From contig CAZCKS010000002.1 in NCBI GenBank assembly GCA_964499325.1, positions 59 to 64,058 of the forward strand: a stretch of 64,000 bases of DNA. Direction: 5' to 3'. Positions 1 through 64,000 of the stretch are shown here, piece after piece. The notes beneath the pieces were generated by a model that had not been told where the DNA came from, ran no database searches, and saw only the letters and a program-made list of their open reading frames with translations. A program made the position numbers and the translations under genes. The first letter of the stretch is position 1. Each line of letters begins with the position of its first letter. This DNA is from an uncultured Bacteroides sp. Lineage in GTDB: Bacteria > Bacillota > Clostridia > Christensenellales > CAG-917.

Positions 1-69
1 ACCGAATTTTCGGTGGTTTTCTTTACTAAAACGAAATTACTTTATAGCATTTCATTTCATTTTATTTTG

Positions 70-558
70 TTAAATTTTCTTAAACTCAAAATAATACTCA
101 ACGACGTCCCCTTGAGCAACCATTACCATATACCTTATCTCGTTCTTGCTTGACATTACCCACAAATACTTCGTGCTGTCATGATTCACATAATGCCACG
201 CCTCATGCGGATCGGCGGAAGCGTCGCGCTTTAATCCGTCAAAGATTATCTCTTTGTCCTCGACAGCGTCGGCAGTCACAATCAACTGGATTCTATAATA
301 TTTATTCTCTCTTTTAGGCGACTTGTCCTCAACTACGCTTATGCCGCCTGCTTGATTATACGTCGCCTCGTCTATTGCAGTTATCATCAATTTCGCCACC
401 GACAAATCCTCATCGTCGGCAAGATTTTTTTGCGAATAATACACGCCTTCTTCTATCGGATACCGCCCCGTTTGATTGCATGCAACAACGCCGATTGCCA
501 TACACAAGACAATCGCCACTACGCACACAACCTTGAATATCCTCTTGATTTTTGTCAT
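70..558 (-). CDS. hypothetical lipoprotein
   Basis: ATG at 558 gives MTKIKRIFKVVCVVAIVLCMAIGVVAC, a signal peptide with a lipobox-like VVAC. The ORF-track start at 618 is a TTG codon that overlaps the upstream gene. This is the last gene of the aro cluster on the minus strand. Confidence 0.55.
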   Translation of the reverse strand: MTKIKRIFKVVCVVAIVLCMAIGVVACNQTGRYPIEEGVYYSQKNLADDEDLSVAKLMITAIDEATYNQAGGISVVEDKSPKRENKYYRIQLIVTADAVEDKEIIFDGLKRDASADPHEAWHYVNHDSTKYLWVMSSKNEIRYMVMVAQGDVVEYYFEFKKI

Positions 559-569
559 TTGCTCAATGT

Positions 570-1598
570 TTATCTCAATTTCGCAAGTTCGTATATAAGT
601 TTTTCCGTCTTTTCCCAACCGAGGCAGGGGTCAGTAATGGACTTTCCGTACACACCGCCGTCACAAGATTGTGCGCCGTCCTCGATGTAAGACTCTATCA
701 TAAGCCCTTTTACGAGTTTGCGAATATCGCTTGAATGGCGAGTGCTGTGCATTATCTCTTTTGCAATACGAGGTTGCTCGTCATATTTTTTGGCAGAGTT
801 AGAGTGGTTTGTATCAACAATAACGGCAGGGTTTTCGAGGTCGGAATCCGCATACATGTGGCACAGTGTTTTTAAATCCTCATAGTGATAGTTCGGGATT
901 GTTTGTCCATATCTGTCCACCGAGCCTCGAAGTATTGCGTGCGTAAGGCTGTTACCCTTGCTGTTGACTTCCCAGCCCGAATAGACAAAGGTATGCGGAC
1001 GCTGTCCTGCGTGAATGGAGTTCATCATAACTGCCAAGTCTCCGCTGGTGGGGTTCTTCATTCCCACGGGTATATCCAATCCGCTTGCGGTAAGACGGTG
1101 AAATTGGTTTTCCACCGACCTTGCGCCCACCGCAACATAGGAAAGCACGTCGGATAGGTAAAAATGATTTTCGGGATAAAGCATTTCATCTGCGCAAGAA
1201 AATCCCGTTTCCGCAAGTGCTTTTATATGCAATTTGCGTATTGCGATAAGCCCCTTAAGCATATTCTCTTGCGAGTGCGGATCAGGTTGGTGTAGCATTC
1301 CCTTATATCCGTCGCCCGTTGTGCGTGGTTTGTTTGTGTAAATTCGAGGTATTATGACAATCTCGTCCTTCACGACGTTTTGCACTCTACGCAGTCTTGA
1401 GATATAATCGAGCACAGCGTCCTCTCTGTCTGCCGAACACGGACCTATAACCAAAACCAATCTATCGTCCTTGCCTTCAAAAACGTTTTTAAGCGTTTCG
1501 TCCGTTTGTTTTTTTAGCAATGCAAGATCATCATCCAATGGGTACATTGCTTTAATCTCTTGCAGTGTGGGCAGTTTTCTTTTAAATTCCATATTCAT
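570..1598 (-). CDS. aroG: 3-deoxy-7-phosphoheptulonate (DAHP) synthase, class I-alpha (AroF/G/H-like)
   Basis: The translation contains VIGPCS, NKPRTT and GARSVENQ. The layout is colinear with E. coli AroG-type enzymes. The start overlaps the tyrA stop (TAATG). Confidence 0.9.
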   Translation of the reverse strand: MNMEFKRKLPTLQEIKAMYPLDDDLALLKKQTDETLKNVFEGKDDRLVLVIGPCSADREDAVLDYISRLRRVQNVVKDEIVIIPRIYTNKPRTTGDGYKGMLHQPDPHSQENMLKGLIAIRKLHIKALAETGFSCADEMLYPENHFYLSDVLSYVAVGARSVENQFHRLTASGLDIPVGMKNPTSGDLAVMMNSIHAGQRPHTFVYSGWEVNSKGNSLTHAILRGSVDRYGQTIPNYHYEDLKTLCHMYADSDLENPAVIVDTNHSNSAKKYDEQPRIAKEIMHSTRHSSDIRKLVKGLMIESYIEDGAQSCDGGVYGKSITDPCLGWEKTEKLIYELAKLR

Positions 1599-2476
1599 TA
1601 TTTCTTCTCCTCTGCGTCTTTGTCGAATGCGCTTCGTCTTTGAGTGGACAATCTCATCATTTGTCGAATATTATCAATATTATCCTCTTTTATATCTTGT
1701 TTGAGCATATCGAAACGTTTTTCAAAAAGTTCCATTTGCGCTATCAACTGCTCTTTATTGGCAAGGAACAATTCGCTCCACATCTCGTCGTTGATTTTTG
1801 CTATACGAGTGAGGTCTCTAAATGAGTCTCCCGTATACTCCGCAAGATGCTCGTGGTCATCCTTGCACACCATAAGGGACACAGCAATGCAGTGCGTAAG
1901 GTGCGACAAAAATCCTACCGTCTCGTCATGCTTTTCAGGAGACAATTCACCAATCCTTTCAAAACCAAGTTCTCTACCAAGCGACTTGCACGCGTCTATC
2001 CCCTCTTGCGTATTCTTTTGCGTTGGAGTGACAATATAGTTTGCGCCCTTGAAGATGTCTGCGTTTGCATTGCGCACACCGCTCGTTTCTCTACCAGCCA
2101 TCGGGTGTGCTCCTACAAATTCCAAGTCCTCTCTCAACACGCTCTGCACTCTTTCTACAAGGCTTCCTTTTACGCCCGTAACGTCGGTGAGCAACGCTCC
2201 GCTCTTTATATAGGATTGATACTTCTCGATCCACTCGATAAGCACGTGCGGATAAAGTGCAAACACAATCAAATCATATTGTGACACAAAGTCATTATCA
2301 ACGCTTGTGCGCCCCTCGCTTATCCACCCCTTTTGCAAGGCAAAGTCAATGCTTTCTTCACAAGCGTCTATTGCGCCTATTTTATAGCCTTTTTTCGAGA
2401 GTGCCTGGGCATAACTACCGCCTATAAGTCCCAATCCTACAATCAATATTTTGCTGTTAGTATCAAATCTCATCAA
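1598..2476 (-). CDS. tyrA: prephenate dehydrogenase
   Basis: The N-terminus has the Rossmann motif ILIVGLGLIGGSYA and the region FVGAHPMAG is conserved. The gene sits inside the aro operon. Confidence 0.9.
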   Translation of the reverse strand: MMRFDTNSKILIVGLGLIGGSYAQALSKKGYKIGAIDACEESIDFALQKGWISEGRTSVDNDFVSQYDLIVFALYPHVLIEWIEKYQSYIKSGALLTDVTGVKGSLVERVQSVLREDLEFVGAHPMAGRETSGVRNANADIFKGANYIVTPTQKNTQEGIDACKSLGRELGFERIGELSPEKHDETVGFLSHLTHCIAVSLMVCKDDHEHLAEYTGDSFRDLTRIAKINDEMWSELFLANKEQLIAQMELFEKRFDMLKQDIKEDNIDNIRQMMRLSTQRRSAFDKDAEEKK

Positions 2477-3671
2477 TCTTCACTCCCAGTTTTTTCATAT
2501 CCTCAAAAAAGTGCGGATAACTCTTATTTACCGCTTCCGCCCCTTTTAACACACCGCCCGTTTTGCACAGCAAAACGGCGTTTGCCATAACAATCCTATG
2601 GTCCTTGTGTCCGTCTATCGGCTCGTCGGGATGTTGCAGTTTGTTTGCGCAAACAAGCACTTCATTGTCCAAAACACGCACGTTAACACCGTATTTTGCA
2701 AGTTCTTGCGCCATTGCACCGCCCCTGTCGCTTTCCTTAATTTTGAGCCGAGAAGTGCCGACAAAATGTCCTCCTTTCCTTGCGGATGCCACCGCAAAAA
2801 GCACGGGAGCAAGGTCGGGACAATCGGACAAGTCAAGCACTTGGTTGCCCATATCAAGGCTACAAAGCATCTTTTTAATTACCTTGTCGCCCTGTTTGCT
2901 ATTGTCATCGAGTCCTATAACTTTTACATCCTCTCCCATTGCTTGCATTGCAAGAAAAAACGCACCGTTAGACCAATCGCCCTCAACAAAATATTCTCCG
3001 CCTTTAAACGTACTGTTGCCCTTGATGGTAAATATGTTTTTGTCTATCTTCTCAACACTCACTCCGCATTTTTTCATAACGTCGAGGGTTATATCTATAT
3101 AACTTCTGCTTTCAACAGGCTCTGTTACAACAAGCCTGCTATCCCCCTCGACGACAGAGAGTGCAAACAAAAGCCCCGTGATATATTGACTGCTGACATT
3201 GCCCTTGATTGTATAATCTCCGCTGTGCAATTTGCCGTCAACCACTATTGTATCACTGCCTATATTAAGGTGTATACCGCATGCGTCAAACACGCTTTTA
3301 TACTCGCCTATACCACGACAAACAAGTCTCTCACTGCCCTTAAAAATCACGTTTTTTGCGCCGAGTGCAAGCGCAATGGGTAAGAAAAATCGCAAGGTAC
3401 TTCCGCTCTCTCTGCAATCGAAAACGATATTTTCAAGCGGTTTAAAATCGCATGGCGAAACCTTTGCAATATCTCCATCAAGCAAGACATCTGCCCCCAA
3501 CGCCTTTGCGCACGACAAAGTGGCGAGCATATCCTCGCTGGTAAAAATGCCGTGTATTACGCTATTTCCTCTTGCAAGAGCACTGGCAATCAACAGCCTG
3601 TGCGCAACGCTTTTTGAAGGCGGTGCAATCACGTTTCCGCTTGCGTTTGAGGGGGTAAATTTCAAGTCCAT
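2463..3671 (-). CDS. aroA: 3-phosphoshikimate 1-carboxyvinyltransferase (EPSP synthase)
   Basis: The translation contains PSKSVAHRLLIASALA and ESGSTLRF. It is 402 aa and overlaps tyrA by 14 nt. Confidence 0.93.
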   Translation of the reverse strand: MDLKFTPSNASGNVIAPPSKSVAHRLLIASALARGNSVIHGIFTSEDMLATLSCAKALGADVLLDGDIAKVSPCDFKPLENIVFDCRESGSTLRFFLPIALALGAKNVIFKGSERLVCRGIGEYKSVFDACGIHLNIGSDTIVVDGKLHSGDYTIKGNVSSQYITGLLFALSVVEGDSRLVVTEPVESRSYIDITLDVMKKCGVSVEKIDKNIFTIKGNSTFKGGEYFVEGDWSNGAFFLAMQAMGEDVKVIGLDDNSKQGDKVIKKMLCSLDMGNQVLDLSDCPDLAPVLFAVASARKGGHFVGTSRLKIKESDRGGAMAQELAKYGVNVRVLDNEVLVCANKLQHPDEPIDGHKDHRIVMANAVLLCKTGGVLKGAEAVNKSYPHFFEDMKKLGVKIDEI

Positions 3672-4108
3672 TATTTGCCTATTTTATCCTTTAATATATC
3701 CATCGCCTCAACGTATCCGTTTAGTCCGTGCCCCTTTATCGTCGCAAGCGCAACGTCTTTGACATAACTTATCTTGCGATATTCCTCTCTTTCGTCAACA
3801 TCGGAGATATGCACTTCGACAGTGGGGATTGCAACGCCCTTTATCGCGTCGGCAATGGCAACGCTTGTGTGCGTGTATCCTGCGGGATTTATAACGATAC
3901 CGTCAATCCCGTCAAAATACGCCTTCTGTATTTCGTCTATAATCGCGCCCTCGTGATTTGATTGGAAGAAACGTACTTCGACATCAATTTTCTCTGCGTG
4001 ATTTTGCACAATTTCCACAAGGTCGTTATACGTCTTTTTCCCATAAATATCAGGCTCTCTTATGCCGAGCATATTTATATTGGGACCGTTCAAAACCAGT
4101 ATTTTCAT
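3671..4108 (-). CDS. aroQ: type II 3-dehydroquinate dehydratase
   Basis: The N-terminus MKILVLNGPNINMLGIREPDIYG is typical of the family. It is 145 aa with a TAATG overlap with aroA. Confidence 0.95.
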   Translation of the reverse strand: MKILVLNGPNINMLGIREPDIYGKKTYNDLVEIVQNHAEKIDVEVRFFQSNHEGAIIDEIQKAYFDGIDGIVINPAGYTHTSVAIADAIKGVAIPTVEVHISDVDEREEYRKISYVKDVALATIKGHGLNGYVEAMDILKDKIGK

Positions 4109-5337
4109 ATTTTGCTCCTTATCTCTTTCAATGTATCGTCTATGTCTGCGTTGTTGCTTACTGCAACATCGGCACAGGCAGAATATATCGGATACCGCAC
4201 TTTATAAAGTTTTTCAAGCGACAACGTATCTTTTGACAACGGTCTGTCGTCTGTGGGAGTAAGTAGGCGAATATCTCTGTCCAAAAACAAAATTATTCCG
4301 TTGCTTTTAAGCATTGCCACGTTTTGTTCATCGAGCACTGTTCCACCGCCCGTGGCAATTATTGCGCCTCTCAATGTTGAAACCTCTTTTACGACGTCTT
4401 TCTCTATTTTTCTAAACTCTTTTTCGCCGAATTTTGCAAATATTTGCGGTATTTTAAGTCCCGTCTTGATTCCTATTTGCTCATCGGTGTCCACGTATTG
4501 CTTGTTTAACTCTCTTGCGAGCATTTTGCCCACAGTGCTTTTGCCCGACGATGGCATACCTATAAGCACGACATTTCGCTTATCTTGGAGAATTTTGTCG
4601 AACACATTGTCGATTTGAGATATTTCGACCTTTTTCGACATAAAGAGTGCGCTTGCATACACCGCTTGTGCAACGAGCATATAAAGTCCTCCACATGCCT
4701 TTATTCCAAGCGTTTCCGCCTCCAAAACGAGCCTTGTGCGCAACGGGTTGTAAATCGCATCGACAACCGCCTCACATTTAACGAATTTCGACAAATTTAT
4801 GGGGCATTCGTCAACATTCGGATACATCCCCGACGGAGTCGTGTTGACGATTATTTGTGCGTCAACATGTTTTTCATACGCCTCTTCATACGTCACCGCA
4901 CCGCCCTTACCGCTCCTGGACACCTTGATTATTTCGCTTGCTCCGAGGCTTTTCAGCACTGCGTTTGCGGTATTGCTTGTTCCGCCCGTACCGAGAATAA
5001 GTGCCTTTTTGCCTTCTGCAATTATGCCGTTTTTCACAAACAGTGCGCGCATTCCGTCAAAATCCGTATTATATCCGCAAAGCACGCCGTCCTTATTCAC
5101 GATAGTATTTACCGCACCGATTGCACGCGCACTCTCGTCCACCTTGTCAAGATACGGTATGACCGTCTGTTTGTAAGGTATCGTAACGTTTATTCCCTTA
5201 AACTCTCTATCTTTCAAGAACGTGCAAACATCGCCCTCGTCAAGTTCTTTCAACTCATACTCATAAGGGGCAATAAGTGCATGTATTTCTTTGGAATAAC
5301 TGTGTCCCAAAGGTTTTCCGATAAGTCCGTATTTCAT
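4105..5337 (-). CDS. aroE: fused shikimate dehydrogenase / shikimate kinase
   Basis: The N-terminal half has the AroE motif GLIGKPLGHSYS. The C-terminal 170 aa have the shikimate-kinase Walker A VVLIGMPSSGKSTVGKMLA. The ORF-track start at 5343 is TTG, and the first ATG is at 5337. Confidence 0.88.
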   Translation of the reverse strand: MKYGLIGKPLGHSYSKEIHALIAPYEYELKELDEGDVCTFLKDREFKGINVTIPYKQTVIPYLDKVDESARAIGAVNTIVNKDGVLCGYNTDFDGMRALFVKNGIIAEGKKALILGTGGTSNTANAVLKSLGASEIIKVSRSGKGGAVTYEEAYEKHVDAQIIVNTTPSGMYPNVDECPINLSKFVKCEAVVDAIYNPLRTRLVLEAETLGIKACGGLYMLVAQAVYASALFMSKKVEISQIDNVFDKILQDKRNVVLIGMPSSGKSTVGKMLARELNKQYVDTDEQIGIKTGLKIPQIFAKFGEKEFRKIEKDVVKEVSTLRGAIIATGGGTVLDEQNVAMLKSNGIILFLDRDIRLLTPTDDRPLSKDTLSLEKLYKVRYPIYSACADVAVSNNADIDDTLKEIRSKI

Positions 5338-5468
5338 TTGCAACTTGTTAAATTATGCCTTATTTATCGGCGTTTTTGTTTTGCCGTTATATTGCGTTTT
5401 TATTGTGTTTTTATCACGTTTTTATTGCACATTTTCTTGCGCTGTTCCGCAAAATTATGCGAACCGTT

Positions 5469-6566
5469 TTAGTCTTTTATTCCGTTTACAAACACATCCG
5501 TGCCATATCTTTGCGCAAGCATATCGCACACGCAAAGCGCGCCCACCGCATTTATCACAGGGCAAATACGGCGCACGATTGCAGGGTCGTGTCTGCCCTT
5601 GATTTGCAATTTTATCTCTTCGTTTTTCAAGAAATTTACGCTCGCTTGCTCTTTATAAATTGACGGAGTGGGCTTGATTGCGCACTTGAACACCACAGGC
5701 ATTCCGTTGGTTATTCCGCCGTTAATACCTCCGTTGTTGTTAGTCTTTGTATAGACATTTTCTCCGTCAGTATAGAAGCAGTCGTTTGCCTCGCTTCCGC
5801 GCATTTTGCTCATTGCAAAACCTTCGCCAAACTCAACGCCCTTTATTCCGCCTATGCCGAAAAGCGCATGCGACAAGACGCTTTCAACGCTGTCAAAGAA
5901 AGGCTCGCCCACTCCCGACGGAATACCCACGATTGCCGTTTGCGTAATGCCACCGACACTGTCGCCGTCCTCTGCGGCACGTGCGATTTGCTCTTTCATC
6001 TGCGCTCCACGCTCCTCGTCAATTGTCGGGAATTTGTCGCAATCAAGACTTAAAACCTCGTTTTGTATATCATTAAACGGCAAATCTTGCACATTTGCAC
6101 ATTCCAGGATATGCGTGCCGACGTTTATACCAAGCCCTTTTAGAGCGTCTTGAAGTATTGCACCCACAGCAACTATGCCGGCAGTGACACGTCCCGAAAA
6201 GTGCCCTCCGCCTCTATAATCCTCAAAGCCGTGATACTTGCAATATGCGCTGAAATCGGCGTGAGAAGGTCTTGCCTCGCCGTACACATAATCACCGCTT
6301 TTTGTATTTTCGTTGGGTATGATTATGCAAATCGGCGTACCCGTCGTCTTGCCGTTGAACACACCGCTGACAATCTTGAAATTGTCATTTTCACGTCTTG
6401 CGGTATCGATTTTTTCCTTGGGCGCGCGACGAGAAAGAGCGTTTATAATGCTCTGCTCATTGACGTCAAGTCCTGCGCACAAGCCATCCAAAACGGCTCC
6501 CACACACTCTCCGTGGCTCTCACCGAAAACGGTGAGAGTAATGCTGTTTCCAAAAGTGTTTTTCAT
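5469..6566 (-). CDS. aroC: chorismate synthase
   Basis: The translation contains FGNSITLTVFGESHG and GRHDPAIV. It is 365 aa. Confidence 0.95.
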   Translation of the reverse strand: MKNTFGNSITLTVFGESHGECVGAVLDGLCAGLDVNEQSIINALSRRAPKEKIDTARRENDNFKIVSGVFNGKTTGTPICIIIPNENTKSGDYVYGEARPSHADFSAYCKYHGFEDYRGGGHFSGRVTAGIVAVGAILQDALKGLGINVGTHILECANVQDLPFNDIQNEVLSLDCDKFPTIDEERGAQMKEQIARAAEDGDSVGGITQTAIVGIPSGVGEPFFDSVESVLSHALFGIGGIKGVEFGEGFAMSKMRGSEANDCFYTDGENVYTKTNNNGGINGGITNGMPVVFKCAIKPTPSIYKEQASVNFLKNEEIKLQIKGRHDPAIVRRICPVINAVGALCVCDMLAQRYGTDVFVNGIKD

Positions 6567-7573
6567 AATTTTTCCACCTTTTCGAGAATTTGCTCCGCGT
6601 TGAGATTTTCAAATTGAAAACTGCCGATTTTATCCACCGTTACAACGCTTATTTTATCCTTGTCTGCCTTTTTATCGTGGACGATATATTGTCCCAGTTC
6701 TTCCTTATCAAATGTGTATCGCGTATCGATTTTGCACTTATCAAAAAGGCTACGCACTCTCTCGCGCACGCTCGGCTCGCACATCGGAAGCATGCCGATT
6801 GCAACGCATTCTCCGTGCAAAAGGGCACCGTTCTCTTTTGCCTCTATCGCATGTCCTATCGTATGCCCGAAATTCAGCACTTTGCGAAGTCCGCACTCTC
6901 TTTCATCTTGCTCGACAACGCTCTTTTTTATCGTTAGCGATTTTTGCACGATAGACTGTATGTCCTCTTTCAAATCTGCGGAATTTTCTATCAATTCAAA
7001 CAATTCCGCATCGCAGGTGCATGCCATTTTAATTGCCTCGACAAGCCCTTCTTTGAATATTCTCTCGTCAAGCGTAGAGAGTACATCAACGTCAACAACA
7101 ACTTTCTTTGGCTGATAGAATGCGCCGACGATGTTCTTTACACCTTCAAAGTCTATTGCGGTTTTTCCACCGATAGAGGAGTCAACCTGTGCAAGCAATG
7201 TAGTAGGCACGTTGTAAAAATCCACACCTCGCATATAGCAAGACGCAACAAAGCCGGACAAATCCCCCACAACACCGCCACCGACGGCAACTACGCAATC
7301 TTTTCTTGAAAAAGAATTGTCAAGCATAAGCGACAACAGTGCCTTAAAATTGTCAAAATTCTTGCTGTTTTCGCCTTGTTTAAGCACGCAAAGTAATCCT
7401 TCTTTGCACTGTGAAAGGACTTTTTGCGCATACTCGCTCGGCACGCCGTCATCAGTGACGACAAGCACCTTACGATTGAGGTCGAGATATTCGCCGATGT
7501 TGTTAAGCGCGCCTTTTTCAATCACGACGTCATAGGTTGAAGTTGCATGTTTTATGGGTAAAATCATAGTCAT
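6563..7573 (-). CDS. aroB: 3-dehydroquinate synthase
   Basis: The translation contains VAVGGGVVGDLSGFVAS and GHTIGHAIE. The start was trimmed to the ATG at 7573, which overlaps the pheA stop (ATGA). Confidence 0.92.
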   Translation of the reverse strand: MTMILPIKHATSTYDVVIEKGALNNIGEYLDLNRKVLVVTDDGVPSEYAQKVLSQCKEGLLCVLKQGENSKNFDNFKALLSLMLDNSFSRKDCVVAVGGGVVGDLSGFVASCYMRGVDFYNVPTTLLAQVDSSIGGKTAIDFEGVKNIVGAFYQPKKVVVDVDVLSTLDERIFKEGLVEAIKMACTCDAELFELIENSADLKEDIQSIVQKSLTIKKSVVEQDERECGLRKVLNFGHTIGHAIEAKENGALLHGECVAIGMLPMCEPSVRERVRSLFDKCKIDTRYTFDKEELGQYIVHDKKADKDKISVVTVDKIGSFQFENLNAEQILEKVEKL

Positions 7574-8673
7574 TTCTCCGCATTGTCTTGGAAATAACTT
7601 CCTACCATTTTGAGTTTTGCGCATATTGCGGAAAGTTCTTGCAGAAGGTCTTTTCCGTTTTGCGTATGCACGTTGCCCTCTGCCTCAATATAGAAATAGT
7701 AGTTCCACTGCAAATCTTTCATAGGACGAGAGCGCAAGGAGCGCATATTAAAATTGTGCGCACCGATTATATTTAGTGCACTTGCAAGTGCGCCGGATTC
7801 GTTCTGCACCGTGAAAACCAAAATGAAATTTTCACCGTCCCTCTTTGTCAAATTAGCAGGCTTGCTCGCCACTCTTGAGAAAGACGCAAATCTTGTCGTA
7901 TTGTTCTTTGCGTCGTTGATTTGAGCGTCGATTATTTCAAGCCCGAAAATGTTTGCCGTCTCGTCGGAGGCGATTGCTCCTATAGTGACATCGCCTGCAT
8001 TTTTGACATACTCCGCAGCAAGCGCAGTGTTGGAGTACGCTCTTGTCTCATATCCCTTTTCTCTCAAATATTCTCCGCATTGCGCAAGTGCTTGCGGATG
8101 GCTTACGACAGTTTTAATACTCTCGGCACTCGCCCTTGCCACGCCTATAAGATTGTGCTCGATAGGCACTTCGATAACTTGATTTATGTGCAAACTGCCG
8201 TTGAAGGTAAGGTCCATAACCTCGCCCACTTCGCCTGCATAACTGTTTTCGAGCGGAAGAACGGCACAGTCATACAGTCCCTTCTCAACGCCCTCATAAG
8301 CCTCTTGGAATGTGGAGCAGGCAATATATTCCGCCTCGGGGAACATTCTCTTTGCCGCAATATACGCAAATGCCCCCGCTATGCCCGAATACGCTACCCT
8401 CATCTTGCGCAACATCGACGATTGATAAGCGCACGACACCTCTATTGCGCTCTTGACAAAATCCTGATAATAGGGTTGAATTTGCGCGTCCTTGATATAC
8501 TCGGAGTTTTTCTTTATCACTTCCGCCTCACGCACTTCGTCACGCACGGAAAGCCCGTTTTCTTTCTTGTACAGGGCAATGTCTTTGCACACTTCCATTC
8601 TCTTTTCAAACAGGAGTGCCATCTGCTTATCGATTTCGTTGATTTCCTTTCTTGACAAAACAATGTCTTTCAT
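7570..8673 (-). CDS. pheA: bifunctional chorismate mutase / prephenate dehydratase (P-protein)
   Basis: An N-terminal chorismate-mutase helix region (EINEIDKQMALLFEKRMEV) is followed by a PDT domain (MRVAYSGIAGAFAY, NNTTRFA) and an ACT-like C-terminus. The ATG at 8673 has an AAGAGG SD 6 nt upstream. Confidence 0.9.
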   Translation of the reverse strand: MKDIVLSRKEINEIDKQMALLFEKRMEVCKDIALYKKENGLSVRDEVREAEVIKKNSEYIKDAQIQPYYQDFVKSAIEVSCAYQSSMLRKMRVAYSGIAGAFAYIAAKRMFPEAEYIACSTFQEAYEGVEKGLYDCAVLPLENSYAGEVGEVMDLTFNGSLHINQVIEVPIEHNLIGVARASAESIKTVVSHPQALAQCGEYLREKGYETRAYSNTALAAEYVKNAGDVTIGAIASDETANIFGLEIIDAQINDAKNNTTRFASFSRVASKPANLTKRDGENFILVFTVQNESGALASALNIIGAHNFNMRSLRSRPMKDLQWNYYFYIEAEGNVHTQNGKDLLQELSAICAKLKMVGSYFQDNAEK

Positions 8674-8806
8674 ACGTACCTCTTTGCTTCCATTATAATC
8701 AAAATTGATTATAAATCCACATATTTTGCACAAATCGTCTGCTTTTTGCACAGATTTATATATATTTTATTGAAAATCTAAGATTTTCAAGCGGTTTTTG
8801 GCTATT

Positions 8807-8832
8807 AAAAAAGCGATTCGCAAAGGAATCGC
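8807..8832 (-). terminator. intrinsic terminator (attenuator) in the aro operon leader
   Basis: On the minus strand the stem GCGATTC / GAATCGC has a 6-nt loop and is followed by U6 (plus-strand A-run 8807-8812). It lies between a consensus promoter and the pheA start. Confidence 0.7.
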
Positions 8833-8859
8833 TCATTTTTGTCGGTATAGACAAAATGC

Positions 8860-8925
8860 TCAACTTCCTTTGCGGAGTGAGTTAGAGCCAAAATAAAAAT
8901 AAAAGTAATCGCGTGCAAACATCAT
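8860..8925 (-). CDS. putative Tyr/Phe-rich leader peptide MMFARDYFYFYFGSNSLRKGS
   Basis: This 21-codon ORF is below the ORF-track threshold. A GGGG SD (8933-8936) lies 7 nt before the ATG. Six consecutive aromatic codons TAC TTT TAT TTT TAT TTT occupy 8890-8907. The ORF lies upstream of the terminator and the aromatic operon. Confidence 0.55.
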   Translation of the reverse strand: MMFARDYFYFYFGSNSLRKGS

Positions 8926-8956
8926 TTTTGCGCCCCTTGTTACATTTTATATTAAA

Positions 8957-8985
8957 ACTATAAGCCCAACCGTGCGTTTTGTCAA
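8957..8985 (-). promoter_or_regulatory. sigma-70-type promoter of the aro leader
   Basis: On the minus strand: TTGACA (8980-8985), a 17-nt spacer, then TATAGT (8957-8962). Confidence 0.6.
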
Positions 8986-9118
8986 CTTTTATTTTTTGCA
9001 CACAGTTGGGCATACACCCTGCTCATTGTCGTTCCGAGCGGATCCGGGAAATAGAGCCATAGATGCACACTATTCAATAATTTGTCTAAAATTCATATCA
9101 AATAATCTTTTTGCTTAA

Positions 9119-10141
9119 TTATACGTCAATATTGCAATTTGAAAACATCAACAACATGTCGATTCCTTTGCTTTGCGACTCAACATGCATTTCTCCGTAT
9201 TGACACACGGGAAGTTCTCTGTTATCCGAAAATCTTTTGTCGGGACCGCCCGATGCGTTGACATACTTCCATGTGTGTGCAACGATTTGCGCATCGGAAG
9301 GCACTTTTTCATCTTCAACAAACTTTGTCGTAGTAAAATATGTTTGAACGTCGGAATAATCTACCGCACCGACTCTCAATTTCTTTATAACAAAAAGTTT
9401 GTCAGGCAAAAAGATGTATTTTGCGTTACCGCACTTAAACCATACGGCATCTTGATCGCTTTTGAACGGGAACGGCAATTTTACATTTGATTTTGCGCCT
9501 TTCCTCGACACCAAATTTTTCGCACCAGCAGTGTATTTTGTGTCTGACACACGCTTTGATTTGTCTATATACCAAATTTGTTGGCTATTTGCAATCTGTT
9601 TCAATGGCGCCATGTGTTTGTCAATTTCGGCAGACAATTCTTCATCAACATCATAATTCAATTTGATATAACAGCATGTTCTGACAACAATTTTTAGAAT
9701 GACGCCAACGCCTGCGATAATAAAAAGCCACTTGTTATAGACAAGTCCCGTAAATATGCCTGCAACAATAATTAGCAGCGCAATAAAATTTAATACTAAC
9801 ACAAAACTTGCAGATTTTGTCAACGACTCCAACCCCGACGACACCATGTTTTTAACATCTCCGCTTTCATAAGCCTTAACATCTACAACATTGACATCGC
9901 CGTTGTTCGTGACGACATTTTGTTCTGTATCAGGCGATAACTTATGCTTTTTGCCGTGTTTTGAGTCTTTCACATACGAGATGCCGGTACCGGGAATAGA
10001 TACCGTTCGACGAGTTCCGCCGCTCGATTTCTTTGAAATGCGATACCCCTTTGTGCCCCAACTGTAACCAATGCCGGATTTGCTCAAATTAATATTGAAT
10101 CCGTCACCGAGTCTAATGCTCTTTCTAAAACGCAACCCCAT
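9119..10141 (-). CDS. DUF4236-type membrane protein (hypothetical)
   Basis: The ATG at 10141 has a GGAGG SD. The N-terminus MGLRFRKSIRLGDGFNINLSKSGIGYSWGTKGYRIS is characteristic of DUF4236. Two hydrophobic helices sit mid-protein. The ORF-track extension to 10300 lacks support. Confidence 0.6.
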   Translation of the reverse strand: MGLRFRKSIRLGDGFNINLSKSGIGYSWGTKGYRISKKSSGGTRRTVSIPGTGISYVKDSKHGKKHKLSPDTEQNVVTNNGDVNVVDVKAYESGDVKNMVSSGLESLTKSASFVLVLNFIALLIIVAGIFTGLVYNKWLFIIAGVGVILKIVVRTCCYIKLNYDVDEELSAEIDKHMAPLKQIANSQQIWYIDKSKRVSDTKYTAGAKNLVSRKGAKSNVKLPFPFKSDQDAVWFKCGNAKYIFLPDKLFVIKKLRVGAVDYSDVQTYFTTTKFVEDEKVPSDAQIVAHTWKYVNASGGPDKRFSDNRELPVCQYGEMHVESQSKGIDMLLMFSNCNIDV

Positions 10142-10544
10142 AAATAGCCTCCACAAATAAAAAATGCGCCGGTCGAAGCCAGCGCACCAAAACGCAAACT
10201 CCAACTGTCGCCAAACAATTCTTACGTAGTACGGATAACTGCACCACCATAAGCGGAGTTTGCAATTTTGCAAAAACCTGTGGTGTATGCAGAAAAACAC
10301 TTGCTAAAAGCAAATAAAAAGTCCGTACTCGTTGCTGTGGACATAAGAATTGTTTGGCATTCATAGTGTAACACACTTAATCAGAGAAATCAACGCCAAA
10401 ATTATTAAAGAAATACTAATTGTAAATTTCGACATTAAGCGCATTGTTAACAATAGGCTATTACGCTCGTCGAATTTTTCGACCGTGCTAAAAATGACGT
10501 TTTCACAATTATGCATAAGCAAAATGCAATGGGTTTTTCACAAC

Positions 10545-10578
10545 AAAAAAGCCGCGAATAATTTCCGCGGGCTTTTTG
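10545..10578. terminator. bidirectional-looking intrinsic terminator downstream of the hydrogenase gene
   Basis: The GC-rich hairpin GCCGCG...CGCGGGC (10551-10572) is flanked by an A-run and a T-run. It lies about 70 nt after the stop at 10650. Confidence 0.6.
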
Positions 10579-10649
10579 TTGATAATCACAAATATAATGT
10601 TTATTGCTATGTTTTGATGTTATAAACTGCGTTTTGTGCAATTATACAA

Positions 10650-12083
10650 TTATTTCTTGACGGGAGGCAAGACACAGATCGCATCCATAATGTTCTTTTC
10701 AAGAGCCTCTCTGCCGTACTTGTCAACCTCGGCTTTGTTCTTTTCGCCGTGTGTGAGACAGCCTGCTCCGCCTATGCAACCGCCGTTGCATGCCATACCC
10801 TCGATGAAGTTTGCGTCAAGCACGTTCTTGGACTTTTTGAGCAAGGCAAGTTTGCACTCCTCTATGCCGTCGCAAGCGCATGCTTTGAGTTCAAAATCAA
10901 GATTTTGCTCTTTGAGAGATTGTTTGAGAGAATCGCTGAGTCCACCGCTACGAGCAAATATTCTTCCGAAATATGACGCATTATCAAGCACGTCCTCTTC
11001 AAGAGATGTGATTTCAAAGTCCTTGCTGTCAAAGAGTGCTTGCAACTCCTCAAACGTCAACACGCTGTCAACATACGGGCGCACTTTCTCGTCTTGGAAT
11101 TCCATCTTCTTTGCCGTGCAAGGTCCTATAAACACAACCTTTGCTCCGGGAGTGGTATCCTTGATGTATTTTGCAAGCGTACCCATCGGAGAGAGATTGT
11201 GTGAGATATGCTTTTCAAGCGCAGGGAAATTCTTTTTGACATACGCCACAAAAGCAGGACAGCAAGAACTTGTCAAAAAACCTTTTTCGGCGAGTTCTCT
11301 TCCCTCTTCCAAAAGCACCATATCTGCGCCGAGCGCCGCCTCAATTACCGTGAAAAAGCCAAGTTTCTTAAGTCCTGTGATGACTTGCCCGAGTTTGGCA
11401 TAAGTGAATTGGCTGGAAATGGAAGGCGCAACAATCGCATACATCTTGTAGTTGGTGTTGTTCTCGCTCTTCTTAATCATATCGATGACGTCAAGGATAT
11501 ACGACTTGTCGGAAATAGCACCCCACGGACATTGATACACGCACGCACCGCACGCAATGCACTTGTCATTGTCGATAACTGCAGCGTGATCGTCGCCCAT
11601 AGTGATTGCCTTGACTTTGCAAGCATTTTCGCAAGGACGTTTTTGATTGTGAATTGCGCTGTACGGGCACACCTTTGCGCACGCACCACACTCTCTGCAC
11701 TTGGATTTGTCAATGTGCGCCACATGATTGTGGTCAAACGTGATTGCGCCGAATTTGCACACGTCCTCACAACGGTGAGCAAGACAGCCTCTGCATGCGC
11801 CTGACACTTCGTAACCGCCCATAGGGCACTCATCGCAAGCGATGTCTATAACCTCGATTACGTTGGGATTGGACTTATCTCCGCCCATAGCGAGTTTGAC
11901 TCTGTCAAGCAAAATCGCTCTTTCCTTGTATACGCAACAACGCATTGTCGGCTCCTTACCGGGAACAATGCGCTTGGGAATGTCAATAAGATTCTCCTCA
12001 AGAGTGCCTGCCCACGCTTCGCGCGCGACCTCTCTTAAAACCTTATATTTAAGATGTTGAACTTTGGTATCGAATATTCTCAT
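10650..12083 (-). CDS. monomeric [FeFe]-hydrogenase homologue (group B-like)
   Basis: There are two 4Fe-4S ferredoxin motifs (CRECGACAKVCP, CIACGACVYQCP). H-cluster-type motifs are TSSCCPAF, GPCTAKKME and EGMACNGGCIGGAGC. Confidence 0.85.
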   Translation of the reverse strand: MRIFDTKVQHLKYKVLREVAREAWAGTLEENLIDIPKRIVPGKEPTMRCCVYKERAILLDRVKLAMGGDKSNPNVIEVIDIACDECPMGGYEVSGACRGCLAHRCEDVCKFGAITFDHNHVAHIDKSKCRECGACAKVCPYSAIHNQKRPCENACKVKAITMGDDHAAVIDNDKCIACGACVYQCPWGAISDKSYILDVIDMIKKSENNTNYKMYAIVAPSISSQFTYAKLGQVITGLKKLGFFTVIEAALGADMVLLEEGRELAEKGFLTSSCCPAFVAYVKKNFPALEKHISHNLSPMGTLAKYIKDTTPGAKVVFIGPCTAKKMEFQDEKVRPYVDSVLTFEELQALFDSKDFEITSLEEDVLDNASYFGRIFARSGGLSDSLKQSLKEQNLDFELKACACDGIEECKLALLKKSKNVLDANFIEGMACNGGCIGGAGCLTHGEKNKAEVDKYGREALEKNIMDAICVLPPVKK

Positions 12084-12238
12084 ATCTTCACTCGTGTTTC
12101 TTGTATGTCTTTAATCCGTACTTGACGAATTATATATCATTTTTGCAACAATGCAATCTATTTTTCGCACGTTTTTGTCAAAATTTATCAAATAATGTCG
12201 ATAGTATGACATTATTTTTAAAATCGACAGTATGTTTA

Positions 12239-13411
12239 TCAGAAATAACTTACCTTGACGCGCTTGCCCATCTTGTCGAGGCACTCGGACAACTCTTTGA
12301 CAAGATTCATTTTTATACTGAAGTTGATTGGCAAATCGGGATTTTGGTGCGCAGGATTTATTGCTCTGCCAACGAAGAAGTTGATGTCCGTTGCCTCTTC
12401 AAAGAGCAATCTGCATATAAGCGACGCGCCGTCGCGCTTGAATCCCCAGTGCTCGTACGTCTCGTTGCCTGCAAGATAGTCTTTTGCAAATGTCAACACT
12501 TTATTCATCGTGATGACGCCTTCCGTGACAAGGTCCACGCCCTCGATTTCGGAAATCGGCGGAACGTCCGCACTCTCAAAGTTGAGCGAAGTGCGCAACT
12601 GCTTGCCGAGATATTTTGCTACAATGGACGATGTTGTACCTCCGCACACAATGTGCTTGCCCTCTTTTGAGAAGAACAGCGACATCATTCTGTCCACATC
12701 GTCGCGATTGGACGGAGGCCCGAAAATAATGTTCATCGGTTCACGCTTGCGTATGCGCACAACGCACGCTGTGGTATCGTCCCCGGGTTTTCCGCCATAC
12801 AACTTATTGCATTCGTCAACCAAAATGGTGGACAGCGTCTTTGCGGTGTAGCCCACAAGAGCAATGCTCTCCATAAAGGATATAATATCCTCTCTGCGCC
12901 AGCCGAAATTGTATGACATGCCAAGCCCCGCATGCGGACATCCGTCACTCATGAGCACGAAAATATCGTTTTCACAAAGAGGCACGACAGATTTATATAT
13001 CTTTTTTCCGCCTATAATCATCTCCGTCTTGGGATAATCATAGTTCTGTCCGTCACGCAAAAGAATGACTTGCGGATTGTCGTATTGTATAATCTCCGCC
13101 TCGCGATTGTTGACGATATGCAAAATGGTAAAAGTGGAATACGCCACGCCTCTCACCGAGCAAACAGGCAACGTTGCAGCGATTGTCTCAACGCAATCTT
13201 CAAGCATCAAGCCCTCTGCCATCATTGTGGAAATGATTTTGCTTGTAAGCGTGGAGAGTATGCTTGCCTTCACACCGCTTCCCAATCCGTCGGCAAGCAC
13301 GATAACCGTTGAGTTGTCGTCTTGATTGACGACGTCGACGTGGTCACCGCACAGTTGCTCTCCAACGTGATTTATACTTTTGTAGCCGATGTCGGCGCAC
13401 AAATCATTCAT
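12239..13411 (-). CDS. SpoIIE/PP2C-family serine phosphatase with extra C-terminal domain
   Basis: The translation contains GEQLCGDHVDV...VIVLADGLGSGVKASILS and MSDGCPHAG. Its start overlaps the hydS stop by 8 nt. Confidence 0.85.
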   Translation of the reverse strand: MNDLCADIGYKSINHVGEQLCGDHVDVVNQDDNSTVIVLADGLGSGVKASILSTLTSKIISTMMAEGLMLEDCVETIAATLPVCSVRGVAYSTFTILHIVNNREAEIIQYDNPQVILLRDGQNYDYPKTEMIIGGKKIYKSVVPLCENDIFVLMSDGCPHAGLGMSYNFGWRREDIISFMESIALVGYTAKTLSTILVDECNKLYGGKPGDDTTACVVRIRKREPMNIIFGPPSNRDDVDRMMSLFFSKEGKHIVCGGTTSSIVAKYLGKQLRTSLNFESADVPPISEIEGVDLVTEGVITMNKVLTFAKDYLAGNETYEHWGFKRDGASLICRLLFEEATDINFFVGRAINPAHQNPDLPINFSIKMNLVKELSECLDKMGKRVKVSYF

Positions 13412-15077
13412 CTTTTATAGACTCCTTGAGTTTGGTAAGAGCAATCTTCGTTTCCGCCGCCGTTTCGCCGAGCAACGATGCAATCTCTTGAACGATGCGC
13501 ATTTGCTTGTCAACGACCTTGTCTGCCGTCTCTATCGTTTGTTGGCTGATAGACTCTTTTCTTTCACGTTGTTTTTCCTCATCTGTTATATCACGCATAA
13601 TGCCGATATAGAGATGATTGTCGGTGTCGTAAACGACGGTAAGTTCCACATATCTGCCGTATTCCGCAAGATAAACCCTGCGATTGTGTGCGTTAAACTT
13701 GCGTTTCTGCACTTCGAGGAAAACTTTGGGGTCCATAATACGCACCACTTGTTCGCCCAGAACGTCAGAGGCGGAGCGTATGTTCATAATCTTTCTTGCC
13801 GCGCTGTTTATCTGTTGCACCTCAAACGCATCGTTGAGAACGATGATGCCGTTGGGGGTGTTATTGACTATTCTATCCGAGAAACCTTCCGCCTTATCTT
13901 TGAGGTAAGGCAAGCACATGGACACCTCTGCCTTGCCTTGGAAAATGGCGATTGCTTTCTCTCTGCAAGTGTTGTATCCGCAACTTCCGCAGTTGAGTTC
14001 GTCTCTCTTGCTCGTCTTGCCCATTTGGCGCAAGATTGTGGCAATCTGTTCCTCGGTGGGAACCTCGCTCTTGCTCTCGATGGATGAGAAAAATTTTCTC
14101 AAATCTTCCTCGTTGGGTTGCTCGACAACAAAGTCTTTACTGCCTGCATAATTGGCAACAGCAAGGTATTCTCTTATAGGCGTGGGGTGATATTTTTCCA
14201 TAATAGGTCCGCCAACGCAACTGCCAACGCAAGAGGACATCTCGATAAAGGCGTTGTGTATGTTACCTTGCTCTATGTCTTTGAGTGCGGAAATGCAGTT
14301 TTCCACGCCGTCGATGGCAATATATTGATAGCCGGGAGCGTCGAGTTTCATTGTCTTGAGCACTCCGCCCGTTGTCGGGAAGAATCTCGCCCTGCTCTCC
14401 TCTTGGCTGTCCATCTCTTGCTTGAGCGTTATTCCCTCGTCACGAAGCCATTCGGTAAGTTCCTCATAAGTAAGAACTGCGTCCACCATTCCCTCATAGT
14501 GTTGCGCCTCGTCTTTCTTTGCAACGCAGGGACCGATAAAGACAGTCTTTGCATCGGGATGTCTCTTCTTAATATCAACGCAATGCGCCTGCATAGGCGA
14601 CAACACGTCTGCAAGATAAGGCAATAAATGAGGAAAATATTTTTGGATGAGCAAGTTGACGGAGTGACAACAAGAAGATATGACAATATCTCTCTTCTCG
14701 TTTCTCAAAAGTCTTTCATACTCGTTCTTTACCATCGTTGCGCCGATTGCCGTCTCTTCAACGTCGGCAAAACCGAGTTTTTTGAGAGCCTCGCGCATCG
14801 CATTGATACCCACGCCCTCATAGTTTGCCACAAAGGACGGAGCAAGAGACACATATACGGGATCACCTGAATGCAAGAGAACTTTGACCTTCTCTCTCTC
14901 GCTTGAAATCTCTTTTGCGTTTTGCGGACAAACAACAAAGCAATGACCGCATAAAATGCACTCATTGCCTATGATGTGCGCCTGATTGCCCGAAAAGCGT
15001 ATTGCTTTGACCGGGCAATGTCTGATGCACTTGTAACAGTTTTTACAATTTGATTTTTTGAGCGTAAGACAATCCAT
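13404..15077 (-). CDS. hydS: sensory-type [FeFe]-hydrogenase homologue with C-terminal PAS domain (HydS/HfsB-like)
   Basis: Two ferredoxin motifs are CYKCIRHCP and CILCGHCFVVCP. H-domain motifs are SSCCHSV, GPCVAKKDE and EMSSCVGSCVGGP. An extra four-Cys motif is CGSCGYNTC...MC. A PAS-like region (NTPNGIIVLNDAFEVQQINSAARKIM) follows. Confidence 0.85.
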   Translation of the reverse strand: MDCLTLKKSNCKNCYKCIRHCPVKAIRFSGNQAHIIGNECILCGHCFVVCPQNAKEISSEREKVKVLLHSGDPVYVSLAPSFVANYEGVGINAMREALKKLGFADVEETAIGATMVKNEYERLLRNEKRDIVISSCCHSVNLLIQKYFPHLLPYLADVLSPMQAHCVDIKKRHPDAKTVFIGPCVAKKDEAQHYEGMVDAVLTYEELTEWLRDEGITLKQEMDSQEESRARFFPTTGGVLKTMKLDAPGYQYIAIDGVENCISALKDIEQGNIHNAFIEMSSCVGSCVGGPIMEKYHPTPIREYLAVANYAGSKDFVVEQPNEEDLRKFFSSIESKSEVPTEEQIATILRQMGKTSKRDELNCGSCGYNTCREKAIAIFQGKAEVSMCLPYLKDKAEGFSDRIVNNTPNGIIVLNDAFEVQQINSAARKIMNIRSASDVLGEQVVRIMDPKVFLEVQKRKFNAHNRRVYLAEYGRYVELTVVYDTDNHLYIGIMRDITDEEKQRERKESISQQTIETADKVVDKQMRIVQEIASLLGETAAETKIALTKLKESIKDE

Positions 15078-15078
15078 A

Positions 15079-15342
15079 TCAACTCCTGTCCGCCTCTATG
15101 CGAGGAAGCACTTTTTCTTTGAAAAATTCTTGGAAATTTTCTCTTGTGATACCTATGCAGACGTCGTCGTCGACAGCCACCGTCACACCCACGCGATTGC
15201 ACTTTCCAAAACAGAAACTGCCCGTAAGCACTACGTCATTTTCGAGATGACGCTCTTCAATCTCTTTTCTCAACAAATCGACTATGTCCTGCGAGCCTTT
15301 AAGGTGACAGGAACTGCCGACGCAAATCTGTATAACTATCAT
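15079..15342 (-). CDS. thioredoxin-like [2Fe-2S] ferredoxin domain protein
   Basis: The Cys pattern is CVGSSCH ... FCFGKC, as in NuoE/HydC-like proteins. It is 87 aa and tightly packed between neighbours. Confidence 0.8.
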   Translation of the reverse strand: MIVIQICVGSSCHLKGSQDIVDLLRKEIEERHLENDVVLTGSFCFGKCNRVGVTVAVDDDVCIGITRENFQEFFKEKVLPRIEADRS

Positions 15343-15347
15343 ATCTT

Positions 15348-15587
15348 TTATGCCTTTGCAAGTATTTCCTTTTCAAAGAATTCTTTGGTTGTATCGGGTG
15401 TGAGGGAGAAAAATGCGTCGTCCACCGTCACGCATACGCCTTGTTGGCATTTGCCCATACAAAACGTTCCGCCGAGTTCGACTTTCTCTTTGAGGTCGTG
15501 TTGAGCGATGAGATATTGCAACTGCTCTACGACTTGTCTTGATCCCTTGATGTGGCATGAACTGCCGATACACACTGTAACTTTCAT
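15348..15587 (-). CDS. thioredoxin-like [2Fe-2S] ferredoxin domain protein
   Basis: The ATG at 15587 (MKVTVCIGSSCHIKGS...FCMGKC) has an AGAGGGA SD. The ORF-track extension to 15662 overlaps the kinase gene. Confidence 0.8.
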   Translation of the reverse strand: MKVTVCIGSSCHIKGSRQVVEQLQYLIAQHDLKEKVELGGTFCMGKCQQGVCVTVDDAFFSLTPDTTKEFFEKEILAKA

Positions 15588-15606
15588 AGTTTTTCCCTCT
15601 CTTATA

Positions 15607-16356
15607 TTATTGGAATTCGGCAACGTCAACCCAAGACAAGAGGAATTCTCTCTCTTTCTCATGACCTTTTACCGATTGTGAAGCCGCAACGATAGGCATC
15701 CATTTTTGCACGTATCTCTTGTCAGTGTTGCTCTTCTTGCAGAACAATTCGAGATATTTCTCCGCTCCGTCGATGTCGCCATCAAGCCAGAAAAGCATGT
15801 ATGTTCTTGCAACGTCTGCCGACGCGTTGCCTTGCGTTGCATGCGCCCAGTCAAGATAGTACGCTTCGCCCTCGTCCGTGATAATGATGTTGGACGGGTT
15901 GAAATCGCCGTGGCACAACTTGTTGTGTTTGGGCATACCCTCAAGACGTGTGTGCAACTCGTATTTTATGCTTTCGTCAAGATTGGTCAAATTAATCTTT
16001 CTGTTCATCTTGTCGCGAAGTTTTGTAAGAAGCGGGCATGTTTTGGATTGTGCCTCGATTTGGAGGTCCACAAACAACTCAAGATATTCGTCCTTCTTTT
16101 CGGGGTTTTCCTTCATAAGTCTTTCAAGCGTCTTGCCCGCGATATACTCGGACACGATAGCCCACTTGCCGTTTATTTTGGTAACCTCGATGATTTTTGG
16201 GATTTTAAGCCCTGTCTCTTCAACGCGTGCTTGATTGAGAGCCTCGTTGAGGACGTCTACCTTTGAGAAGTCCTCGTCAAAAACCTTAACGCACAAGTCG
16301 CCGTCGCGATAAATGGTCTTATTGGTTCTTACAGCAATAATTCTGTCGAGATTCAT
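15607..16356 (-). CDS. aminoglycoside/choline-kinase-fold phosphotransferase (APH family)
   Basis: The Brenner-type catalytic motif is CHGDFNPSNIII, followed by YYLDWAHA. The AAGGAGG SD overlaps the adhE stop codon. Confidence 0.8.
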   Translation of the reverse strand: MNLDRIIAVRTNKTIYRDGDLCVKVFDEDFSKVDVLNEALNQARVEETGLKIPKIIEVTKINGKWAIVSEYIAGKTLERLMKENPEKKDEYLELFVDLQIEAQSKTCPLLTKLRDKMNRKINLTNLDESIKYELHTRLEGMPKHNKLCHGDFNPSNIIITDEGEAYYLDWAHATQGNASADVARTYMLFWLDGDIDGAEKYLELFCKKSNTDKRYVQKWMPIVAASQSVKGHEKEREFLLSWVDVAEFQ

Positions 16357-16366
16357 AATTGCCTCC

Positions 16367-18982
16367 TTAAATCTCTGTATGTTTGCCGTAGTAGGCGTTG
16401 AGATACATTTGTTTAATCTCGCTCATAAGCGGATATCTGGGGTTTGCGCCTGTGCATTGGTCGTCAAACGCTTGCTCCACCATATCGTCGAGACGTGCAA
16501 GGAAATCTGCCTCGTCCGGGACGTAATCCTTGATGGTCGGCTTGATACCGACTCTTGCCTTCAACTCGTCGATAGCCTTGATGAGATTGTTAAGTTTATC
16601 TTGATTGTTCTTGCCCTTGATGCCGAGATAGTCTGCGACTTCTGCGTATCTTTCAAGAGTATGCGGATATGCGTATTGTGGGAATGTACCCATCTTGACA
16701 GGAGTTTCGCATGCATTGAAGCGGAGCACTTCGTCAATCATAAGCGCGTTTGCAACACCGTGCGGGAGGTGATGGAATGCGCCGAGTTTGTGTGCCATAG
16801 AGTGGCATACGCCGAGGAATGCGTTTGCAAACGCCATACCTGCCATTGTTGCGGCATTTGCCATCTTCTCTCTTGCGACAGGATCGTTGGGACCGTTGTC
16901 GTATGCTCTGGGGAGATACTCGAATATCATCTTGAGCGAACGCATTGCAAGACCGTCCGTATAATCGGTTGCGAGCATTGCAGCGATTGCCTCGAGAGCG
17001 TGCGTGACTGCGTCGATGCCGCTGGCGGCGGTAAGTCCCTTCGGCGCACTCATGTGGAAGTCTGCATCGATGATTGCCATGTTCGGCATAAGTTCATAGT
17101 CTGCAAGCGGATATTTTACGCCCGTTTTCTCGTCCGTGATAACTGCAAACGGCGTAACTTCGGAGCCTGTACCTGCGGATGTCGGCACTGCGATGAAGTA
17201 TGCCTTTTCGCCCATCTTGGGGAAGGTGTACACTCTCTTTCTGATATCCACAAAGCGCATTGCCATATCCATAAAGTCGACTTCGGGATGCTCGTACATA
17301 ACCCACATAATCTTACCTGCGTCCATTGCAGAACCGCCGCCGAGAGCGATGATGCAGTCTGGCTTGAACGCTTTCATTTGAGCGGCACCCTCTTTTGCGC
17401 ATGCGAGCGTCGGATCGGGAGCAACGTCAAAGAACGTGGTGTGTTGGATGCCCATTTCGTCAAGTTTGTCCGTGATGGGTTTTGTATATCCGTTGTTGTA
17501 CAAGAAACTGTCTGTTACGATAAACGCTTTCTTCTTGCCCATAACGGTTTTGAGTTCGTCAAGAGCAACGGGCAAGCAACCCTTCTTCATATACACCTTT
17601 TGAGGCGCTCTGAACCAAAGCATATTTTCTCTCCTTTGAGCAACTGTTTTGATATTAATCAAGTGTTTTACTCCGACGTTTTCAGATACGGAGTTTCCGC
17701 CCCAAGAACCGCAACCGAGGGTAAGAGACGGAGCAAGTTTGAAGTTGTAGAGGTCGCCGATACCGCCTTGAGATGACGGAGTATTGACGAGAATACGGCA
17801 AGTTTTCATTCTTGATGCAAACTCATCGATTTTGTCTCTTTGCGTAACTGCGTCGAGATAAATGGACGAGGTGTGTCCATATCCGCCGTCTGCAACGAGA
17901 CGCTCTGCTTTTTCAAATGCGTCGTTAATATCTTTTGCTCTGTACATAGCAAGTACAGGAGAGAGTTTTTCGTGTGCAAATTCCTCGCTAATATCAACGC
18001 TTTCTACTTCGCCGATAAGGATTTTGCTCTTTTCAGGCACGTCAAAGCCCGCAAGTTTTGCAATCGTAACAGGTTTTTGTCCAACGATTTTTGCATTGAG
18101 TGCGCCGTTGATAAGGATTGTCTTGCGCACTTTTTCAGTTTGCTCGTCGTCGAGGAAATAGCAACCTCTGTCAGCAAATTCTTTCTTAACGGCATCGTAT
18201 ACGCCGTCAAGAACGATAACTGATTGTTCGCTTGCGCAAATCATACCGTTATCAAACGTCTTGGAGTGAATGATTGAGTTGACTGCAACTTGGATGTCTG
18301 CAGTGTCGTCGATGATTGCAGGAGTGTTGCCTGCGCCAACGCCGAGTGCCGGCTTACCGCTGGAATATGCCGCTTTAACCATTCCGGGACCGCCCGTTGC
18401 CAAAATGATGTCCGCTTCTTTCATAAGAAGGTTGGTCATCTCAAGGCTGGGAATGTCAATCCAGTCAATGATGTTTTCGGGAGCACCTGCCTCCACTGCC
18501 GCTTGAAGGACAACTTTTGCCGCTTCGATAGTTGCTTTTTTCGCTCTGGGGTGAGGGCTGATGATAATGCCGTTTCTCGTCTTGAGCGCAATAAGCGTCT
18601 TGAAAATTGCCGTGGATGTCGGGTTGGTGGTGGGGATAACTGCGGCGATAAGACCGATAGGTTCGGCAATCTTGATTGTGCCAAACGCCTTATCCTCTTC
18701 AATTATACCACAAGTTTTGGTATTTTTGTAGGCATTATAGATATATTCCGATGCAAAATGATTTTTTATCACTTTGTCCTCGACAATGCCCATACCCGTT
18801 TCTTCAACGGCAAGTTTTGCAAGCGGTATTCTCATCTTGTTTGCGGCGGTTGCTGCTGCAAAGAAAATTTTGTCCACTTGCTCTTGAGTGTAGGTCGAAT
18901 ACTCTTTTTGAGCCTTGCGCACAAGTGCGATTGCTTCTTCGAGTTTTTCCACTCCGTCAACAATGCGGTTTCTTGCTTCCAT
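16367..18982 (-). CDS. adhE: bifunctional acetaldehyde-CoA / alcohol dehydrogenase
   Basis: It is 871 aa, with an N-terminal ALDH domain and a C-terminal iron-ADH domain (ALGGGSAMDAGK, HSMAHKLG). The ATG follows an AGGAGAA SD. Confidence 0.96.
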   Translation of the reverse strand: MEARNRIVDGVEKLEEAIALVRKAQKEYSTYTQEQVDKIFFAAATAANKMRIPLAKLAVEETGMGIVEDKVIKNHFASEYIYNAYKNTKTCGIIEEDKAFGTIKIAEPIGLIAAVIPTTNPTSTAIFKTLIALKTRNGIIISPHPRAKKATIEAAKVVLQAAVEAGAPENIIDWIDIPSLEMTNLLMKEADIILATGGPGMVKAAYSSGKPALGVGAGNTPAIIDDTADIQVAVNSIIHSKTFDNGMICASEQSVIVLDGVYDAVKKEFADRGCYFLDDEQTEKVRKTILINGALNAKIVGQKPVTIAKLAGFDVPEKSKILIGEVESVDISEEFAHEKLSPVLAMYRAKDINDAFEKAERLVADGGYGHTSSIYLDAVTQRDKIDEFASRMKTCRILVNTPSSQGGIGDLYNFKLAPSLTLGCGSWGGNSVSENVGVKHLINIKTVAQRRENMLWFRAPQKVYMKKGCLPVALDELKTVMGKKKAFIVTDSFLYNNGYTKPITDKLDEMGIQHTTFFDVAPDPTLACAKEGAAQMKAFKPDCIIALGGGSAMDAGKIMWVMYEHPEVDFMDMAMRFVDIRKRVYTFPKMGEKAYFIAVPTSAGTGSEVTPFAVITDEKTGVKYPLADYELMPNMAIIDADFHMSAPKGLTAASGIDAVTHALEAIAAMLATDYTDGLAMRSLKMIFEYLPRAYDNGPNDPVAREKMANAATMAGMAFANAFLGVCHSMAHKLGAFHHLPHGVANALMIDEVLRFNACETPVKMGTFPQYAYPHTLERYAEVADYLGIKGKNNQDKLNNLIKAIDELKARVGIKPTIKDYVPDEADFLARLDDMVEQAFDDQCTGANPRYPLMSEIKQMYLNAYYGKHTEI

Positions 18983-19067
18983 TTTTCACATTCTCCTGTT
19001 CGATTTATCAAAATTTTTAGTTATCGATTATTTTGTTTTGTATATTCGATAACGATTTATCGATATA

Positions 19068-19096
19068 ATTCTATCTAAAACGCTTATTCTTGTCAA
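19068..19096 (-). promoter_or_regulatory. putative adhE promoter
   Basis: On the minus strand: TTGACA (19091-19096), a 17-nt spacer, then TAGAAT (19068-19073). Confidence 0.55.
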
Positions 19097-19235
19097 CGAA
19101 TTTACACCTGTATTTATATGGAATTTTCCAACACAAAAAGAAAATTGTGTTATTATAATATATAATAAAGCAATTAAGAGATATTATCAACCAAATATTT
19201 ATTGTTTTAAATTCCAAACACCTAAATTTACGTTA

Positions 19236-19264
19236 TTGACACAACGCCCCGTCTATGCTACAAT
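19236..19264 (+). promoter_or_regulatory. putative promoter of the ATPase leader
   Basis: TTGACA (19236-19241), a 17-nt spacer, then TACAAT (19259-19264). Confidence 0.6.
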
Positions 19265-19350
19265 ATTTTTAATAAGGGAGTAATCGGCACCTTTGGTGTA
19301 GTAAAACCGCTAACACGAGCACTGCGCTTCGGTTTTATTTTGAATGATGA

Positions 19351-19380
19351 GACTTATCCGTTGGGATAAGTCTTTTTTAT
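19351..19380 (+). terminator. intrinsic terminator inside the 5' leader of the P-type ATPase gene
   Basis: GACTTATCC-GTTG-GGATAAGTC forms a perfect 9-bp stem followed by TTTTTTAT. It lies about 100 nt upstream of the ATG at 19478. Confidence 0.7.
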
Positions 19381-19477
19381 TTAGGTGAATTGCACTTACA
19401 CATGCAACATCTAAATAAGCACACACGGCGCATAACCTTATTGTATGCAATAAACACTATTATATAAGGAGTATCAA

Positions 19478-22162
19478 ATGAAAGAGTACGCACAAAGTGT
19501 AATCGACACTCTAAATGACGTGCAATCTTCAGAAAACGGTTTGACCTCACAAGAGGCAAACTCGAGGCTGGAATCCTATGGCAAAAACAAACTTGCCGAA
19601 GGCAAAAAAGAGCCTATGATTCTGCGCTTTCTCAAACAGTTTATCGAACCGATGACGCTTATCCTCATCGTTGCCGCGGTAATCTCGGGCGTGATGTCGG
19701 GTATCAATCACGAATTCCCCTCCGACGTCATCATCATTATGGCAGTTGTCATAATCAACGCTGTTTTGGGTGTTTTGCAGGAGAGCAAAGCGGAAAAGGC
19801 AATCGATGCTCTACAGGAAATTGCCGCCGCCACGTCAAAGGTTATTCGCGACGGACACATAGTTGTCATAAGAAGCGAAGACCTCGTGCCGGGCGATGTC
19901 ATAGTGCTCGAAGCGGGTGACGCCGTACCTGCCGACGCAAGAATTATCGAATGCGCAAGTATGAAAATCGAAGAGGCTGCACTTACCGGCGAATCCGTAC
20001 CCGTCATTAAAACCGCTGACATCATAGACGCTCCCGGCGGAGATGTCCCTCTCGGCGACAGAAAAAACATGGCGTTTATGGGAAGCACCGTCGTGTACGG
20101 TCGTGGAAAAGCGGTTATCACATCTACGGGTATGAATACTGAAATGGGCAAAATCGCCACCGCACTCACCACGGCAAAAGAAGGCAAAACACCTTTGCAA
20201 CAAAAGTTGTCCGGATTAAGCAAAATACTCACTTATATGGTTATAGGTATTTGCGTTGTCATATTTGCGGTAAGTCTAATCCGCGCAGGCGTTGACGGAA
20301 CGCTCAAAGCAGACATCGCAGGCACTATTCTCAATACGTTTATGATTGCGGTATCCCTTGCCGTTGCGGCTATCCCCGAAGGACTTGCGACTGTTGTCAC
20401 GATAGTACTTTCTATCGGCGTAACAAATATGTCCAAACGCAATGCGATTATCCGCAAACTCACCGCTGTTGAAACTCTCGGTTGTACACAAATAATCTGC
20501 TCGGACAAAACAGGCACTCTCACTCAAAACAAAATGACTGTTGTCGAACACTACGGCGACGATGAAAACTTGCTTGCCAACGCAATGTCGCTTTGCTCGG
20601 ATGCAGAATATGACATCGAAACAGGCGAGGCAACAGGCGAGCCGACAGAGTGTGCTCTTGTCAACTATGCCTCTACGCTCTCCCTTGACAAAAACGAGCA
20701 AAAGTTGCTCTTCCCTCGCATAGGCGAAATCCCGTTTGACTCTATGCGCAAAATGATGACCACAGTTCACAAGGGAAAAGACGGAATAATTCAATACACA
20801 AAGGGCGCGCCCGACGAGATTATTAAGCGTTGCTCACACGTGCTTGAGAACGGACAAATCGTTGCTATAACCGATGAAAAGCGCGAGGAAATTCTCACTC
20901 AAAACAAGGCAATGGCGGACAAGGCTTTGCGCGTGCTTGCGGTTGCTCAAAAACTGCTGGACTGTGCACCTGCTGAATACTCCCCGGAACTTGTTGAAAC
21001 GGATATGTGCTTTGTAGGACTTGTGGGCATGATAGACCCCGTTCGTCCCGAAGTATTGCCCGCAATCGAAGAGTGTCGCAAAGCCGGCATTCGCCCCGTT
21101 ATGATTACCGGCGACCACAGAGACACTGCTATCGCAATCGCAATGCAACTGGGGATAATATCCGATGCCTCACAAGCAATAACGGGTGCGGAACTCGATA
21201 AAATCAGCGACGAAGACTTTGCAAACGACGTTGAAAAATACTCGGTATACGCTCGCGTGCAACCCGAACATAAAACTCGCATCGTCAACGCTTGGCGCGC
21301 AAAAGGCTATATCACCGCTATGACCGGCGACGGTGTAAACGACGCTCCGTCAATCAAAAATGCGGACATCGGCGTGGGTATGGGCATTACAGGTACGGAC
21401 GTTACCAAAAATGTTGCGGATATGATTCTTGCAGACGACAACTTTGCAACAATCGTTTCGGCGGCGGGAGAAGGTAGACGTATATATGACAACATCCGCA
21501 AGGCAATACAATTCTTGCTCGCATCAAACCTCTCCGAGGTGCTGTCCATTTTTGTGGCAACCCTGCTCGGATTTACGATATTCAAGCCAGCACACTTGCT
21601 GTGGATAAACCTCATCACGGACTGCTTCCCTGCGCTTGCACTCGGTATGGAAGCCCCCGAAAAGGACATCATGAGCCGTCCGCCGAGAAACTCCAAAGAC
21701 GGTATCTTTGCAGGCGGCATGGGCGGTGCAATCGCATATCAAGGCATATTCCTCACGGCAATAACTATTGCATCCTACTTTATCGGTAGCGAAGTAATTG
21801 CAAAAATGCCACAACATATATCTGCGACCTATTCGCCGGCAGACGTAGGCTCGTCAATGGCATTCCTCACGCTGTCTATGGCGGAGATATTCCACGCATT
21901 CAACATGCGCTCCTTGCACGGATCGATATTCACGATCAAGAAACAAAACGTATGGCTCTGGGGCGCGGGCGTGTTGTCGCTGTTGCTCACAACTATAGTT
22001 GTGGAAATCCCATTCCTTGCAAACGCCTTTGAACTGGCACAACTCGACCTCGTAGAATATGCAATCGCACTTGCGCTTTCAGTAAGCGTAATCCCTCTTG
22101 TGGAACTTGTAAAAGTTATTGCACACGCTATCCGCAAAAAGAAAGGAATAGTTTTAAGTTAA
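19478..22162 (+). CDS. cation-transporting P-type ATPase, Ca2+(/Mn2+)-type (P2)
   Basis: Motifs are TGES, CSDKTGTLTQNKM, AIPEGLATVVT, MITGDH and TGDGVNDAPSIK. It is 894 aa with an AAGGAG SD. Confidence 0.92.
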   Translation: MKEYAQSVIDTLNDVQSSENGLTSQEANSRLESYGKNKLAEGKKEPMILRFLKQFIEPMTLILIVAAVISGVMSGINHEFPSDVIIIMAVVIINAVLGVLQESKAEKAIDALQEIAAATSKVIRDGHIVVIRSEDLVPGDVIVLEAGDAVPADARIIECASMKIEEAALTGESVPVIKTADIIDAPGGDVPLGDRKNMAFMGSTVVYGRGKAVITSTGMNTEMGKIATALTTAKEGKTPLQQKLSGLSKILTYMVIGICVVIFAVSLIRAGVDGTLKADIAGTILNTFMIAVSLAVAAIPEGLATVVTIVLSIGVTNMSKRNAIIRKLTAVETLGCTQIICSDKTGTLTQNKMTVVEHYGDDENLLANAMSLCSDAEYDIETGEATGEPTECALVNYASTLSLDKNEQKLLFPRIGEIPFDSMRKMMTTVHKGKDGIIQYTKGAPDEIIKRCSHVLENGQIVAITDEKREEILTQNKAMADKALRVLAVAQKLLDCAPAEYSPELVETDMCFVGLVGMIDPVRPEVLPAIEECRKAGIRPVMITGDHRDTAIAIAMQLGIISDASQAITGAELDKISDEDFANDVEKYSVYARVQPEHKTRIVNAWRAKGYITAMTGDGVNDAPSIKNADIGVGMGITGTDVTKNVADMILADDNFATIVSAAGEGRRIYDNIRKAIQFLLASNLSEVLSIFVATLLGFTIFKPAHLLWINLITDCFPALALGMEAPEKDIMSRPPRNSKDGIFAGGMGGAIAYQGIFLTAITIASYFIGSEVIAKMPQHISATYSPADVGSSMAFLTLSMAEIFHAFNMRSLHGSIFTIKKQNVWLWGAGVLSLLLTTIVVEIPFLANAFELAQLDLVEYAIALALSVSVIPLVELVKVIAHAIRKKKGIVLS

Positions 22163-22174
22163 TCCAACACAAAA

Positions 22175-22201
22175 ACAAGCGCCGACGGCGCTTGTTTTTA
22201 T
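22175..22201 (+). terminator. intrinsic terminator of the ATPase gene
   Basis: The hairpin ACAAGCGCC-GAC-GGCGCTTGT is followed by TTTTTA, 13 nt after the stop. Confidence 0.8.
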
Positions 22202-22225
22202 AGTGCGTTAACCTTTAATTTCAAT

Positions 22226-22494
22226 TTCCCCTTTCCTCACGTGTTTTCCCTACCGCCGTTCCCCCTCTCGACAAGCGAAGGGACCCACGGCGTCCGCTCC
22301 GCGGGGGACAACACGGCGCGGTTGCGGTTCGCAACCGCTATACGTTGCCCTTTTGGCAACCATCGGCTCTCGCCCGTATGACATTTCTCTCATTATGCCA
22401 CTGCGCACACTGCGCAAGCCACGCAACAACACTGCTGTGTGCTTGTACTGCCATCTCGGCTCGGCGCTCCAAGTGCTCGGCGCCGTTGCGCCTC
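22226..22494 (+). repeat. GC-rich repeat copy A (left arm of inverted pair flanking the esterase gene)
   Basis: It aligns to the reverse complement of 23791-24015. A 33-nt identical run lies at 22437-22469 = rc(23815-23847). A 14-nt identical terminal run lies at 22233-22246 = rc(23994-24007). A 15-nt run lies at 22254-22268. Confidence 0.85.
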
Positions 22495-22514
22495 GTGTTC
22501 CGTCTTCGAACAAA

Positions 22515-23741
22515 CTACTCTATCGTTAAAATTTCCCTTTCATTCCAATTAGTGTATTTATCCGTATTCGGGTTGCCGGTCTTTGCAAAGGCGCAATAGC
22601 GCGCTCGAATTTCCTTTGCGAGGCGCTCGTCGTTTTCATCGAATTTGCGCCAACCGTGCTGTTCAAGCCCGAAAATATACCAGAGGTCGCAACTGTGAAA
22701 TGCGCCCTTGTTATCCCCCGGTAAATCGTGATAAAAATGCGTAAGCCACATTTGTCCGTTTGCTTTTTTACGCCATTTTTGCGCTTGTCTTTCAAGATAA
22801 CCTTTTAGCAAGTCGTCCTTTGTCACGCTGATTATGCAGGGCATTTGCCTGTCCTCATAAGCGGATTTGTACAAATCTTTGCGCACGATTTTGCCGTCAA
22901 AAACAGGCATTGTGCATATAAGCGAGCGCACAATGCTCTTCTTACTCGCCCTGCGCCAAGCAAGAAATACATCTCTATAATCCGCCGTGCGAATGTCCCC
23001 TTCTCCCCTTTTTGCGAGGTCCTTGCGTATGCTGTTGAAAAACCTCTTGGAAAGAATTAAAGACTTTGGTGCAAACAAGCCCGATACCGTTGCGCCTGAC
23101 AACATAATCGCGCGCTTTACCATATCTTTCACTTCGGGCAAAAGAATGAGGTTTTGTATGGATATTGCGCCTGCGCTTTGCCCCATAAGCGTGATATTAT
23201 CAGGGTCTCCGCCAAGCAAACGCGCATATTTTTTGAGCCACTTGATGGCACAAATCATATCGTAAAAGGCAAGATTGCTGACGTTTTCGTCGCAATAATA
23301 TCCGAATATATTGTGTCGATAGTTTGCACACACGCACATAACGCCCTCCCGCGCAAGATACTGACCGTCGAAAGGCTTTTCATCACTCGAACACGTTGTA
23401 AATCCTCCGCCGTGTATAAACAAAATTATAGGCAAATTCTCTCCGCCCTTTGGCGCATATACGTTGAGATTGAGGCAATCTTCGCTATACTTAAAATTCA
23501 ACCCCTTGCGGAACTCGTTGTAATAAAAGGTGTTTTTTGATGCGCTCTCGTCAAAAAATTGTCTGTCTTGCGGGCAACAGTTGCCATACGTCGTAGCATA
23601 TACCTCGTCTTCCATATCATGCAAAACGGGCTGTTCAAACCTCTTTGCATCGGCAAACTTGACGCCTAAAAACGCCACTGTATCGCCCCTATCCAAGCCG
23701 ATAATTTTGTGATTGTTTTTGTTGATAATATAATTTTCCAT
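22515..23741 (-). CDS. carboxylesterase type-B family alpha/beta hydrolase
   Basis: It has the oxyanion motif ILFIHGGGFT and the nucleophile elbow LMGQSAGAIS. At 408 aa it is shorter than typical PnbA-like enzymes. Confidence 0.8.
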   Translation of the reverse strand: MENYIINKNNHKIIGLDRGDTVAFLGVKFADAKRFEQPVLHDMEDEVYATTYGNCCPQDRQFFDESASKNTFYYNEFRKGLNFKYSEDCLNLNVYAPKGGENLPIILFIHGGGFTTCSSDEKPFDGQYLAREGVMCVCANYRHNIFGYYCDENVSNLAFYDMICAIKWLKKYARLLGGDPDNITLMGQSAGAISIQNLILLPEVKDMVKRAIMLSGATVSGLFAPKSLILSKRFFNSIRKDLAKRGEGDIRTADYRDVFLAWRRASKKSIVRSLICTMPVFDGKIVRKDLYKSAYEDRQMPCIISVTKDDLLKGYLERQAQKWRKKANGQMWLTHFYHDLPGDNKGAFHSCDLWYIFGLEQHGWRKFDENDERLAKEIRARYCAFAKTGNPNTDKYTNWNEREILTIE

Positions 23742-23790
23742 AGTTTTACAAATTTGCTATCGTGCAATTATATGCTTATTTAAAGAGTTG

Positions 23791-24015
23791 GAGGCGCAAG
23801 GCGCCGACCGTGGCGAGCGCCGAGCCGAGATGGCAGTACAAGCACACAAGCAATGTTGTTGCGAAGCCTGTGTAGTGTGCGCAGTGACATAACGGGAGAA
23901 CTGTCCCACGGGCGAGAGCCGAGTGTGTCCCCCTGCGGAGCAGGCGCCGAGGGTTCCCTCAAGTTTTACGCAGAGGGGGAACGGCGATTGGGGAAACACG
24001 TGAGGAAGGGGGAAG
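23791..24015 (-). repeat. GC-rich repeat copy B (right arm of inverted pair)
   Basis: It is the reverse-complement homologue of 22226-22494 and lacks the roughly 50-nt double-hairpin insert present in copy A. Confidence 0.85.
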
Positions 24016-24220
24016 TTTTTATTTAGTTTTTCTCGCGCTCACTCTATTGGGCGAACGCTGGATTCTTCGGCTACGCTCAGAATGACAAGGATTATTTTGT
24101 AAAATGCGGTATTGGGATGAAGAGCAAGGAAATGTCTGTCCGCTACAAAACCAAGCGTACAAATAGTACGCGATTTTGGAGCGGACAGCATTGACGATGC
24201 TATTCGCTCAATAACGCATT

Positions 24221-25330
24221 TTACCATTTGTTTTCGCAGTATTCGCAAAACGCATACATATCCCTCACCTCAACCTTGGTGCCGTCATCAAGGATTGCGG
24301 TGCCGTTCCAAATGCCGTGGGCTTGGTGACAATGCATGCGGAGAAGATTGAGGACGTTGGTGTCGGCGTGATGATCGTAAAATGGCGTCATTGTAAAGTC
24401 AAAACGTCCGTCTTGAGAGACGAAATGCCAAGGCTTCATAAATCCGTCGGGTTTGGGGAATGTTTCGACATCAACAGGTCCAAACTTGTGCACTTTGCCA
24501 TCCCAGAAAATAGCGGTTTCAGTGGCATTGGACTCATCGCCGATACCCCACGTGATTTCAAAGCCGAACAAATGTTCTTTACCGTCGGGACCGATGACGT
24601 ATTTGTTACCGTTGCCCCAATACCACACCATTTGATAGGGTGTGTTTACTCTTCCCCAATCCATAAATGCGAAAGTGTCTTTCTTATCGAAAGTCCACAC
24701 CTTGTCTCCCCAACGGAAGGTGCCCTCGCAAGGCATGGAGTTTTGCTTGGTGGTCATAAAGTATCTTGTTGGCTTGCCTGCATACGGAAGCACGGTGGTG
24801 ATATTTTCAAGCCCGTCCATTATGTCCATAACGAAGTTTGCCTCGACCTCTTTGTCATTTGCCTCGCCCTTAAAATACATTATTCTGCGGTTTTGCTCGG
24901 TGACGACTCGCATGTGCGTCTTGCCGACGGTGTGGTCGAGCACATTGGGAACGTCTCCGCGACTTGGGAGCATATATTTTTTACCGCCGACAAACAACGC
25001 CATAGCCTCGACAATTTGTCCCGTCTTATTTTTGCCATTATGTTGTTTGTTGTAAAAATCCGTAATGGAGCAGTTGGCAAATCCGCCGATAGAGATATTG
25101 GCAAAGGTCATTTGCACCATCATTTTTCCATTGGAAATCTGAAACATGTCCCACTCTTTTTTGCGGTTTGCGGGGCGGGCCTTTTCACGCTCGTATTCAA
25201 AGACGTTGTGTCTTGCCCAGCCGGGAGTGAGAAGCGTGCCGTCATCTGCCAAAAGTTTGACAGGCTCGGTGTATTCCGTCTGCTTGCTATTGACCTCTCC
25301 GTCAATCCAACTCGGATAAGTTCTTTTCAT
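24221..25330 (-). CDS. DUF2804-like hypothetical protein
   Basis: The ATG at 25330 (MKRTYPSW...) has an AGGAGGG SD. The family call comes from remembered N-terminal and overall resemblance only. Confidence 0.55.
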   Translation of the reverse strand: MKRTYPSWIDGEVNSKQTEYTEPVKLLADDGTLLTPGWARHNVFEYEREKARPANRKKEWDMFQISNGKMMVQMTFANISIGGFANCSITDFYNKQHNGKNKTGQIVEAMALFVGGKKYMLPSRGDVPNVLDHTVGKTHMRVVTEQNRRIMYFKGEANDKEVEANFVMDIMDGLENITTVLPYAGKPTRYFMTTKQNSMPCEGTFRWGDKVWTFDKKDTFAFMDWGRVNTPYQMVWYWGNGNKYVIGPDGKEHLFGFEITWGIGDESNATETAIFWDGKVHKFGPVDVETFPKPDGFMKPWHFVSQDGRFDFTMTPFYDHHADTNVLNLLRMHCHQAHGIWNGTAILDDGTKVEVRDMYAFCEYCENKW

Positions 25331-25469
25331 AATCCCTCCTATATTATACAAAGTATAATCTCATACATTCAGTATAGTGCAAACATACGATAAAAACAAT
25401 ACCCAATTTTATGCGGATAAATTGCATAAAACACTGGATTTAACACTGCCGTTACTCTATAATGCAGGT

Positions 25470-26138
25470 ATGGAAATAAAACCGATTGCTTATGCACACA
25501 CTCCCTTCAAGGAAAAATTCGGCATACCTCGCCAAAGCGGACGAGTGCCGATAAGAGGCAGTATTGTCTTTGAAAAAGAGTTCCGCACTCCCGATGCGAT
25601 AAGAGGCATAGAGGGATTTTCTCATCTATGGCTGTTGTTCGATTTTTCACTTGCGCACAGAGATGACTTTTGCCCAACCGTACGCCCGCCTCGTCTGGGC
25701 GGAAATGAGAAAGTAGGCGTGTTTGCCTCTCGTTCCCCCTTTAGACCCAACTCAATAGGATTAAGTTGCGTGCGCCTTGTCGAGGTGCAACACAGCCAAA
25801 GCGACGGCGATATACTAATTGTCGAGGGTATAGATTTGCTTGACGGCACCCCGATATACGATATAAAACCATACGTGCCAAGCGACTGCAAAACAGACGC
25901 CGTATGTGCCTATGCGAACACACATTTTTATGACAGATTGGACGTTGTTTGGGATATAAAAGACATCACGATGAGCGAAACGCAAAAGGCGGAAATTACC
26001 GCCTGTATAGCAGAGGATCCTCGCCCGTCTTATCAAGACGAAGGACGTGAATACGGCATGCTATTCGATAATAAAAACATAAAGTTTTATGTAAGCAACG
26101 CCGTTGCACACATAATACAAGTCGAAGATATAAACTGA
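25470..26138 (+). CDS. trmO: tRNA (m6t6A37) methyltransferase TrmO/TsaA (YaeB family)
   Basis: The translation contains MEIKPIAYAHTPFKEKFGIPRQSG and LLDGTPIYDIKPYVP. The start was trimmed from 25377 to the ATG at 25470. Confidence 0.85.
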   Translation: MEIKPIAYAHTPFKEKFGIPRQSGRVPIRGSIVFEKEFRTPDAIRGIEGFSHLWLLFDFSLAHRDDFCPTVRPPRLGGNEKVGVFASRSPFRPNSIGLSCVRLVEVQHSQSDGDILIVEGIDLLDGTPIYDIKPYVPSDCKTDAVCAYANTHFYDRLDVVWDIKDITMSETQKAEITACIAEDPRPSYQDEGREYGMLFDNKNIKFYVSNAVAHIIQVEDIN

Positions 26139-26160
26139 CAAATATGCTGTTTAATATAGC

Positions 26161-26190
26161 AAAAAGCGCACCATAAAGTGCGCTTTTTTG
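26161..26190. terminator. bidirectional terminator between convergent trmO and EamA genes
   Basis: The stem AAGCGCAC / GTGCGCTT is flanked by A5 and T6. Confidence 0.8.
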
Positions 26191-26209
26191 CTATATGGGA
26201 ATATTTTAA

Positions 26210-27145
26210 TTAATCTACAAAATACTTGCCACGTTTTGTCTGTAACATGGTTTTGGGGATGTATATTTGAGCCACAAAAACTGCAAGCAACACCAGAACA
26301 CAGCCGGTAAACTCAAGCACGGTGTATTCCTCATGGAAAATGATTACGCCTGCAATCATTGCAATGACGGACTCAAGCGACATGATAAGCGTAGCAAGTT
26401 CAGGCGGAGCATATTTTTGTCCTGCCGTCTGCAAGGTAAAACCAAATCCCGCAGAGAATATACCCACATACAAGATTGCCCATATATTGTCGCTGACAAT
26501 AGAAATCGGCGGAAAGCCCTCTATTGCCATTGCGGGCAATGATATAAGCGACGCCGTCAAAAATTGCACAAATGTTATTTTGAACGGATCGACCTCTTTA
26601 ATATATACGTCGATAAACATTATCTGCAAAGAGAACCACACCGCACATATCAAAAGGGCAAGATCAGCATCGTTGAATGAAAGCGAGTCTCCCTCTCCCA
26701 TGCAAGTCATATAAAAGCCTATAATGCCTATAATCACGGCAAACCAACTGTTGGTTGGCACCCTCTTGCGAATAAGTACGCTCAACATCGGAACCATGAC
26801 AATATAAAGCGCTGTCAAAAATCCTGACTTGCCCAACGTCGTATGCGTTACGCCATATTGTTGGAGGTTGTTGGCAATAAACAAGCACAATCCGCAAAGC
26901 GCACCGCCGATGAATGTCTGCTTGTTCCAACCGATACGTTTTTTGCCCGTCTTTTTTTCGACAGCCATGCCGATGAGAATCATGACGCCTATCACGACGA
27001 CCGCAAGCGAGAATCTAAATCCGTTGAATGTCAAAATCGGCACCGTCGAAGACGCGCTTCGTTGTGCGACAAAGGCAAAGCCCCAAATAAAGGCGCATGC
27101 CGTCACAAGGATTATTCCCAATGCGTTGTGTGATTTTTTGTCCAT
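26210..27145 (-). CDS. DMT-superfamily (EamA) transporter
   Basis: The 311-aa protein is polytopic with about 10 hydrophobic helices and a two-EamA-repeat layout. Confidence 0.8.
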   Translation of the reverse strand: MDKKSHNALGIILVTACAFIWGFAFVAQRSASSTVPILTFNGFRFSLAVVVIGVMILIGMAVEKKTGKKRIGWNKQTFIGGALCGLCLFIANNLQQYGVTHTTLGKSGFLTALYIVMVPMLSVLIRKRVPTNSWFAVIIGIIGFYMTCMGEGDSLSFNDADLALLICAVWFSLQIMFIDVYIKEVDPFKITFVQFLTASLISLPAMAIEGFPPISIVSDNIWAILYVGIFSAGFGFTLQTAGQKYAPPELATLIMSLESVIAMIAGVIIFHEEYTVLEFTGCVLVLLAVFVAQIYIPKTMLQTKRGKYFVD

Positions 27146-27171
27146 TATTTCACCGATTGCTATACTTTTGA

Positions 27172-28014
27172 TTATCCGAGCGTCTTTTCAAACAGACGTG
27201 CAAGCGATTTGTAATCTTCAAGCGACAACGCCTCTCCCCTCACAAGCGGAGCAAAGCCTGCAGATACAATAACGTCAGTTGCCTGTTGTTTGCTCACGCC
27301 AAAGGCAACGCTCAAATTATTGGCAAGAGTCTTTCTTCTCATCGCGAAAGACGAGCGCACGAGTTTGTGCAAAAATTGCACGTTTTCGCCGTCAAGTTTA
27401 TGTCGGTCTATGTCTATGCGCACCACTGCGCTGTCAACGTTTGGAGACGGGAAAAACATATTCCTCGATACGTTTCTGGTGATTTTGGCACTGCCAGCCA
27501 TTTCGATTGCAAGAGTAACGGCGGAATAATCTGCCGTATTGGCTTTGGCAACAAATCTGTCCGCCACCTCTTTTTGCACCATAATCGTGAGGCTTTCCAC
27601 CTGCAAATCGCTTTCGATAAAACGCATTGCAAGCGGAGTGGTTATATAATATGGAAGATTGGCAACAACCTTAAACTTGCCCTCGACAATTTGTTTCATC
27701 TCATCGTCTTTCATACGCAAGACGTCTTTGAAGATTACTTCGACATTTTCAACGCCTTGCAAAGACAATGCAAGCACGGGTTCGAGATTACGGTCAACTT
27801 CAAACGAGTATACCCTTTTTGCAACTTTTGCTATCGCGCGCGTAAGAGTGCCTGCGCCGGTACCAATCTCCACAACGGTATCGTCAGATGTTATTCCGCT
27901 GTCAGCGACGATTGCATCAAGAAGATTGCCGTCGGTAATAAAGTTTTGTCCGAGAGCCTTGTTGAAGTGAAAATCCACTCCTCGAATTATGTCTTTAACG
28001 TTTCGATTTTCCAT
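27172..28014 (-). CDS. rsmA: 16S rRNA (adenine1518/1519-N6)-dimethyltransferase
   Basis: Starting from the ATG at 28014 (MENRN...), the translation contains LGQNFITD and EIGTGAGTLT. An AAGGA SD is present. The ORF-track extension to 28116 is unsupported. Confidence 0.92.
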   Translation of the reverse strand: MENRNVKDIIRGVDFHFNKALGQNFITDGNLLDAIVADSGITSDDTVVEIGTGAGTLTRAIAKVAKRVYSFEVDRNLEPVLALSLQGVENVEVIFKDVLRMKDDEMKQIVEGKFKVVANLPYYITTPLAMRFIESDLQVESLTIMVQKEVADRFVAKANTADYSAVTLAIEMAGSAKITRNVSRNMFFPSPNVDSAVVRIDIDRHKLDGENVQFLHKLVRSSFAMRRKTLANNLSVAFGVSKQQATDVIVSAGFAPLVRGEALSLEDYKSLARLFEKTLG

Positions 28015-28149
28015 ATTTTTCCTTATCGATATGCGTATATTTTCGTGCAGGCAACCCACACTACAATCGTACAGAAGATAAACAATCGGAAGTACAAAAG
28101 AAAAAGCAGAAGTCAATTAGCCTTGGTTTCTGTTTTTCTTTATTATTTA

Positions 28150-28767
28150 TCAATATTCCGTATCCTCATAAATTGTTTCTCTCACCTTATAATGTGCGCC
28201 TGCTTGCTCGGCGAGTTTCCTGCAAGCCTCGATTTCTTCCTCTCCGATAAAATCGACGACGGACATTGTCGTATCTATGCCCGCCTCAACGCAATCCTTT
28301 GCAAATTTAAGCATTGCATAAAACGCATCTTCGCCGTACTTACTTCTGCAAATCTCTTGATAGGCTTGCGCCGTAGACGCATTAAGCGAGATAGACACGG
28401 CGTCGATATACGGCGCAATAAGTTGCGCAATATCGTCGCGCTTATTGATAAGCGCACCCAATCCGTTGGTGTTTATTCTTATCTTGCAATCCTTCTTTTT
28501 GAGGTAAGGCGCAATTTGAGATATAATAGAAAGGTTGCACATGGGTTCTCCGAAACCGCAAAAAACAATCTCCTTGTATTTGCTCAAATCATACAAAGAA
28601 ATGTCCTCCACAAGTTCTTCAAACGTAGGCTCTTTTAAAAGCCAAAGTTCACTTCCACTAACGCCGTCTTTGACGTTGCGTATGCAAAACTCGCACCTGT
28701 TGGGGCAACGGTTGGTGATGTTGAGATATAGGCTGTCGCCAAATTCATAAACATAATTATTTGTCAT
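28150..28767 (-). CDS. TatD-associated radical SAM protein
   Basis: The CxxxCxxC motif is NRCPNRCEFCIRN. The gene lies immediately downstream of tatD. The ATG is at 28767; the 28785 start is GTG. Confidence 0.8.
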   Translation of the reverse strand: MTNNYVYEFGDSLYLNITNRCPNRCEFCIRNVKDGVSGSELWLLKEPTFEELVEDISLYDLSKYKEIVFCGFGEPMCNLSIISQIAPYLKKKDCKIRINTNGLGALINKRDDIAQLIAPYIDAVSISLNASTAQAYQEICRSKYGEDAFYAMLKFAKDCVEAGIDTTMSVVDFIGEEEIEACRKLAEQAGAHYKVRETIYEDTEY

Positions 28768-28794
28768 ATTACTCTCACAAAACACACTTTGTTA

Positions 28795-29571
28795 TTATAT
28801 TTTAAGACGATAAAATAGTCTTTTTGCATTTTCGGTTGTTATTCTTTCAATTTCTTCAACTGGCAACCCCAGCACTTCGCTCGCCTTTTGTGCAACGAGA
28901 TTCACATATTTCGGCTCATTGATTTTGCCTCTAAAGGGCACGGGCGTCATATACGGACAATCCGTCTCAAGCAGCAATCTTTGCGGATCGACAGTGGCAA
29001 GAGACTCTATATTATGTCTTGCATTTTTAAAGGTGACTGCTCCGCCGAAAGAATAATACGCGTCGAGTTTATCAAAGATTTTCACATACTCACTCGAGCC
29101 TGAATAACAATGCAAAAGCAAGCCATGATTGATGTATCTTTGCATGTCGAAAAGTATTTTTCTTGCGTCCTCGTAAGCGTCCCTGATGTGCAAAACGATA
29201 GGAAGCGAAACGCTGTCAGCAATCTCAATCTGCTCGCAAAACGCTCTTCTTTGCGCCTCCCTGTCGCTTAAATCATAATAGTAGTCAAGCCCGATTTCGC
29301 CAAAAGCCACCGTCTTTTCGTCTTGCGATAGCGCCTTCAAAACGTCATATTTTTGAGCGTCAGCGGTGTCGGAATCATGCGGATGAATGCCCACCGCACT
29401 ATATACGTTATCGTACTTTTGGGCGATTTCTACAGCAAGTTGCGACGATGGCAAATCATAACCCACGCATATTGCACATTCAATATTATCAACCGCAAAA
29501 TCGCCGACTATACGATCGGCTTGCGGTAAGAGTTTTTCATCATTCAAATGGCAATGCGTATCTATTATCAT
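28795..29571 (-). CDS. TatD-family metal-dependent hydrolase/DNase
   Basis: The N-terminus is IIDTHCHLNDEKL. It is 258 aa and sits in the conserved metG-tatD neighbourhood. Confidence 0.9.
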   Translation of the reverse strand: MIIDTHCHLNDEKLLPQADRIVGDFAVDNIECAICVGYDLPSSQLAVEIAQKYDNVYSAVGIHPHDSDTADAQKYDVLKALSQDEKTVAFGEIGLDYYYDLSDREAQRRAFCEQIEIADSVSLPIVLHIRDAYEDARKILFDMQRYINHGLLLHCYSGSSEYVKIFDKLDAYYSFGGAVTFKNARHNIESLATVDPQRLLLETDCPYMTPVPFRGKINEPKYVNLVAQKASEVLGLPVEEIERITTENAKRLFYRLKI

Positions 29572-29605
29572 CTATCAAAAACCGTCCCTTGCGAGACGGC
29601 TACGG

Positions 29606-31633
29606 TTATCTTACGGTGCAACCGCTCGCAACATGTTTTTCGGGAGATACAAGCACGATGTTCTCGCTCCCATCCTCACTCTTTTCACAAGCGCAAAGAA
29701 GCATGCCTTGACTCTCTATTCCGCGCAATTTCGCAGGCTTGAGATTGTATACCACAACAACATTTTTGCCGACCATTTCTTCTGGTGTATAGTATTTTGC
29801 AATACCGCTGACAATCGTCCTTGTCTCTGCGCCAATTTCCACAGAAAACTTGAGAAGTTTGTCTGCTTTCTCCACCTTTTCAGCCGTCAAAATTTTGCCG
29901 ACACGAAGTTGAACTTTTGCAAAATCGTCTATGGTAATCTCGTTGATGTCTACCATGTTTTCCGCTTTTTTATCTGTGCTTTCCTGCTTGTTTTCCGCCT
30001 TTTTCGCCTGTTTTTCTTGCTTTTTAACAGGTTCGGTTTGAGGCTCGTCTTTGACTATTAAGCCCTTTTCGATAAGTTGTTTGCACACCTTATCAACATC
30101 GATTCTGTTAAACAAATGCTCGGGGTTTTGCGCCACTTTCGTGTCGTTTTCAAACAAGCCGAATTTGTCAAGTTGCTCATAAGTGCGCAATGTCGTCCCG
30201 CATTGTTCCACAACCTTTTGAGAAGTGGTCGGCATAAACGGAGAGAGCAAACTTGCGCAAATCACGATTGTCTCGGTGAGATTGTAAAGCACGGTTGCAA
30301 GACGGTCTTGCTTGCTCTCCTCCTTTGCAAGCACCCACGGCATCGTCTCATCAATATACTTATTTGCCCTGCGGAGCACTTGGAAAATCTCATCAGTTGC
30401 GTCTGCAGTGCGATACTTGTCGATAAGTCCGAAGACCTTGTCTCTTGCACTCTTTGCAATCGTCTTCAACTCGTCATCAACAGGTTCGCTTGCGCCCTTG
30501 TCGCACACAACGCCGCCAAAGTACTTGTTGGTCATGGCGATGGTGCGTTGCACAAGGTTGCCGTACACGTTGACAAGTTCGCTATTGATTGTATCCATGA
30601 CAATGTCCCAACTGATAATACCGTCGTTGTCAAACGGAACTTGCGAAAGGAGATAATATCTTACCGCATCCACGCCAAACTGCTCCACGAGGTCGTCCGC
30701 ATATATGACGTTGCCCTTGGATTTTGACATCTTCCCGCCGTTTACCAACAGCCACGGATGTCCGAAAATTTGTTTTGGCAAAGGCTCGCCCATCGCCATA
30801 AGGAAAATCGGCCAATAAATGGAGTGGAAACGCACAATGTCCTTGCCTATGATATGCACGTCGGCAGGCCATTCTTTTTTGTACAAATCGCTGCTGTTCC
30901 CGTCCGCATCAAAGCCTATGCCCGTAATATAGTTCGTGAGTGCGTCAAGCCACACATATACAACGTGTTTTTCGTCAAACGACACGGGAATACCCCAGGT
31001 AAAGGACGTGCGCGACACACAGAGGTCTTGAAGTCCCGGCTTTAAGAAATTGTTTACCATCTCATTCTTGCGTGAGACGGGCGTGATGAAGTCGGGATGC
31101 TCGTCATAATATTTCATGAGGCGGTCGGCATACTTTTGCATATTGAAGAAATACGCCTCTTCTTCCGCCATTTTTACTTCTCTTCCGCAATCAGGGCATT
31201 TGCCGTCCACAAGTTGGCTTTCCGTCCAGAAAGATTCGCACGGAGTGCAATACCAGCCCTTGTAAGAGCCTTTATAAATGTCGCCTTGCTCATAGAACTT
31301 TTTAAAAATCTTCTGAACTTGCTCCTCATGGCATTTGTCCGTTGTGCGAATAAACTTATCATAGGTGGTGTCCATTAAATCCCAAATGCGTTTGATGCCG
31401 TCAGCCTTTTCGTCAACAAATTGTTTGGGAGTAACGCCGGCGTCTTGTGCCTTAAGTTCAATCTTCTCTCCGTGCTCGTCCGTGCCAGTCTGGAAAAACA
31501 CGTCATAACCTTGCATACGCTTTGCGCGCGCAATAAGGTCGGAAAGCACAATTTCGTAAGTGTTGCCAATGTGCGGTTTGCCCGACGCATAAGCAATAGC
31601 GGTTGTCATATAAAACTTTTTCTTGTCTTGCAT
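29606..31633 (-). CDS. metG: methionine--tRNA ligase with C-terminal tRNA-binding (Trbp111-like) domain
   Basis: It has a HIGN class-I signature region (ASGKPHIGNTYE) and KMSKS. The C-terminus is VGKILTAEKVEKADKLLKFSVEIG. The ATG at 31633 has an AAGAGGTG SD. Confidence 0.95.
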   Translation of the reverse strand: MQDKKKFYMTTAIAYASGKPHIGNTYEIVLSDLIARAKRMQGYDVFFQTGTDEHGEKIELKAQDAGVTPKQFVDEKADGIKRIWDLMDTTYDKFIRTTDKCHEEQVQKIFKKFYEQGDIYKGSYKGWYCTPCESFWTESQLVDGKCPDCGREVKMAEEEAYFFNMQKYADRLMKYYDEHPDFITPVSRKNEMVNNFLKPGLQDLCVSRTSFTWGIPVSFDEKHVVYVWLDALTNYITGIGFDADGNSSDLYKKEWPADVHIIGKDIVRFHSIYWPIFLMAMGEPLPKQIFGHPWLLVNGGKMSKSKGNVIYADDLVEQFGVDAVRYYLLSQVPFDNDGIISWDIVMDTINSELVNVYGNLVQRTIAMTNKYFGGVVCDKGASEPVDDELKTIAKSARDKVFGLIDKYRTADATDEIFQVLRRANKYIDETMPWVLAKEESKQDRLATVLYNLTETIVICASLLSPFMPTTSQKVVEQCGTTLRTYEQLDKFGLFENDTKVAQNPEHLFNRIDVDKVCKQLIEKGLIVKDEPQTEPVKKQEKQAKKAENKQESTDKKAENMVDINEITIDDFAKVQLRVGKILTAEKVEKADKLLKFSVEIGAETRTIVSGIAKYYTPEEMVGKNVVVVYNLKPAKLRGIESQGMLLCACEKSEDGSENIVLVSPEKHVASGCTVR

Positions 31634-31719
31634 AATTGCACCTCTTTGGCAAGCCAATGATACTTGCCTCAATTTTCAATATATTATACAACTTTTATTT
31701 ATAATTGTAAATAAGTTAT

Positions 31720-32427
31720 ATGCATATCCGCATGCGCTTTCAAATACATTTTAGGGTGAGTATCGCTTTTTTCGTCATAAGCATTGTATCAATCCTCGTT
31801 ATGATTATCCGCTCTCCCGAGAGCGCGTTCCCCGCTATGATTGACGGCGCAACGGGAGCGATAACCCTTGCGCTAAAACTTATAGCCATATATGCGGTGT
31901 GGTTGTCTGTGTTAAAAATGATGGAAGCAACCGCTCTTGACAAGAAACTTTCTCGCATAATGAAACCCGTCGTGAAAAGACTTTTTAAAAAGGAAAGCGA
32001 CGAGGCATACGATTGGATATGTATAAATCTCTCCGCAAATATGTTAGGCATGGGCGGAGTGGCTACGCCTGCAGGAATTAAGGCAATGAGCGCAATGCAA
32101 GACAACAGTGACAAAATAACGAACAACATGGCTCTGCTGCTTGTGATAAACACAACGTCTATTCAACTTATCCCTGCGACTGTTATCGCACTGCGTGCAA
32201 CCGCAGGTTCGCAAAACCCTGCAGACATAATACTCCCCACCCTTATTTCAAGCGGAATTGCAACCGTGTGCGGTGGCATTATTTGCAAAATATTATCCAT
32301 AAAAAATAACGATGATAAAACTTGCGCAATCAACAATAAGCGCACTTTATGTGGTAAAAACAATATGTTAAAACCATTATCGTGCAATTTGCGTAAAAAT
32401 TCAAAGCGGAGCAAATCTACAAAATGA
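31720..32427 (+). CDS. spmA: spore maturation protein A (nucleoside-recognition/Gate domain)
   Basis: It is a membrane protein resembling SpmA (IDGATGAITLALKLIAIYAVWLSVLKMMEA) and is coupled to spmB by an ATGA overlap. The exact start is uncertain. Confidence 0.7.
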   Translation: MHIRMRFQIHFRVSIAFFVISIVSILVMIIRSPESAFPAMIDGATGAITLALKLIAIYAVWLSVLKMMEATALDKKLSRIMKPVVKRLFKKESDEAYDWICINLSANMLGMGGVATPAGIKAMSAMQDNSDKITNNMALLLVINTTSIQLIPATVIALRATAGSQNPADIILPTLISSGIATVCGGIICKILSIKNNDDKTCAINNKRTLCGKNNMLKPLSCNLRKNSKRSKSTK

Positions 32428-32930
32428 GCGCTTATATTTTGCCCATTCTTCTTGTTATTTTATTGATATATTGCGCAGTAAAAAGAGTGCGCCCGTATGA
32501 GTGTTTTCTGTCGGGAACAAAAGACTCTCTCGCCCTCGTAAAAGACGTCTTCCCCTATATCGCAACGATATTTATAGGCATAAGTCTTTTTAAAGAAAGC
32601 GGACTTTCAAGCGATCTCGCCACCCTTTTGGCAAAGCCATTAAGCGGTATGGGTATAAGCGGAGAAATAATCGAATTGACTATGCTCGTCCCATTGTCGG
32701 GCAACGGCACCACCGCACTTTTGCAAGATATTATCGCAAAATACGGAGCGGACTCTTACGAAGCAAGATGCGCAAGCGTAATTGCAGGAGGCTCTGAAAC
32801 GATATTCTATATATGTGCCGTTTACCTATCCGCGTGCAAAGCAAAAAAGTTGCGATATGCCATACCCGTCTCTCTTTTTGCCACCCTGCTCGGCGCCGTA
32901 ATAGCCTGCTTATTGTGTAAAATAATGTGA
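32424..32930 (+). CDS. spmB: spore maturation protein B
   Basis: This 168-aa membrane protein lies directly after spmA and has a SpmB-like sequence (GNGTTALLQDIIAKYGADSY). Confidence 0.7.
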   Translation: MSAYILPILLVILLIYCAVKRVRPYECFLSGTKDSLALVKDVFPYIATIFIGISLFKESGLSSDLATLLAKPLSGMGISGEIIELTMLVPLSGNGTTALLQDIIAKYGADSYEARCASVIAGGSETIFYICAVYLSACKAKKLRYAIPVSLFATLLGAVIACLLCKIM

Positions 32931-32983
32931 TTTTTATGTAAACCGACACAAAGGTGTGTTGCGATTTTTACGCATTAACAATT

Positions 32984-33015
32984 AAAAAAGCAACCCTGTC
33001 GGATTGCTCTTTTAA
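32984..33015. terminator. bidirectional terminator between spmB and the DUF1858 gene
   Basis: An A6-flanked hairpin AGCAACCC/GGATTGCT has one mismatch and is followed by a T-rich run. Confidence 0.5.
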
Positions 33016-33031
33016 TTTGTTTAAACTTCGC

Positions 33032-33229
33032 TCAACAGATTACTGCGTTGAGTTCTTCGCAAAGTTTATCAGCATCGATTCCGTGAACGGCAGCGGCTTG
33101 TTCAAGCGTTTCACCGTGTGCAAGCATGCAGTGCAAGCAGTGCATTCCGCTGTTTTGCAAAACTTCTGCGAGTTTATCGGGATCACCCTTTGAAAGGATG
33201 TCGATGATAAGCATATCTTTTGTGATCAT
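33032..33229 (-). CDS. DUF1858 domain protein (hybrid-cluster-protein-associated redox disulfide type)
   Basis: The translation is MITKDMLIIDILSKGDP...GMHCLHCMLAHGETLEQAA. The ATG at 33229 has a GGAGG SD. The ORF-track start at 33244 is TTG lying inside that SD. Confidence 0.7.
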   Translation of the reverse strand: MITKDMLIIDILSKGDPDKLAEVLQNSGMHCLHCMLAHGETLEQAAAVHGIDADKLCEELNAVIC

Positions 33230-33280
33230 TGTCTTTACCTCCAAAACATTGATTATGTAAAATTGTTTTTACCTTATTTA

Positions 33281-34342
33281 TTAGCGCATGAACATCCACG
33301 CAAACACGATTGCAACAATCGCCAATATCGCAAGCAATATCGTACCTGCAACCTTTGTCGGAGACGTGGGCGATTTGCCTGTAGACTTGCCCGTGCGCCC
33401 GTTGATTATAAAGCGGTACGCCTTCTTGCGGAACTTGTAGGTACACACCCATAGCGGAAACAACGTATATCTAAACTTTGTTTCGCTATACTCTGTGTTC
33501 ACCTTAAGATACGCCACCTCGTCCGCTCTATAGTGCGAGAGTATCTTCTTGCGGATTTGTTCGTCTATTTGTTTTTGTGCGATAGCAAACCCGTCCTCAA
33601 GCGACGTGTCATAACGCTCGGCGCAAAATCCTGCAATATAATCCTTGTTATACGCCTCTACGTTTTCCTTGTCATAAGGTAGAATGTTGTTAAGTTCCTT
33701 TTGCGTAAGTTGCGTACTTGCCTCAACAGCAACATCCTCGAACACATCGTCCGTGCTACCGCTAACATAATACCAATCGATATATGTTTCCATGTGGCGA
33801 TTATTGCCACTGCCTACCCAGCGAGTCTTTCTTTCGCCGATTTTTCCCTCGTAGGACGATTCTGTTTCCGTCGTAAAAGAGTATGTAGGAATATATATAC
33901 CGCGGAAGTTGTCTACAACAAATCCCTTCTTAAGTTTATATGGTGCAAAAAACTTCTTTTTTATCCATTTTTTGCCCACATCGAGCGCCTCTTGCTTTGA
34001 TATCGAAAAGGGCAATATGCTGTCGGGCTTTAATCCTTTCAAGTCCTCTATGTCGATAACGTTGGTCGCACCGCAATACGGGCATTTTGTCGCCGTATCG
34101 AATCCGACTATCGGAATATCTCCTGCGCAATTTGGGCACTTATACGTTTCGCCATCTGCGATTACGACGCCTTGAGCGCGCTCTGAAAGATAATCACGCT
34201 TGAACCCAATCTTCTTGTCAATTGTGCGCATAGCACCGCAATACGGGCATTTCAACGCGCCAAGCGACGGCTCATAGTGCATATCCGCGCCGCAATCGCA
34301 TTTGACGACGGCGGACACGTTATAGGAAAAATTGTCGGTCAT
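33281..34342 (-). CDS. double zinc-ribbon membrane protein, YdjG-like
   Basis: Two CxxC...CxxC ribbons are present (CDCGADM...CPYCGA and CPNCAGD...CPYCGA). A C-terminal TM helix is AGTILLAILAIVAIVFAWMF. The gene follows the SPFH gene. Confidence 0.6.
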   Translation of the reverse strand: MTDNFSYNVSAVVKCDCGADMHYEPSLGALKCPYCGAMRTIDKKIGFKRDYLSERAQGVVIADGETYKCPNCAGDIPIVGFDTATKCPYCGATNVIDIEDLKGLKPDSILPFSISKQEALDVGKKWIKKKFFAPYKLKKGFVVDNFRGIYIPTYSFTTETESSYEGKIGERKTRWVGSGNNRHMETYIDWYYVSGSTDDVFEDVAVEASTQLTQKELNNILPYDKENVEAYNKDYIAGFCAERYDTSLEDGFAIAQKQIDEQIRKKILSHYRADEVAYLKVNTEYSETKFRYTLFPLWVCTYKFRKKAYRFIINGRTGKSTGKSPTSPTKVAGTILLAILAIVAIVFAWMFMR

Positions 34343-34358
34343 CTTATCCTATCACACC

Positions 34359-35474
34359 CTATTTGTCTATTCTTGCTCCGCATTCTGGGCAGAACTTCAT
34401 GCCGCTCTTCACTTGCACACCGCATTTGGGACAAACAACGCTTGTGGGGGCGCCACATTCAGGACAGAACTTGCTTGAGGCAGAAACCGTTGCTCCGCAC
34501 TTGGCGCATTTTACGCCCTCTTGTCCCATTTTCGCTCCGCATTCTGGGCAGAACTTTGAATCATGCTTGACATTTGCGCCACAATTTGCGCATTTTACAG
34601 TCGGAGTGGTTGCATTGTCGAGATTTTGCACAAATTGATTGCCAACCTTTGTACCGACGCCCAAGCCGATACCCACTGCACCGAACATACCGCCTGCACC
34701 GGGGTTTTTCGCCGAGTCTCTCATTGCGCCAATCGACTCATATTGAGCATACTCGTTCATCTTGCCGTCAAATACTCCGAGAGTAGAACGCTTATCCATC
34801 GCCTTCTCCACTGTTTCGGGGAGTTTGAATCCGCGAACAATGACGTTGTCGATGTCAAGACCTATTTCATTGAACTTCTCCGCGACTTGTTTTGCCGTCA
34901 TTTCGCCTAATTCAAGGTAATTTGCGGCAAGTTCCAACGCAGGAATTTTGCACTCACCGAGCAAATCCGTAAGCGTTGCCGTGACAAGAGATTTGAGATG
35001 TTCCTCTATATCGCTTGTTTTATAAGAGCGAATTGTGCCAAAGCACTCTCTCATAAATACCTTTGGATCTTTGACGTGGAAGGAATATTCGCCATGTCCC
35101 GCAATGCGAATCATGCCAAAATCCTTATCGCGCATAATAATCGGGCTTGCAGTGCCCCATTTCATTTGCGTAAATCTCTTGAGGCTGACGTAATACACGT
35201 CGATGAGTTTTGGATTTTCAAAGGCATATTTCCAGTTGGCAATCTTCGTCAAAACGGGCGTTGAACCCTCGTCAAGTTTCCATTCCCCCTCTGTAAAGAC
35301 GTCGCAAATGGAGCCTTTATACACAAAAATTGCCGTTTGTGACGGTCTGACGACAAGTTGCGAGCCTTTCATAATGGCATATCTGTCATCGCAAACATAT
35401 TTATGCACTATCGTATTATTTGCATAATCTTCCCACTCAATGACTTTGAGCAGTTGTTTTTTAAACAAACCCAT
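34359..35474 (-). CDS. SPFH-domain protein with three C-terminal zinc ribbons, YdjI-like
   Basis: The ATG at 35474 (MGLFKKQLLKVIEWED) has a GGAGGG SD. The C-terminus carries CANCGAN..CPECGA, CAKCGAT..CPECGA and CPKCGVQ..CPECGA. Confidence 0.7.
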   Translation of the reverse strand: MGLFKKQLLKVIEWEDYANNTIVHKYVCDDRYAIMKGSQLVVRPSQTAIFVYKGSICDVFTEGEWKLDEGSTPVLTKIANWKYAFENPKLIDVYYVSLKRFTQMKWGTASPIIMRDKDFGMIRIAGHGEYSFHVKDPKVFMRECFGTIRSYKTSDIEEHLKSLVTATLTDLLGECKIPALELAANYLELGEMTAKQVAEKFNEIGLDIDNVIVRGFKLPETVEKAMDKRSTLGVFDGKMNEYAQYESIGAMRDSAKNPGAGGMFGAVGIGLGVGTKVGNQFVQNLDNATTPTVKCANCGANVKHDSKFCPECGAKMGQEGVKCAKCGATVSASSKFCPECGAPTSVVCPKCGVQVKSGMKFCPECGARIDK

Positions 35475-35507
35475 AACATCCCTCCGAGACATTATTCATT
35501 ATACGTT

Positions 35508-35535
35508 ATTATATCACAAGAAAGGAGAATTTCAA
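35508..35535 (-). promoter_or_regulatory. putative promoter of the SPFH/zinc-ribbon operon
   Basis: On the minus strand: TTGAAA (35530-35535), a 16-nt spacer ending in TGA, then TATAAT (35508-35513). This is an extended -10 configuration. Confidence 0.55.
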
Positions 35536-35582
35536 CACCTAATATCCACATTATCCCGTCTTAATAAAATTTTGTCGCGATT

Positions 35583-35621
35583 ACAAAAAGACAAAAGGCC
35601 CTGCTTGAGCAGAGCCTTTTT
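35583..35621. terminator. intrinsic terminator of the giant gene
   Basis: The hairpin AGGCCCTGC-TTGA-GCAGAGCCT (35596-35617) has T/A runs on both sides. It lies about 25 nt after the stop at 35643. Confidence 0.75.
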
Positions 35622-35642
35622 GCTTGTTAGCAATAATCTCGA

Positions 35643-38600
35643 TTATGCCTTCTTCCATGCACCGCCTTCGTAAGTGAGTGTGACAAGTGAGGATTTGACT
35701 TGGTATTCGGGGATAATTTGTCCTTTAACAACACCCGTTGCCACGTCGCTATCCGTTGCCTCTCTTGTAGTAACGATGTCACCGCTTGCGTCGATTACAG
35801 TACCGACTGCGGCATAGAGTTGATACACAACTTTTCTTGCACCGAATGTCGGCGGAAGGAGTGTTGTCTCTCTTGCACTTGAAAGCGTCACTGCATAAGA
35901 TGCAATCACTACTTGACCAGCCAAGTCATACACCGTTGCAGTACCAAACCAAGCGACAGGAACGTTATTCGTGCCGTATGTGAGGTTGAGTGCGGTTACC
36001 GTGGTGTCGCTCATCGTAATAGGAGCGGTTACCGTGGTGTTTGCAAGGTTTGTAGTGCTTGCAACCGCAATCTCAACGCTGATACGCTCTTGCGTGCCAA
36101 GTTGGATTATTGCGCTCTTGCCTGCGATATCGGACGTGATGCCTGATGCAGAAACAGTGTATTTGTACGATGCGGGCATCGAAACGAGCGTGTAGTTGAA
36201 TGTCTTCTCCGCTGTCGTTGCCGTTGTTGACATCGTTACAACGCCACCAGTATATGTCGGCTTATACACATTGAAGTTCACCTTGTAGGAAACGGGGAGT
36301 TTCAATGAGTTGGCGTCATACGGATTGATGACAAATTTCGCCGATGCTTTACCGTTTGAAACAGCACTTGACGTTGCATACGTTGACGTGTCGCTTACGT
36401 TGGTTGCAAATCTCTTTGTTGCCGTAGCGCTCTTATTGACGTTGTAATCAATACTTGAAACGACCATCTTTTGGACAAGGAACGGGATATCATAGTTTTG
36501 CACAACGCCGTCAATATCCGTGAGTTTTGCAGTGACGTAGATGACTCCGCCCTCATAACTCGGACGGAACTTGCTGAAGTTCCATGCGAGATTTTGAGTG
36601 GTGCTTGTCGTTGAATACGTACGATTTTCCGTTGCCGTAGTGCTGTTCGCCTTAAGGACAGTTACCGTCAAGGTGTTGGGCATTGTCGGCTTGACATAAT
36701 CGTAAGGATTGATGTAGGTTGACGTGCCGTTCCAACCTGTAAGCGCAGTAAGCGTGCTGTTTGAAACAACGCTTTGTACGCTTCTATTTCCGATTTGGAC
36801 GGTGAACGGAACCTTTTGTGCATTCATCTTGTTTCCGCTGTAGTTGTATTCGCCATCATAGTTGATAAGCGCATACGCCGTGAACGTTCCACCCGCATAG
36901 GAGAAGTTGACGCCACCAAAGTCCCAAACGACGGGAACCGTAGTTTCAACGCCGTCGATTGTGACCTTCATTTGAGTCGGGAAGTACGCATAGTTGCGGT
37001 CAAGTTCCTCGTCAGAGAGTTCGACATACTTATATTCCGTAGTGCCGTTTTCCGTCACCTCGACATATTTATACTTGCCGTCGAGGTTGTTCTTCTCATA
37101 ACCTGTTGTGGAAACGGTTGCTTCTTCATATCTGTCGCCGGTATAGCCGGACGCTCTCTTGAACACACCGCCGTCGACCGTTGAGAACGGATCGATGACG
37201 AATGCGTTGCTATTTGCACTCCAGAACTTGTTTTGAGTGCTATCGCCAAGGAGTGTGACGTCGTCTGCGGTTATCTTTGCACTCTTGATGTTGACAGCGA
37301 CCTCAACGCTTGCATTTGCGTTGTTGCCTTCCAATCTGCTGGTAGCGGTTGCCTTAACAGAGGTTGTACCGCCCTTGTAACCGTATTCCGCAGAAGAAGT
37401 ATTCCACTCTGCATTGAGCGTTTGCGTTGTCACATAGATGAATACGTACAAATCGTTGCCGTTTGCGTCCGTATATGTCTTGTTTTCGTCGTCGGCTTTG
37501 ACTTCGCCCGTGTACAATGTGTAAGTCTTTGTGCCGTTCTTGAGAGTGTACAATGCTGCTCCGCTTTCAAGTCCGCGTATATCGCCACAGCCGTCAACAG
37601 TATAGACGTTGTAGATGTCGTGACGTTTTGTATACGTGGAGTTGTATGTCGGCTTGCCAGCCTCCATCGTCTTGCCGTCCCACATCCAGTTGCGTACGGA
37701 GATAAATTGTCCGTCGACATAGTATGTGAACGTATCTGCGTAATTGCTTGTGTTGAAGACAGAGTCGCTTTCGCTTGCATACGGCGAGAATGAGTAGCGA
37801 TAGTCGCCAACAGACATGTTGTTGTATGCGATGTTGCTGTTGAATGCCGTAACCTTGGACGCTTTGACCTTGATCTTCATTTCAAATGACGGCATAACCT
37901 CGAATGCCTCGCCCTCTGCAACTTCTGCCGGGTTGACGTTCCATGTGCGGACAGTCATTGTCTTTTCGAGCGTCTTTGTAACGCTTTCCATATCTTCCGC
38001 CGTGGGTGCGCCCTCGTAAGTGACGTAGTAGACGCCCTTATCTCCGCTTGCAAATGTAAGTTGCATGTAGTGCGGCAAGTATTCGCCACCGACGTATGCG
38101 AAGTTGTTGTAAATCACATAGTCGGTAGGCATACCGCTGTCTTTATCGTAGACGATTTCGACATATCTACCGCTACCCTCTTCTTTTCCGATGAGGGTAT
38201 CGGTGATAGTTGAATATTTCGTATCGACGTGTTTTACCTCGAGGTTGGAGTTGGTGATAAGAATCTCGCCGTCAACAATCGTGCGGTCAAGCACCGTTAC
38301 CGGCACGCTGACCTTTTGTTTTGCAAGATAGTATCTCGTCTCATCTGCAAGTTCGCCCTCGAAGTCTTTGACTGCAACGTATTCTTTCTTGCCGTCGCCG
38401 TCTGCGTCAACGTATACGTAGTCGCCGTCTGCGCTCTCGATACCGACGATTGCCGTCGCTCTGTAAGAAGTGTTGCTCTTCTTGCTCTTGATGAGAGAAT
38501 CGACATAAGACCAATCGAAGTAGGCAAGCACGCCGTCCCAACTGCCTATGGTCGTAACCATAAGTTCGTTCTTAAGACCGCTTGCGTCGCTTGTGAGGAA

Positions 38601-41600
38601 TGTGTCGATGACAAGTGCACGATACTCGTAATCGCTGATGAACAAGATTGTTCTGTCGCCGATGACGATGTTGATCTTGCCTGTCTCGCTCATTGCGCTT
38701 GCTCCGCCGACATAGTTGTACGTGATGTCAATCGTGTACTTCTTGCCGAAGTATTTGGAGATATTCGCATAGAAGTCCGCATCGCTCTTGAGGTTGTTCG
38801 GATCGATTTGAGCAAGTGAGTAAGTGACGATTACGCCATCTGCCACGCCTGCAGTCGTATCAACCTTAAGTGCGCTACCACTCTTGAAGAACGTTGCGTC
38901 GCTTGCGCTCCAGTACGGATCGAATACGAACGGAGTCTTCTCGTCATATCCTGCAATACCAATGATACTTGCACCCTCGACGTTGACATTGACGTCAACA
39001 GTCGTTGTGAGATTTTCGCCCGTGATTGTGAGCGTCATCACACCACTGAATCCGTTGTTGTCGTAACTATCGCTCCAAGCAAGCGTTACGTTTGCGTTTT
39101 GTGCGCCGTCAAGTTTGACAACAGAATTTGTCGGCAATCCCTTGAAGAAGTCAACGCCCTTGCGCTCGATTGAGAATCCGTCTGCGTATGAGCCGTTGAG
39201 ACCTTCGAGAGTGAAGTTGTTGTTGATAGTGATATGTTGCGTGTAGGAGACAAGTTCGTCGACGTTTCCGCTTGCGCTGATTGTGACGTATGCTTGTCTT
39301 TCAAACCAGCCTTGCTTGATTTCGTCTGCCGTCGGCATAGACGTATCTGCCCACTTGAGCGGTACGTTATTATACGTCGTGCCGTTTGCAACAACCGTTG
39401 CGGTGTCTACGAATGTGAACGGAGCAAATACATTGTATTTGTCTGCTTGACCGTTCGGCGTGACCGTAACGTTTGCGTTGAAGTTGTCAAGGTACACTTT
39501 GGCTGTAAATTCGCCTGTGGACGGGTATCTGATGTCGGACTCGTCAAAGAAGTGATATTGACGTTCGACATACACACCGTTATCGTCCATTGCGATTTCG
39601 TCTCTTGTCGGTGAGGCGAGATTTGTCCAGTAGACAGCCGTGCTAATCGGGGCTTTGCCTTCTTTGAGCGTGACGGTTGCGCTTGCAGGCAAGTTCCAAG
39701 CCTCGAGCACATTGTAAGAGAGGTTGAGCGTGCTCGGCTCGTTGCCCTCTTGCGTGAGTGCGTTGCTACCGAATGCGAATGCTACGTTGGTAACTTCACT
39801 GCTCGGTGCATTGACATTGACCAAGACTTTGGTGTTGTTGCCGATGATTGCATAGACCGTCTTTTCAACGCCCGTTACGCCGATGTTGTCCACTCTCGAC
39901 GTCCAACCGTTTACGTATGCAAGGTAAGAGTCGCCTCTCTCGCCTGCGGTGAGTTGTACGTACGTCTTCTTCGCCATCTCGTACTTGAAGTCGCCGTCTT
40001 CAGCCTCCGTGAAGGAGTAGCGTGTGCCGCTGTATTCGCCTGCAATCAACACGTATTTCTTGCTGTCCGCGTCATATTTATACGTGCCGTTTACGCTTTC
40101 TGCAATGCTGTAACGCTTGCCTGAGTAGGTGCCCTTCTTGAGGTTGACAAGGACGATTGTTCCGTTGATGTCGCCCCATTCGCCACTTGTGAAGTATGCG
40201 GTGGAATCTTTCGCGAATGCGATAGGAGCGATACCGAATGCCTCGCCGTTTGCGATATGAGTTTGAGCATAAACCGTACCGGTGTAGTAATCCTTATCGG
40301 TGAGTTTGCTCTTGATTGCTTCTCTCTGCTCCGCACTCATCGAGTAGATGTCGCCGACCGTACTGTCATAGAAGAAGTTGACGGAAGCGATTTGTTGTTG
40401 CTCGACGTTGAGTTTGAGAGTGATTGTTTGTGCCTTAAGGACGGTGTTGCCGTCGCTGTCCTTTGTTTGGACAAGTCCGAGCGCGTTGCCGTCGCTGTCG
40501 TTATTCTCGTATACGTACGCGTCAACTTGAGCATAGATTGTACCGCCACTGTAAATGGATTGTTCCGCCTTGAGTGTGGTGCATCTTGCGTTGGTGTAGT
40601 ACTTGACCGTTGTCCAGTCAGGATACATCGTGTGCGTCGTATTGATGCCGAAGGATACGTTGAAGGACTTGTAGTCGTCGCCCTTGTACCACGTCGGATT
40701 GAATGTGTCTTCGTGTGCAACGTTAACGTTGACGGTGGTGGGAGCGGTCGTATCGATTGAGATTGGCAAGTAGTGTTCTTGCTTACCGCTGAATTCCGTA
40801 CCGATTGTGAACTTCGCATAGAGCGGATATTCGCCCTTGTAGCCGTCGTAAGTGATGTCGTTTTCGCCAAGAGCGTATTTGCCTGTTGCAGAAACGTACT
40901 TGTCATCGTCTATCTTGACAAACGGTGCTTCCACGCTCAACTTGTTGCCGACGCTTACCTTTTGAGATTCGTCAACGCCCTTGAAGTTGATGTCAAACGC
41001 ACTGCCGAGGCTTTGTGCCGTAATCTCTTTTGCGGAGTACGGATCGAATGTCACTGCGCCGTTGAGCGATGAGAATTCACTGCCCGTAACGATAATCTTG
41101 ACTTTGACTTCTTGTGCGAAGTTGCCTGTATACGTCTCTTCTTTGCCGACAAAGCCTACCGTTGTGGATGAGAGCGTCGTCTGGGTTACCGTTGTAGATA
41201 CCTTGAACATATTTCCGCCAAGTTTTGCCGTGACGGTTGCTTCAAGTCCCTTGTAGTAGTTGATTGTGCCGTCCTCGTTTCTCAATGCGTCGATTGCGCT
41301 GTTGAGTTCAGAGAGATCCCAATCAAGGTCCATTGTCGGAATGCTTGCACCCACAACATACTTGACTTGTGCCGACGTGAATGCGTCGATGTAAGAGGCA
41401 AGGTCGCTTGTAGCAAGGTCGAGTGCGCTAATCTTATAGATTGTGGTGTAGTTACCGTCATCGTCACGCTCGCTTGTGAAGTTTACTCTTGTGCCGTCAG
41501 CCTTGGTCATGTTGGTGAGGCGAGAAATCTTGTAGTTCTTTGCGGTGATTTCAAGCGTCTTGTTCACGGTGTTGCTATCGCCCCATTGATAGGAGTAGCC

Positions 41601-44600
41601 AACCTTGATGACGTTGTTTGCATCGCTTTCCTTCCAAGACGTATTGCCTTGCCAGTTGTAAGTGAAGTCGTCCGTATCCCAAGTGATTATGCCCGCCGGG
41701 AAGTTTCTGCCCTTGGGCATCTTGCTCAAGTCGATTACGCAATAAGTGATGTCTTCAAGTTCGACCGTCACATACTCTCCCTTTTCGTTGGTCTCAAGAC
41801 CTTGGATGTATGCCGGCAAGATATAGTACTTGTTGCCATCCTTATTGGTGTTTGCAGTTGCGGTGCCGTCGTCGATTTCGTCTTGCGAAGGTTGAGCCAA
41901 CATCTTGTAACCGCCGTTGCCGTCTCTGACCACCGCATACATTGTGCTACCCGTGCTGTCCGTTGCCACCGTACCGAAGGTATAAGTACCTGCCGAGAAG
42001 GAGATTTGGACAAGGTTCGGGAGTGTTGTTCTGAATGTCTTTGACGTGCTGTCAAGATCAAGGATGATGTCTTTTGCCTTGAAGCCCGTCACATTGCCGT
42101 TTGCATCCGTATTGGCGTCGTATGCCCTAATGCCCGTCTGATCAAAATCGTTGGTGACGTACACAGGGATTGCATAAAGCACCGTGTTGAGCGCATAGCC
42201 GTAGACATAGCCTGCCAGCCATCTGCCGTTGGTGTCGTTGTCGCGAGCAGCGGTGAGATTTACCGACGCAGCGTCCCAAACGATATGCGTACCCCAAGCG
42301 TCCATATACGGAGTGTCTGCATTATAACTGTGGTATCCGTTGCCGAACGTGACGTCCGCCATTTGCGGGAAGTATGTCTCATCGAAGAAGTAACTGTCTC
42401 TCAATGCAAACTCTTTCTCTTCTCCGCCCGAGTATACTGCCGTGCCTGTACGTGTTGCAGGATCCTTGATGACGATTTCCGTCGGAGCCTTTGTTTGACC
42501 GGAGATAGTCTCTGCGCTGTTTGAATCATCAAACGTCAACATACCCGTATAGTAATCGGAGTGTGTTGTGCTGTACGGAGTTATGCGCAGCATGAAGAAG
42601 TCCCAAGCGTTGTCGTTGATGTCCGTCGTAGTACCATCAGGTTGCAATCCATATTTGAAGTTGCCATAGGACGTTGACGTCTTGTTGTAAAGCATAGACG
42701 TACCGCTATAATTACCGTTGCTGTCCGGACCGGTCTTCTTGCCGTTGACCATGATTTCGATTGCTTGAACACCGGGTTGCATTGTGCAATTAGAGCAACC
42801 GTACTCGCTCGGAGTCGGGTCAAGGTCAATGTAGATGTTGATTGACGGGTCGATTTCACCGCTTGCAAACGGAATCGGGAGAATACCGCCGATAAGTTTT
42901 TGGATGTCAACGAGTGAATCGTTTGCAACGCTTCTTATGGTTCCCCAGTTTACCATCGAAATGTTAATTGCCGGTTCAACAAGGCAGACGATAACCCACT
43001 TCAAGAGTGTTGCAGGCAATGATCTTGCAAACGGCTCGACATACAATGCCTTTTCAGCCGTTGTTGCTCCGCGTTGTACAAGAGCGTCGAGACCGTCAAA
43101 GAACTTGGTGATTTCATCTGTGTTGCCAACAGAAGAAATTTGCGCTCCGCTCTTTGTCCAAGCGACCTTATCATCGCCGAGTTTCTCAACGTCTGCAAAG
43201 AACACTTCGCCGTCTTCGCCGTCAATACCCTCTTGCATAAGTCCCATAACAATGGTGGTTATCATAATAGCCAACTCGTTGTATGCGTCCTTATCGAGAG
43301 TCATCTTGATTGACATCTTACCGATACTGCTCGTGGAGATCGTGGCGCCGGAGTAGTACGGCCAATAACCATAATCGTTGAGGAGGTTTACGTCAAGGCT
43401 CTTGATGAGTCCGGACATATTTGCACTATATGTGTATGCCGTCTTCTTCTTGTTCCATCCGCTGGACGTGCTAGACAACTCGTTGTTGCCTGCGATGGTT
43501 GCATCATCGCTTGCGATGCTCGCCGAGGACGGATATGTGTATGTGCTGTTGTCTCCGTCAGTGCCACTTACCAAGCCGATGAGCGGATATTCCAATCCGA
43601 GCAATGACGTAAGGTCGATACAGTCAAGGAAGTCGCTAAGATTTTTAACCCAACTTATAAGTGTACCGTCAACGGCTATGTTCGTCAAGAATGCGTTGTT
43701 TCCGCCGATGATACCGACAAGACTGGTCTTTGATCTTTGGACACTTGCTCCGCTTGATGTGACGCCTTTTGCCGTCAAGTTGAGGCGGAGGTTGTATTTT
43801 TTACCACCGGACTCGTTCTCCACTTGGTTGGTGTAGAGATACTCTTTGAGCAAATCAAGCGTAATCGATGATGTTGCATGGTCACCCTTGACAGCAGATG
43901 ATGTTGACAAACCGTCCATCTTGGTGCCGTCCGCCATTGCTTGCCATACCTTGTTTTGGATGTTGATACTCAAGCCCGGGTTCAGGTTGTCGATGACGTT
44001 TTGGATGAGCGACATCATACCTGACGTGCTGGAGAAGGTCAAACCTGCATAACCTGCCTTGACAGAGTTGATTGTATCCTTGGATGAGAATGCCTCGCCT
44101 CTGAATGCAAAGTTGATGTCATTGATGCCAAGCGCAACACTTGTGCCAACGCTATCGAGGTCTGCGCCGAGGTTGATACTGTTCAAGCCCTTTGTAGACG
44201 TCATTATATCCAGCGATACTTGTTGGATGGGTGGCAAATCAACGCCGAGCATGCTCTTAAGGTCGAGATTGAGCATTGCAAGCAATGCGTCGATAACAGA
44301 TCTTTCAAGCGTGACGCTCATCTTGCCGTTTTCAATGCCGATGGAGAGTGCAAGTGCTTCGCTTGCGCTTGTGCTTGCACTCGTTGTGCCGTCTGCACTT
44401 GCCACAGCGTCTGTGGGCACTTGGTTGTACGGAGTTGCGCCGAGCAATCCGCTCAAACCTTGGAATTTGATCTTACCAAGACCGATACCGCTTGCGTCGA
44501 TGTAGATTGCGTCGGAGAATACCGTGCCGTCTTCATCTGTCAATTCCCAAGAGTTTCCGCTCTTCTTAAGTGCGGAAGAGCCAAGGTAATAGACGGAGAG

Positions 44601-47600
44601 TATCGTCTTGTTGAGTGTCTTGTCTTTTATTTCAAGCGCAATATCACTGTAGAGGATACCGCCGATACCATAAGTGATTATTGTGCCGAGATTGAGGTTT
44701 GCCTTGAGTGCAATGGTCAATTCAAGGATGTCTGCAGGCATTCTCAAATTGATGTCAGCCATCACAAACTTGTGCGTGCCAATCGTGCCCTCTTCCGCCG
44801 CAACGTAGGTCCTTGTCGCGCCGTCATAGTTGTACGTCTTGCCGGTGTATGAGGTCTTCTCTGCGCCTTCCAATTCTTCAAACGTACCGAACATAGACGT
44901 GCCGTCAAGCATAGTTGTGAGCAATTCCACAATCCAGTTTGCAAACGAACGGCTGTATTTGTCCTTATCGCCCTCCGGTGAAACCGTCGAGTCGGTTGAC
45001 AACGTTACGTCGATGTTTGCGGTGAAACCGATTGTCGGCAAGTTGAGACCGCTAAGGTCAATGCTACCGCCCTCGTTGATGAGGTTGTTGAGGTCAAGCA
45101 TGAGGATTGGCTCGCCGTAATCACTGCTGTTGAACGGACCGTATTTGCCGCTCATGTTAATCAACGTCTTGCTCATAGATGCGGCAGGAATATCCACGCC
45201 AAAGTACAATCCATCGCTGAGTCTGATGCTCAAACTTGTTCTTGTTGCGCCCGGCACGTACTTGTAATCGCCGTTTGCGTCATAGATGTAGTTGCCGTTC
45301 TCATATCTGAATCTCGAACCCTCGTAGGTTGCCTTTTCCGCATCCGTGAGTTTTTCGTATACTCTCGTCTCACCTCTCAAGAGGATGTCGCCGAGGTCGG
45401 GAAGGAGATTCTCGCTGTAATCGAGACCGCGGATTTGTTGTATCTTGCGATAGATAACATTGATAAGGTCAGCGTTGAGTTGGAGCAAGAGTTTTTGCGG
45501 ATTGACGGTTATCATCAAGTACGCATAATCTCTCATTGCGTCCTCAATCGTCTTGATGTCGCTTGCGTCGGATGTGCCTGCTTCACCCTCTTCCGTCACG
45601 GTGTCGTCCGTTTCGAGCATCTTGCCGAGGAGGCTGTAAAGCAATCCTGTCTTTCCGCCGAGGTTGAGACCGCCGATGCAAATCTTCGCGCTGTCGCCAA
45701 GGATACCTTGCAAGTCGATGTAGAGGTTGTCAACGCCGTTCTCTCTTACAAGGTAAATACCCATAAGAGTGGTTTCGCCGTCAATATTGCTGTTGCGGAC
45801 AATGCGCAAGCCAAGTTCTGCCATCCAGTTTTCAAGGTCAATGTTTGCGCTCAACTGCATCTTAAGGTATGCGTCGGTGTTATTACCTATTGCATTGGTG
45901 ATGAGAAGTTGCAACGACGAGCCTGAAATTGCACTGTTAGGATCGATAAGTCCGACAATGAGGTCAAGCAATTCGCTCAAATCAATGACGTTTGCGTTGT
46001 TTTGAGTGTTGCCGCTGCCGTACAACGAGATGTCGATTGACATATCGAGACCAAGTTTGAGCGTCTTGAGGCTGACGTATTTGTCATACGTCGGGTTGTC
46101 CTCTTCGTCCTTAACGATGTTGCCTTTGCTGTCTCTGTCTGCAAACGTCTCTGCCTTGTCAACGGAGAAGTCCTTGTTGAATCTTGCATAGAGACCGCCC
46201 ATCGTGATGGAGAGACGGAAGTCGCCTTGTTTGAGGTAGTTGCCTGCCGAATTCTTTGTGAATGTACCGGTGCTTGCGTCGTATGCGTATCTGTCGCCTG
46301 TCCATTGCGGGAATGCATAGGAGATAAGCGCATATTCGTCTGTTGAGACAAGCACATAGTTTGCATTGTCAAAGGATTTTGCAACGGTGTAGTTGCCGTC
46401 ACTGTCCTTTGTGAATGTTGTCATATTGCTCGTCCAAGTGATACCGTTGCCCCTGTTGATGTGAGAACCATTGGCGCCGTATTGTGCGTTGTATTCCTCA
46501 ACAGTGAGATAGAATTCGGTACCAACCTTGAAGCCGAGGTTAATGTCAATGCTCGGTTGATTGTTGTAGAGGTTGATTGTCAAGCCTGACGTGTCTTTGT
46601 CGTTGGTTGTGTAGAGTTTTGGCAAGAACTGTGCAATGCCTTGCAAAATCTCGCTATCGCTGTCTGCGAACATTGCCACAAGGTCTGCAAGCAATGTCTC
46701 GTTGAGACCGATTGTCACAAAGTCGTTTGCAATGAGCAATCTGCCAAGAACGAGGTTGACAACGCTCCAGATGTTCTCCGGCAATACGCCTGTATCGACG
46801 TTTTCGTCATCATCCACCGCCACGACTGCAGACGAAGAGGAATCTCCGCCAAGCAATGTGCCAAGGTTGAGACCGTTGATAACGCCGTAGGAGAAGAAGT
46901 CGCCCCAGCCAAGTTCTCTACCAATCTCTTCTGCGTCGAGCATCACGTAGAGTTTGCCACCGATTATCTCTGCCCAAAGTTTTGCGGTCGGAGGATCGAT
47001 GTTGCCGTGATAGTTGGTTGCATATTGAATTTCGAGATATATCTTTGCGCCTTCGAGGACATCGAGGATTGTTGCCTCTCCGTCACCTGCGAGCATTCTC
47101 AAAAGTCCTGCCGTTTGCAAGTACACCTTGAGGTCAAGATTGAGACCAATCGTACTTGTGAAGGACGTGTATGCGTCTTCCATTGAAGATGCAATGAAGT
47201 AGAGATAGTCGCAGATATTCTCGTCGTCGATAAATCTCGTAAGTTGATATGTCCAGTTGATGATGTCGCTCAACTTCATATTGATACCGACGGATGCGCC
47301 GATTTCAACACTGTTGAGGTCACCCAGCATAGATGCGATGTCAAGCGTTGCGCCGTTCAACAAATCATTGAGGTTGAGGTCGACAATCTTGGAGTAGTTT
47401 GTGAAGTCACTCGTCATCTTGTACGCTTTTTGCGGTGCGTTCGGATAGAAGTATTCACCGCTCGTATAAGATGCCGTCGTCACTTTGCTCGCAGTGTAAG
47501 TGGAGTACGTGTATGTGTTCTCGCCTACTTTCTTTGTGGTTTGCGTGCGTGTATAGAGCACTCCGCTGTAATTTGCGCCACTTGTGTATGCCGTGAAGCC

Positions 47601-50600
47601 GTCAGCCTCGTACATATCCGTATATCCGTCGCCATTGGGGTCAATCGGGTAATACGTCACACCGTCAACAACGACTGCGCCCTTTTTCTCGGTTTCGTTT
47701 GCGCTGTATTCGCCCATCTTTGCGTATTGCAAACTACCGCTACCCGTGAAGCCTTGGATGTCGGACTTGCTTACCTTGATGTAGTTGTCGTCCTCGTCAA
47801 GCACGTAAAGTGTGCCGTTGAATGCGCCAAACTGCTTACTGTTTGCAAGGTATCTGTAATCGCTGTTGCTGATGTTATTGAGTTTTTCTTGGACAAGTAC
47901 GTATTGACCGGAGATGTCCGTGTAGACAGTGCTTTGATATTCCGTTCTGTACGGAGAACCGAGAGAGTATCTTCTGCTCTCTTTGATTTCTTCCATAACG
48001 GTGTCTGCCTTCACGTATCTGTCTTCAGGACCGTAGTTGGTTACGGTTGTGCCGTTTACACTCTTGTAGAGTGCATAACCGCCCTTTGCGTTCACCTTTG
48101 CCGTGTACAAGCCGCTGTTGTCGTCCTTCTTTGTCAACTCATATCCGCCGTTTTCTTTTGCGTAATACTCGTTGCCGTCAACGTCTCTGTAGAGTTTGAC
48201 AAAGTCTTTTTCGTCAAAGTTCTTGCCGTAGTAGTTGCTGTAATTGGTGTTGCTGTTGTCACGATGGAAGTTTGCATAGTAGAAGATGTTGTTGCTACCC
48301 GTTTGATTTGCGAGTATGTCTTCTTTCTTACCAAATTCTATCATGGACGACGTTCCGCGTTCGCCGTTAAGACCTTGGAGGTTGAAACCAAAGTTGATAA
48401 CGGGGATGTCGCCTTGTTCATTGAACAAGATTGCGCCCAATGTAAGTTGATACGGGTTGAGGTCTTGTTTGACGTACACCTTGAAGTTGGGGAGCATATC
48501 GACGATAGAAGAACTATCTGTCAAGAGTTCGTTCATCAACACTTTGACAAATCCGCTCGTCACGTTGAGTGCGATTGCGTTTGTAAAGATATTGACGTAC
48601 AAGCCCATCTTGTCGGTGCCTTGTTTGTCGTTGTTATACTTCTCTGTGTACTCGTCCGCCGTCATTGCATCGTCGTCACTCATAAGTCCGCCGACCAAGC
48701 CGGAAATCAAGTCTTCAAGAGAATACTTGCTCATGTCGACATAGACTTTTGCGTCTTTGCCGAGCAATGATTCAAGGTCGAGATAGAGACCTGCTTTGCC
48801 TGTCTCTTGATCGTTGTTGTAGTACAAGCCGAACAAGTGCGGTTTGGTACCGTCAAGCAATTTGACATCATAGTCGCCTGCGTTTCTGTCCGCTGTGGAG
48901 ATGTATGCGTATTGACCGTTGCCGATGCTGTACTTATCGTTTTGCTCGCCCCATACGTCGATTGCCACGTCAAGATCGCGCACGTCGATACCGAAGGACG
49001 GCAAGATGTAAAGTTTGAAGCCAAGGTTGAGGCGGAGTGTGAAGTATACGTTGAACGTCATATCTTCAGTCACTTGGAATGTGCCCTTCATGCCGCCGAG
49101 CAATCCGCCCAACACGTCACCGAGAGCCTCGTTGACGCCGGAATACTTGTCGCCGAGAGCCTCGTTTACCCACACGTAGAGGTTGCCGTCTTTCTTGAGG
49201 TTGGCAATGTTGTCGGTGGATGAAACCTTCACGTAGTCGCCTTGTACTTTCTTATAGAAGTATTCACTAATGTCGCTATCGTTCGGCTCTGTCTTCTTGA
49301 TTTCTTTATATGCAGATACATAATCCGCATAGGAGAAGTAAATCTTACCTGCTTGCAAGAATACGCTTCCGCTCAAGGTCAAGGACAAGTAGTAAAGGTC
49401 CTCTGTATCAACATAGGTCTTATATGCGTAATCTGCATATTTTGCGTCGCTGAAGTCAGGAGGCAACACCGTGCTATCTTGTTGCACCTTGATGTGTTTG
49501 CTTTGTGCGTCGAGTTGTGCGTCGGCTTCTGCCTCGCTCAAACCGCTTGCAATGAGTTGTTCACGCAATTCAGAGAGCAACACTTTCTTCTCGGTGTTGT
49601 ACTTCTCTTGTTTGTAGATGAACACTCTTTGGATTGGCGTATAGGAAACACCCGTCGCAACATAGTATTGCGTATCGTTCTTTTGGATGTCCTCAAGATA
49701 GTTGGGGAATGCGCCGTTGTTCTTGCTCGTTGACGTTGCAAGCACATAGTTCTTGCCTTCTTTTACGTACAAGGTATCTTTGTCTATTACGTAATAACTA
49801 TTCTTATATTCATAATAGCGCGGTGCTTGTGCGTATTTTTCTGCGCTGAAATTGGCGCCGTCATAGTAGTCAAGTTCCCAATTATCCATGCCGTCGGCTT
49901 CTTTATCCACGCTTGTGTAGATAATTTCGTCCGTGTTAACATAGTATGCGCCCTTTGCAATGTTTTCGTATTTATTGCCATACTTATCCGTTGCAACGTC
50001 GTTGCCGTTCTCGTTGGTAACGTCTGCATACAAGAACTCCGTCACGCCGACATGCGGTGCGTTAATGTTCAAGGACACTTCGTAATCCCACAAGAAGAGA
50101 TCAAGCGAGATAAACGCATTGCGTGCTTCGAGAGGTCTGACAACGCTGTATTCACTGTTGTCAACCGCTACATAACCGTTTCCGCTTGCCACATAAAGTT
50201 GAGGCATAGAAACGCCGATTTGAGCAAGTGCGCTATCCTTTACGCTGGCGTTGACTTGTGATTGGCTTGCATCCGAATAAAGCATGTACTTACCGCCGAC
50301 GTTGATGTATGTCTTTACCATCGTCACGTTGTAATACTTCTTCACGCCAGTTGCGACAAGAGCGTCATACTCTGCGCGCTCGAGTGTGGACATATCGGAT
50401 TTTTGCGTGTATGCGTTGTCGTCATCTATATAATAGATGCCGTTTGCGCTCTCTTCCACCTTAAAGAGGTTCTTGGATTGTTCAAGTTTGGATACCAAAT
50501 CCTTACGAGCATTGATGCGTTCTGTTTCGTTTTGTGTGTTATTGATTGCGTTTGTCGCATTTGCGATGACATCCGCTCTGTTGTCGTAAGTGTATCTCGT

Positions 50601-53600
50601 GTTGTCGGTGAATATCGTCAACGCGGATTTGTTTTGGAATCCTGCTTCGTCGAATTGGACAGCGTCCTCACCCATGAGGAGTTTGAGGAGTTGGTTGATG
50701 ATGTCCGGTTGCGTGAGAACTTTGATGTATCTCGACGTCACTTGCATACCATAAGCCAAAGATCTGATATACCCGAGGATAGAATCGTCCTTGACGAGCG
50801 GGAATACGGATGTGTCGTCTGCAAGTTCTCCGTCAGCGGTCATTGCGTCGTCCGTTGCGCCGAGCGTGAAGAGGCTACCCACAAGTTTTCTCACTTCGGA
50901 AGCGTCAACCTTAACACTCGGGATGTTGAAGTAACTCAAGTCGATGAACAAACCGCCGTTTACACGTTTATATCTACCCTTTTCGTTGGAATAGCAATAA
51001 CTCGAATCGTAAGAATATCTCGTGCCTGCATATTCGTCGGATTGGATAAGTTGATATTTGCCGTTGCTGTCACGATAGTAACTGCCGTTCTTTGTCTCAA
51101 AATAGTGGTCGAATCTGTTTTCGGGAGCGACATAATTCTCGTTGGTCTCGTCAAGATCACCGTTTGCCTCGTCAAGGAGTTCAAACGTACCGCCTGCCAT
51201 GTAGATACCGAGCAAATCATGATAATCGCTGTCGTTTCCACCCTTTGTTTGGATAACAAGGCTCAAGTTGACGAAACTTGCAATGTTTGCAACGATTTCG
51301 CCCAACTCTGCGTCGCCAATGCTACCGATAACTTGTCCGAGCAATTCAATGACGGAGAAGAGGTCCATATCGCCGTCGAATTGGTCACTGTCGCCTGCGT
51401 ACTTGATAAGTTCTGTACGGAAGTAGTTGAGCAATGCCGCGACTTGGATGTCCGCCTTTATGACAAGTTGCAATGAACGATCGACGTCGCCGTTCGTATC
51501 GGATTGCGATTGGATGACAAGGAGTTGTTCTTGCGTCAATCCCGGGATGAACGTGGCAAGTACCGTGCTCAAGTCGATGTCGTTCTTATAACTGAAACTT
51601 GTAGAAATATCGATTGTTTCTTCAAGCGTAAATCTGTCGACGTCGTCAAAGTTGGTGTACTCTTTAAGTTCGTCACCGCTCAACACGTATGTACGTGAGT
51701 TGGTGAATGCGATGTCGAGGTCCTTGATTGCAAGCATAAGTTCAAGTGCAGTATCATATTTCGCACCGTCAGAAGAATATGACTTGTTTGCGCTTGCGCC
51801 TTCGACAAAGTTGTACACTTTAAGCGTGTCGCTAATCGTAATGGAAACAACCGTATCGTCAAGTTTTTCAGAGCCGTCGTTGCTACCGTTGTCCACAACT
51901 TTTCTTACTTTGATTTGTGCAGGCTTGTCCGTTTCGGCATTTTCAAACACGTCGACAATTCGGTATCTTGCATATCTCGTAACGCCGTTTACATCGTCCG
52001 TCGGAGAGATTGCACGCATATATTGCCCGTCGTTGCCTTGTACGTAGTTGCCGTCCTCTGCCACTGCAAAGTAGTAATATCTTTCTTCCTCGGTGTCTGC
52101 AATACCTTGTACATCGGAGGTGTTGTCGATAAACAACTTGCCTGCCTTTTGAGCATTCTTGACGTCATTGATGGAGACAGATGTAAATCTTTCGCCGTCA
52201 AGACCGAGTGCAACGCTTGCTTCGAGGTTAATCTTGTCGCTCGTGTCAAGTTTGAGTTGCAAACTGCCGTTGATTTCTTGATAGAACAAGTCTTTGATGT
52301 CAAATCCGAGCAAATCTTCGGGGATGTATTCAAGGATTGTGTCAAAGAGTTTGTCACCAAGTGCAATCGTAAGCAAATCTTTGTTGATAAGCATAGAAAG
52401 CGCAAGGTCTTTATTGCTGAAATCTACGTCGCCGTTTGCTACGCTACCGCCTGCTACGAATGCGTCTGCATTGCTTGCGTCGGTTGCGCCGAATGTAAAG
52501 TAATCGTCATCGTCACTGAAATCGATGAGGATATCGCCGAGCAAGTCTGCTATGTTAAGACCGCCGATTGCAACCTTTTGGATGTTGAATGCCTCTTCGA
52601 GGTTGAGATAGATGGTGTCGTTGACATAGTATGCGCCAAGCCACAAACTCTCATATCCCGTTTCTGTGATGTTGAGGAGTTCGATTTTGAGTTCGGAGTT
52701 GGTCAAATCGTAAATATCCATCATCAATGACACATCAAGTCTGAAGTGTGCGGAAGAATAACCCTTTGAAGTAGAGGGCATTTCCACCACTATACCAGTG
52801 AGATTACCAACGATGGTGCTGAGAATTTGACCGAGGTCAAGCGTACCTTCCGTGATGCCAAGTTCAAGTTCGACAGAGAATCCGAGCGTGATAATCGTAT
52901 CATAGAACGGATTTGTCTTAATCTCTTCAAACTTATCCTTCTCTGTGTCGGAAAGACTGCTTTCGTATTGTACTTCTTCACCTTTTTCGTTTACGTACGA
53001 ATGTTCTTTTTGGTCACGTATGTAATCGGGCAACAACTCTTTACCGCCACCGACCGTGAGGTTGAGTCCGCCGAGTTTAAGACCGAGATTGACACATCCT
53101 ACAGCAATATCGAGACCAAGATAGTATTCGTCGATTGAATCGAACAGTTCTACCGTGCGATAGTATGTGTAGTCGTCGATGTTGTCAATGCCGTTGTATT
53201 TGACGTAACCGTATTGATAATCATAGAGTTTTTCGATTGCGACTTCGTTGCCGTTGTACAAAACAAACGTGTTTCCCTTAATGTAGGTGCTTGTTTGCAC
53301 TCTTGCGCCGTTTTGTCTTGTGTACATCTTGTAATTATTGAGGGAGACTTTCTCTTCTGCTCCGCCAAATCTTACAAGTCCGTAATAGTCGCTGTTTTGA
53401 TGGATATACTTGCCGTATGCGATACCCGTCACAAGTTCGTATTGAGAATCGGGAGCAATATAATATGTTCCCTCTGCGTCATATTGCTTGCTTGTGGCTT
53501 CGTATTGTCCGGCGTCATTCATCTCATAGAGAATTCTGTTGGACGTGTAATAACCCGTTTCCGTGGCGTAATACATGTCAAGTTGCGTATCTTGCACCTC

Positions 53601-56600
53601 TGCAAAAGCCGTTTCGGAATCGCCATTGTATTTATATTTGTCGATGTCGGGTATAGCCGCAAGTTCTTGTTCAGTCAATTCGCTCAAAAGTCTATATTGC
53701 GTCTTGCCGAAGTCTACGCCGAGAGAGACATTGAACACGTCAAACACTTCTTCGATAGATCCGAGATCGGGCATAAGCGTCGAAAGAACAAACGCTATCA
53801 ACGCACGTGTGATTTGGATTTGGAAGTGCGTGTCGCTGTATGCGAGCATTATGAGTGCGTCTCTTACTGCAATGGCACGCTCCTCTGCATAAGGCTCGAC
53901 GTCGGACGCTGTTTGTGCGTCGCTTCCGCTGATACTGCTAATCTTGTCTGCGACTTGTTTTGCAAAGGACATGAAGTTGTCAATCTTGGAGTAGTTCTCC
54001 GCCGTGCCGACAACTTTTGTAAGGTCGATATAAAGTGTATCGTGGTTGAGATATAATCCGCCCAAAACCTTTTCTTCGCCGTTAGAATACGTTGCAAAGA
54101 ATCCGTTTGCGTCAACTTCGATAAATTCGATTGCGAGTTCGACTTTGTCAAGGTCGCTATTTGCGATAAATGCGTCGATTCCTGCGCCGGAGAGCAATCC
54201 TGCAAGGTCAAGCGCCGCAAGGTCGACGTTTGCGGAAATTCTCACGCCGATACCTGCGTTGAATGCAGACAATGTTTGCAAGTTGATTATCATATCTCCG
54301 AAGAGATTGCTGATAAGACCGCCTGCATTGACAGCCTCTGCGCTTTGAGAGTTGAAGTAAATGAGACCGCTGACGGACAAACCGATGTTTTGATCTTCGT
54401 AAACCGCCTTTGTTCCCTTGTTATAAAGTTGTACTTTTGTTAATTCTTCCGTTACATAGTTATAACGCGTTGCGCCTGCGTGTGCGCTCTCGTCGTATGC
54501 AACATAAGTCTTTGCTTGTGCGTCATACACGTAACCGCCGTTTGCGTCCTCGACAAAGTATGTTGCTTTGCCTTCTGCGTTGACGGTTGCGGGAATGCGA
54601 GCATAACGTTCGCTATCTGCAACGGTTTCGCCTGCGTTGATAGGACGATACATGTTTGCTTTAAGCACATAACCGCCATTGACGTCTGAGACAAACACAT
54701 AGTATTCGCCGTCTTGCACAGGGCTTTCTTCTTTGCGATATACTTCGCCGTTGAAGCCGTTGATCAAGCCGAGAATGTTGTCAACGTATTCGTTGAGTGA
54801 AATGAAGTTGCGGCTTTCGTCGATGTCGAGCATCGGTTGATATGTATCCGTGCTTTCAAGCGTGAATTGTGCGTTTACGCCGACAAGCAAATCCCAGGTA
54901 TATTGTTGATATTCTTCATTGTTTTCAACAGATGCAGGATCTTTTCTGTTTGCGAGCGTCGCTTTCAATTCGAGTGCGAGCATATCGTCGTCGCCGAATT
55001 GCTTTTGCGGATAGAGGAAGATACCGCTGTGACCGTCGTCAAGCAATACCATGTCGTTGTTGATGTTAGTCTTGAGCAAGAGTGAGAGCAAATCGTTGAT
55101 AGCCTCGCTTCTGAAGAAGATTCCGAGTCCTCCGATAGCGTTGTTGAGGTCTTTTGCGCCCCACAAATTCTTGCTTACGACAACGTTCTTGATAAGGCTG
55201 TTGATGATTCCCATCACATCGAGAGAGGAATCTGCGCTCTCGTCTGCAACAATAGCGTCGTCAGAGGAATTACCACCGAGGTCGATACCGAGTGCAGAGA
55301 GCAAATCGAGAATATCCACTTGGATACGCGGACCGCCGATACCGCTTGCATCGAGATAAAGCACTCCGCTCAAGAGGTAAATGTCCAATTTGGACGTGCT
55401 ATCTTCGCCAAGTTCGTACGTGAAGTCAATGCCGATATGTGCCTCAAGTCCCTTCAAAATCGTCTCGATGTCGAGATTGAGATTGTCAAGGTCGATATTT
55501 GCAAGGTCGTTCATGCCCATATCTTCGAGGTTAAGACGAACGTTGATGTCAAGTTTAAATCCGTCGTCAATCTTGTCAGAGAGCACCAACGAGAGTCCGA
55601 AACGCTCAAGCAAACTGCCAAGGCTTATCGCATTGTTTACCATCTCGACACCCAATTCTTGATCGGTTGTATCGAAACGGATTTGTGGCAACATTGTCGC
55701 AAGTATGTCTTGCAGGCTTTCCATACCAAAGAGGTAATCGAGCAATGTGTCGAACTTGAAGCCTTCACGGATGTAATTGCCGTTATTGTCTTGAACAAAT
55801 CTATTGTTAGAAGATTCGTAACTATATCTATCCGCAGGCGCGTACGTACCAATCTTTTCATCGTCCACGAATGTGTACGTTGCACTGCCATAGTAGTCAA
55901 CGATGACGCTCAAATCAAGTGCGATGATGTGTGCCTCTGTAAGTTCGGTATACTTGTCCTTGTTGTTGACTTTAGACTTGATTTCATCCGAGACTTTGTT
56001 CTTGATGTTTTGGCTTATAGGCGTATCATCGCCCGTTGCGAGAGAAATGTCTTTAACGCTTACGCCCAAAGCAATAAGGTTGCTGTCGACATTAAGGTCA
56101 AACTTGATGCTCGGCTTGATTTGGAAATCAACGCCGACAGACAAGTCGAGGTTGAATTTCTCAAGCAATTCTGCGATGTCAATATCTGAAGACGCATCAC
56201 CGCTTGTGAGGGCGGCGATAAGTCCAACAATGACATTTTGCATAACGAGAACGCCCATCTTGCCGTCTGCAATCGTGAGAATTGCTTGCATCTTTTGCTC
56301 TGCGGAATACTCGTCAACATCATCGGATGCCACGGATGCGTCTCCGTCACCGCCTATAACGCTGTTGAGGTCGCCAAGCAAGTCTGCAATCGTGTTGCAC
56401 ACCACTTCTGCAATGTTGGTGTCTTTGAGATAGAAAGGCTCTCTGCCGAGGTCGCCGAAGTCAAAGTAGATGTCTCCGCCATTTACATAAATTGCAAAGA
56501 TGTTCTTGTTTTCTTCGTTATCTTTGATTTCAATCAAGATTTGAGAAGAGTTTGCGTCGTTAAGCACGAGGTTTGCACCAAGTGTCAAACCAAGGTCGAG

Positions 56601-59600
56601 CGTGATGTCGTCTTGGAAATCGATGCCGAGTTTAAGACCAAGGTCTTTGATGAGCAAATCGAGATAGTTTTCAAGGCGAATTTCTTCATCTTGTTTCTTC
56701 AAATCCACTCTCAAACCGAGTTCGAGGTTGAGAGACAATGTGTTGAGGTTCTCAAAACTTGTATAAACGGACGCGTCGAAATCATCTGGCAAAATACCGC
56801 CGTCAACACCGAGTTCGATGTTAATCGGGCAGAGTTCAAAGCCCATTTCAAGCGGGGACGCCTCAACGTTGAGTTCGAGTTTATAACCATTCTTCCAGAC
56901 AAAGGAGATATAACTGTTATCAGAATTGAGTTGGAGGAATTTTTCCGGTGCGATTTGCTTGCCCGTAAGCATGCTTACCACCGTAGCGACAAGCGCTTGT
57001 GCAAAGTTGACCTCGATACCGTCTCCGCCAATACCGATATGGCTTATGATATTGCCCAAAGAGGAGCCGATAATACCCATAATATCGAGTCCGCCATCCT
57101 CTGCGCTTTCGTCTGCCGACGTATAAGCGACAGCCTCTGCGTCATCGGAAGGAGTGAGCAATCCGCCCAGCAACGATTCAAGCGGAATGTTGGTAAGTGC
57201 AACATGGAAGTCGTCCTTAAGGTCGAGATAAAGCGTGCTTACGGTTTGTCCGTTCAATTCACCTGCATAGACAAGGCGCAATGCGAGAATAACGCATTCC
57301 AACTTCTCTGATGCGCTCATGTTGTCAACTTCGTTGATGTTCTTGTTGTAAATCTCGATAGCGAGATCGCTATGTGAGAGGATATATCCAATATCAAGTG
57401 CGGATGCTACGGAATAAAGAGCAACGTCTTTGAAGGATTCCGCATTGTCGTCCGTAACATTGACTTTGACGTATGTACCGCCCATTTCTACGAATGCTTC
57501 GCCTCTGAATGTTGCGTCGTATGCTTGTGCATCAAGAGCGATACCGCCCTTTTGATAGTGCTTAACATACACTGCTCCCGTGTAAGAGGTGCGTTCTGCG
57601 TCGGTGAGAAGCACATATTTGCCGTCATCCAACTTGTAGACTTCCACCATGTTCGCAAGAGTTTGCGAATAGGCAGAATATCTCTTGAATGAGACGTTTT
57701 GCGTCAAATCGATAGGTGCATCGGGGTTGAGACGCACATTGAGTGCGATACGGAAACCGATGTCGGACACTGTATCGTCGGTGTTGAATTGCAAAAGCAA
57801 TTCGCTTATGAACGAATTGAGGTCTGAAGACGTATCGTCGAGGAAGTTTGCAATCCACTCGCCGATTGTCCATTGCTCGTTACCTGCTTTTGTGCCAAGG
57901 CTAATCGTACCCTTTATTTCTGCGAAAATGTTGGGGATTGTGATGTCGCCGAAGTCATTGAAGAGACCTGCGTCGTCAAAGAGCAAATCTTGCAAGTACT
58001 CGTTAAGTTTGAGTTCTGTTCCGTCACGAACGATGACGATGTCATCTGTTGCAACCTTTCTGTCGCCGATATTGAGGCTTGCGTCTTTAGCATAGATTTG
58101 TGCAGAGCCCGTCTCTTTGCCGGCGTCGTTCTTGATTTCACCGCCGACACGGAATGCCTTGCCGTCATGTTCTTCAAGTTGATCCCATGCGATGTCAATC
58201 CATGCAGACACGTCATTTGCGTCAATGCCGATGAGTGCGTAAACGATTTCTGTCAAGCCTTCTGCAAGTTCAATTTTGAGGCTATCGGAGGAAAGCAATG
58301 CGATGATAGAAAGCGCAAGTTGTTGTTTTGCGACATCTTCACTTGCAGTTCCGTCGCTTGCGACCATTGCGTCGCCGATTGCGCCGTTGCCGTTAATGCT
58401 GATTGTGCTGTCTTTTGCAAGCAAGCCGAGAATGACCTCGTAGAGGTCAATGTTCGTTTTGAGCCTATTTACGCCAAAGTTGCTTGCGTCGACATAGAGT
58501 TCTCCGCCGACATAATACAAGCCGAGCAATACTTGAACGGGGTTCGTGCCCTTCTTGCCCGTAAGTTCGATGAGCAAAGAGGTTGTATTGTTCTTTGTAT
58601 TGATTTCGTTTTCGCCGAACAAATATGAGATAATCGGGGACAAGTCAAGTTGTCCTGCGATGCGGAATTCATAATTGAGAGAGATTTGTTTGTCGAAAGA
58701 GAATGATGTTGAATTCAACGTCTCTACGACATACAATCCCGATGTTTCGTCTTTGTAATAAAGTTTGCCGGTATATCCTGTGGGGACCGCTTTATCCGCT
58801 ATTGCGACATATTCGGATGTGCTTTCATCATACCAGTGTGTTCCTGCAATACCGAATTGTGCAATCGTGGTGCCCTCGTCCGCCTTGAGGTCAAGTCCGA
58901 GGGTTATATCGAATGAAATATAAGGATAATCGAGAATGGATATAAACTCTTGTGCTTGTTCGTCGGGGAGATAATGCACGCAACCGTCCGTCAAACCTGC
59001 ACTGATACCGTTAAGCGCAATACTTGCGTTGAGGCTGTTGCCCAAGCCGATATAAAGACCGATTTCAAGTTCGTTGAGGTTGAGACCATCGTTGAGAGCC
59101 ACTCTCAAACCGCCTTGAATATCGGAGTTTTCAAACGCAATCGTAACGCCCTCGATGTTGAGCATATCGAGCAATTCGTCAAGTATGCCACCGCCTACGG
59201 CAATTTCAAGAGCATTGTTGCCGAAACTTACGCCTTGGAAAATATTTGCGATAAAGCCGATAATGGCATTTACGTCCATACCTTCCTCATCCTCTGCAAC
59301 GATAGCGTCGGAAGCGTCGGTTGCACTGTCGTTTGTGCCCAAAGAAGAAATCAATTCGGAAATGTTTACCTTGATTTTGCTTACGTTAATCGAATTGAGC
59401 AAGGAAGCGTCGAGATAAAGCACTCCGTCTTGCAAATAGATTGCAAGCACTGTCTCGCGGCTGCTGTTGGTGATAGCGATTTTTGCAGTAGATTTGAGAA
59501 TTGCGTCGAGGTCAAGTCCGTCGGATGCGTCAATATCTGCGCTGATTTCAATGCCGAGACCGCCTTTAATGTTGCCCAATTCGAGAAGCACGTCAATGAG

Positions 59601-61880
59601 CAAGCCCTTGAACGTTTCGCCCAAAGACGCATCGGGAAGATCTACTTTGATGTTGGCAAGAGAGCCTTTAAGCGTCTCAAAGTCGATGTCAAGACCTGTA
59701 GAAACGTTGATATGCAACAAGTCCGCATTCAACTCGCCGTTTTTGAGGATGGGCAAATATTTGTCCGCATTCTCTCTTACGTTTGCAAATGCGTTTGCAA
59801 AATATTGTTCGTTTTCGACTTTACCAAAGGTAATTGCACCGATAAGAGCAAGATCGAGGTCAAGTCCGTCCGTATTGTCGGAATTGGGGATATAAATGCC
59901 CGTCTCGACTTCAAGGCGTTTTTCCTTTTGACCGCCGTCGTTTACAAGAGCAAGTCTTGTCTTGTCTGTTTTAAGCGGAATTTTTGCACTTGCATTGTCG
60001 CCCGTAAATATAAGGCCAAAGAGCATATCGAGGACGTCTTGCGTAAGAGCAACGGAGATTTCTCTGATGTTGAAGATGTTTTCGTCCATCTCAAACTTAA
60101 TGCAGTTGACAATCGTTGAGATGAGGCTCATGACGTCGACGTCGCCGTCTGCCGTCAAGGCATTGTGTTCAACAACAATGTCTCCGCTTTGGAGCATCGC
60201 TTGATATTGTGCGGATGCCGTTGCGTCACTGTTTACCGCATTGAGAACGGTGTCAAAGAGTTTGTCAAGCAATTCGTCGATAAGTTCGTTGACGTTGATG
60301 TCGTCAATTCTGAACTTCGTACCACTGTCGCCCAACACACCGCTTGCGTCAATATAAACGCCTTCGAGTGCGCCGTCATAGTATGCGCCGAGTCTGGTTT
60401 TTCCACCGTTACCGCGCACCTCTGCCAAAATTTGCGTCTTGTCTTCATCCTTGGTGTTGATGACGCCTTGCAAAACTATGGAGAGTTCGATTTTTTGATT
60501 GTTTATAGTTATATCTTTCGCAAAGAGAGGAGCGAGAGACTCCAACATCTCTGCAGATACGTTTGCAGTGAGAATATTTGAAATGAGTGTGCCAAAGGAG
60601 CCTATAGCGTCGTTGATTGTCACCGTACCGTCTTTGAGGTTGAGTGAAAGCGTTATAGATGCGTCGAGAGTGAGGAATGAGTATTTATTTGTGCTGTTTT
60701 CTACGTTCGCATAGAAGTTGTCGGAGGTGTCTTGACCTTCAGCAAACGGAACGTTGTCTTTATTGCGGTTTTTGAGCATTGCGACAACGTCGATATCCGG
60801 AGTGCCTGCAAATTCGGCTTTTGCATAGCCGAGAGAAATGCCCACTTCGGATTGGAACACGTCGTATCTGTTTTGAACCTCTTCCACCCCATAGGAGTTG
60901 AAGTCCGTATCGATGTCAAATCTGATTCCGGCAAGAGAGTTGTCTCTGATGTCCGCTTCGAGATAGAGAGCCACACCCGCCAAAGAGCCGAGTTTGCCGA
61001 GGTCGAGTCCCAAAATATCCTTCACGAGATCCGTGATGTTTTCGGGGATAAGACCTTGCAAAAGCGGAACAAGACCTACGATAAGTCCGAGGTCACAAGG
61101 AATTTGCAATATTGCGTGTCCGCTACCATAATCAACGTAACGGGCTTGGTTTCCGCCAAGAAGGATTGTCGTTATCAAACTCTCAACAGTCATGCTGGCA
61201 ATGTCCATCTTGATAAGACTGTTGATGAGCGAGCCGATGTCATAGCCGAGAAGTTTCTCAAACAACAATTCGGAAATATTAAGTTCGGAAAGGAATGCGT
61301 CGAATTTCTCGACAAGTCCGCCGAGATCTATATCATCCGTCCACACAACGTTTACGCCCTTCTTGATACCGCGCATATCGGCAACAAGTTTGCCCTCATA
61401 GTAATATGCTCCGAACAAGAGTTTGCCCTCTCCGCTGTTGGAAAGGCTTGTAATCGTATCGGCGTCTATGGTCAATCCGGCAAGTTCCGTCGTCTTGAAT
61501 TGTCTAAATTCAATCAAGATTTCGCTTGTATCGTCGGCTTGAGATGTCGCTTCGGTATCGATCTTGCCTGCAAAGCGCATTGTCACAAGGCTGTCATAAG
61601 CGTCTTTGGCAAAACCGAGGATAAACGTTGTATCCACCGATATGTAGCGAGACCCCTTACCGCTCTCCGCTCCCGCATTAAGTGCGGATTGCTTGAATAT
61701 CTGCCAAGCAACTTGCGAATCAAGCGTCGTCTTATTATCGACGATCGGGCCCGGTGTGGGCGTCGGAATAACAGGCGTTGTCGAGCCGTCTTCTTCCGTC
61801 GTATTACAAGCAACGAGACTGAACAGCATTACGCTGACCAGCACGAGCAACAATACGAGTGTTAACTTTCTCATTCTCAT
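35643..61880 (-). CDS. giant (8,745 aa) modular surface lipoprotein, function unknown
   Basis: This is a single stop-free frame of 26,238 nt. The context is GGAGGAG SD, then ATG, then the signal peptide MRMRKLTLVLLLVLVSVMLFSLVAC with a lipobox. About 14 divergent modules are followed by a C-terminal Ig-like array. It has its own consensus promoter and terminator. Confidence 0.9.
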   Translation of the reverse strand: MRMRKLTLVLLLVLVSVMLFSLVACNTTEEDGSTTPVIPTPTPGPIVDNKTTLDSQVAWQIFKQSALNAGAESGKGSRYISVDTTFILGFAKDAYDSLVTMRFAGKIDTEATSQADDTSEILIEFRQFKTTELAGLTIDADTITSLSNSGEGKLLFGAYYYEGKLVADMRGIKKGVNVVWTDDIDLGGLVEKFDAFLSELNISELLFEKLLGYDIGSLINSLIKMDIASMTVESLITTILLGGNQARYVDYGSGHAILQIPCDLGLIVGLVPLLQGLIPENITDLVKDILGLDLGKLGSLAGVALYLEADIRDNSLAGIRFDIDTDFNSYGVEEVQNRYDVFQSEVGISLGYAKAEFAGTPDIDVVAMLKNRNKDNVPFAEGQDTSDNFYANVENSTNKYSFLTLDASITLSLNLKDGTVTINDAIGSFGTLISNILTANVSAEMLESLAPLFAKDITINNQKIELSIVLQGVINTKDEDKTQILAEVRGNGGKTRLGAYYDGALEGVYIDASGVLGDSGTKFRIDDINVNELIDELLDKLFDTVLNAVNSDATASAQYQAMLQSGDIVVEHNALTADGDVDVMSLISTIVNCIKFEMDENIFNIREISVALTQDVLDMLFGLIFTGDNASAKIPLKTDKTRLALVNDGGQKEKRLEVETGIYIPNSDNTDGLDLDLALIGAITFGKVENEQYFANAFANVRENADKYLPILKNGELNADLLHINVSTGLDIDFETLKGSLANIKVDLPDASLGETFKGLLIDVLLELGNIKGGLGIEISADIDASDGLDLDAILKSTAKIAITNSSRETVLAIYLQDGVLYLDASLLNSINVSKIKVNISELISSLGTNDSATDASDAIVAEDEEGMDVNAIIGFIANIFQGVSFGNNALEIAVGGGILDELLDMLNIEGVTIAFENSDIQGGLRVALNDGLNLNELEIGLYIGLGNSLNASIALNGISAGLTDGCVHYLPDEQAQEFISILDYPYISFDITLGLDLKADEGTTIAQFGIAGTHWYDESTSEYVAIADKAVPTGYTGKLYYKDETSGLYVVETLNSTSFSFDKQISLNYEFRIAGQLDLSPIISYLFGENEINTKNNTTSLLIELTGKKGTNPVQVLLGLYYVGGELYVDASNFGVNRLKTNIDLYEVILGLLAKDSTISINGNGAIGDAMVASDGTASEDVAKQQLALSIIALLSSDSLKIELAEGLTEIVYALIGIDANDVSAWIDIAWDQLEEHDGKAFRVGGEIKNDAGKETGSAQIYAKDASLNIGDRKVATDDIVIVRDGTELKLNEYLQDLLFDDAGLFNDFGDITIPNIFAEIKGTISLGTKAGNEQWTIGEWIANFLDDTSSDLNSFISELLLQFNTDDTVSDIGFRIALNVRLNPDAPIDLTQNVSFKRYSAYSQTLANMVEVYKLDDGKYVLLTDAERTSYTGAVYVKHYQKGGIALDAQAYDATFRGEAFVEMGGTYVKVNVTDDNAESFKDVALYSVASALDIGYILSHSDLAIEIYNKNINEVDNMSASEKLECVILALRLVYAGELNGQTVSTLYLDLKDDFHVALTNIPLESLLGGLLTPSDDAEAVAYTSADESAEDGGLDIMGIIGSSLGNIISHIGIGGDGIEVNFAQALVATVVSMLTGKQIAPEKFLQLNSDNSYISFVWKNGYKLELNVEASPLEMGFELCPINIELGVDGGILPDDFDASVYTSFENLNTLSLNLELGLRVDLKKQDEEIRLENYLDLLIKDLGLKLGIDFQDDITLDLGLTLGANLVLNDANSSQILIEIKDNEENKNIFAIYVNGGDIYFDFGDLGREPFYLKDTNIAEVVCNTIADLLGDLNSVIGGDGDASVASDDVDEYSAEQKMQAILTIADGKMGVLVMQNVIVGLIAALTSGDASSDIDIAELLEKFNLDLSVGVDFQIKPSIKFDLNVDSNLIALGVSVKDISLATGDDTPISQNIKNKVSDEIKSKVNNKDKYTELTEAHIIALDLSVIVDYYGSATYTFVDDEKIGTYAPADRYSYESSNNRFVQDNNGNYIREGFKFDTLLDYLFGMESLQDILATMLPQIRFDTTDQELGVEMVNNAISLGSLLERFGLSLVLSDKIDDGFKLDINVRLNLEDMGMNDLANIDLDNLNLDIETILKGLEAHIGIDFTYELGEDSTSKLDIYLLSGVLYLDASGIGGPRIQVDILDLLSALGIDLGGNSSDDAIVADESADSSLDVMGIINSLIKNVVVSKNLWGAKDLNNAIGGLGIFFRSEAINDLLSLLLKTNINNDMVLLDDGHSGIFLYPQKQFGDDDMLALELKATLANRKDPASVENNEEYQQYTWDLLVGVNAQFTLESTDTYQPMLDIDESRNFISLNEYVDNILGLINGFNGEVYRKEESPVQDGEYYVFVSDVNGGYVLKANMYRPINAGETVADSERYARIPATVNAEGKATYFVEDANGGYVYDAQAKTYVAYDESAHAGATRYNYVTEELTKVQLYNKGTKAVYEDQNIGLSVSGLIYFNSQSAEAVNAGGLISNLFGDMIINLQTLSAFNAGIGVRISANVDLAALDLAGLLSGAGIDAFIANSDLDKVELAIEFIEVDANGFFATYSNGEEKVLGGLYLNHDTLYIDLTKVVGTAENYSKIDNFMSFAKQVADKISSISGSDAQTASDVEPYAEERAIAVRDALIMLAYSDTHFQIQITRALIAFVLSTLMPDLGSIEEVFDVFNVSLGVDFGKTQYRLLSELTEQELAAIPDIDKYKYNGDSETAFAEVQDTQLDMYYATETGYYTSNRILYEMNDAGQYEATSKQYDAEGTYYIAPDSQYELVTGIAYGKYIHQNSDYYGLVRFGGAEEKVSLNNYKMYTRQNGARVQTSTYIKGNTFVLYNGNEVAIEKLYDYQYGYVKYNGIDNIDDYTYYRTVELFDSIDEYYLGLDIAVGCVNLGLKLGGLNLTVGGGKELLPDYIRDQKEHSYVNEKGEEVQYESSLSDTEKDKFEEIKTNPFYDTIITLGFSVELELGITEGTLDLGQILSTIVGNLTGIVVEMPSTSKGYSSAHFRLDVSLMMDIYDLTNSELKIELLNITETGYESLWLGAYYVNDTIYLNLEEAFNIQKVAIGGLNIADLLGDILIDFSDDDDYFTFGATDASNADAFVAGGSVANGDVDFSNKDLALSMLINKDLLTIALGDKLFDTILEYIPEDLLGFDIKDLFYQEINGSLQLKLDTSDKINLEASVALGLDGERFTSVSINDVKNAQKAGKLFIDNTSDVQGIADTEEERYYYFAVAEDGNYVQGNDGQYMRAISPTDDVNGVTRYARYRIVDVFENAETDKPAQIKVRKVVDNGSNDGSEKLDDTVVSITISDTLKVYNFVEGASANKSYSSDGAKYDTALELMLAIKDLDIAFTNSRTYVLSGDELKEYTNFDDVDRFTLEETIDISTSFSYKNDIDLSTVLATFIPGLTQEQLLVIQSQSDTNGDVDRSLQLVIKADIQVAALLNYFRTELIKYAGDSDQFDGDMDLFSVIELLGQVIGSIGDAELGEIVANIASFVNLSLVIQTKGGNDSDYHDLLGIYMAGGTFELLDEANGDLDETNENYVAPENRFDHYFETKNGSYYRDSNGKYQLIQSDEYAGTRYSYDSSYCYSNEKGRYKRVNGGLFIDLSYFNIPSVKVDASEVRKLVGSLFTLGATDDAMTADGELADDTSVFPLVKDDSILGYIRSLAYGMQVTSRYIKVLTQPDIINQLLKLLMGEDAVQFDEAGFQNKSALTIFTDNTRYTYDNRADVIANATNAINNTQNETERINARKDLVSKLEQSKNLFKVEESANGIYYIDDDNAYTQKSDMSTLERAEYDALVATGVKKYYNVTMVKTYINVGGKYMLYSDASQSQVNASVKDSALAQIGVSMPQLYVASGNGYVAVDNSEYSVVRPLEARNAFISLDLFLWDYEVSLNINAPHVGVTEFLYADVTNENGNDVATDKYGNKYENIAKGAYYVNTDEIIYTSVDKEADGMDNWELDYYDGANFSAEKYAQAPRYYEYKNSYYVIDKDTLYVKEGKNYVLATSTSKNNGAFPNYLEDIQKNDTQYYVATGVSYTPIQRVFIYKQEKYNTEKKVLLSELREQLIASGLSEAEADAQLDAQSKHIKVQQDSTVLPPDFSDAKYADYAYKTYVDTEDLYYLSLTLSGSVFLQAGKIYFSYADYVSAYKEIKKTEPNDSDISEYFYKKVQGDYVKVSSTDNIANLKKDGNLYVWVNEALGDKYSGVNEALGDVLGGLLGGMKGTFQVTEDMTFNVYFTLRLNLGFKLYILPSFGIDVRDLDVAIDVWGEQNDKYSIGNGQYAYISTADRNAGDYDVKLLDGTKPHLFGLYYNNDQETGKAGLYLDLESLLGKDAKVYVDMSKYSLEDLISGLVGGLMSDDDAMTADEYTEKYNNDKQGTDKMGLYVNIFTNAIALNVTSGFVKVLMNELLTDSSSIVDMLPNFKVYVKQDLNPYQLTLGAILFNEQGDIPVINFGFNLQGLNGERGTSSMIEFGKKEDILANQTGSNNIFYYANFHRDNSNTNYSNYYGKNFDEKDFVKLYRDVDGNEYYAKENGGYELTKKDDNSGLYTAKVNAKGGYALYKSVNGTTVTNYGPEDRYVKADTVMEEIKESRRYSLGSPYRTEYQSTVYTDISGQYVLVQEKLNNISNSDYRYLANSKQFGAFNGTLYVLDEDDNYIKVSKSDIQGFTGSGSLQYAKMGEYSANETEKKGAVVVDGVTYYPIDPNGDGYTDMYEADGFTAYTSGANYSGVLYTRTQTTKKVGENTYTYSTYTASKVTTASYTSGEYFYPNAPQKAYKMTSDFTNYSKIVDLNLNDLLNGATLDIASMLGDLNSVEIGASVGINMKLSDIINWTYQLTRFIDDENICDYLYFIASSMEDAYTSFTSTIGLNLDLKVYLQTAGLLRMLAGDGEATILDVLEGAKIYLEIQYATNYHGNIDPPTAKLWAEIIGGKLYVMLDAEEIGRELGWGDFFSYGVINGLNLGTLLGGDSSSSAVVAVDDDENVDTGVLPENIWSVVNLVLGRLLIANDFVTIGLNETLLADLVAMFADSDSEILQGIAQFLPKLYTTNDKDTSGLTINLYNNQPSIDINLGFKVGTEFYLTVEEYNAQYGANGSHINRGNGITWTSNMTTFTKDSDGNYTVAKSFDNANYVLVSTDEYALISYAFPQWTGDRYAYDASTGTFTKNSAGNYLKQGDFRLSITMGGLYARFNKDFSVDKAETFADRDSKGNIVKDEEDNPTYDKYVSLKTLKLGLDMSIDISLYGSGNTQNNANVIDLSELLDLIVGLIDPNSAISGSSLQLLITNAIGNNTDAYLKMQLSANIDLENWMAELGLRIVRNSNIDGETTLMGIYLVRENGVDNLYIDLQGILGDSAKICIGGLNLGGKTGLLYSLLGKMLETDDTVTEEGEAGTSDASDIKTIEDAMRDYAYLMITVNPQKLLLQLNADLINVIYRKIQQIRGLDYSENLLPDLGDILLRGETRVYEKLTDAEKATYEGSRFRYENGNYIYDANGDYKYVPGATRTSLSIRLSDGLYFGVDIPAASMSKTLINMSGKYGPFNSSDYGEPILMLDLNNLINEGGSIDLSGLNLPTIGFTANIDVTLSTDSTVSPEGDKDKYSRSFANWIVELLTTMLDGTSMFGTFEELEGAEKTSYTGKTYNYDGATRTYVAAEEGTIGTHKFVMADINLRMPADILELTIALKANLNLGTIITYGIGGILYSDIALEIKDKTLNKTILSVYYLGSSALKKSGNSWELTDEDGTVFSDAIYIDASGIGLGKIKFQGLSGLLGATPYNQVPTDAVASADGTTSASTSASEALALSIGIENGKMSVTLERSVIDALLAMLNLDLKSMLGVDLPPIQQVSLDIMTSTKGLNSINLGADLDSVGTSVALGINDINFAFRGEAFSSKDTINSVKAGYAGLTFSSTSGMMSLIQNVIDNLNPGLSINIQNKVWQAMADGTKMDGLSTSSAVKGDHATSSITLDLLKEYLYTNQVENESGGKKYNLRLNLTAKGVTSSGASVQRSKTSLVGIIGGNNAFLTNIAVDGTLISWVKNLSDFLDCIDLTSLLGLEYPLIGLVSGTDGDNSTYTYPSSASIASDDATIAGNNELSSTSSGWNKKKTAYTYSANMSGLIKSLDVNLLNDYGYWPYYSGATISTSSIGKMSIKMTLDKDAYNELAIMITTIVMGLMQEGIDGEDGEVFFADVEKLGDDKVAWTKSGAQISSVGNTDEITKFFDGLDALVQRGATTAEKALYVEPFARSLPATLLKWVIVCLVEPAINISMVNWGTIRSVANDSLVDIQKLIGGILPIPFASGEIDPSINIYIDLDPTPSEYGCSNCTMQPGVQAIEIMVNGKKTGPDSNGNYSGTSMLYNKTSTSYGNFKYGLQPDGTTTDINDNAWDFFMLRITPYSTTHSDYYTGMLTFDDSNSAETISGQTKAPTEIVIKDPATRTGTAVYSGGEEKEFALRDSYFFDETYFPQMADVTFGNGYHSYNADTPYMDAWGTHIVWDAASVNLTAARDNDTNGRWLAGYVYGYALNTVLYAIPVYVTNDFDQTGIRAYDANTDANGNVTGFKAKDIILDLDSTSKTFRTTLPNLVQISFSAGTYTFGTVATDSTGSTMYAVVRDGNGGYKMLAQPSQDEIDDGTATANTNKDGNKYYILPAYIQGLETNEKGEYVTVELEDITYCVIDLSKMPKGRNFPAGIITWDTDDFTYNWQGNTSWKESDANNVIKVGYSYQWGDSNTVNKTLEITAKNYKISRLTNMTKADGTRVNFTSERDDDGNYTTIYKISALDLATSDLASYIDAFTSAQVKYVVGASIPTMDLDWDLSELNSAIDALRNEDGTINYYKGLEATVTAKLGGNMFKVSTTVTQTTLSSTTVGFVGKEETYTGNFAQEVKVKIIVTGSEFSSLNGAVTFDPYSAKEITAQSLGSAFDINFKGVDESQKVSVGNKLSVEAPFVKIDDDKYVSATGKYALGENDITYDGYKGEYPLYAKFTIGTEFSGKQEHYLPISIDTTAPTTVNVNVAHEDTFNPTWYKGDDYKSFNVSFGINTTHTMYPDWTTVKYYTNARCTTLKAEQSIYSGGTIYAQVDAYVYENNDSDGNALGLVQTKDSDGNTVLKAQTITLKLNVEQQQIASVNFFYDSTVGDIYSMSAEQREAIKSKLTDKDYYTGTVYAQTHIANGEAFGIAPIAFAKDSTAYFTSGEWGDINGTIVLVNLKKGTYSGKRYSIAESVNGTYKYDADSKKYVLIAGEYSGTRYSFTEAEDGDFKYEMAKKTYVQLTAGERGDSYLAYVNGWTSRVDNIGVTGVEKTVYAIIGNNTKVLVNVNAPSSEVTNVAFAFGSNALTQEGNEPSTLNLSYNVLEAWNLPASATVTLKEGKAPISTAVYWTNLASPTRDEIAMDDNGVYVERQYHFFDESDIRYPSTGEFTAKVYLDNFNANVTVTPNGQADKYNVFAPFTFVDTATVVANGTTYNNVPLKWADTSMPTADEIKQGWFERQAYVTISASGNVDELVSYTQHITINNNFTLEGLNGSYADGFSIERKGVDFFKGLPTNSVVKLDGAQNANVTLAWSDSYDNNGFSGVMTLTITGENLTTTVDVNVNVEGASIIGIAGYDEKTPFVFDPYWSASDATFFKSGSALKVDTTAGVADGVIVTYSLAQIDPNNLKSDADFYANISKYFGKKYTIDITYNYVGGASAMSETGKINIVIGDRTILFISDYEYRALVIDTFLTSDASGLKNELMVTTIGSWDGVLAYFDWSYVDSLIKSKKSNTSYRATAIVGIESADGDYVYVDADGDGKKEYVAVKDFEGELADETRYYLAKQKVSVPVTVLDRTIVDGEILITNSNLEVKHVDTKYSTITDTLIGKEEGSGRYVEIVYDKDSGMPTDYVIYNNFAYVGGEYLPHYMQLTFASGDKGVYYVTYEGAPTAEDMESVTKTLEKTMTVRTWNVNPAEVAEGEAFEVMPSFEMKIKVKASKVTAFNSNIAYNNMSVGDYRYSFSPYASESDSVFNTSNYADTFTYYVDGQFISVRNWMWDGKTMEAGKPTYNSTYTKRHDIYNVYTVDGCGDIRGLESGAALYTLKNGTKTYTLYTGEVKADDENKTYTDANGNDLYVFIYVTTQTLNAEWNTSSAEYGYKGGTTSVKATATSRLEGNNANASVEVAVNIKSAKITADDVTLLGDSTQNKFWSANSNAFVIDPFSTVDGGVFKRASGYTGDRYEEATVSTTGYEKNNLDGKYKYVEVTENGTTEYKYVELSDEELDRNYAYFPTQMKVTIDGVETTVPVVWDFGGVNFSYAGGTFTAYALINYDGEYNYSGNKMNAQKVPFTVQIGNRSVQSVVSNSTLTALTGWNGTSTYINPYDYVKPTMPNTLTVTVLKANSTTATENRTYSTTSTTQNLAWNFSKFRPSYEGGVIYVTAKLTDIDGVVQNYDIPFLVQKMVVSSIDYNVNKSATATKRFATNVSDTSTYATSSAVSNGKASAKFVINPYDANSLKLPVSYKVNFNVYKPTYTGGVVTMSTTATTAEKTFNYTLVSMPASYKYTVSASGITSDIAGKSAIIQLGTQERISVEIAVASTTNLANTTVTAPITMSDTTVTALNLTYGTNNVPVAWFGTATVYDLAGQVVIASYAVTLSSARETTLLPPTFGARKVVYQLYAAVGTVIDASGDIVTTREATDSDVATGVVKGQIIPEYQVKSSLVTLTYEGGAWKKA

Positions 61881-61940
61881 AATCTCCTCCGAGGCACACG
61901 CGTGTCCTCACGTATGTGCGATAGATTATTATACGCGATA

Positions 61941-61969
61941 ATTATAGCGTTTTTTCATGCGCTTGTCAA
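61941..61969 (-). promoter_or_regulatory. perfect consensus sigma-70 promoter of the giant gene
   Basis: On the minus strand: TTGACA (61964-61969), a 17-nt spacer, then TATAAT (61941-61946). It lies about 60 nt upstream of the ATG. Confidence 0.7.
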
Positions 61970-62355
61970 TATAAATTCTCTTTTTAGAGGACATACTAAA
62001 CCTTGTGGTGCACATAGGCACCACACACAACACGTTGTGATTTTTAATGTGAAAAAGATTAAATCTCGAATTGTGTCGAAAATTTTGTGCGAGTTTGACA
62101 TATTTTGTCAATTTTTGCGTTTTTTGCAAATCTTTACGTTTTTCAACAATCTAACACGGTATATCTACATTTTTCACCACAAAATAAACACAAACACAAC
62201 AGAACACATTTCCCGTTAGAATTCGCGAAAAAAGTTTTTTCAAGAACAAATTTTTATCGCTTGTCGTTTTTCTTGTTTTGTCGACATCAAAAACAATTTT
62301 TCGATATTCTAACGCACTCAAATCCACCTAAAAATATGATAAAAGTTGGTTGCGA

Positions 62356-62384
62356 TTGACACGATTTGTAATTGGTGATAATAT
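62356..62384 (+). promoter_or_regulatory. putative promoter of the DUF1624 gene
   Basis: TTGACA (62356-62361), a 17-nt spacer, then TAATAT (62379-62384). The ATG starts 8 nt after the -10. Confidence 0.5.
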
Positions 62385-62391
62385 TTTCAAT

Positions 62392-63300
62392 ATGCAAAAC
62401 AATTATGTAAAAAGCCCTCTCGTTACGGAAGATACCGCCGTTACGACAATACCCAAAAGAGAGCGCAAACGCGTCTGGGAAATAGACTTTTTAAGAGGTC
62501 TTTGCGTGCTTTTGATGATACTTGATCACCTCGCCTTGTTGCTTGGTGAGTTTTTCGGTCCGTCTTGGTATGGCGTCGGCTTCGTAAGACGAGGCGTAGG
62601 CGACGCTTTTACAACGTTTTGCTATAATTGGATAAACAGCAATGCAAGAGATATAATTCACCCGATAGTTTTGTTTGTTTTCTTCTCCATTTCGGGCATA
62701 TCCTGCACATTTTCACGCTCAAACACAAAACGGGGTTTTATTTTGCTCGGCGTTGCCCTCCTCTACACGCTCGGCTCGTACATTGCGCAAGAGGTTATGG
62801 GTATAAGCGGTGTTTTCGTTGCATTCGGAGTGCTTGATTTTCTTGCTGTTTCCATGCTTTTGTATGCGCTTGTAGCGTTTTTGTGCAGAAATAACCGCTG
62901 GGCGATTATAGGAGTGAGCACGGTGCTTATCATTGTCACGCTTTGCCTATATTTCCTCTACACACCGCCAGAAGGAACGCCGATAATATTTGCGATATTC
63001 TTCCCTCCACGCGATTTTCACGGCAATCACACCTTCTATTATCAGTCCGAATTTTCTCCGGGCGACCTTTTCCCGATGATACCGTATACTGCATTTTATT
63101 TTGCAGGCGTGCTTATGGGACAACTTCTCTATTATTCGCGCACATCATGGTTCTCATATATCGACGGAGCCTGGAACAAGCCCGTGTGTTTTATCGGCAG
63201 ACACGCGCTCATCATCTATGTCGTGCACGTGGTCTTGCTTGCTGGTATATTGGCTCTCATTTCAGGGTTGTTTATAACCCCGGGAGATTTTGGAATATAA
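62392..63300 (+). CDS. DUF1624 / heparan-alpha-glucosaminide N-acetyltransferase-like membrane protein
   Basis: The translation contains RVWEIDFLRGLCVLLMILDHL followed by multiple TM helices. The start was trimmed to the ATG at 62392. Confidence 0.7.
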   Translation: MQNNYVKSPLVTEDTAVTTIPKRERKRVWEIDFLRGLCVLLMILDHLALLLGEFFGPSWYGVGFVRRGVGDAFTTFCYNWINSNARDIIHPIVLFVFFSISGISCTFSRSNTKRGFILLGVALLYTLGSYIAQEVMGISGVFVAFGVLDFLAVSMLLYALVAFLCRNNRWAIIGVSTVLIIVTLCLYFLYTPPEGTPIIFAIFFPPRDFHGNHTFYYQSEFSPGDLFPMIPYTAFYFAGVLMGQLLYYSRTSWFSYIDGAWNKPVCFIGRHALIIYVVHVVLLAGILALISGLFITPGDFGI

Positions 63301-63445
63301 CCCCACAACACTGCGCAAAGCGTTTTCACACCGCAATAGCGTGTAGTGCTATAAATCTGTGCGCCCCACCATAATGTCAACAATGTCAACGCTTTACACC
63401 AAAAACAACGATTTTTGCTATATCTCAAGCATTTCAGACAAAAGA

Positions 63446-63475
63446 AAACCCTGCTCTGCAGGGTTTAGTTTTTAT
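63446..63475. terminator. bidirectional terminator between convergent genes
   Basis: AAACCCTGC-TCT-GCAGGGTTT forms a perfect 9-bp stem with T-rich sequence on both strands. Confidence 0.75.
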
Positions 63476-63511
63476 ATTTGGTAATTGTCAAGGCACCAGC
63501 GCTAATCAACG

Positions 63512-64000
63512 TCAGCCCACAAGCCTAATCCTCGACATCTGTGCACTCTCTTGTCGCACTTGCGCCACTTGATTCATAATTTTTCTCACAAGTCGGTCTC
63601 CGCCCTTAACGTTCTTTACAATGCACGGCTTTTCCGCATCAGTAATGATCTGAATGTCCCCGGCATTGATGAAACGTTGAAAAAACTTTTGATTTGTCTC
63701 GATGATTTTTATTTCATCAAGAGAAATTACCGTTGTTTTTACATCAAAAAGCCCTTGCCTGTAAACTATTTTGTCCTCTGTCAAAATAAACTCTCTTGCA
63801 TGAAAACTCAAGCATTGCAAAATAAAGAAAATCGCAACAAGGGCGCCTGCGCCAAGCAAAACCCAGCGCATAACGTCATCGGTGAGAATTTGAGCGGGAC
63901 CTTCTGTCTTTGTAAACCAACTCTCAATAACGTCTCTATACACCCACACAACGGCAATTATGCCTCCTAAAAAAACGGCGAGAATCACGCTTTTCAAAAA
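63512..64000 (-). CDS. bacterial PH-domain (bPH_2/YdbS-like) membrane protein, 5' end probably beyond the window
   Basis: Two TM helices are followed by DKIVYRQGLFDVKTTVISLDEIKIIETNQKFFQRFINAGDIQI. The apparent start at 63997 is TTG, and the frame is still open at the window edge. Confidence 0.65.
   Translation of the reverse strand, partial: FLKSVILAVFLGGIIAVVWVYRDVIESWFTKTEGPAQILTDDVMRWVLLGAGALVAIFFILQCLSFHAREFILTEDKIVYRQGLFDVKTTVISLDEIKIIETNQKFFQRFINAGDIQIITDAEKPCIVKNVKGGDRLVRKIMNQVAQVRQESAQMSRIRLVG

Follow-up and report, generated by a model that had tools for sequence, protein, structure and literature searches.

In Firmicutes, aromatic and aminoacyl-tRNA genes are usually controlled by T-boxes, which bind uncharged tRNA directly and involve no ORF. 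The classic ribosome-mediated attenuators, pheL-pheA, pheM-pheST and trpL, share the mechanism proposed below. In pheL-pheA and pheM-pheST of E. coli, a Phe-rich leader ORF is combined with a terminator and a competing antiterminator, the latter being masked by a ribosome that completes the ORF (PMC3082878, PMC11802643). Leaders of this kind have been reported in Firmicutes as well, among them the Leu/phe leader (RF01743) of Lactococcus lactis, a leader-peptide attenuator (PMC2864571), the His leaders of hisZ/hisS in the Bacillus cereus group and C. difficile (PMC2965389, PMC4833913), and the Leu-rich ilv-leu leader of S. aureus (PMC5794164), so the attenuator class is not new to these bacteria. 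For aromatic pathway genes, the aroR leader of Corynebacterium glutamicum, with Phe-Tyr-Phe before aroF, was tested, and the availability of Tyr had no effect (Neshat 2014, as far as the account in PMC11802643 goes). Brewer et al. (2021; PMC8632094) describe a further candidate, uORFC-13-1, from Acholeplasma and from environmental sequences, in which a predicted promoter, ribosome-binding site and uORF precede aroF. Its Phe-encoding U-run is followed immediately by an intrinsic terminator, and the authors also mention another base-paired element (PMC8632094).

The locus described here lies 5' of pheA in the window, by which we mean the whole 64,000-nucleotide stretch of DNA that was analysed, and we hold with good confidence that it is a ribosome-mediated (leader-peptide) Phe/Tyr transcription attenuator, one that would read the supply of charged tRNA-Tyr and tRNA-Phe. 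Like E. coli pheL-pheA, it places a leader ORF before a chorismate mutase/prephenate dehydratase gene and has a terminator and an antiterminator that compete. Unlike pheL-pheA, its Tyr codons are as frequent as its Phe codons, its host belongs to the Clostridia, its operon of eight genes spans the whole common pathway plus the Phe/Tyr branches, and there is no match in sequence or structure. The His, Leu/phe and Leu leaders of Firmicutes belong to the same mechanistic class but differ in amino-acid specificity, genes and taxa. When compared by description, aroR is similar in its mixed aromatic codons, in ribosome stalling and in its DAHP-synthase operon; within what that account of aroR covers, it differs in having only three aromatic codons, as against runs of 5-13 codons in the clostridial family, and in its actinobacterial host. 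By analogy, the null result for Tyr obtained with aroR, as that account gives it, would count against Tyr sensing here. By its description, uORFC-13-1 differs in lying 5' of aroF rather than pheA, in having 24 representatives and in encoding 'at least one' Phe codon (PMC8632094). With T-boxes the locus has in common its position in the 5' leader, an output decided between terminator and antiterminator, and tRNA charging as the proposed signal.

Searches of databases recovered none of these families. At the gathering threshold of Rfam 15 neither the window nor any of 20 representative loci from relatives matched a family, and a cmscan of positions 8500-9300 at E <=10 gave seven chance-level matches, with no leader family among them. 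Membership in the T-box (RF00230), Phe_leader and Leu/phe leader (RF01743) families was ruled out by these Rfam scans of the window and the 20 loci. Pfam and NCBIfam scans of eight leader peptides, that of the window included, returned no relevant family at E <=10, and a profile of the long-form peptide, run against a collection of 5.8 billion proteins, reached only 38 clusters, labelled at most 'hypothetical protein'. The leader family was not found in Rfam, Pfam, NCBIfam or the literature searched. In current annotation the leader ORFs are unnamed or miscalled.

The original prediction had contrasted the locus with the control that is usual in Firmicutes. Leader-peptide attenuation has both Firmicutes and aromatic precedents, predicted or tested, and the arrangement is less unprecedented than was implied. 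What we describe is a new family of a known attenuator kind, set apart from uORFC-13-1 and aroR by the descriptions of these two; the mechanism is textbook, and many gut Clostridia carry the family. What distinguishes it is that Tyr codons weigh as much as Phe codons, that the whole pathway is controlled in a single operon, the host clade, and a conserved hairpin within the ORF of its long forms.

The leader and its operon in the window

The features of the leader and of the operon behind it are as follows, with the basis of each assignment at the end of the line.

8957..8985, minus strand: promoter P1, TTGACA (8985-8980), a 17-nt spacer and TATAGT (8962-8957); sequence
8933..8936, minus strand: Shine-Dalgarno-like GGGG, 7 nt 5' of the leader ATG; sequence reading
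8860..8925, minus strand: leader ORF of 21 codons plus TGA, ATG at 8925, product MMFARDYFYFYFGSNSLRKGS; sequence and translation
8890..8907, minus strand: six consecutive Tyr/Phe codons, TAC TTT TAT TTT TAT TTT; sequence
8858..8888, minus strand: predicted 1:2 hairpin, GCUC.AACU...UCC / GGA AGUU GAGC; minimum-free-energy fold
8865..8875, minus strand: antiterminator 5' strand, (C)CGCAAAGGAA, in the last sense codons of the leader ORF; complementarity
8837..8856, minus strand: spacer hairpin, UUUUGUC-UAUACC-GACAAAA, between the antiterminator strand and the terminator; folding
8819..8828, minus strand: antiterminator 3' strand, TTCCTTTGCG; complementarity
8807..8834, minus strand: intrinsic terminator, GAGCGATTC-CTTTGC-GAATCGCTT, stem 8834-8826 / 8819-8811, U6 at 8812-8807; scan and folding
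570..8673, minus strand: eight-gene operon, pheA-aroB-aroC-aroEK-aroQ-aroA-tyrA-DAHP synthase; Pfam assignments for all eight ORFs
8673-7570, minus strand: pheA (chorismate mutase-prephenate dehydratase-ACT), the first gene; Pfam
1598-570, minus strand: DAHP synthase gene, the last gene; Pfam

P1 agrees with the consensus at 11 of 12 positions and was the top promoter-like site across 8000-10500 in a promoter scan, and from its position transcription would be expected to start near 8950; TTGACAAA...TATAGT/TATATT is kept 5' of the leader ORF in relatives. The leader ORF has an additional Phe at codon 3, outside the six-codon run, and by comparison Phe and Tyr together make up 7.0% of the codons in the operon genes. 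The eight operon ORFs adjoin or overlap, all on the minus strand, and the fourth is an aroE-aroK fusion; together they encode every step of the common pathway and of its Phe and Tyr branches except the aminotransferase. Nine base pairs followed by a T-run form the terminator, with a stability of -11.2 kcal/mol. The strand CGCAAAGGAA (8874-8865) is the exact 10-bp complement of TTCCTTTGCG (8828-8819), which reaches from the 5' arm of the terminator (3 nt) across the loop to the first nucleotide of the 3' arm. The promoter, the Shine-Dalgarno motif and ATG, the 21-codon ORF with its six consecutive Tyr/Phe codons and Phe3, the hairpin with U6, and a perfect 10-bp alternative pairing that overlaps the terminator arm and loop had all been claimed in the original prediction, and direct reading of the minus strand bore out each of them.

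These parts are the ones by which leader-peptide attenuators are recognised: a promoter and a short ORF with ribosome-binding site and start codon in the 5' leader, a cluster of cognate codons (the operon has pheA and tyrA), a terminator between the ORF and the first gene and, in silico, a mutually exclusive and suitably placed antiterminator, the covariation of which is weak. An attenuator that would gate transcription from P1 into the operon, from pheA to the DAHP synthase gene, is the best explanation that the sequence suggests. RNA polymerase would start near 8950, and a ribosome would load at the ATG at 8925. With charged Tyr-tRNA and Phe-tRNA plentiful, the ribosome would translate all six Tyr/Phe codons, reach the TGA at 8862 and there cover CGCAAAGGAA, upon which the terminator (8834-8811) with its U6 would form and transcription would stop near 8807. 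With either charged tRNA scarce, the ribosome would stall within 8907-8890, leaving about 15 nt between its 3' edge and the antiterminator strand, and the freed CGCAAAGGAA would pair with TTCCTTTGCG once the latter had been transcribed; the antiterminator would thereby take the loop and some of the 5' arm away from the terminator, and polymerase would read through into pheA. Translation of the ORF, termination in vivo and a response to Phe or Tyr are what we infer from these features.

Some of these features are more telling than others. A scan of the 64 kb in all frames of both strands finds a single stretch of seven codons with at least six Phe, Tyr or Trp, and shuffled sequence gives about 0.3, so the Tyr/Phe run alone is not very rare and is not compelling. 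The best duplex between the end of the ORF and the 5' half of the terminator has an energy of -17.6 kcal/mol (z = -4.6), which 0 of 200 shuffles reach, and the leader RNA is more stable than its shuffles (z = -2.6 to -3.0). The minimum-free-energy structure of the window leader contains the terminator and the 1:2 hairpin and the centroid structure contains the antiterminator, so the two states are close in energy. When a ribosome is absent, the 1:2 hairpin, which is also found in the related locus L021, is predicted to tie up part of the antiterminator strand. Folding was then constrained by a ribosome footprint, forced to be unpaired at every codon of the window leader. With the A-site on codons 5-14 (all Tyr/Phe codons) the probability of the terminator was <=0.05 and that of the antiterminator about 0.66, and with the A-site on codons 16-22, stop included, the probability of the terminator was 1.0; the leader without a ribosome gave 0.61. 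The outcome was unchanged for three footprint sizes.

Conservation of the leader at the head of pheA operons

The comparison covered 80 genome loci with pheA homologues of 55-81% identity, from Christensenellales and Oscillospirales-type gut Clostridia, and the best-named PheA matches were Christensenella and Christensenellales MAGs; judged by its PheA homologues, the host belongs with uncultured gut Clostridia. The original prediction had called for a search of related genomes for a conserved aromatic-rich mini-ORF, and 62 of the 80 loci have one where their pheA operon begins. In 56 of the 80 an ATG mini-ORF with a Phe/Tyr run stands directly 5' of pheA, at a distance of 80-320 nt and with the dense Phe/Tyr run near its C-terminus; 52 of these 56 have a Shine-Dalgarno-like motif. 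In 6 further loci the leader is found further upstream, with a gene for a DUF554 membrane protein or a GNAT protein inserted before pheA, from which it follows that the element marks the head of the operon and not pheA itself.

The leaders vary in size, with a median of 53 codons, and the 21-codon form of the window is the shortest type. It recurs in L021 (MSRYSFNFYFYFGSHSLRKGS) and in L081 (MTFARGYFYFYFGSNSLRKGR), the closest relative found (pheA 89% identical). Runs across the family comprise 5-13 Phe/Tyr codons, and some are nearly all Tyr, such as YYYYYFF in L027. Between the window and L081 there is a synonymous change of TAT to TAC inside the run, and synonymous Arg and Ser changes are found elsewhere in the leader; the spacer hairpin is retained in L081 via a double change of U-A to G.U. 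The gene upstream of the leader varies, and L081 has a hydrogenase gene there and no DUF4236 gene.

These comparisons bear on whether the parts have come together by chance, with the terminator serving the upstream DUF4236 gene, or ending a small gene or sRNA that is unrelated to pheA. An expectation of about 0.3 Phe/Tyr-dense stretches per 64 kb would allow for such a combination, and the hairpin is terminator-like on the plus strand too. Against it, 62 of 80 loci keep the element at the start of the pheA operon irrespective of the gene on its other side, and L081 has it with a hydrogenase neighbour and no DUF4236 gene; a consensus promoter stands between the element and the upstream gene, and a covariance model of the family finds exactly one copy in the window. 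Synteny thus already contradicts a chance origin, which we consider extremely improbable, and conservation in relatives is, as judged from sequence, the decisive argument against it.

RNA structures and reading frame across the family

A terminator was detected in 41 of the 56 loci with a leader directly 5' of pheA, nearly always 16-41 nt after the end of the ORF, and none was found by the criteria used in 15 of the 56. The covariance model, R1, was built from the relatives and from the terminator structure only; it gave a single match in the window, at 8804-8896 on the minus strand (E = 2e-9), and 38 loci at E <2e-5. The terminator helix covaries, with 20 compensatory cells that 0 of 500 shuffles reach, in the R1 alignment, which was fitted to this helix and favours it.

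The antiterminator is well kept as a pairing. Its core helix is 92.9% paired in 39 aligned loci, with 90% over all nine pairs in a MAFFT alignment, compared with 48-69% for a slid-partner control, and the energies of the duplex, taken locus by locus against shuffles, have a median z of -2.8, with p <=0.01 in 20 of 38 loci. Covariation of this helix is mildly positive on the smaller MAFFT alignment, and on the larger, model-derived alignment A4 the shuffle control was not significant. The covariation is weak because both strands are conserved in sequence (CCGCAAAGGA and UCCUUUGCG), and compensatory cases are isolated, for example CGUAAAGG/CCUUUACG in L061 and CGAAAAGG/CCUUUUC in L050. Short-stem terminators, of the type seen in the window, sit one column out of register in both the MAFFT and the covariance-model alignments, and because of this shift the per-column counts understate the pairing for these rows. 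Of the compensatory changes that had been proposed as a check on the two pairings, those of the terminator helix are therefore present, but those of the antiterminator are few or not significant.

The geometry of the leader is also conserved. Across 38 loci the run and the antiterminator strand are a median of 17.5 nt apart (IQR 12-18), whereas the position of the stop codon varies from 15 to 51 nt past the run, and the first nucleotide of the strand falls within the last 12 codons or <=3 nt past the stop in every one of the 38. Such a gap is the spacing expected if a stalled ribosome halts just short of the strand and a completing ribosome covers it.

Equilibrium folding with a footprint gave another picture in the relatives than in the window. 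The terminator wins whatever the position of the ribosome in 33 of 38 relatives, and a switch at equilibrium is seen in only 5 of 38 loci, the exceptions including the window, L021 and L009. Because most relatives have stronger terminators, the equilibrium switch is absent from them, and for most of the family the switch must therefore be kinetic, like that of the classic attenuators. Equilibrium folding was accordingly replaced, for the relatives, by a model of the nascent transcript in which the 3' arm of the terminator is not yet made. In this model the 5' arm of the terminator is sequestered with a probability of 0.83 when the ribosome is stalled in the Phe/Tyr window and 0.39 when it is at the stop, and 35 of 38 loci agree in direction (Wilcoxon p = 1e-9). 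The mutually exclusive logic of stalling and termination that had been put forward for the window is thus supported by footprint folding, by the 62 homologous leaders among 80 loci and by the conserved geometry.

Another reading of the same conservation is that the RNA is a riboswitch, or a leader that binds a protein or a tRNA, and that the Phe/Tyr 'ORF' arises incidentally from a U/A-rich tract. The conserved RNA would then comprise CCGCAAAGGA, the terminator, whose UUUGC loop is conserved, and the hairpin within the ORF of the long forms. Some observations fit: the antiterminator strands are conserved in sequence and show little covariation; the long-form hairpin, a conserved and strongly covarying helix of 9 bp within the ORF that is followed by a U-rich tract, resembles a pause or terminator signal; and CCGCAAAGGA encodes RKG in one set of leaders but PQR in another, different reading frames that imply conservation as RNA and not as peptide. 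The Phe/Tyr frame itself, however, starts with ATG and is open in 56 of 56 leaders, with a Shine-Dalgarno-like motif in 52, and across that stretch just 3 leaders have an open +1 frame and 7 an open +2 frame. The run codons of the 56 leaders are TTT (177), TAT (141), TAC (74) and TTC (17), so that Tyr is as common as Phe in the runs, and codons ending in C are tolerated, with TAC making up 74 of 215 Tyr codons. Phe and Tyr are exchanged between relatives, as in RFYESAFYFYF versus RYFEGAYYFYF, and these swaps, together with the synonymous changes in relatives, indicate that amino-acid identity is kept and not mere U-richness. Furthermore, the spacing from run to antiterminator fits a ribosome footprint, and the window leader, of only about 140 nt, has no complex conserved fold and no T-box or other Rfam match. 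We thus regard a riboswitch or binding leader as very unlikely, and prefer ribosome-mediated attenuation.

A broader, joint reading can be advanced tentatively, and we would not rank it above its opposite. According to it, the leader would sense Tyr-tRNA as well as Phe-tRNA and would be widespread across gut Christensenellales and Oscillospirales; the long forms (about 53 codons) would carry a checkpoint, in which the 9-bp hairpin and the U-rich Phe/Tyr tract act like a pause or terminator signal that translation opens; and the DUF554 proteins would be aromatic amino-acid transporters. To our knowledge, based on a limited search of the literature, a tyrosine-responsive leader-peptide attenuator would be the first known, and the family may be the first attenuator that reads tyrosine.

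The attenuator offers a concrete regulatory model for aromatic amino-acid synthesis in abundant and mostly uncultured gut Clostridia, in which the aromatic pathway feeds aromatic metabolites that are relevant to the host. As read from these loci, classic attenuation rather than a T-box would control the shikimate, Phe and Tyr pathways as one unit. An Rfam family could be started from the covariance model and some 60 examples, to the benefit of annotation, the leader could serve synthetic biology as a natural Tyr/Phe-responsive switch, and shared regulation provides a functional hint for the DUF554 proteins.

A possible second promoter before pheA

According to the original prediction, attenuation controls the whole of the operon. 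The leader does stand at the operon head, but a conserved TATAAT with a palindrome lies past the terminator and may bypass it. The features concerned are the following.

8692..8720, minus strand: possible promoter P2 with operator, GTGGAT (8720-8715), a 17-nt spacer and TATAAT (8697-8692); inferred from sequence
8693-8714, minus strand: palindrome TTATAATCAATTTTGATTATAA (TTATAATCA-N4-TGATTATAA), which fills the P2 spacer and -10 box; sequence

The palindrome and TATAAT are probably a second promoter with its operator, and if P2 is real, the attenuator governs only transcripts that derive from P1. It is then quite conceivable, though we lean the other way, that the attenuator is real and the operon is nevertheless driven and regulated mainly from P2, through a putative DNA-binding repressor, with the leader only trimming P1 transcripts. 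The palindrome is found once in the window against an expected 0.04, and its distance to the start codon of pheA is about 41 nt in the approximately 20 closest loci, the leaderless L003 and L017 included. Its right half always keeps TATAAT, a promoter scan calls TGGACT-16-TATAAT at the P2 position in L003, and in L081 the palindrome shows a symmetric double change of TCA..TGA to TCG..CGA. These observations have to be weighed against the -35 of P2 in the window, GTGGAT, which matches only 2 of 6 consensus positions and where the scan calls no promoter, and against the degraded symmetry of the palindrome in L006-L011 and L022; moreover, no regulator has been pinpointed for it. Control from P2 would in any case be compatible with the attenuator and does not replace it, and ribosome-mediated attenuation of P1 transcripts stays the preferred account of the leader.

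As for whether the palindrome is an RNA hairpin instead of an operator or promoter, the one symmetric double change is set against asymmetric decay elsewhere. Both putative promoters are flanked by copies of TGTGCAAAA, which hint at a further regulator.

Leader and pheA phylogenies

The phylogenies of the leader and of pheA disagree when the window (8680-9000) is compared with the pheA loci L021, L001 and L081, the last being that of the closest relative. Identity between the window and L021 is 74-84% across the leader region and drops to 67% in pheA; between the window and L001 it is 52-61% across the leader region but 76% in pheA. L003 lacks any leader, although its pheA is 80% identical at the protein level and 75% at the nucleotide level. 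This conflict suggests that the regulatory region has been turned over or exchanged.

Motifs at the putative pheA promoters

Two kinds of element lie at or near the putative promoters that precede the leader and pheA.

8693-8714, minus strand, perfect palindrome TTATAATCA-ATTT-TGATTATAA
8692-8697, minus strand, TATAAT overlapping the palindrome
8994-9002, 8744-8752 and 8724-8732, minus strand, copies of TGTGCAAAA flanking both putative pheA promoters
2561, 4002, 27366, 29187, 34624 and 36496, other copies of TGTGCAAAA

In the window the palindrome lies downstream of the attenuator terminator and is separated from the pheA ATG by 41 nt. It is conserved, with its distance to pheA fixed, in approximately 20 of the closest loci, including leaderless ones. 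In L081 the palindrome carries a symmetric double change, TCG..CGA. The palindrome with its TATAAT is probably a second promoter or an operator. The motif TGTGCAAAA occurs in 9 copies in the window, where 1.6 are expected, and could serve as the binding site of a transcription factor or as an UP-like element. An Rfam scan of the whole window (1-64000) returned zero families at the gathering score, with no tRNA, riboswitch or T-box.

A hairpin within long-form leader ORFs

The long-form leader ORFs (approximately 53 codons; loci L023-L080, such as L030, L038 and L066) contain a 9-bp hairpin, GCAGUACGM-UUUUWU-KCGUACUGC, which encodes the peptide AVRF[FY][AS]YC and is followed immediately by the Phe/Tyr run. 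Within this hairpin, the third position of the Arg codon covaries with the first position of the Ala/Ser codon (AT 16, CG 11, TG 3). The hairpin, which is absent from the 21-codon leader of the window, may act as a pause or translation-coupling element.

Neighboring DUF genes

In L029, L043, L071 and L076, a gene for a DUF554 membrane protein (235 aa) lies between the Phe/Tyr leader and pheA, and the same arrangement is probably present in L040 and L073. The shared regulation of the two genes suggests a role for DUF554 in aromatic amino-acid transport. A different gene lies upstream of the leader in the window.

9119-10300, minus strand, DUF4236 gene, between the Fe-only hydrogenase gene and the leader
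10650-12083, Fe-only hydrogenase gene, upstream of the DUF4236 gene

The closest relatives lack the DUF4236 gene, the hydrogenase gene adjoining directly upstream in L081 and L082. The DUF4236 gene has probably been inserted in the window's genome.

Follow-up and report, generated by a model that had tools for sequence, protein, structure and literature searches.

The window, that is the whole stretch of 64,000 nucleotides analysed here, carries on its minus strand one uninterrupted reading frame for a protein of 8,745 amino acids, and comparison between genomes shows it to be a real, single-copy, syntenic core gene under purifying selection. The product is supported as a predicted extracytoplasmic protein of the Sec/lipobox type that is anchored at its N-terminus, and it forms a new family among the giant surface proteins, which are a broad class. 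We infer that the protein is exposed on the surface, is elongated and has a role in structure or adhesion. A strongly expressed surface scaffold or fibre of fixed length has, in our estimate, about an even chance of being the correct description of this role.

Reading Frame and Lipoprotein Signal

The gene (35643..61880, minus strand) starts with ATG and contains 8,745 codons without a single internal stop, followed by the stop codon at 35643-35645; the window sequence is free of N. A Shine-Dalgarno sequence, GGAGGAG (61884..61890, minus strand), lies 4 nt 5′ of the ATG, and comparison of the upstream regions showed that its GGAGG core is kept in every orthologue. A preliminary description of this DNA had reported a single 26.2-kb ORF, of which frame, ATG and Shine-Dalgarno sequence all hold, and a lipoprotein signal with Cys at codon 25. 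This signal is confirmed by the pattern of the N-terminus and by its conservation. The protein begins with MRMRKLTLVLLLVLVSVMLFSLVAC, and the signal peptide with its lipobox L-V-A-C occupies aa 1-25 (61806..61880, minus strand). The PROSITE-type lipobox pattern is present with S-L-V-A-C at the cleavage site and Cys at position 25; positions -10 to -5 contain no D, E, R or K, and R2, R4 and K5 are located near the start. The features expected of a signal peptidase II substrate (positive n-region, hydrophobic h-region, [LVI][ASTVI][GAS]C, Cys at 15-35) are all found. Cys25 is invariant in the family alignment A1, 22 genome loci have equivalent lipoboxes, as do 11 long relatives, and [VTFI][AG]C occurs in all relatives whose N-terminus is present. 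The predicted lipidated Cys is directly followed by a short Pro/Thr-rich linker (aa 26-50, NTTEEDGSTTPVIPTPTPGP..., 61731..61805, minus strand), in which P39, P41, T42 and P43 are invariant in alignment A1.

Conservation of the Gene

Orthologues were found in 23 species-level genomes. Twenty of these have a frame that stays open as far as the fetched DNA extends (at least 4,467 codons). Full-length collinear relatives from independent assemblies have 6,529-7,924 aa, 22-31 % identity and a lipobox start, and in the seven relatives of 7,286-7,924 aa the collinearity only ends 10-40 residues before the C-terminus. Close orthologues show dN/dS values of 0.12-0.22 over the first ~4,500 codons, with 0.07-0.29 across every 500-aa block measured; values for the flanking genes are 0.01-0.18. 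Because an open frame of such length is conserved in 23 species-level genomes under purifying selection, the ORF is not open by chance.

A chimeric assembly, or a decaying, chance-open or non-functional ORF, could be argued from the three of the 23 loci that give no full read and from a further one in which the gene was called in two pieces. The first of the three (L005, from a long-read MAG) has a stop at codon 1071, and homology persists through three frame switches and 23 gap openings relative to a 96 %-identical short-read assembly, a pattern typical of nanopore indel errors. The second (L003) is a scaffold with N runs and a stop at codon 2352, and the third (L019) is a contig of 2,135 bp that ends after 580 codons. 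The two gene pieces (L025, a scaffold) are divided solely by a scaffold gap of 10 N. The open frame in the other 20 genomes, the full-length collinear relatives and the dN/dS values of 0.12-0.22 all speak against an artefact, and the ORF lacks repeats able to collapse in assembly, any DNA repeat within it being 38 nt at most. We regard this explanation as effectively refuted and give it almost no weight. The preliminary description had named stops, frameshifts or chimerism as evidence that would count against the gene; in the independent assemblies the frame is open.

In a large protein index, 69 of 1.84 billion cluster representatives are relatives, all of them members of this family, and the sole name found for family members is "hypothetical protein, partial." Most of the family genomes appear to have been deposited without annotation, and the gene appears to be fragmented on short-read contigs. 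In the literature we found analogies only and no description of the giant lipoprotein family; giants with RCC1-type and other repeats are described from Clostridia in a survey of giant genes in Omnitrophota.

Promoter, 5′ UTR and Terminator

A sigma-70-type promoter, TTGACA-17 nt-TATAAT, is located at 61941..61969 (minus strand) and matches the consensus in 12 of 12 positions. Of 23 orthologous loci, 21 have the identical promoter, again 12/12 and with a 17-nt spacer, 84-93 nt 5′ of the ATG. Just 3′ of the promoter -10 lies a second conserved -10-like box, CGTATAATAATCTA (61921..61935, minus strand), whose columns are nearly invariant in an alignment of 15 orthologous upstream regions and which is a candidate for an alternative -10 or for the start-site region. 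Directly before the Shine-Dalgarno sequence, the 5′ UTR can form a stem-loop of 10 bp (61894..61919, minus strand; dG -13.3 kcal/mol). All 15 loci folded, including the window, form this hairpin, with dG values of -7.4 to -18.1 kcal/mol and z-scores of -1.8 to -5.0; the stem sequences vary among lineages and the pairing is retained. RNAalifold did not report a consensus structure for the MAFFT alignment of the 5′ UTR, because the hairpin stems fail to align, and the hairpin was seen upon individual folding. It probably serves as a 5′ stabiliser of the mRNA. An intrinsic terminator with a 12-bp stem (6 G-C), a 4-nt loop and a T-rich tail is located at 35593..35620 (minus strand). The perfect promoter and the strong terminator that had been ascribed to the gene were thereby both verified. 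Since the consensus promoter (21 of 23 loci), the 5′ hairpin (15 of 15), the strong Shine-Dalgarno sequence and the gene's own terminator occur together, the giant gene is probably highly expressed.

These signals might also be those of a self-assembling coat, an S-layer-like lattice or matrix in which lateral packing of the protein would form the outermost layer and replace a conventional S-layer. A perfect promoter, a 5′ stabiliser hairpin and a strong Shine-Dalgarno sequence are typical of very abundant envelope proteins such as those encoded by S-layer genes, and here the promoter is conserved, the hairpin is stabiliser-like, the product is acidic (pI 4.3) and the core gene is constrained. 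However, known S-layer proteins have 40-200 kDa, in contrast to ~1 MDa for the present protein, and SLH, CWB2 and other domains for S-layer anchoring or lattice formation are absent. We consider such a coat rather unlikely.

Composition and Search for Known Domains

The giant protein contains 9.5 % L, 8.5 % D, 8.2 % G, 8.0 % T, 6.8 % N, 6.1 % Y and only 0.2 % C. With 1,225 acidic (D+E) vs. 647 basic (K+R) residues it is acidic and Cys-poor, as had been noted before; the mature protein has 954 kDa. The signal peptide is the only hydrophobic stretch of transmembrane grade, and the C-terminus reads ...LTYEGGAWKKA. Motif scans of the whole protein detected no LPxTG or LP.T[GAS], no C-terminal hydrophobic segment, no HExxH and no RTX motif GG.G.D; RTX matches are likewise absent from Pfam and T1SS genes from the flanking genes.

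Pfam returned zero matches for the whole protein even at E≤1, and the same was true for a 29 %-identical relative at E≤1. NCBIfam yielded no credible match (the lone row has 14.7 bits, with a cutoff of 448). Neither Pfam nor NCBIfam found SLH, CWB2, choline-binding, LysM, dockerin, hydrolase or toxin domains. When 116 overlapping windows of 260 aa from three family members were searched against Pfam at E≤10, no family was enriched, and PHROGs gave no match at E≤0.01. Neither phmmer searches with both protein halves nor searches with family profiles (N-terminal 1,100 aa; C-terminal 2,845 aa) found a PDB sequence. The best PDB-sequence match, glucose-6-phosphate isomerase with an E-value of 0.33, was dismissed as noise. 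Thus, the earlier statement that the protein has no enzymatic or wall-anchoring domain agrees with the empty Pfam, NCBIfam and motif scans. The modules, for which the preliminary description had named no family, are not placed by Pfam, NCBIfam, PHROGs or PDB searches either; a profile match to a characterised family was the other outcome that it had named as counting against its reading. Because the Pfam, NCBIfam, PHROGs and PDB-sequence searches are empty, family profiles included, an enzyme or toxin is unlikely; we think that the giant protein is neither of these, nor a repeat-variable adhesin.

Fourteen Modules with a Frozen Copy Number

Iterative HMM searches and profile self-comparison identified 14 ancient, strongly diverged alpha/beta modules, which are concatenated between aa ~51 and 5,900 (44181..61730, minus strand) and are ~250-800 aa in size. 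Each module contains a signature of ~100-190 aa, "LGaYY-x-G-x-LYvDas...ki.vd..l..ll - acidic loop - DvmgiI." The signature copies, all on the minus strand, start at aa 147 (copy 1, 61152-61442), aa 463 (copy 2, 60042-60494), aa 775 (copy 3, 59190-59558), aa 1092 (copy 4, 58296-58607), aa 1491 (copy 5, 57000-57410), aa 1759 (copy 6, 56238-56606), aa 2122 (copy 7, 55131-55517), aa 2546 (copy 8, 53889-54245), aa 3044 (copy 9, 52380-52751), aa 3531 (copy 10, 50718-51290), aa 4340 (copy 11, 48534-48863), aa 4930 (copy 12, 46701-47093), aa 5336 (copy 13, 45483-45875) and aa 5721 (copy 14, 44301-44720). The iterative HMM found no copies beyond aa 5,860.

All ten full-length relatives carry 14-15 signature copies at matching positions. 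The preliminary description had suggested comparing length and module number between strains. Total length does vary (6,529-8,745 aa), which is due mainly to indels and to the variability of aa ~6,900-7,700, but variation in module number is not borne out, because the count is frozen, the orthologues are collinear, DNA repeats are absent and dN/dS is 0.12-0.22. The 14-15 frozen modules and the end-to-end collinearity, taken with the latter two observations, favour a structural element of fixed architecture over a typical variable adhesin, as far as this can be read from sequence.

Structural Model of the First Modules

The stretch of aa 30-1100 (58581..61793, minus strand) was modelled with AlphaFold2 using a 59-row alignment (A4) of family members taken from the database and cut to the modelled stretch, which gave a mean pLDDT of 76.6 and a pTM of 0.63; an earlier model made with a 9-row alignment had a mean pLDDT of 43.7 and was discarded. 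The model shows long antiparallel strands (12-15 residues) alternating with helices, and low-confidence loops inside and between the signatures. At the linker end, model residues 1-14 have a pLDDT below 50.

The entire 1,071-residue model was used as Foldseek query. Against the PDB the best TM score was 0.31 (normalised to the target) and no E-value was better than 8.6e-4. The matches with the highest probability were LolB (9tpm, 0.85; 1iwm and 3wjt, 0.60 each) and Csa4A (4EGD, 0.82), a split beta-barrel lipoprotein (PMC6593408). Superposition of LolB and Csa4A on the model resulted in TM scores of 0.24-0.31 and an rmsd of 13-17 Å, calculated for the whole 1,071-residue query. Matches of lower probability included microsomal triglyceride transfer protein and lipovitellin (0.13-0.15), LIMP-2 and LptD/E. 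Beta-groove structures of the AsmA/TamB/VPS13 type are absent among the best 50 PDB matches, and a search of viral structures (BFVD) gave no match at E≤0.001. The model therefore appears to be without a convincing PDB match, the resemblances to LolB and Csa4A being weak, and with nothing convincingly similar to the fold among solved structures (best TM 0.31), a function cannot be transferred.

The LolB and Csa4A matches raise the question of a carrier or conduit for hydrophobic cargo, in which 14 open half-beta-barrels of the LolB/Csa type would bind lipids or acyl chains on their concave faces, either each for itself or in one continuous groove, and the protein would store lipids or lipoproteins or carry them, as a shuttle or a bridge, through the wall or over to a partner cell. 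Open half-barrel lipoproteins are the only Foldseek matches of appreciable probability, and the module region is rich in aliphatic residues (LIVFM 29-36 % in most 250-aa blocks vs. 20-27 % in the distal region); the pTM of 0.63 suggests that the modules pack in a defined manner. Yet the structural matches are poor by TM score, rmsd and E-value alike, LolA-clan Pfam families are absent at E≤10 in the 116 module windows, HHalign comparison of ten module profiles with E. coli LolA and LolB gave probabilities of ≤0.5 %, and AsmA, TamB and other lipid-transfer families are unmatched in Pfam. A half-barrel fold alone does not imply lipid binding, and we know of no second membrane in the host lineage. 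A carrier function is accordingly improbable in our view.

We rate as very improbable a more specific version, in which the 14 half-barrel-like modules would stack into a continuous, partly hydrophobic, membrane-anchored groove, tens of nanometres long, that conducts lipids, or hydrophobic molecules of another kind, through the wall. If true, the protein would be the Gram-positive equivalent of bridge-like lipid-transfer proteins and represent a previously unknown class of conduit in gut Clostridia with reduced genomes, and a partner cell might be the donor or the recipient.

C-terminal, Presumably Distal Region

The composition profile delimits a C-terminal region of aa 5,901-8,745 (35646..44180, minus strand) that lacks the module signature and is presumably distal. 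Compared to the module region it contains more T, S and W, is less acidic and has fewer aliphatic residues. These ~2,850 aa are beta-rich with small Ig-like repeats, the Ig-like signal being marginal, and the region has no Pfam or PDB matches in the window protein. The repeats are of the beta type, ~55-100 aa long, and are located at aa 7316, 7388, 7480, 7576, 8152, 8312, 8427 and 8535 (36168..39935, minus strand). In three of five family members, a C-terminal segment of ~60 aa matches Big_4 (PF07532) with 22.4-24.8 bits, marginally above the cutoff of 22.1. The orthologous copy in the window protein (aa ~8,290-8,375, FPTQMKVTIDGVETTVPVVWDF..., 36756-37013, minus strand) shows the pattern P-x-x-[VIL]-x-V...V-x-V-x-W, but Big_4 is below detection there, both in 3,000-aa and in 400-aa pieces; if accepted, the domain would explain less than 1 % of the protein. 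In the full-length alignment, the least conserved and indel-rich stretch is aa ~6,900-7,700 (38781..41183, minus strand), with an identity of 0.09-0.18 and a gap fraction of 0.36-0.68 vs. an identity of 0.2-0.3 elsewhere. It explains much of the length difference to the relatives of 7.3-7.9 k aa.

A poorly conserved stretch in this region would be expected if the distal region were the ligand-facing part of a long-reach adhesin, in which the modules are merely a stalk and the specific partner is host mucus, dietary particles or another microbe, for example a methanogen that consumes hydrogen. The marginal Big_4-type repeats would suit this function, and the small genome (~1.65 Mb in a related complete MAG, CP091723.1), together with the Fe-only hydrogenases encoded by the host genome, fits a partner-dependent fermenter. 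On the other hand, stalk and tip are equally constrained wherever this can be measured (dN/dS, first ~4,500 codons), the copy number of the modules is invariant, and recognised adhesin domains are absent. We consider an adhesin of this kind unlikely.

Proposed Role and Comparison with Known Systems

We thus return to a scaffold or fibre of fixed length. According to this proposal, a monocistronic gene with strong constitutive transcription would yield an acidic product of ~954 kDa, which would be exported by Sec and lipid-modified at Cys25, so that its N-terminus would be tethered on the outer face of the cytoplasmic membrane. The P/T linker would be followed by the 14 alpha/beta modules, with curved antiparallel sheets, helices and an acidic loop, and then by the beta-rich distal part of ~2,850 residues with its small Ig-like repeats. 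The whole chain would act as a structural element of fixed length at the cell surface, an envelope scaffold or long fibre, and the distal Ig-like part would be displayed at or beyond the wall, where it probably mediates binding. A structural character is suggested by the richness of the model in long beta-hairpins and helices and by its pTM of 0.63 over 1,071 residues; in part, the structural role is a diagnosis by exclusion. Of the membrane-tethered fibre, adhesin or scaffold proposed in the preliminary description, the lipobox anchor and the Sec-type export signal stand, while the role is still a proposal.

Giant1-5 of Apilactobacillus kunkeei, giant surface proteins of 3,000-8,000 aa from a small-genome Firmicutes species, and Ebh are the closest analogues in kind. 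Giant1-4 are reported to have N-terminal beta-solenoid binding domains and to diversify via recombination and gene exchange (PMC12863079). Like these proteins, the present one is extracellular, reaches the megadalton scale and comes from a bacterium of Gram-positive type, with surface location and elongation presumed in our case, and its gene takes up more than 1 % of a small genome. Ebh of Staphylococcus aureus is a giant cell-surface protein, too. Neither Giant1-5 nor Ebh has a sequence or domain relationship to the present protein. It differs from Giant1-4 in having no recognised domain and a predicted N-terminal lipid anchor, and in that its one gene keeps the same place in the chromosome and shows uniform purifying selection and a frozen module count.

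LolA/LolB and the staphylococcal Csa/Lpl proteins appear to have in common with the modelled N-terminal modules an antiparallel sheet that is curved and unclosed and is accompanied by helices; they are also lipoproteins, and no other solved structures are given as probable relatives (0.60-0.85) of these modules by Foldseek. They differ by the low TM scores (0.24-0.31), by the lack of detectable sequence or profile similarity, and by being single domains of ~180-240 aa instead of 14 concatenated modules of ~250-800 aa. With bridge-like lipid-transfer proteins and AsmA/TamB the likeness is conceptual only, namely very long proteins made of repeated beta-sheet units; no Pfam match of the AsmA, TamB or DUF490 type was found, and the anchor here is a lipobox in contrast to a transmembrane helix.

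Giant surface proteins are a known class, from which the present protein departs in three ways. All of its 8,745 residues are outside Pfam, NCBIfam, PHROGs and PDB sequence space, and the modelled first part has no convincing structural neighbour. Instead of a fast-evolving repeat array, the gene is a syntenic core gene with a 14-module plan conserved down to ~23 % identity. Its hosts are uncultured gut Clostridia, and with 26.2 kb it costs ~1.6 % of the ~1.65-Mb related genome. As there is no match to a known family or solved structure, what is probably a major piece of the cell surface of these Clostridia is uncharacterised. Once its function is solved, one of the major envelope components of a gut lineage that is widespread would be defined, and at least one new domain family, possibly a new fold, would be added.

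Genomic Neighbourhood

The flanking genes are housekeeping or metabolic, and sortase, secretion and chaperone genes are absent among them, in line with the earlier observation that no such dedicated genes neighbour the giant gene. A functional link to the upstream acyltransferase-3/HGSNAT-like gene or to the downstream SPFH-Zn-ribbon pair was considered and found to be unsupported, because synteny covers the entire stretch as far as metG/tatD, and in the most distant relatives the genes upstream differ. Since the conserved neighbourhood reaches metG/tatD, it reflects general synteny and does not point to a functional partner. The downstream neighbourhood is identical in relatives down to 23 % identity, and the hosts of the family are uncultured Clostridia from human and animal guts.

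Open reading frame, lipoprotein signal and domain searches

The giant gene is a single frame that runs from 61880 to 35643 on the minus strand, starts with ATG and comprises 8,745 codons with zero internal stops in an N-free window; the Shine-Dalgarno sequence GGAGGAG lies 4 bases 5′ of the ATG. The N-terminus of the predicted protein, MRMRKLTLVLLLVLVSVMLFSLVAC, consists of a basic n-region, an unbroken hydrophobic core and L-V-A-C with the cysteine at position 25, and thus fits the standard lipobox pattern. TM-grade hydrophobicity is confined to the signal peptide, and the LPxTG motif is absent, as had been claimed; the protein carries an N-terminal lipoprotein signal and no other membrane or wall anchor. 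For the mature protein a pI of 4.3 and a mass of 954 kDa were computed; the composition is acidic and rich in L, D, G, T, N and Y, with 0.2 % Cys.

The preliminary description had recognised no enzymatic or anchoring domain in the protein, and this holds in the database searches. Three overlapping pieces covering the whole protein gave no Pfam match at E ≤ 1 and nothing credible in NCBIfam, where the sole row reached 14.7 bits vs. a cutoff of 448. Pfam also had no match for a full-length relative at 29 % identity, PHROGs had none for the giant protein, and PDB sequences had none for the protein and family profiles. HExxH is absent as well, and the protein lacks recognisable catalytic, toxin and secretion-related domains.

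Within the giant gene, the plus strand at 36774-61865 also contains dozens of long antisense ORFs, for instance 47244-48770 and 50262-51476; they reach 508 aa, and most begin with TTG. They are probably shadow ORFs due to codon bias; similar antisense frames from the flanking DNA of related loci have dN/dS values >1, as expected of non-genes.

Conservation and selection

The ORF contains no tandem repeats and no direct DNA repeats longer than 38 nt, which removes repeat collapse during assembly as a concern. When GTDB representatives (one genome per species) were scanned with the N-terminal alignment as query, 23 loci with 31-65 % identity emerged, all from uncultured gut Clostridia MAGs, with labels such as 'Christensenella sp.' UBA bins, Firmicutes bacterium CAG:475, CAG:238 and UMGS1366; among them is the complete 1.65-Mb long-read (nanopore) chromosome CP091723.1 (locus L005). 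In these other assemblies the frame is uninterrupted in 20 of the 23 loci over the DNA compared (3,936-4,849 codons), and the open loci share the start MR(M/K)RKL...[VF]AC. The exceptions are explained: L019 is a 2-kb contig, L003 is a scaffold with N runs, and in L005 homology persists across three changes of frame, where the comparison with a 96 %-identical short-read assembly (L002) has 23 gap openings.

Orthologues are collinear with the window protein, and identity is even across all 4,500 residues compared. When 1.84 billion cluster representatives were searched exhaustively with HMMER, only 69 turned out to be related. Nine of these have 6,529-7,924 aa, and each of the nine has an N-terminal lipobox; seven of them (7,286-7,924 aa) can be aligned with the window protein over residues ~20 to 8,703-8,736, at 22-31 % identity. 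Over the first ~4,500 codons, closely related orthologues show dN/dS values of 0.12-0.22, with 0.07-0.29 in every 500-codon block; flanking genes of the same genome pairs have values of 0.01-0.18. A two-pattern scan of the complete genome found one locus, compatible with a single copy. The open orthologues, collinear relatives, synteny (see below) and dN/dS values establish that the gene is real, vertically inherited and under purifying selection. Even with the frame switches of the long-read chromosome in view, an artefact is barely conceivable.

The apparent frameshifts in L005 are located at locus positions ~13,180, ~20,795 and ~21,094, and the L002 counterpart is intact; automated annotation of CP091723.1 would give fragments or a pseudogene for the giant gene. 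Three orthologue carriers (L013, L015 and L022) are labelled Anaeroplasmataceae bacterium, Butyrivibrio crossotus and uncultured Bacteroides sp., respectively, which looks like taxonomic mislabelling or contamination of MAG bins.

Module architecture

BLAST self-comparison revealed almost no internal similarity. An iterated HMM found 14 copies of a signature between residues 147 and 5,860, each 100-190 residues long, spaced 270-810 residues apart and marking an alpha/beta module. It reads roughly LGaYY-x-G-x-LYvDas...ki.vd..l..ll, followed by an acidic loop and DvmgiI. Variation in length and module number had been raised earlier: length does vary (6,529-7,924 aa vs. 8,745), but the HMM found 14 or 15 signature copies at corresponding positions in all nine other full-length relatives. 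The modules therefore go back to ancient duplication, and their count has stayed frozen ever after.

From about residue 5,900 the composition shifts (T, S and W up, acidic and aliphatic residues down), the signature is gone, and the C-terminal ~2,850 aa contain small repeats of 55-100 residues. Near the end, at aa ~8,290-8,375, a Big_4 Ig-like domain barely passes the Pfam threshold in three of five family members; the window protein's own copy is below it. Conservation is lowest and indels are most frequent at aa ~6,900-7,700. The protein thus has a fixed plan of 14 modules and then a beta-rich distal region. A long-reach adhesin in the narrow sense could have such an Ig-like end, but repeat adhesins typically vary in copy number, the opposite of the giant protein, and we regard this reading as unlikely.

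Three 250-aa blocks in the module region are Tyr-rich (10.8-13.2 %) and aliphatic-poor: aa 4501-4750 (47631-48380), aa 4001-4250 (49131-49880) and aa 2751-3000 (52881-53630). They may be sub-domains inserted in longer modules.

Predicted structure of the modules

An AlphaFold model of aa 30-1100, with 58 family members trimmed to the target as input, reached a mean pLDDT of 76.6 and a pTM of 0.63 (785 of 1,071 residues at pLDDT ≥70); with a nine-row alignment instead, pLDDT was 43.7. The model shows long antiparallel strands (12-15 residues) in hairpins with helices interleaved. Four stretches have a pLDDT <50, two of which (model residues 539-548 and 824-838) lie in the acidic loops of the signatures.

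Foldseek against the PDB gave only two matches at E ≤ 0.001, and no target-normalised TM exceeded 0.31 among the matches listed; BFVD gave no match. All matches of appreciable probability are open half-beta-barrel lipoproteins: LolB of three species (0.85, 0.60 and 0.60) and 4EGD (0.82), the staphylococcal tandem lipoprotein Csa4A with a split beta-barrel (PMC6593408), with weak superpositions (TM ≤0.31). Large lipid-transfer proteins, LIMP-2 and LptD/E were low-probability matches. Two independent sequence tests of a LolA/LolB relationship were negative: LolA-clan families are absent among the sub-threshold Pfam matches of 116 module windows, and HHalign of ten module profiles against E. coli LolA and LolB gave probabilities of ≤0.5 %. 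In the general shape of the model, the modules may thus be similar to half-barrel lipoproteins, but their sequences do not demonstrate membership in that superfamily. A carrier or conduit for hydrophobic cargo made of half-barrels, which this shape would allow, is accordingly quite improbable.

Expression signals

The perfect consensus promoter noted earlier is TTGACA-17-TATAAT (12/12) at 61969..61941 on the minus strand, and the strong terminator has a 12-bp stem at 35620..35593 on the same strand; the observations of the preliminary description are confirmed in every detail. The 12/12 promoter with its 17-nt spacer, at −84 to −93, is kept in 21 of the 23 orthologous loci despite only 41-65 % identity among the encoded proteins. 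In almost every orthologous upstream region, a second −10-like box, CGTATAATAATCTA (61921-61935, minus strand), follows the consensus −10 at a distance of about 6 nt; it is nearly invariant in columns ~41-56 of the alignment of 15 loci. It could be an alternative −10, a start-site/discriminator element or a regulator binding site.

Between CGTATAATAATCTA and the Shine-Dalgarno sequence a hairpin is folded in all 15 loci (−7 to −18 kcal/mol), with stems that differ in sequence among lineages and retain pairing. In Firmicutes, a stable stem-loop close to the 5′ end of an mRNA guards it against 5′-end-dependent degradation; by analogy, the hairpin could plausibly protect the 26-kb transcript, whose synthesis takes minutes. 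The SPFH gene located 3′ has its own promoter-like site (35535..35508), which together with the terminator indicates that the giant gene is probably monocistronic.

Proposed role and related giant proteins

Uniform purifying selection over the first ~4,500 codons, core-gene synteny and conserved strong expression signals go together with the anchor and module plan. Our preferred reading, at about an even chance, is a structural role at the cell surface: a scaffold of the envelope or a fibre, fixed in length and probably with a tip for binding. The protein would cross the membrane via Sec, be acylated on Cys25 and stay at the outer face; the modules would form a long body of defined length, and the C-terminal Ig-like region its distal, ligand-facing end. 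Strong expression would also suit a self-assembling S-layer-like coat, which seems rather unlikely. A small remainder of probability goes to a role outside all the readings named here.

The nearest functional analogues of such a scaffold or fibre are giant surface proteins of other small-genome Firmicutes. Examples are Giant1-5 of A. kunkeei (PMC12863079) and Ebh of S. aureus. The giant protein has no sequence relationship to either; they diversify via recombination and repeats, whereas the giant protein is frozen. It also has none of the RCC1, Listeria-Bacteroides, YG, dockerin or LRR repeats of the Clostridia giants in a giant-gene survey (bioRxiv 10.1101/2023.11.21.568195). In the sources searched, members of the family go by no name other than 'hypothetical protein, partial [Clostridia bacterium]'. 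The giant protein is one of the giant surface proteins but forms a new family, set apart by its module type, which is new as well, its lipid anchor and its exceptionally rigid architecture: a near-megadalton 'dark' protein, conserved and functionally constrained in a widespread gut lineage, with a function that is predicted only.

Gene neighbourhood

One flank of the giant gene contains genes for an SPFH/Band-7 protein with Zn-ribbons, a Zn-ribbon protein and two 'Gate' membrane proteins, as well as metG, tatD, a radical-SAM protein gene and ksgA. Further away are AdhE, Fe-only hydrogenase, P-type ATPase and similar genes. As described before, no dedicated secretion, sortase or chaperone genes are among the flanking genes; the 64-kb window has no tRNA or Rfam elements. 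Contigs of three of the long relatives (P0019, P0029 and P0038) and of a C-terminal fragment (P0075) share the downstream order (Mem_trans), SPFH-Zn-ribbon, ~360-aa protein, DUF1858, ..., Gate, metG.

The products of the gene pair directly 3′ (33281-35492, minus strand) are an SPFH/Band_7_1 protein, which has several Zn-ribbons in its C-terminal part, and a ~353-aa Zn-ribbon protein. In all contexts seen (the window and loci L024, L025, L026 and L027) the pair comes after the giant gene, sometimes with a Mem_trans gene in between; it presumably resembles the B. subtilis membrane-stress genes ydjG/ydjI. On the opposite flank, a divergent gene for an HGSNAT_cat/Acyl_transf_3 membrane acyltransferase (62350-63300, plus strand) lies upstream, an arrangement that 21 related loci have as well. 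In the distant relatives L023, L024 and L027 its distance is greater by one to several genes, and in L026 it was not found within 8 kb upstream. No evidence links it functionally to the giant gene.

At 10650-18982, a SpoIIE-type phosphatase gene is located between two Fe-only-hydrogenase-like genes, adjoined by a bifunctional AdhE gene; given these hydrogenase-like and AdhE genes, the host is evidently a hydrogen-producing fermenter.

Follow-up and report, generated by a model that had tools for sequence, protein, structure and literature searches.

The 64,000-nt stretch of DNA analysed here (the window) carries a giant gene (35643..61880, minus strand) whose product of 8,745 aa (957 kDa, pI 4.3) contains a chain of 14 paralogous modules. 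Judged by its sequence, the conserved core of these modules is a new domain family, that of giant lipoproteins with an 'LGxYY-LYxDxS-DAxTA' module, and co-linear homologues of the whole protein are known. All 14 modules lie inside one uninterrupted ORF of 26,238 nt, a length which cannot be attained by chance without a stop codon. The original prediction had placed the modules in the region 44400-61500; they are all there, and this region makes up the N-terminal two thirds of the gene, but the ORF reaches further, down to nt 35643. The gene is chromosomal and its host belongs to the uncultured gut Clostridia, Christensenellales-like. The giant lipoprotein is probably the largest protein of these bacteria and, by inference, its gene would represent about 1.6% of the 1.65-Mb genome of a relative.

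The gene is equipped with a full set of expression signals, all on the minus strand. A sigma-70-type promoter-like site, TTGACA-17-TATAAT (61941..61969), matches the consensus at 12 of 12 positions, which suggests high constitutive expression. A ribosome-binding site, GGAGGAG (61884..61890), can be read from the sequence with the ATG 3 nt downstream, and an intrinsic-terminator-like hairpin (35593..35620), with a stem of 12 bp and a run of T residues after it, lies 23 nt past the stop codon. The gene is present in one copy at a fixed housekeeping locus, where it adjoins a gene for an SPFH/zinc-ribbon membrane protein; this neighbour is conserved, and the gene neighbourhood of the window recurs in the one other MAG examined, with 48% protein identity. 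The SPFH gene is separated from the giant gene by the terminator and the two have separate promoters.

The protein begins with a lipoprotein signal peptide, MRMRKLTLVLLLVLVSVMLFSLVAC (61806..61880, minus strand), which is its sole TM-like segment. Its layout is MRMRK-LTLVLLLVLVSVMLFS-LVAC, with the Cys at position 25, followed by a Pro/Thr-rich tether. The lipobox LVAC fits the pattern [LVI][ASTVI][GAS]C, and the basic n-region, hydrophobic h-region and lipobox of bacterial lipoproteins, the substrates of Lgt and LspA, are all in place. The same arrangement recurs in P0001 to P0004 and in every complete-looking family member, and the first core starts at aa ~90-115. An N-terminal lipid anchor at Cys25 is predicted to hold the protein outside the cytoplasmic membrane. 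There is no LPXTG near the C-terminus, and the 40 residues at this end (…LTYEGGAWKKA) are polar. Pfam and NCBIfam scans of the whole protein found no domain for envelope targeting, be it of the S-layer homology, cell-wall-binding or another kind. The RTX or type-I-secreted giant adhesins (SiiE, LapA, MpIBP) are defined by C-terminal GGxGxD nonapeptide repeats and a T1SS signal, and by the lack of an N-terminal Sec signal, whereas a Sec/lipoprotein signal is present here and GGxGxD is absent from the whole protein.

Internal repeats were statistically supported on self-comparison. Self-BLASTP of the protein returned 161 matches at E<1 as compared with 20-25 in three shuffles, and 7 matches at E<1e-3 as compared with none. 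The repeat signal outlasts composition-preserving shuffles and the recurrence exceeds chance. An HMM seeded with the best pair and iterated converged at 13 copies of a core of ~125 residues. When each copy was left out in turn, 11 of the 13 scored 11.5-32.8 bits and the other two ~4.7 bits, the top score across 30 shuffled proteins being 2.2 bits. The 14th copy, core 12, had been announced by a signature at 46925-46980; it scored at most 1.5 bits within the protein, which is not significant. Its best partners in the relatives P0032, P0036 and P0038 are the same-position cores (Smith-Waterman scores 156, 121 and 222), and it is counted as real because these partners occupy the equivalent position. 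The 14 signatures of the original prediction were each recovered once, within ~10-20 nt of the positions given, and the linker and amphipathic strings quoted with them are all present. The order that they were said to follow, a beta-signature, an LY(I/L)D(A/L)S turn, an acidic D/A segment and an amphipathic stretch, holds across the ~14 modules. Homology over entire modules, as implied by the same prediction, is detectable only in the core of ~125 aa; the 150-600 aa between cores are similar in layout but not significantly in sequence, and an HH-type comparison of module against module gave no significant similarity for these inter-core regions.

All cores are encoded on the minus strand. Core 1 (aa 103-241; 61158..61574) is the most divergent, lacks DAxxA and scored 4.6 bits when left out; like core 5 (aa 1491-1627; 57000..57410), which was found with the HMM and scored 4.8 bits, it has positional orthologues. 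Cores 3 (aa 784-896; 59193..59531) and 7 (aa 2124-2245; 55146..55511) were recovered by self-BLASTP, by the HMM and in the leave-one-out test. The HMM and the leave-one-out test both retrieved cores 2 (aa 469-608; 60057..60476), 4 (aa 1088-1215; 58236..58619), 6 (aa 1766-1889; 56214..56585), 8 (aa 2567-2700; 53781..54182), 9 (aa 3049-3184; 52329..52736), 11 (aa 4322-4450; 48531..48917) and 13 (aa 5342-5478; 45447..45857), the last of which falls within the segment modelled with AF2. Core 10 (aa 3590-3724; 50709..51113), found with the HMM, has its beta-signature split by a Tyr-rich insert. Core 12 (aa 4935-5066; 46683..47078; also delimited as aa 4935-5069) is degenerate and validated through its positional orthologues only, and core 14 (aa 5726-5868; 44277..44705), which contains …AIYIDASGIGLGKIKFQG…, is the best conserved core family-wide.

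At the residue level, the core is marked by the Tyr-Tyr pair and the Asp of LGxYY-turn-LYxDxS and by the linker motif [DE]-A-x-[TV]-A-[AD]-[DE]. A DAxxA-type motif occurs 26-45 residues past the signature Asp in 11 modules (strict regex); looser variants are seen in modules 2, 12 and 14, and module 1 has none. These counts agree with the claim that 13 of the 14 modules possess an acidic D/A linker. The linker had also been described as low-complexity: the acidic segment is indeed there, but with [DE]-A-x-[TV]-A conserved inside it, it is not purely low-complexity. Hydrophobic and polar residues alternate strictly in the strands, for example in LDLGLTLGANLVLN and LSLNLELGLRVDL. Direct-coupling analysis of 357 core copies (Neff 347) against a column-shuffled null gave only three pairs above the null; among them, pairs 19-34 and 37-45 support hairpins one and two of the signature. 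Apparent contacts that would link the beta-signature to the segment past the linker stayed within the noise of this null and are not claimed. The LY(I/V)DAS motif resembles VMVDA, the reactive strand in CnaB domains. An intramolecular isopeptide triad involving Lys at core position 56 and Glu at position 19, both frequent, was considered and set aside as speculation, with a conservation of just 39-74%.

Module length varies from 275 to 730 aa, and this is partly accounted for by a second recurrent element, a Tyr-rich insert encoded on the minus strand. Its five copies lie at aa 1990-2046 (55743..55913), aa 2444-2516 (54333..54551), aa 3595-3658 (50907..51098), aa 5158-5227 (46200..46409) and, in the C-terminal part, aa 7261-7330 (39891..40100); the third and fifth were also seen by self-BLASTP.

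The C-terminal part beyond the last core (aa 5869-8745, 2,877 aa; 35643..44276, minus strand) is non-modular, Thr/Tyr-rich and beta-rich, with no terminal anchor signal. Pfam Big_4 (PF07532, gathering threshold 22.1 bits) matched residues 2702-2747 of the orthologue P0005 with 33.1 bits; these map co-linearly to about aa 8290-8340 of the window protein. The window protein itself has no Pfam Big_4 match, and an internal HMM seeded at the mapped site yielded five copies on the minus strand: three Big_4-like Ig domains in tandem at aa 7382-7646 (38943..39737), one at aa 8135-8207 (37260..37478) and one at aa 8288-8374 (36759..37019), the last being roughly equivalent to the P0005 domain by co-linear mapping. 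Across the family the tails measure 960-3,700 aa and are highly variable in length and sequence. The terminal 2,645 aa of the tail gave nothing below E ~0.5 against PDB sequences.

A search with the core profile retrieved just 145 of 1.84 billion cluster representatives. Those that are complete measure 4,300-7,900 aa and are lipoproteins whose 12-15 cores are spaced ~300 aa apart, and the large members (3,600-7,900 aa) mostly have 10-15 cores. The window protein and its relatives share the same anatomy, namely a lipobox, cores from near residue 100 and a variable tail. The carriers are 63 species genomes, all of them uncultured gut or rumen MAGs labelled Clostridia or Christensenella. Co-linear homologues with 27-62% identity come from many independent assemblies, including full-length proteins of 7,000-7,900 aa and a closed chromosome. 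Nearly all homologues in the databases are fragmentary, and one MAG has the gene in two pieces, of 5,555 and 3,148 aa. A word-index profile search for extra eligible homologues added only four.

No exact 20-mer is common to the DNA of different modules, and the mean identity between pairs of cores is 21%. Each core is nearer to the same-position core of relatives that fall in other clusters at 50% identity than to the cores next to it. The array is ancient, since even in distant relatives its cores match those of equal ordinal position. This positional orthology, together with the lack of nucleotide repeats, the ~21% identity and the copy number of 12-15, upholds the view that the modules derive from ancient duplication and not from recent slippage. 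The best explanation of these sequence comparisons would be a single ancient duplication origin followed by vertical inheritance, in which number and order were kept while the modules drifted to ~20% identity. Phage and plasmid collections contained no match to the giant lipoprotein family, and a mobile-element origin was rejected on this ground.

The signature had been said to belong to no named repeat, and Pfam, NCBIfam and PDB sequences were indeed all blank, lenient thresholds included. All 8,745 aa were searched against Pfam-A 2025 and NCBIfam r20 at E up to 1 with no relevant match; each library returned a single chance match below its threshold (Lip_prot_lig_C and PRK06487). The 16 core-to-core segments, submitted singly to Pfam at E up to 10, revealed no recurrent family, and neither the core profile nor a 901-aa profile found anything below E ~0.5 in the PDB. 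Existing annotation of the relatives is limited to 'hypothetical protein' labels. In the literature, the family is absent from the titles and abstracts consulted, and the full text of a giant-gene survey mentions neither Christensenellales nor lipoproteins.

An AF2 model of aa 5200-6100 built with 14 orthologues reached a mean pLDDT of 56 and is usable for secondary structure only. It contains strands of 10-14 residues arranged in runs, along with short helices, and is disordered exactly at both acidic linkers. A model of the core-to-core segment aa 1490-1895 (15 orthologues plus paralogues) was discarded with a pLDDT of 39. Foldseek searches of PDB and BFVD gave TM values of 0.05-0.13, at noise level. 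The top BFVD match, obtained with the pLDDT-56 model, was a Chorein_N-domain protein (E 2.2e-4, probability 0.20, TM 0.08). Fold matches to TbpB, LBP and Chorein_N were judged meaningless at these TM values; they are nearly weightless because a TM of 0.05-0.13 was drawn from a model of mean pLDDT 56.

The reading that we favour, and to which we give an even chance, is that of a giant lipid-anchored surface fibre or adhesin, made of a module stalk and a distal Ig-rich binding tail. The very acidic protein would be secreted and tethered outside the cytoplasmic membrane via the lipidated Cys25. Residues ~100-5870 are the chain of 14 paralogous modules, each ending in the conserved core. The core itself would be a beta meander of about four strands, with an invariant-type cross-strand Tyr-Tyr and the Asp, followed by a short helix; after the helix, a flexible acidic loop with the conserved motif would lead through amphipathic strand and helix elements into the next module. 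More amphipathic beta-strands and helices may occupy the inter-core regions, with optional Tyr-rich hairpin inserts setting module length. The chain would thereby act as a long segmented stalk projecting the C-terminal ~2,900 residues from the cell, and the tail, through its Big_4-type Ig-like domains, may bind host, dietary or partner-cell surfaces. We infer the lipidation, the extended geometry of the stalk and the adhesive role; given the low pLDDT and the noise-level fold matches, the geometry stays at this level. Bacterial surface proteins that are giant and modular and bind through a distal region usually turn out to be adhesins (examples in PMC10619420, PMC9302970 and PMC12863079). The module region matched no characterised adhesin domain in the domain libraries. 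Against a plain stalk, the fixed number and order of the modules and the motif within the linker exceed the needs of a simple spacer, and the near-identical repeats common in adhesin stalks are unlike these modules.

The same constancy is what would be expected if the protein were a structural part of the envelope and not an adhesin, be it a scaffold that spans the wall, an element of a surface coat or S-layer-like structure, or a fixed-length spacer or ruler. Module number and order would in that case be dictated by the physical length needed or by contacts made in sequence with envelope partners, the SPFH/zinc-ribbon protein being a candidate. We regard this as unlikely, albeit worth keeping in view. 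The 12-15 modules in family-wide conserved order, the single copy at a fixed housekeeping locus beside the conserved SPFH/zinc-ribbon gene, the perfect consensus promoter with the high constitutive expression it suggests and the share of the genome devoted to the gene (~1.6% in the relative) all speak for it. The lack of S-layer homology, cell-wall-binding or other envelope-targeting domains speaks against it, as do the terminator and separate promoters which divide the giant gene from the SPFH gene, and the diversity of the tails (960-3,700 aa) would be expected of a diversifying binding region and not of a fixed scaffold. We consider it hardly credible that the ORF is misassembled or non-coding and the motif a product of composition bias: the sole caution is that homologues are mostly fragmentary, with the one MAG in which the gene is split, and on the other side stand the stop-free ORF of 26,238 nt with its full expression signals, the co-linear homologues in many independent assemblies, closed chromosome included, and a repeat signal that persists against composition-preserving shuffles.

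Another reading, which we hold to be improbable, takes the module chain for a continuous amphipathic beta-groove or TULIP-type lipid binder. Lipids, or hydrophobic molecules of another kind, would travel along it through the wall or as far as a partner cell, and its disordered acidic loops would be the counterparts of the long loops that close each groove repeat. The meanders of 10-14-residue antiparallel strands with disordered loops between them in the AF2 model, the strict hydrophobic/polar alternation of the strands, the N-terminal membrane anchor and the list of fold matches, with Chorein_N as top BFVD match and LBP and LptD in the PDB list at E ~1e-2, can be cited in its favour. However, a TM of 0.05-0.13 from a pLDDT-56 model carries almost no weight, and Chorein_N, AsmA, TamB and DUF3971 were unmatched by the 16 segments at E up to 10. 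The several amphipathic helices of each module may do no more than pack over the sheet, as they would in any common alpha/beta domain, and the Ig-rich tail fits binding better than membrane insertion. The host bacteria are moreover Firmicutes, without an outer membrane to bridge to. Still less probable is the specific version in which a single groove of ~6,000 residues forms a lipid-anchored conduit like VPS13 or YhdP, leading from the membrane of a small-genome gut Firmicute through its wall to another cell, for example a methanogen living in syntrophy or a host surface to which the Ig-like tail holds on; if true, no such system would have preceded it in a bacterium with a single membrane, and the bridge-lipid-transfer design would have been invented independently.

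Few gut lineages are tied as consistently to host genetics and leanness as the Christensenellales (PMC6819567). Most of them are uncultured. With its perfect promoter and predicted surface location, the giant lipoprotein is a prime candidate for attachment to a host, to particles of food or to partner microbes. Current annotation thus misses an entire family of giant proteins from a gut lineage associated with health; the ~125-residue core offers a usable signature of a new domain family and a specific marker able to join fragmented gene pieces in metagenomes. Number and order kept at ~20% identity also make the family a natural case for studying the evolution and folding of very long poly-domain proteins.

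In titin-type chains, neighbouring domains have a fold in common but an identity of only ~20-25%, which is regarded as a safeguard against misfolding and recombination between domains. Such a pattern of low identity between neighbours is found here, as an analogy of design only, titin being intracellular, eukaryotic and built of Ig/Fn3 domains, unlike the giant lipoprotein. The bridge-like lipid-transfer proteins VPS13/ATG2 and AsmA/TamB/YhdP are very long and N-terminally membrane-anchored, with repeated long antiparallel strands in divergent repeats of ancient fixed number. Length, predicted N-terminal anchor, modelled strand groups with loops, diverged repeats and fixed number are shared with them, whereas the helices in each module, the Ig-like tail, the host without outer membrane and the lack of a family match or of a confident structural match are not. 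The staphylococcal Ebh and Embp are proteins near 1 MDa with dozens of repeated modules and are the largest products of their genomes; their anchor is a C-terminal membrane segment, as opposed to the N-terminal lipobox found here. Like them, the giant lipoprotein is a giant Firmicute surface protein built of repeated modules, but theirs are all-helical FIVAR/GA modules recognised by Pfam and those described here are beta-rich and outside Pfam. Ebh and Embp are described as giant surface proteins of Firmicutes forming an elongated adhesive fibre (PMC9302970). The Mobiluncus mulieris adhesin, one of the Ig-domain giant adhesins of Gram-positive bacteria, has 7,651 aa and 51 Ig-like repeats with intramolecular cross-links (PMC10619420). 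It resembles the giant lipoprotein in size, in being the largest of its proteome and in its tandem array, presumed to be a long adhesive stalk. Ig-like domains are present in the tail of the giant lipoprotein too, but its 14 stalk modules of 275-730 aa are ~21% identical and not Ig-like by any of the sequence tests, in a protein without an LPXTG sorting signal. Giant1-5 of Apilactobacillus kunkeei are extracellular proteins of 3,000-8,000 aa whose genes fill much of a ~1.5-Mb genome and which were interpreted via predicted structures (PMC12863079). They are likewise giant extracellular proteins of a host-associated Firmicute, largely unannotated by sequence. Contrasted by description, and with no relationship in sequence detected, Giant1-5 have an N-terminal beta-solenoid binding domain and form a five-gene cluster subject to recombination and exchange, whereas the giant lipoprotein is encoded by a single, vertically inherited gene at a fixed locus, with a lipobox anchor at one end and a variable C-terminus at the other.

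The interval 44400-61500, in which the original prediction had placed about 14 diverged modules, lies wholly within a single minus-strand ORF (35643-61880) encoding a giant protein of 8,745 amino acids (957 kDa, pI 4.3). A sigma-70-type promoter-like site, TTGACA-17-TATAAT (61969-61941, minus strand), matches the consensus at 12 of 12 positions with 17-nt spacing. Such a match is uncommon in front of any gene and points to a 26-kb message that is transcribed strongly and constitutively. On the same strand, a GGAGGAG ribosome-binding site precedes the ATG by 3 nt, and a hairpin (12-bp stem and T run) follows 23 nt past the stop codon; by these signals the gene seems complete in itself, and it is probably strongly expressed. 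At its N-terminus the protein has a signal peptide of lipoprotein type, MRMRKLTLVLLLVLVSVMLFSLVAC, whose lipobox is LVAC; a Pro/Thr-rich tether comes next. The signal peptide is the sole membrane-like hydrophobic segment, and examination of the whole sequence revealed no LPXTG sorting signal, C-terminal anchor or RTX repeat.

Each of the 14 predicted signatures was present once, within about 10-20 nt of its expected position, and all the quoted linker and amphipathic strings were found in the giant protein. Their recurrence beyond chance was supported by self-BLASTP, shuffle, leave-one-out HMM and cross-protein tests alike. Self-BLASTP gave 161 off-diagonal matches at E<1 versus 20-25 in shuffles, and 7 versus 0 at E<1e-3. 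Starting from the best pair, HMM iteration settled at 13 copies of a core of ~125 positions. As scores of members against their own HMM are circular, we gave weight instead to the tests with left-out copies, shuffled sequences and other proteins: of the copies left out in turn, 11 scored 11.5-32.8 bits and 2 scored ~4.7 bits, the top score among 30 shuffled proteins being 2.2 bits. Profile-profile comparison of the modules, based on orthologue alignments, yielded co-linear core matches with a probability of up to 95% and no significant similarity for the regions between cores. The 14th copy (aa 4935-5069) was without significance within the giant protein alone; we regard it as a degenerate but genuine core because the core that it matches best in each of three relatives has the same ordinal position, with high scores (156, 121 and 222). 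Mean pairwise identity of the cores within the protein is 21%, and no DNA-level 20-mer is common to different modules. The repeat is statistically real though very diverged. An artefactual origin of the giant ORF or its repeat is effectively excluded.

The core layout was read from the alignment of the 13 giant-protein cores and of 435 family-wide copies. A strand ending (I/L)-x-(I/L/V)-E-(L/I) is followed by a variable loop, hLGhYY (first Tyr 82% conserved), a Gly/Asn/Asp turn and L-Y-h-D-(L/A)-S (Tyr 83%, Asp 74%); then come a G and a K-h-K-h strand, a helix-like h-x-E-L-L-x-x-L, a Gly- and Ser/Ala-rich acidic segment and, finally, alternating I/L/V positions. The acidic linker of the original prediction is indeed acidic and probably flexible, but it is not featureless, because it contains a conserved [DE]-A-x-[TV]-A-[AD]-[DE] motif, whose Ala is 68% conserved family-wide and whose D-A is nearly invariant within the giant protein. 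On the polar face of the signature hairpins, Glu, two Tyr, Asp/Asn and Lys (core positions 19, 36, 43, 45 and 56) are often, though partially (39-83%), conserved, as in aa 1107-1145, …LLIELTG…LGLYYVGGELYVDAS…RLKTN…. The LY(I/V)DAS strand resembles the VMVDA strand that is reactive in CnaB domains, which form isopeptide bonds.

The shortest linker-to-linker unit is 247 aa long (aa 1597-1843), the longest about 1,000 aa; the units share a recognisable layout of amphipathic strands and helices. Part of this length variation is accounted for by a second recurrent element, a Tyr-rich insert of ~65 aa in at least five minus-strand copies, located between cores in four modules (55743-55913, aa 1990-2046; 54333-54551, aa 2444-2516; 50907-51098, aa 3595-3658; 46200-46409, aa 5158-5227) and once in the C-terminal region (39891-40100, aa 7261-7330). 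Its consensus is …NGxYxYD…KxYV…EYxGTRYSY… (seed pair BLASTP E 1.5e-4); its HMM scores, which are circular, were 60-88 bits versus at most 0.5 bits in shuffles, and Pfam gave no match. By eye, it resembles beta-hairpin sugar- or wall-binding repeats.

An AlphaFold2 model of aa 5200-6100, the best-covered stretch (two cores, 14 orthologues), had a mean pLDDT of 56 and was used for secondary structure only. It consists of 10-14-residue strands in meander runs plus short helices, the strands coinciding with the core elements of the alignment, and confidence was very low across both acidic linker regions, which were interpreted as disordered. A second model, of a core-to-core segment, reached pLDDT 39. 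Foldseek searches of the first model against PDB and BFVD returned TM-scores of only 0.05-0.13; a Chorein_N-domain protein (best BFVD match) and LBP/LptD (in the PDB list) are a hint at most. Independently of AlphaFold2, mean-field direct-coupling analysis of 357 core copies placed only three pairs above a column-shuffled null (19-34, 37-45 and 115-120), and none of the contacts above the null spanned the acidic linker. Pairs 19-34 and 37-45 support a predicted antiparallel pairing of strand A with LGxYY and of LGxYY with LYxDxS.

The non-modular C-terminal tail (residues ~5870-8745) is marked by a shift in composition, with Thr, Tyr and Trp up and Leu down. Pfam found nothing in the tail of the window protein and detected a Big_4 Ig-like domain only in its orthologue P0005 (above threshold, 33.1 bits), at a position equivalent to aa ~8300. 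An internal HMM seeded near this position recovered five Big_4-like copies in the window protein, all encoded on the minus strand: three in tandem (38943-39737, aa 7382-7646), one at 37260-37478 (aa 8135-8207) and one at 36759-37019 (aa 8288-8374). The tail contains at least these five divergent Big_4-like Ig domains.

Among 5.8 billion proteins, the N-terminal 2,300 aa matched four only; these are N-terminal fragments, all lacking annotation and bearing the same lipobox. A search with the C-terminal 2,645 aa gave 24 proteins, all co-linear fragments of similar giants carrying cores wherever the sequence reaches upstream. A profile of 35 cores searched against 1.84 billion cluster representatives led to 145 proteins (80 below 1e-10, 29 below 1e-30). 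The complete-looking members are all lipobox proteins of 4,300-7,900 aa, with a first core at residue ~90-115, 12-15 cores at intervals of ~300 aa and a 960-3,700-aa tail. The family is encoded in 63 of ~186,000 species-representative genomes, all MAGs of uncultured gut bacteria (human, Hadza, mouse, rabbit or ruminant), deposited mostly as Clostridia, Clostridiales or Christensenella sp. and, in a few records, under other bin labels; among them is a closed 1.65-Mb chromosome. The closest species-representative homologue is 57% identical to the window protein. Most database homologues are fragments ended by contig ends, and the family is therefore under-counted and mis-annotated. It was not found in phage or plasmid collections. 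For 11-14 of the 14 cores, the closest match in relatives that belong to other 50%-identity clusters is the core at the same position, usually scoring above the best within-protein paralog; the array was therefore built before these lineages diverged, its number and order being kept since. The ancient duplication originally proposed agrees with this orthology, as with the low core identity and the absence of common 20-mers.

The genes around the giant gene, which encode MetRS, TatD, KsgA, a radical-SAM protein, AdhE, [FeFe]-hydrogenases and a SpoIIE-type phosphatase, are those of an ordinary anaerobic-Firmicute chromosome. Immediately downstream on the minus strand are genes for an SPFH/Band_7_1 protein, whose C-terminal part has three zinc ribbons (34359-35492), and for a second zinc-ribbon protein (33281-34342); the pair has its own promoter-like sites, and a terminator separates it from the giant gene. 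In a MAG with 48% protein identity (L064 19584-21783) the pair likewise lies behind the giant gene, and the downstream genes are the same (SPFH/zinc-ribbon, zinc-ribbon, Gate, MetRS, TatD, rSAM, KsgA, EamA, TrmO); a functional link between the pair and the giant gene is possible. In this MAG (GCA_051883595.1, JBJETZ010000035.1, L064 1-19447) gene calling splits the giant gene into two ORFs of 5,555 and 3,148 aa, 185 nt apart, reflecting either a sequencing/assembly error or a genuine split/pseudogenisation. Elsewhere in the window, three adjacent minus-strand genes look like a sensory-hydrogenase regulatory cluster beside a catalytic hydrogenase: the product of 13404-15077 is [FeFe]-hydrogenase-like and has a C-terminal PAS domain, that of 12239-13411 is a SpoIIE/PP2C phosphatase, and that of 10650-12083 is another [FeFe]-hydrogenase, which has ferredoxin-like domains. 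In a 393-aa protein (9119-10300, minus strand), a DUF4236 domain (E 2.7e-21) is the only recognisable part.

Taken together, these analyses describe, as read from sequence, a protein that carries a Sec/lipoprotein signal and no further anchor. Its paralogous beta-rich modules, with acidic disordered loops between them, make up a long chain, and its distal Ig-domain-containing region varies in length among relatives; it is encoded by a single, vertically inherited gene in host-associated small-genome bacteria. An N-terminal lipid anchor would keep the protein at the outside of the membrane, with the modules acting as a long segmented stalk and the tail as the part that binds an external surface. 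We give this giant-adhesin design an even chance. An envelope scaffold or spacer is rather unlikely: the constant number of modules and the conserved neighbouring SPFH gene speak for it, the terminator between the two genes against it. Still less probable is a bridge-like hydrophobic conduit, to which only the strand pattern and the very weak fold matches point and which is contradicted by the absence of any sequence-family signal.

In its predicted function, the giant protein is closest to Ebh/Embp, to giant Ig-repeat adhesins such as that of Mobiluncus (PMC10619420) and to Giant1-5 of Apilactobacillus (PMC12863079); it is not a member of any of them. Among the sequence features defining membership of known systems, only the lipoprotein signal was clearly present; for Big_4 in the tail, the window protein has the copies recovered by the internal HMM, and the Pfam threshold is passed in orthologue P0005. 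Giant Gram-positive adhesins share the proposed design, but they use a sortase or C-terminal TM anchor in place of the predicted N-terminal lipid anchor, and Ig, FIVAR or Rib domains in place of the new module. By its sequence, the protein is best classed as a giant modular surface protein whose module is a previously undescribed domain; it defines a small family that is restricted to a single uncultured lineage of the gut.
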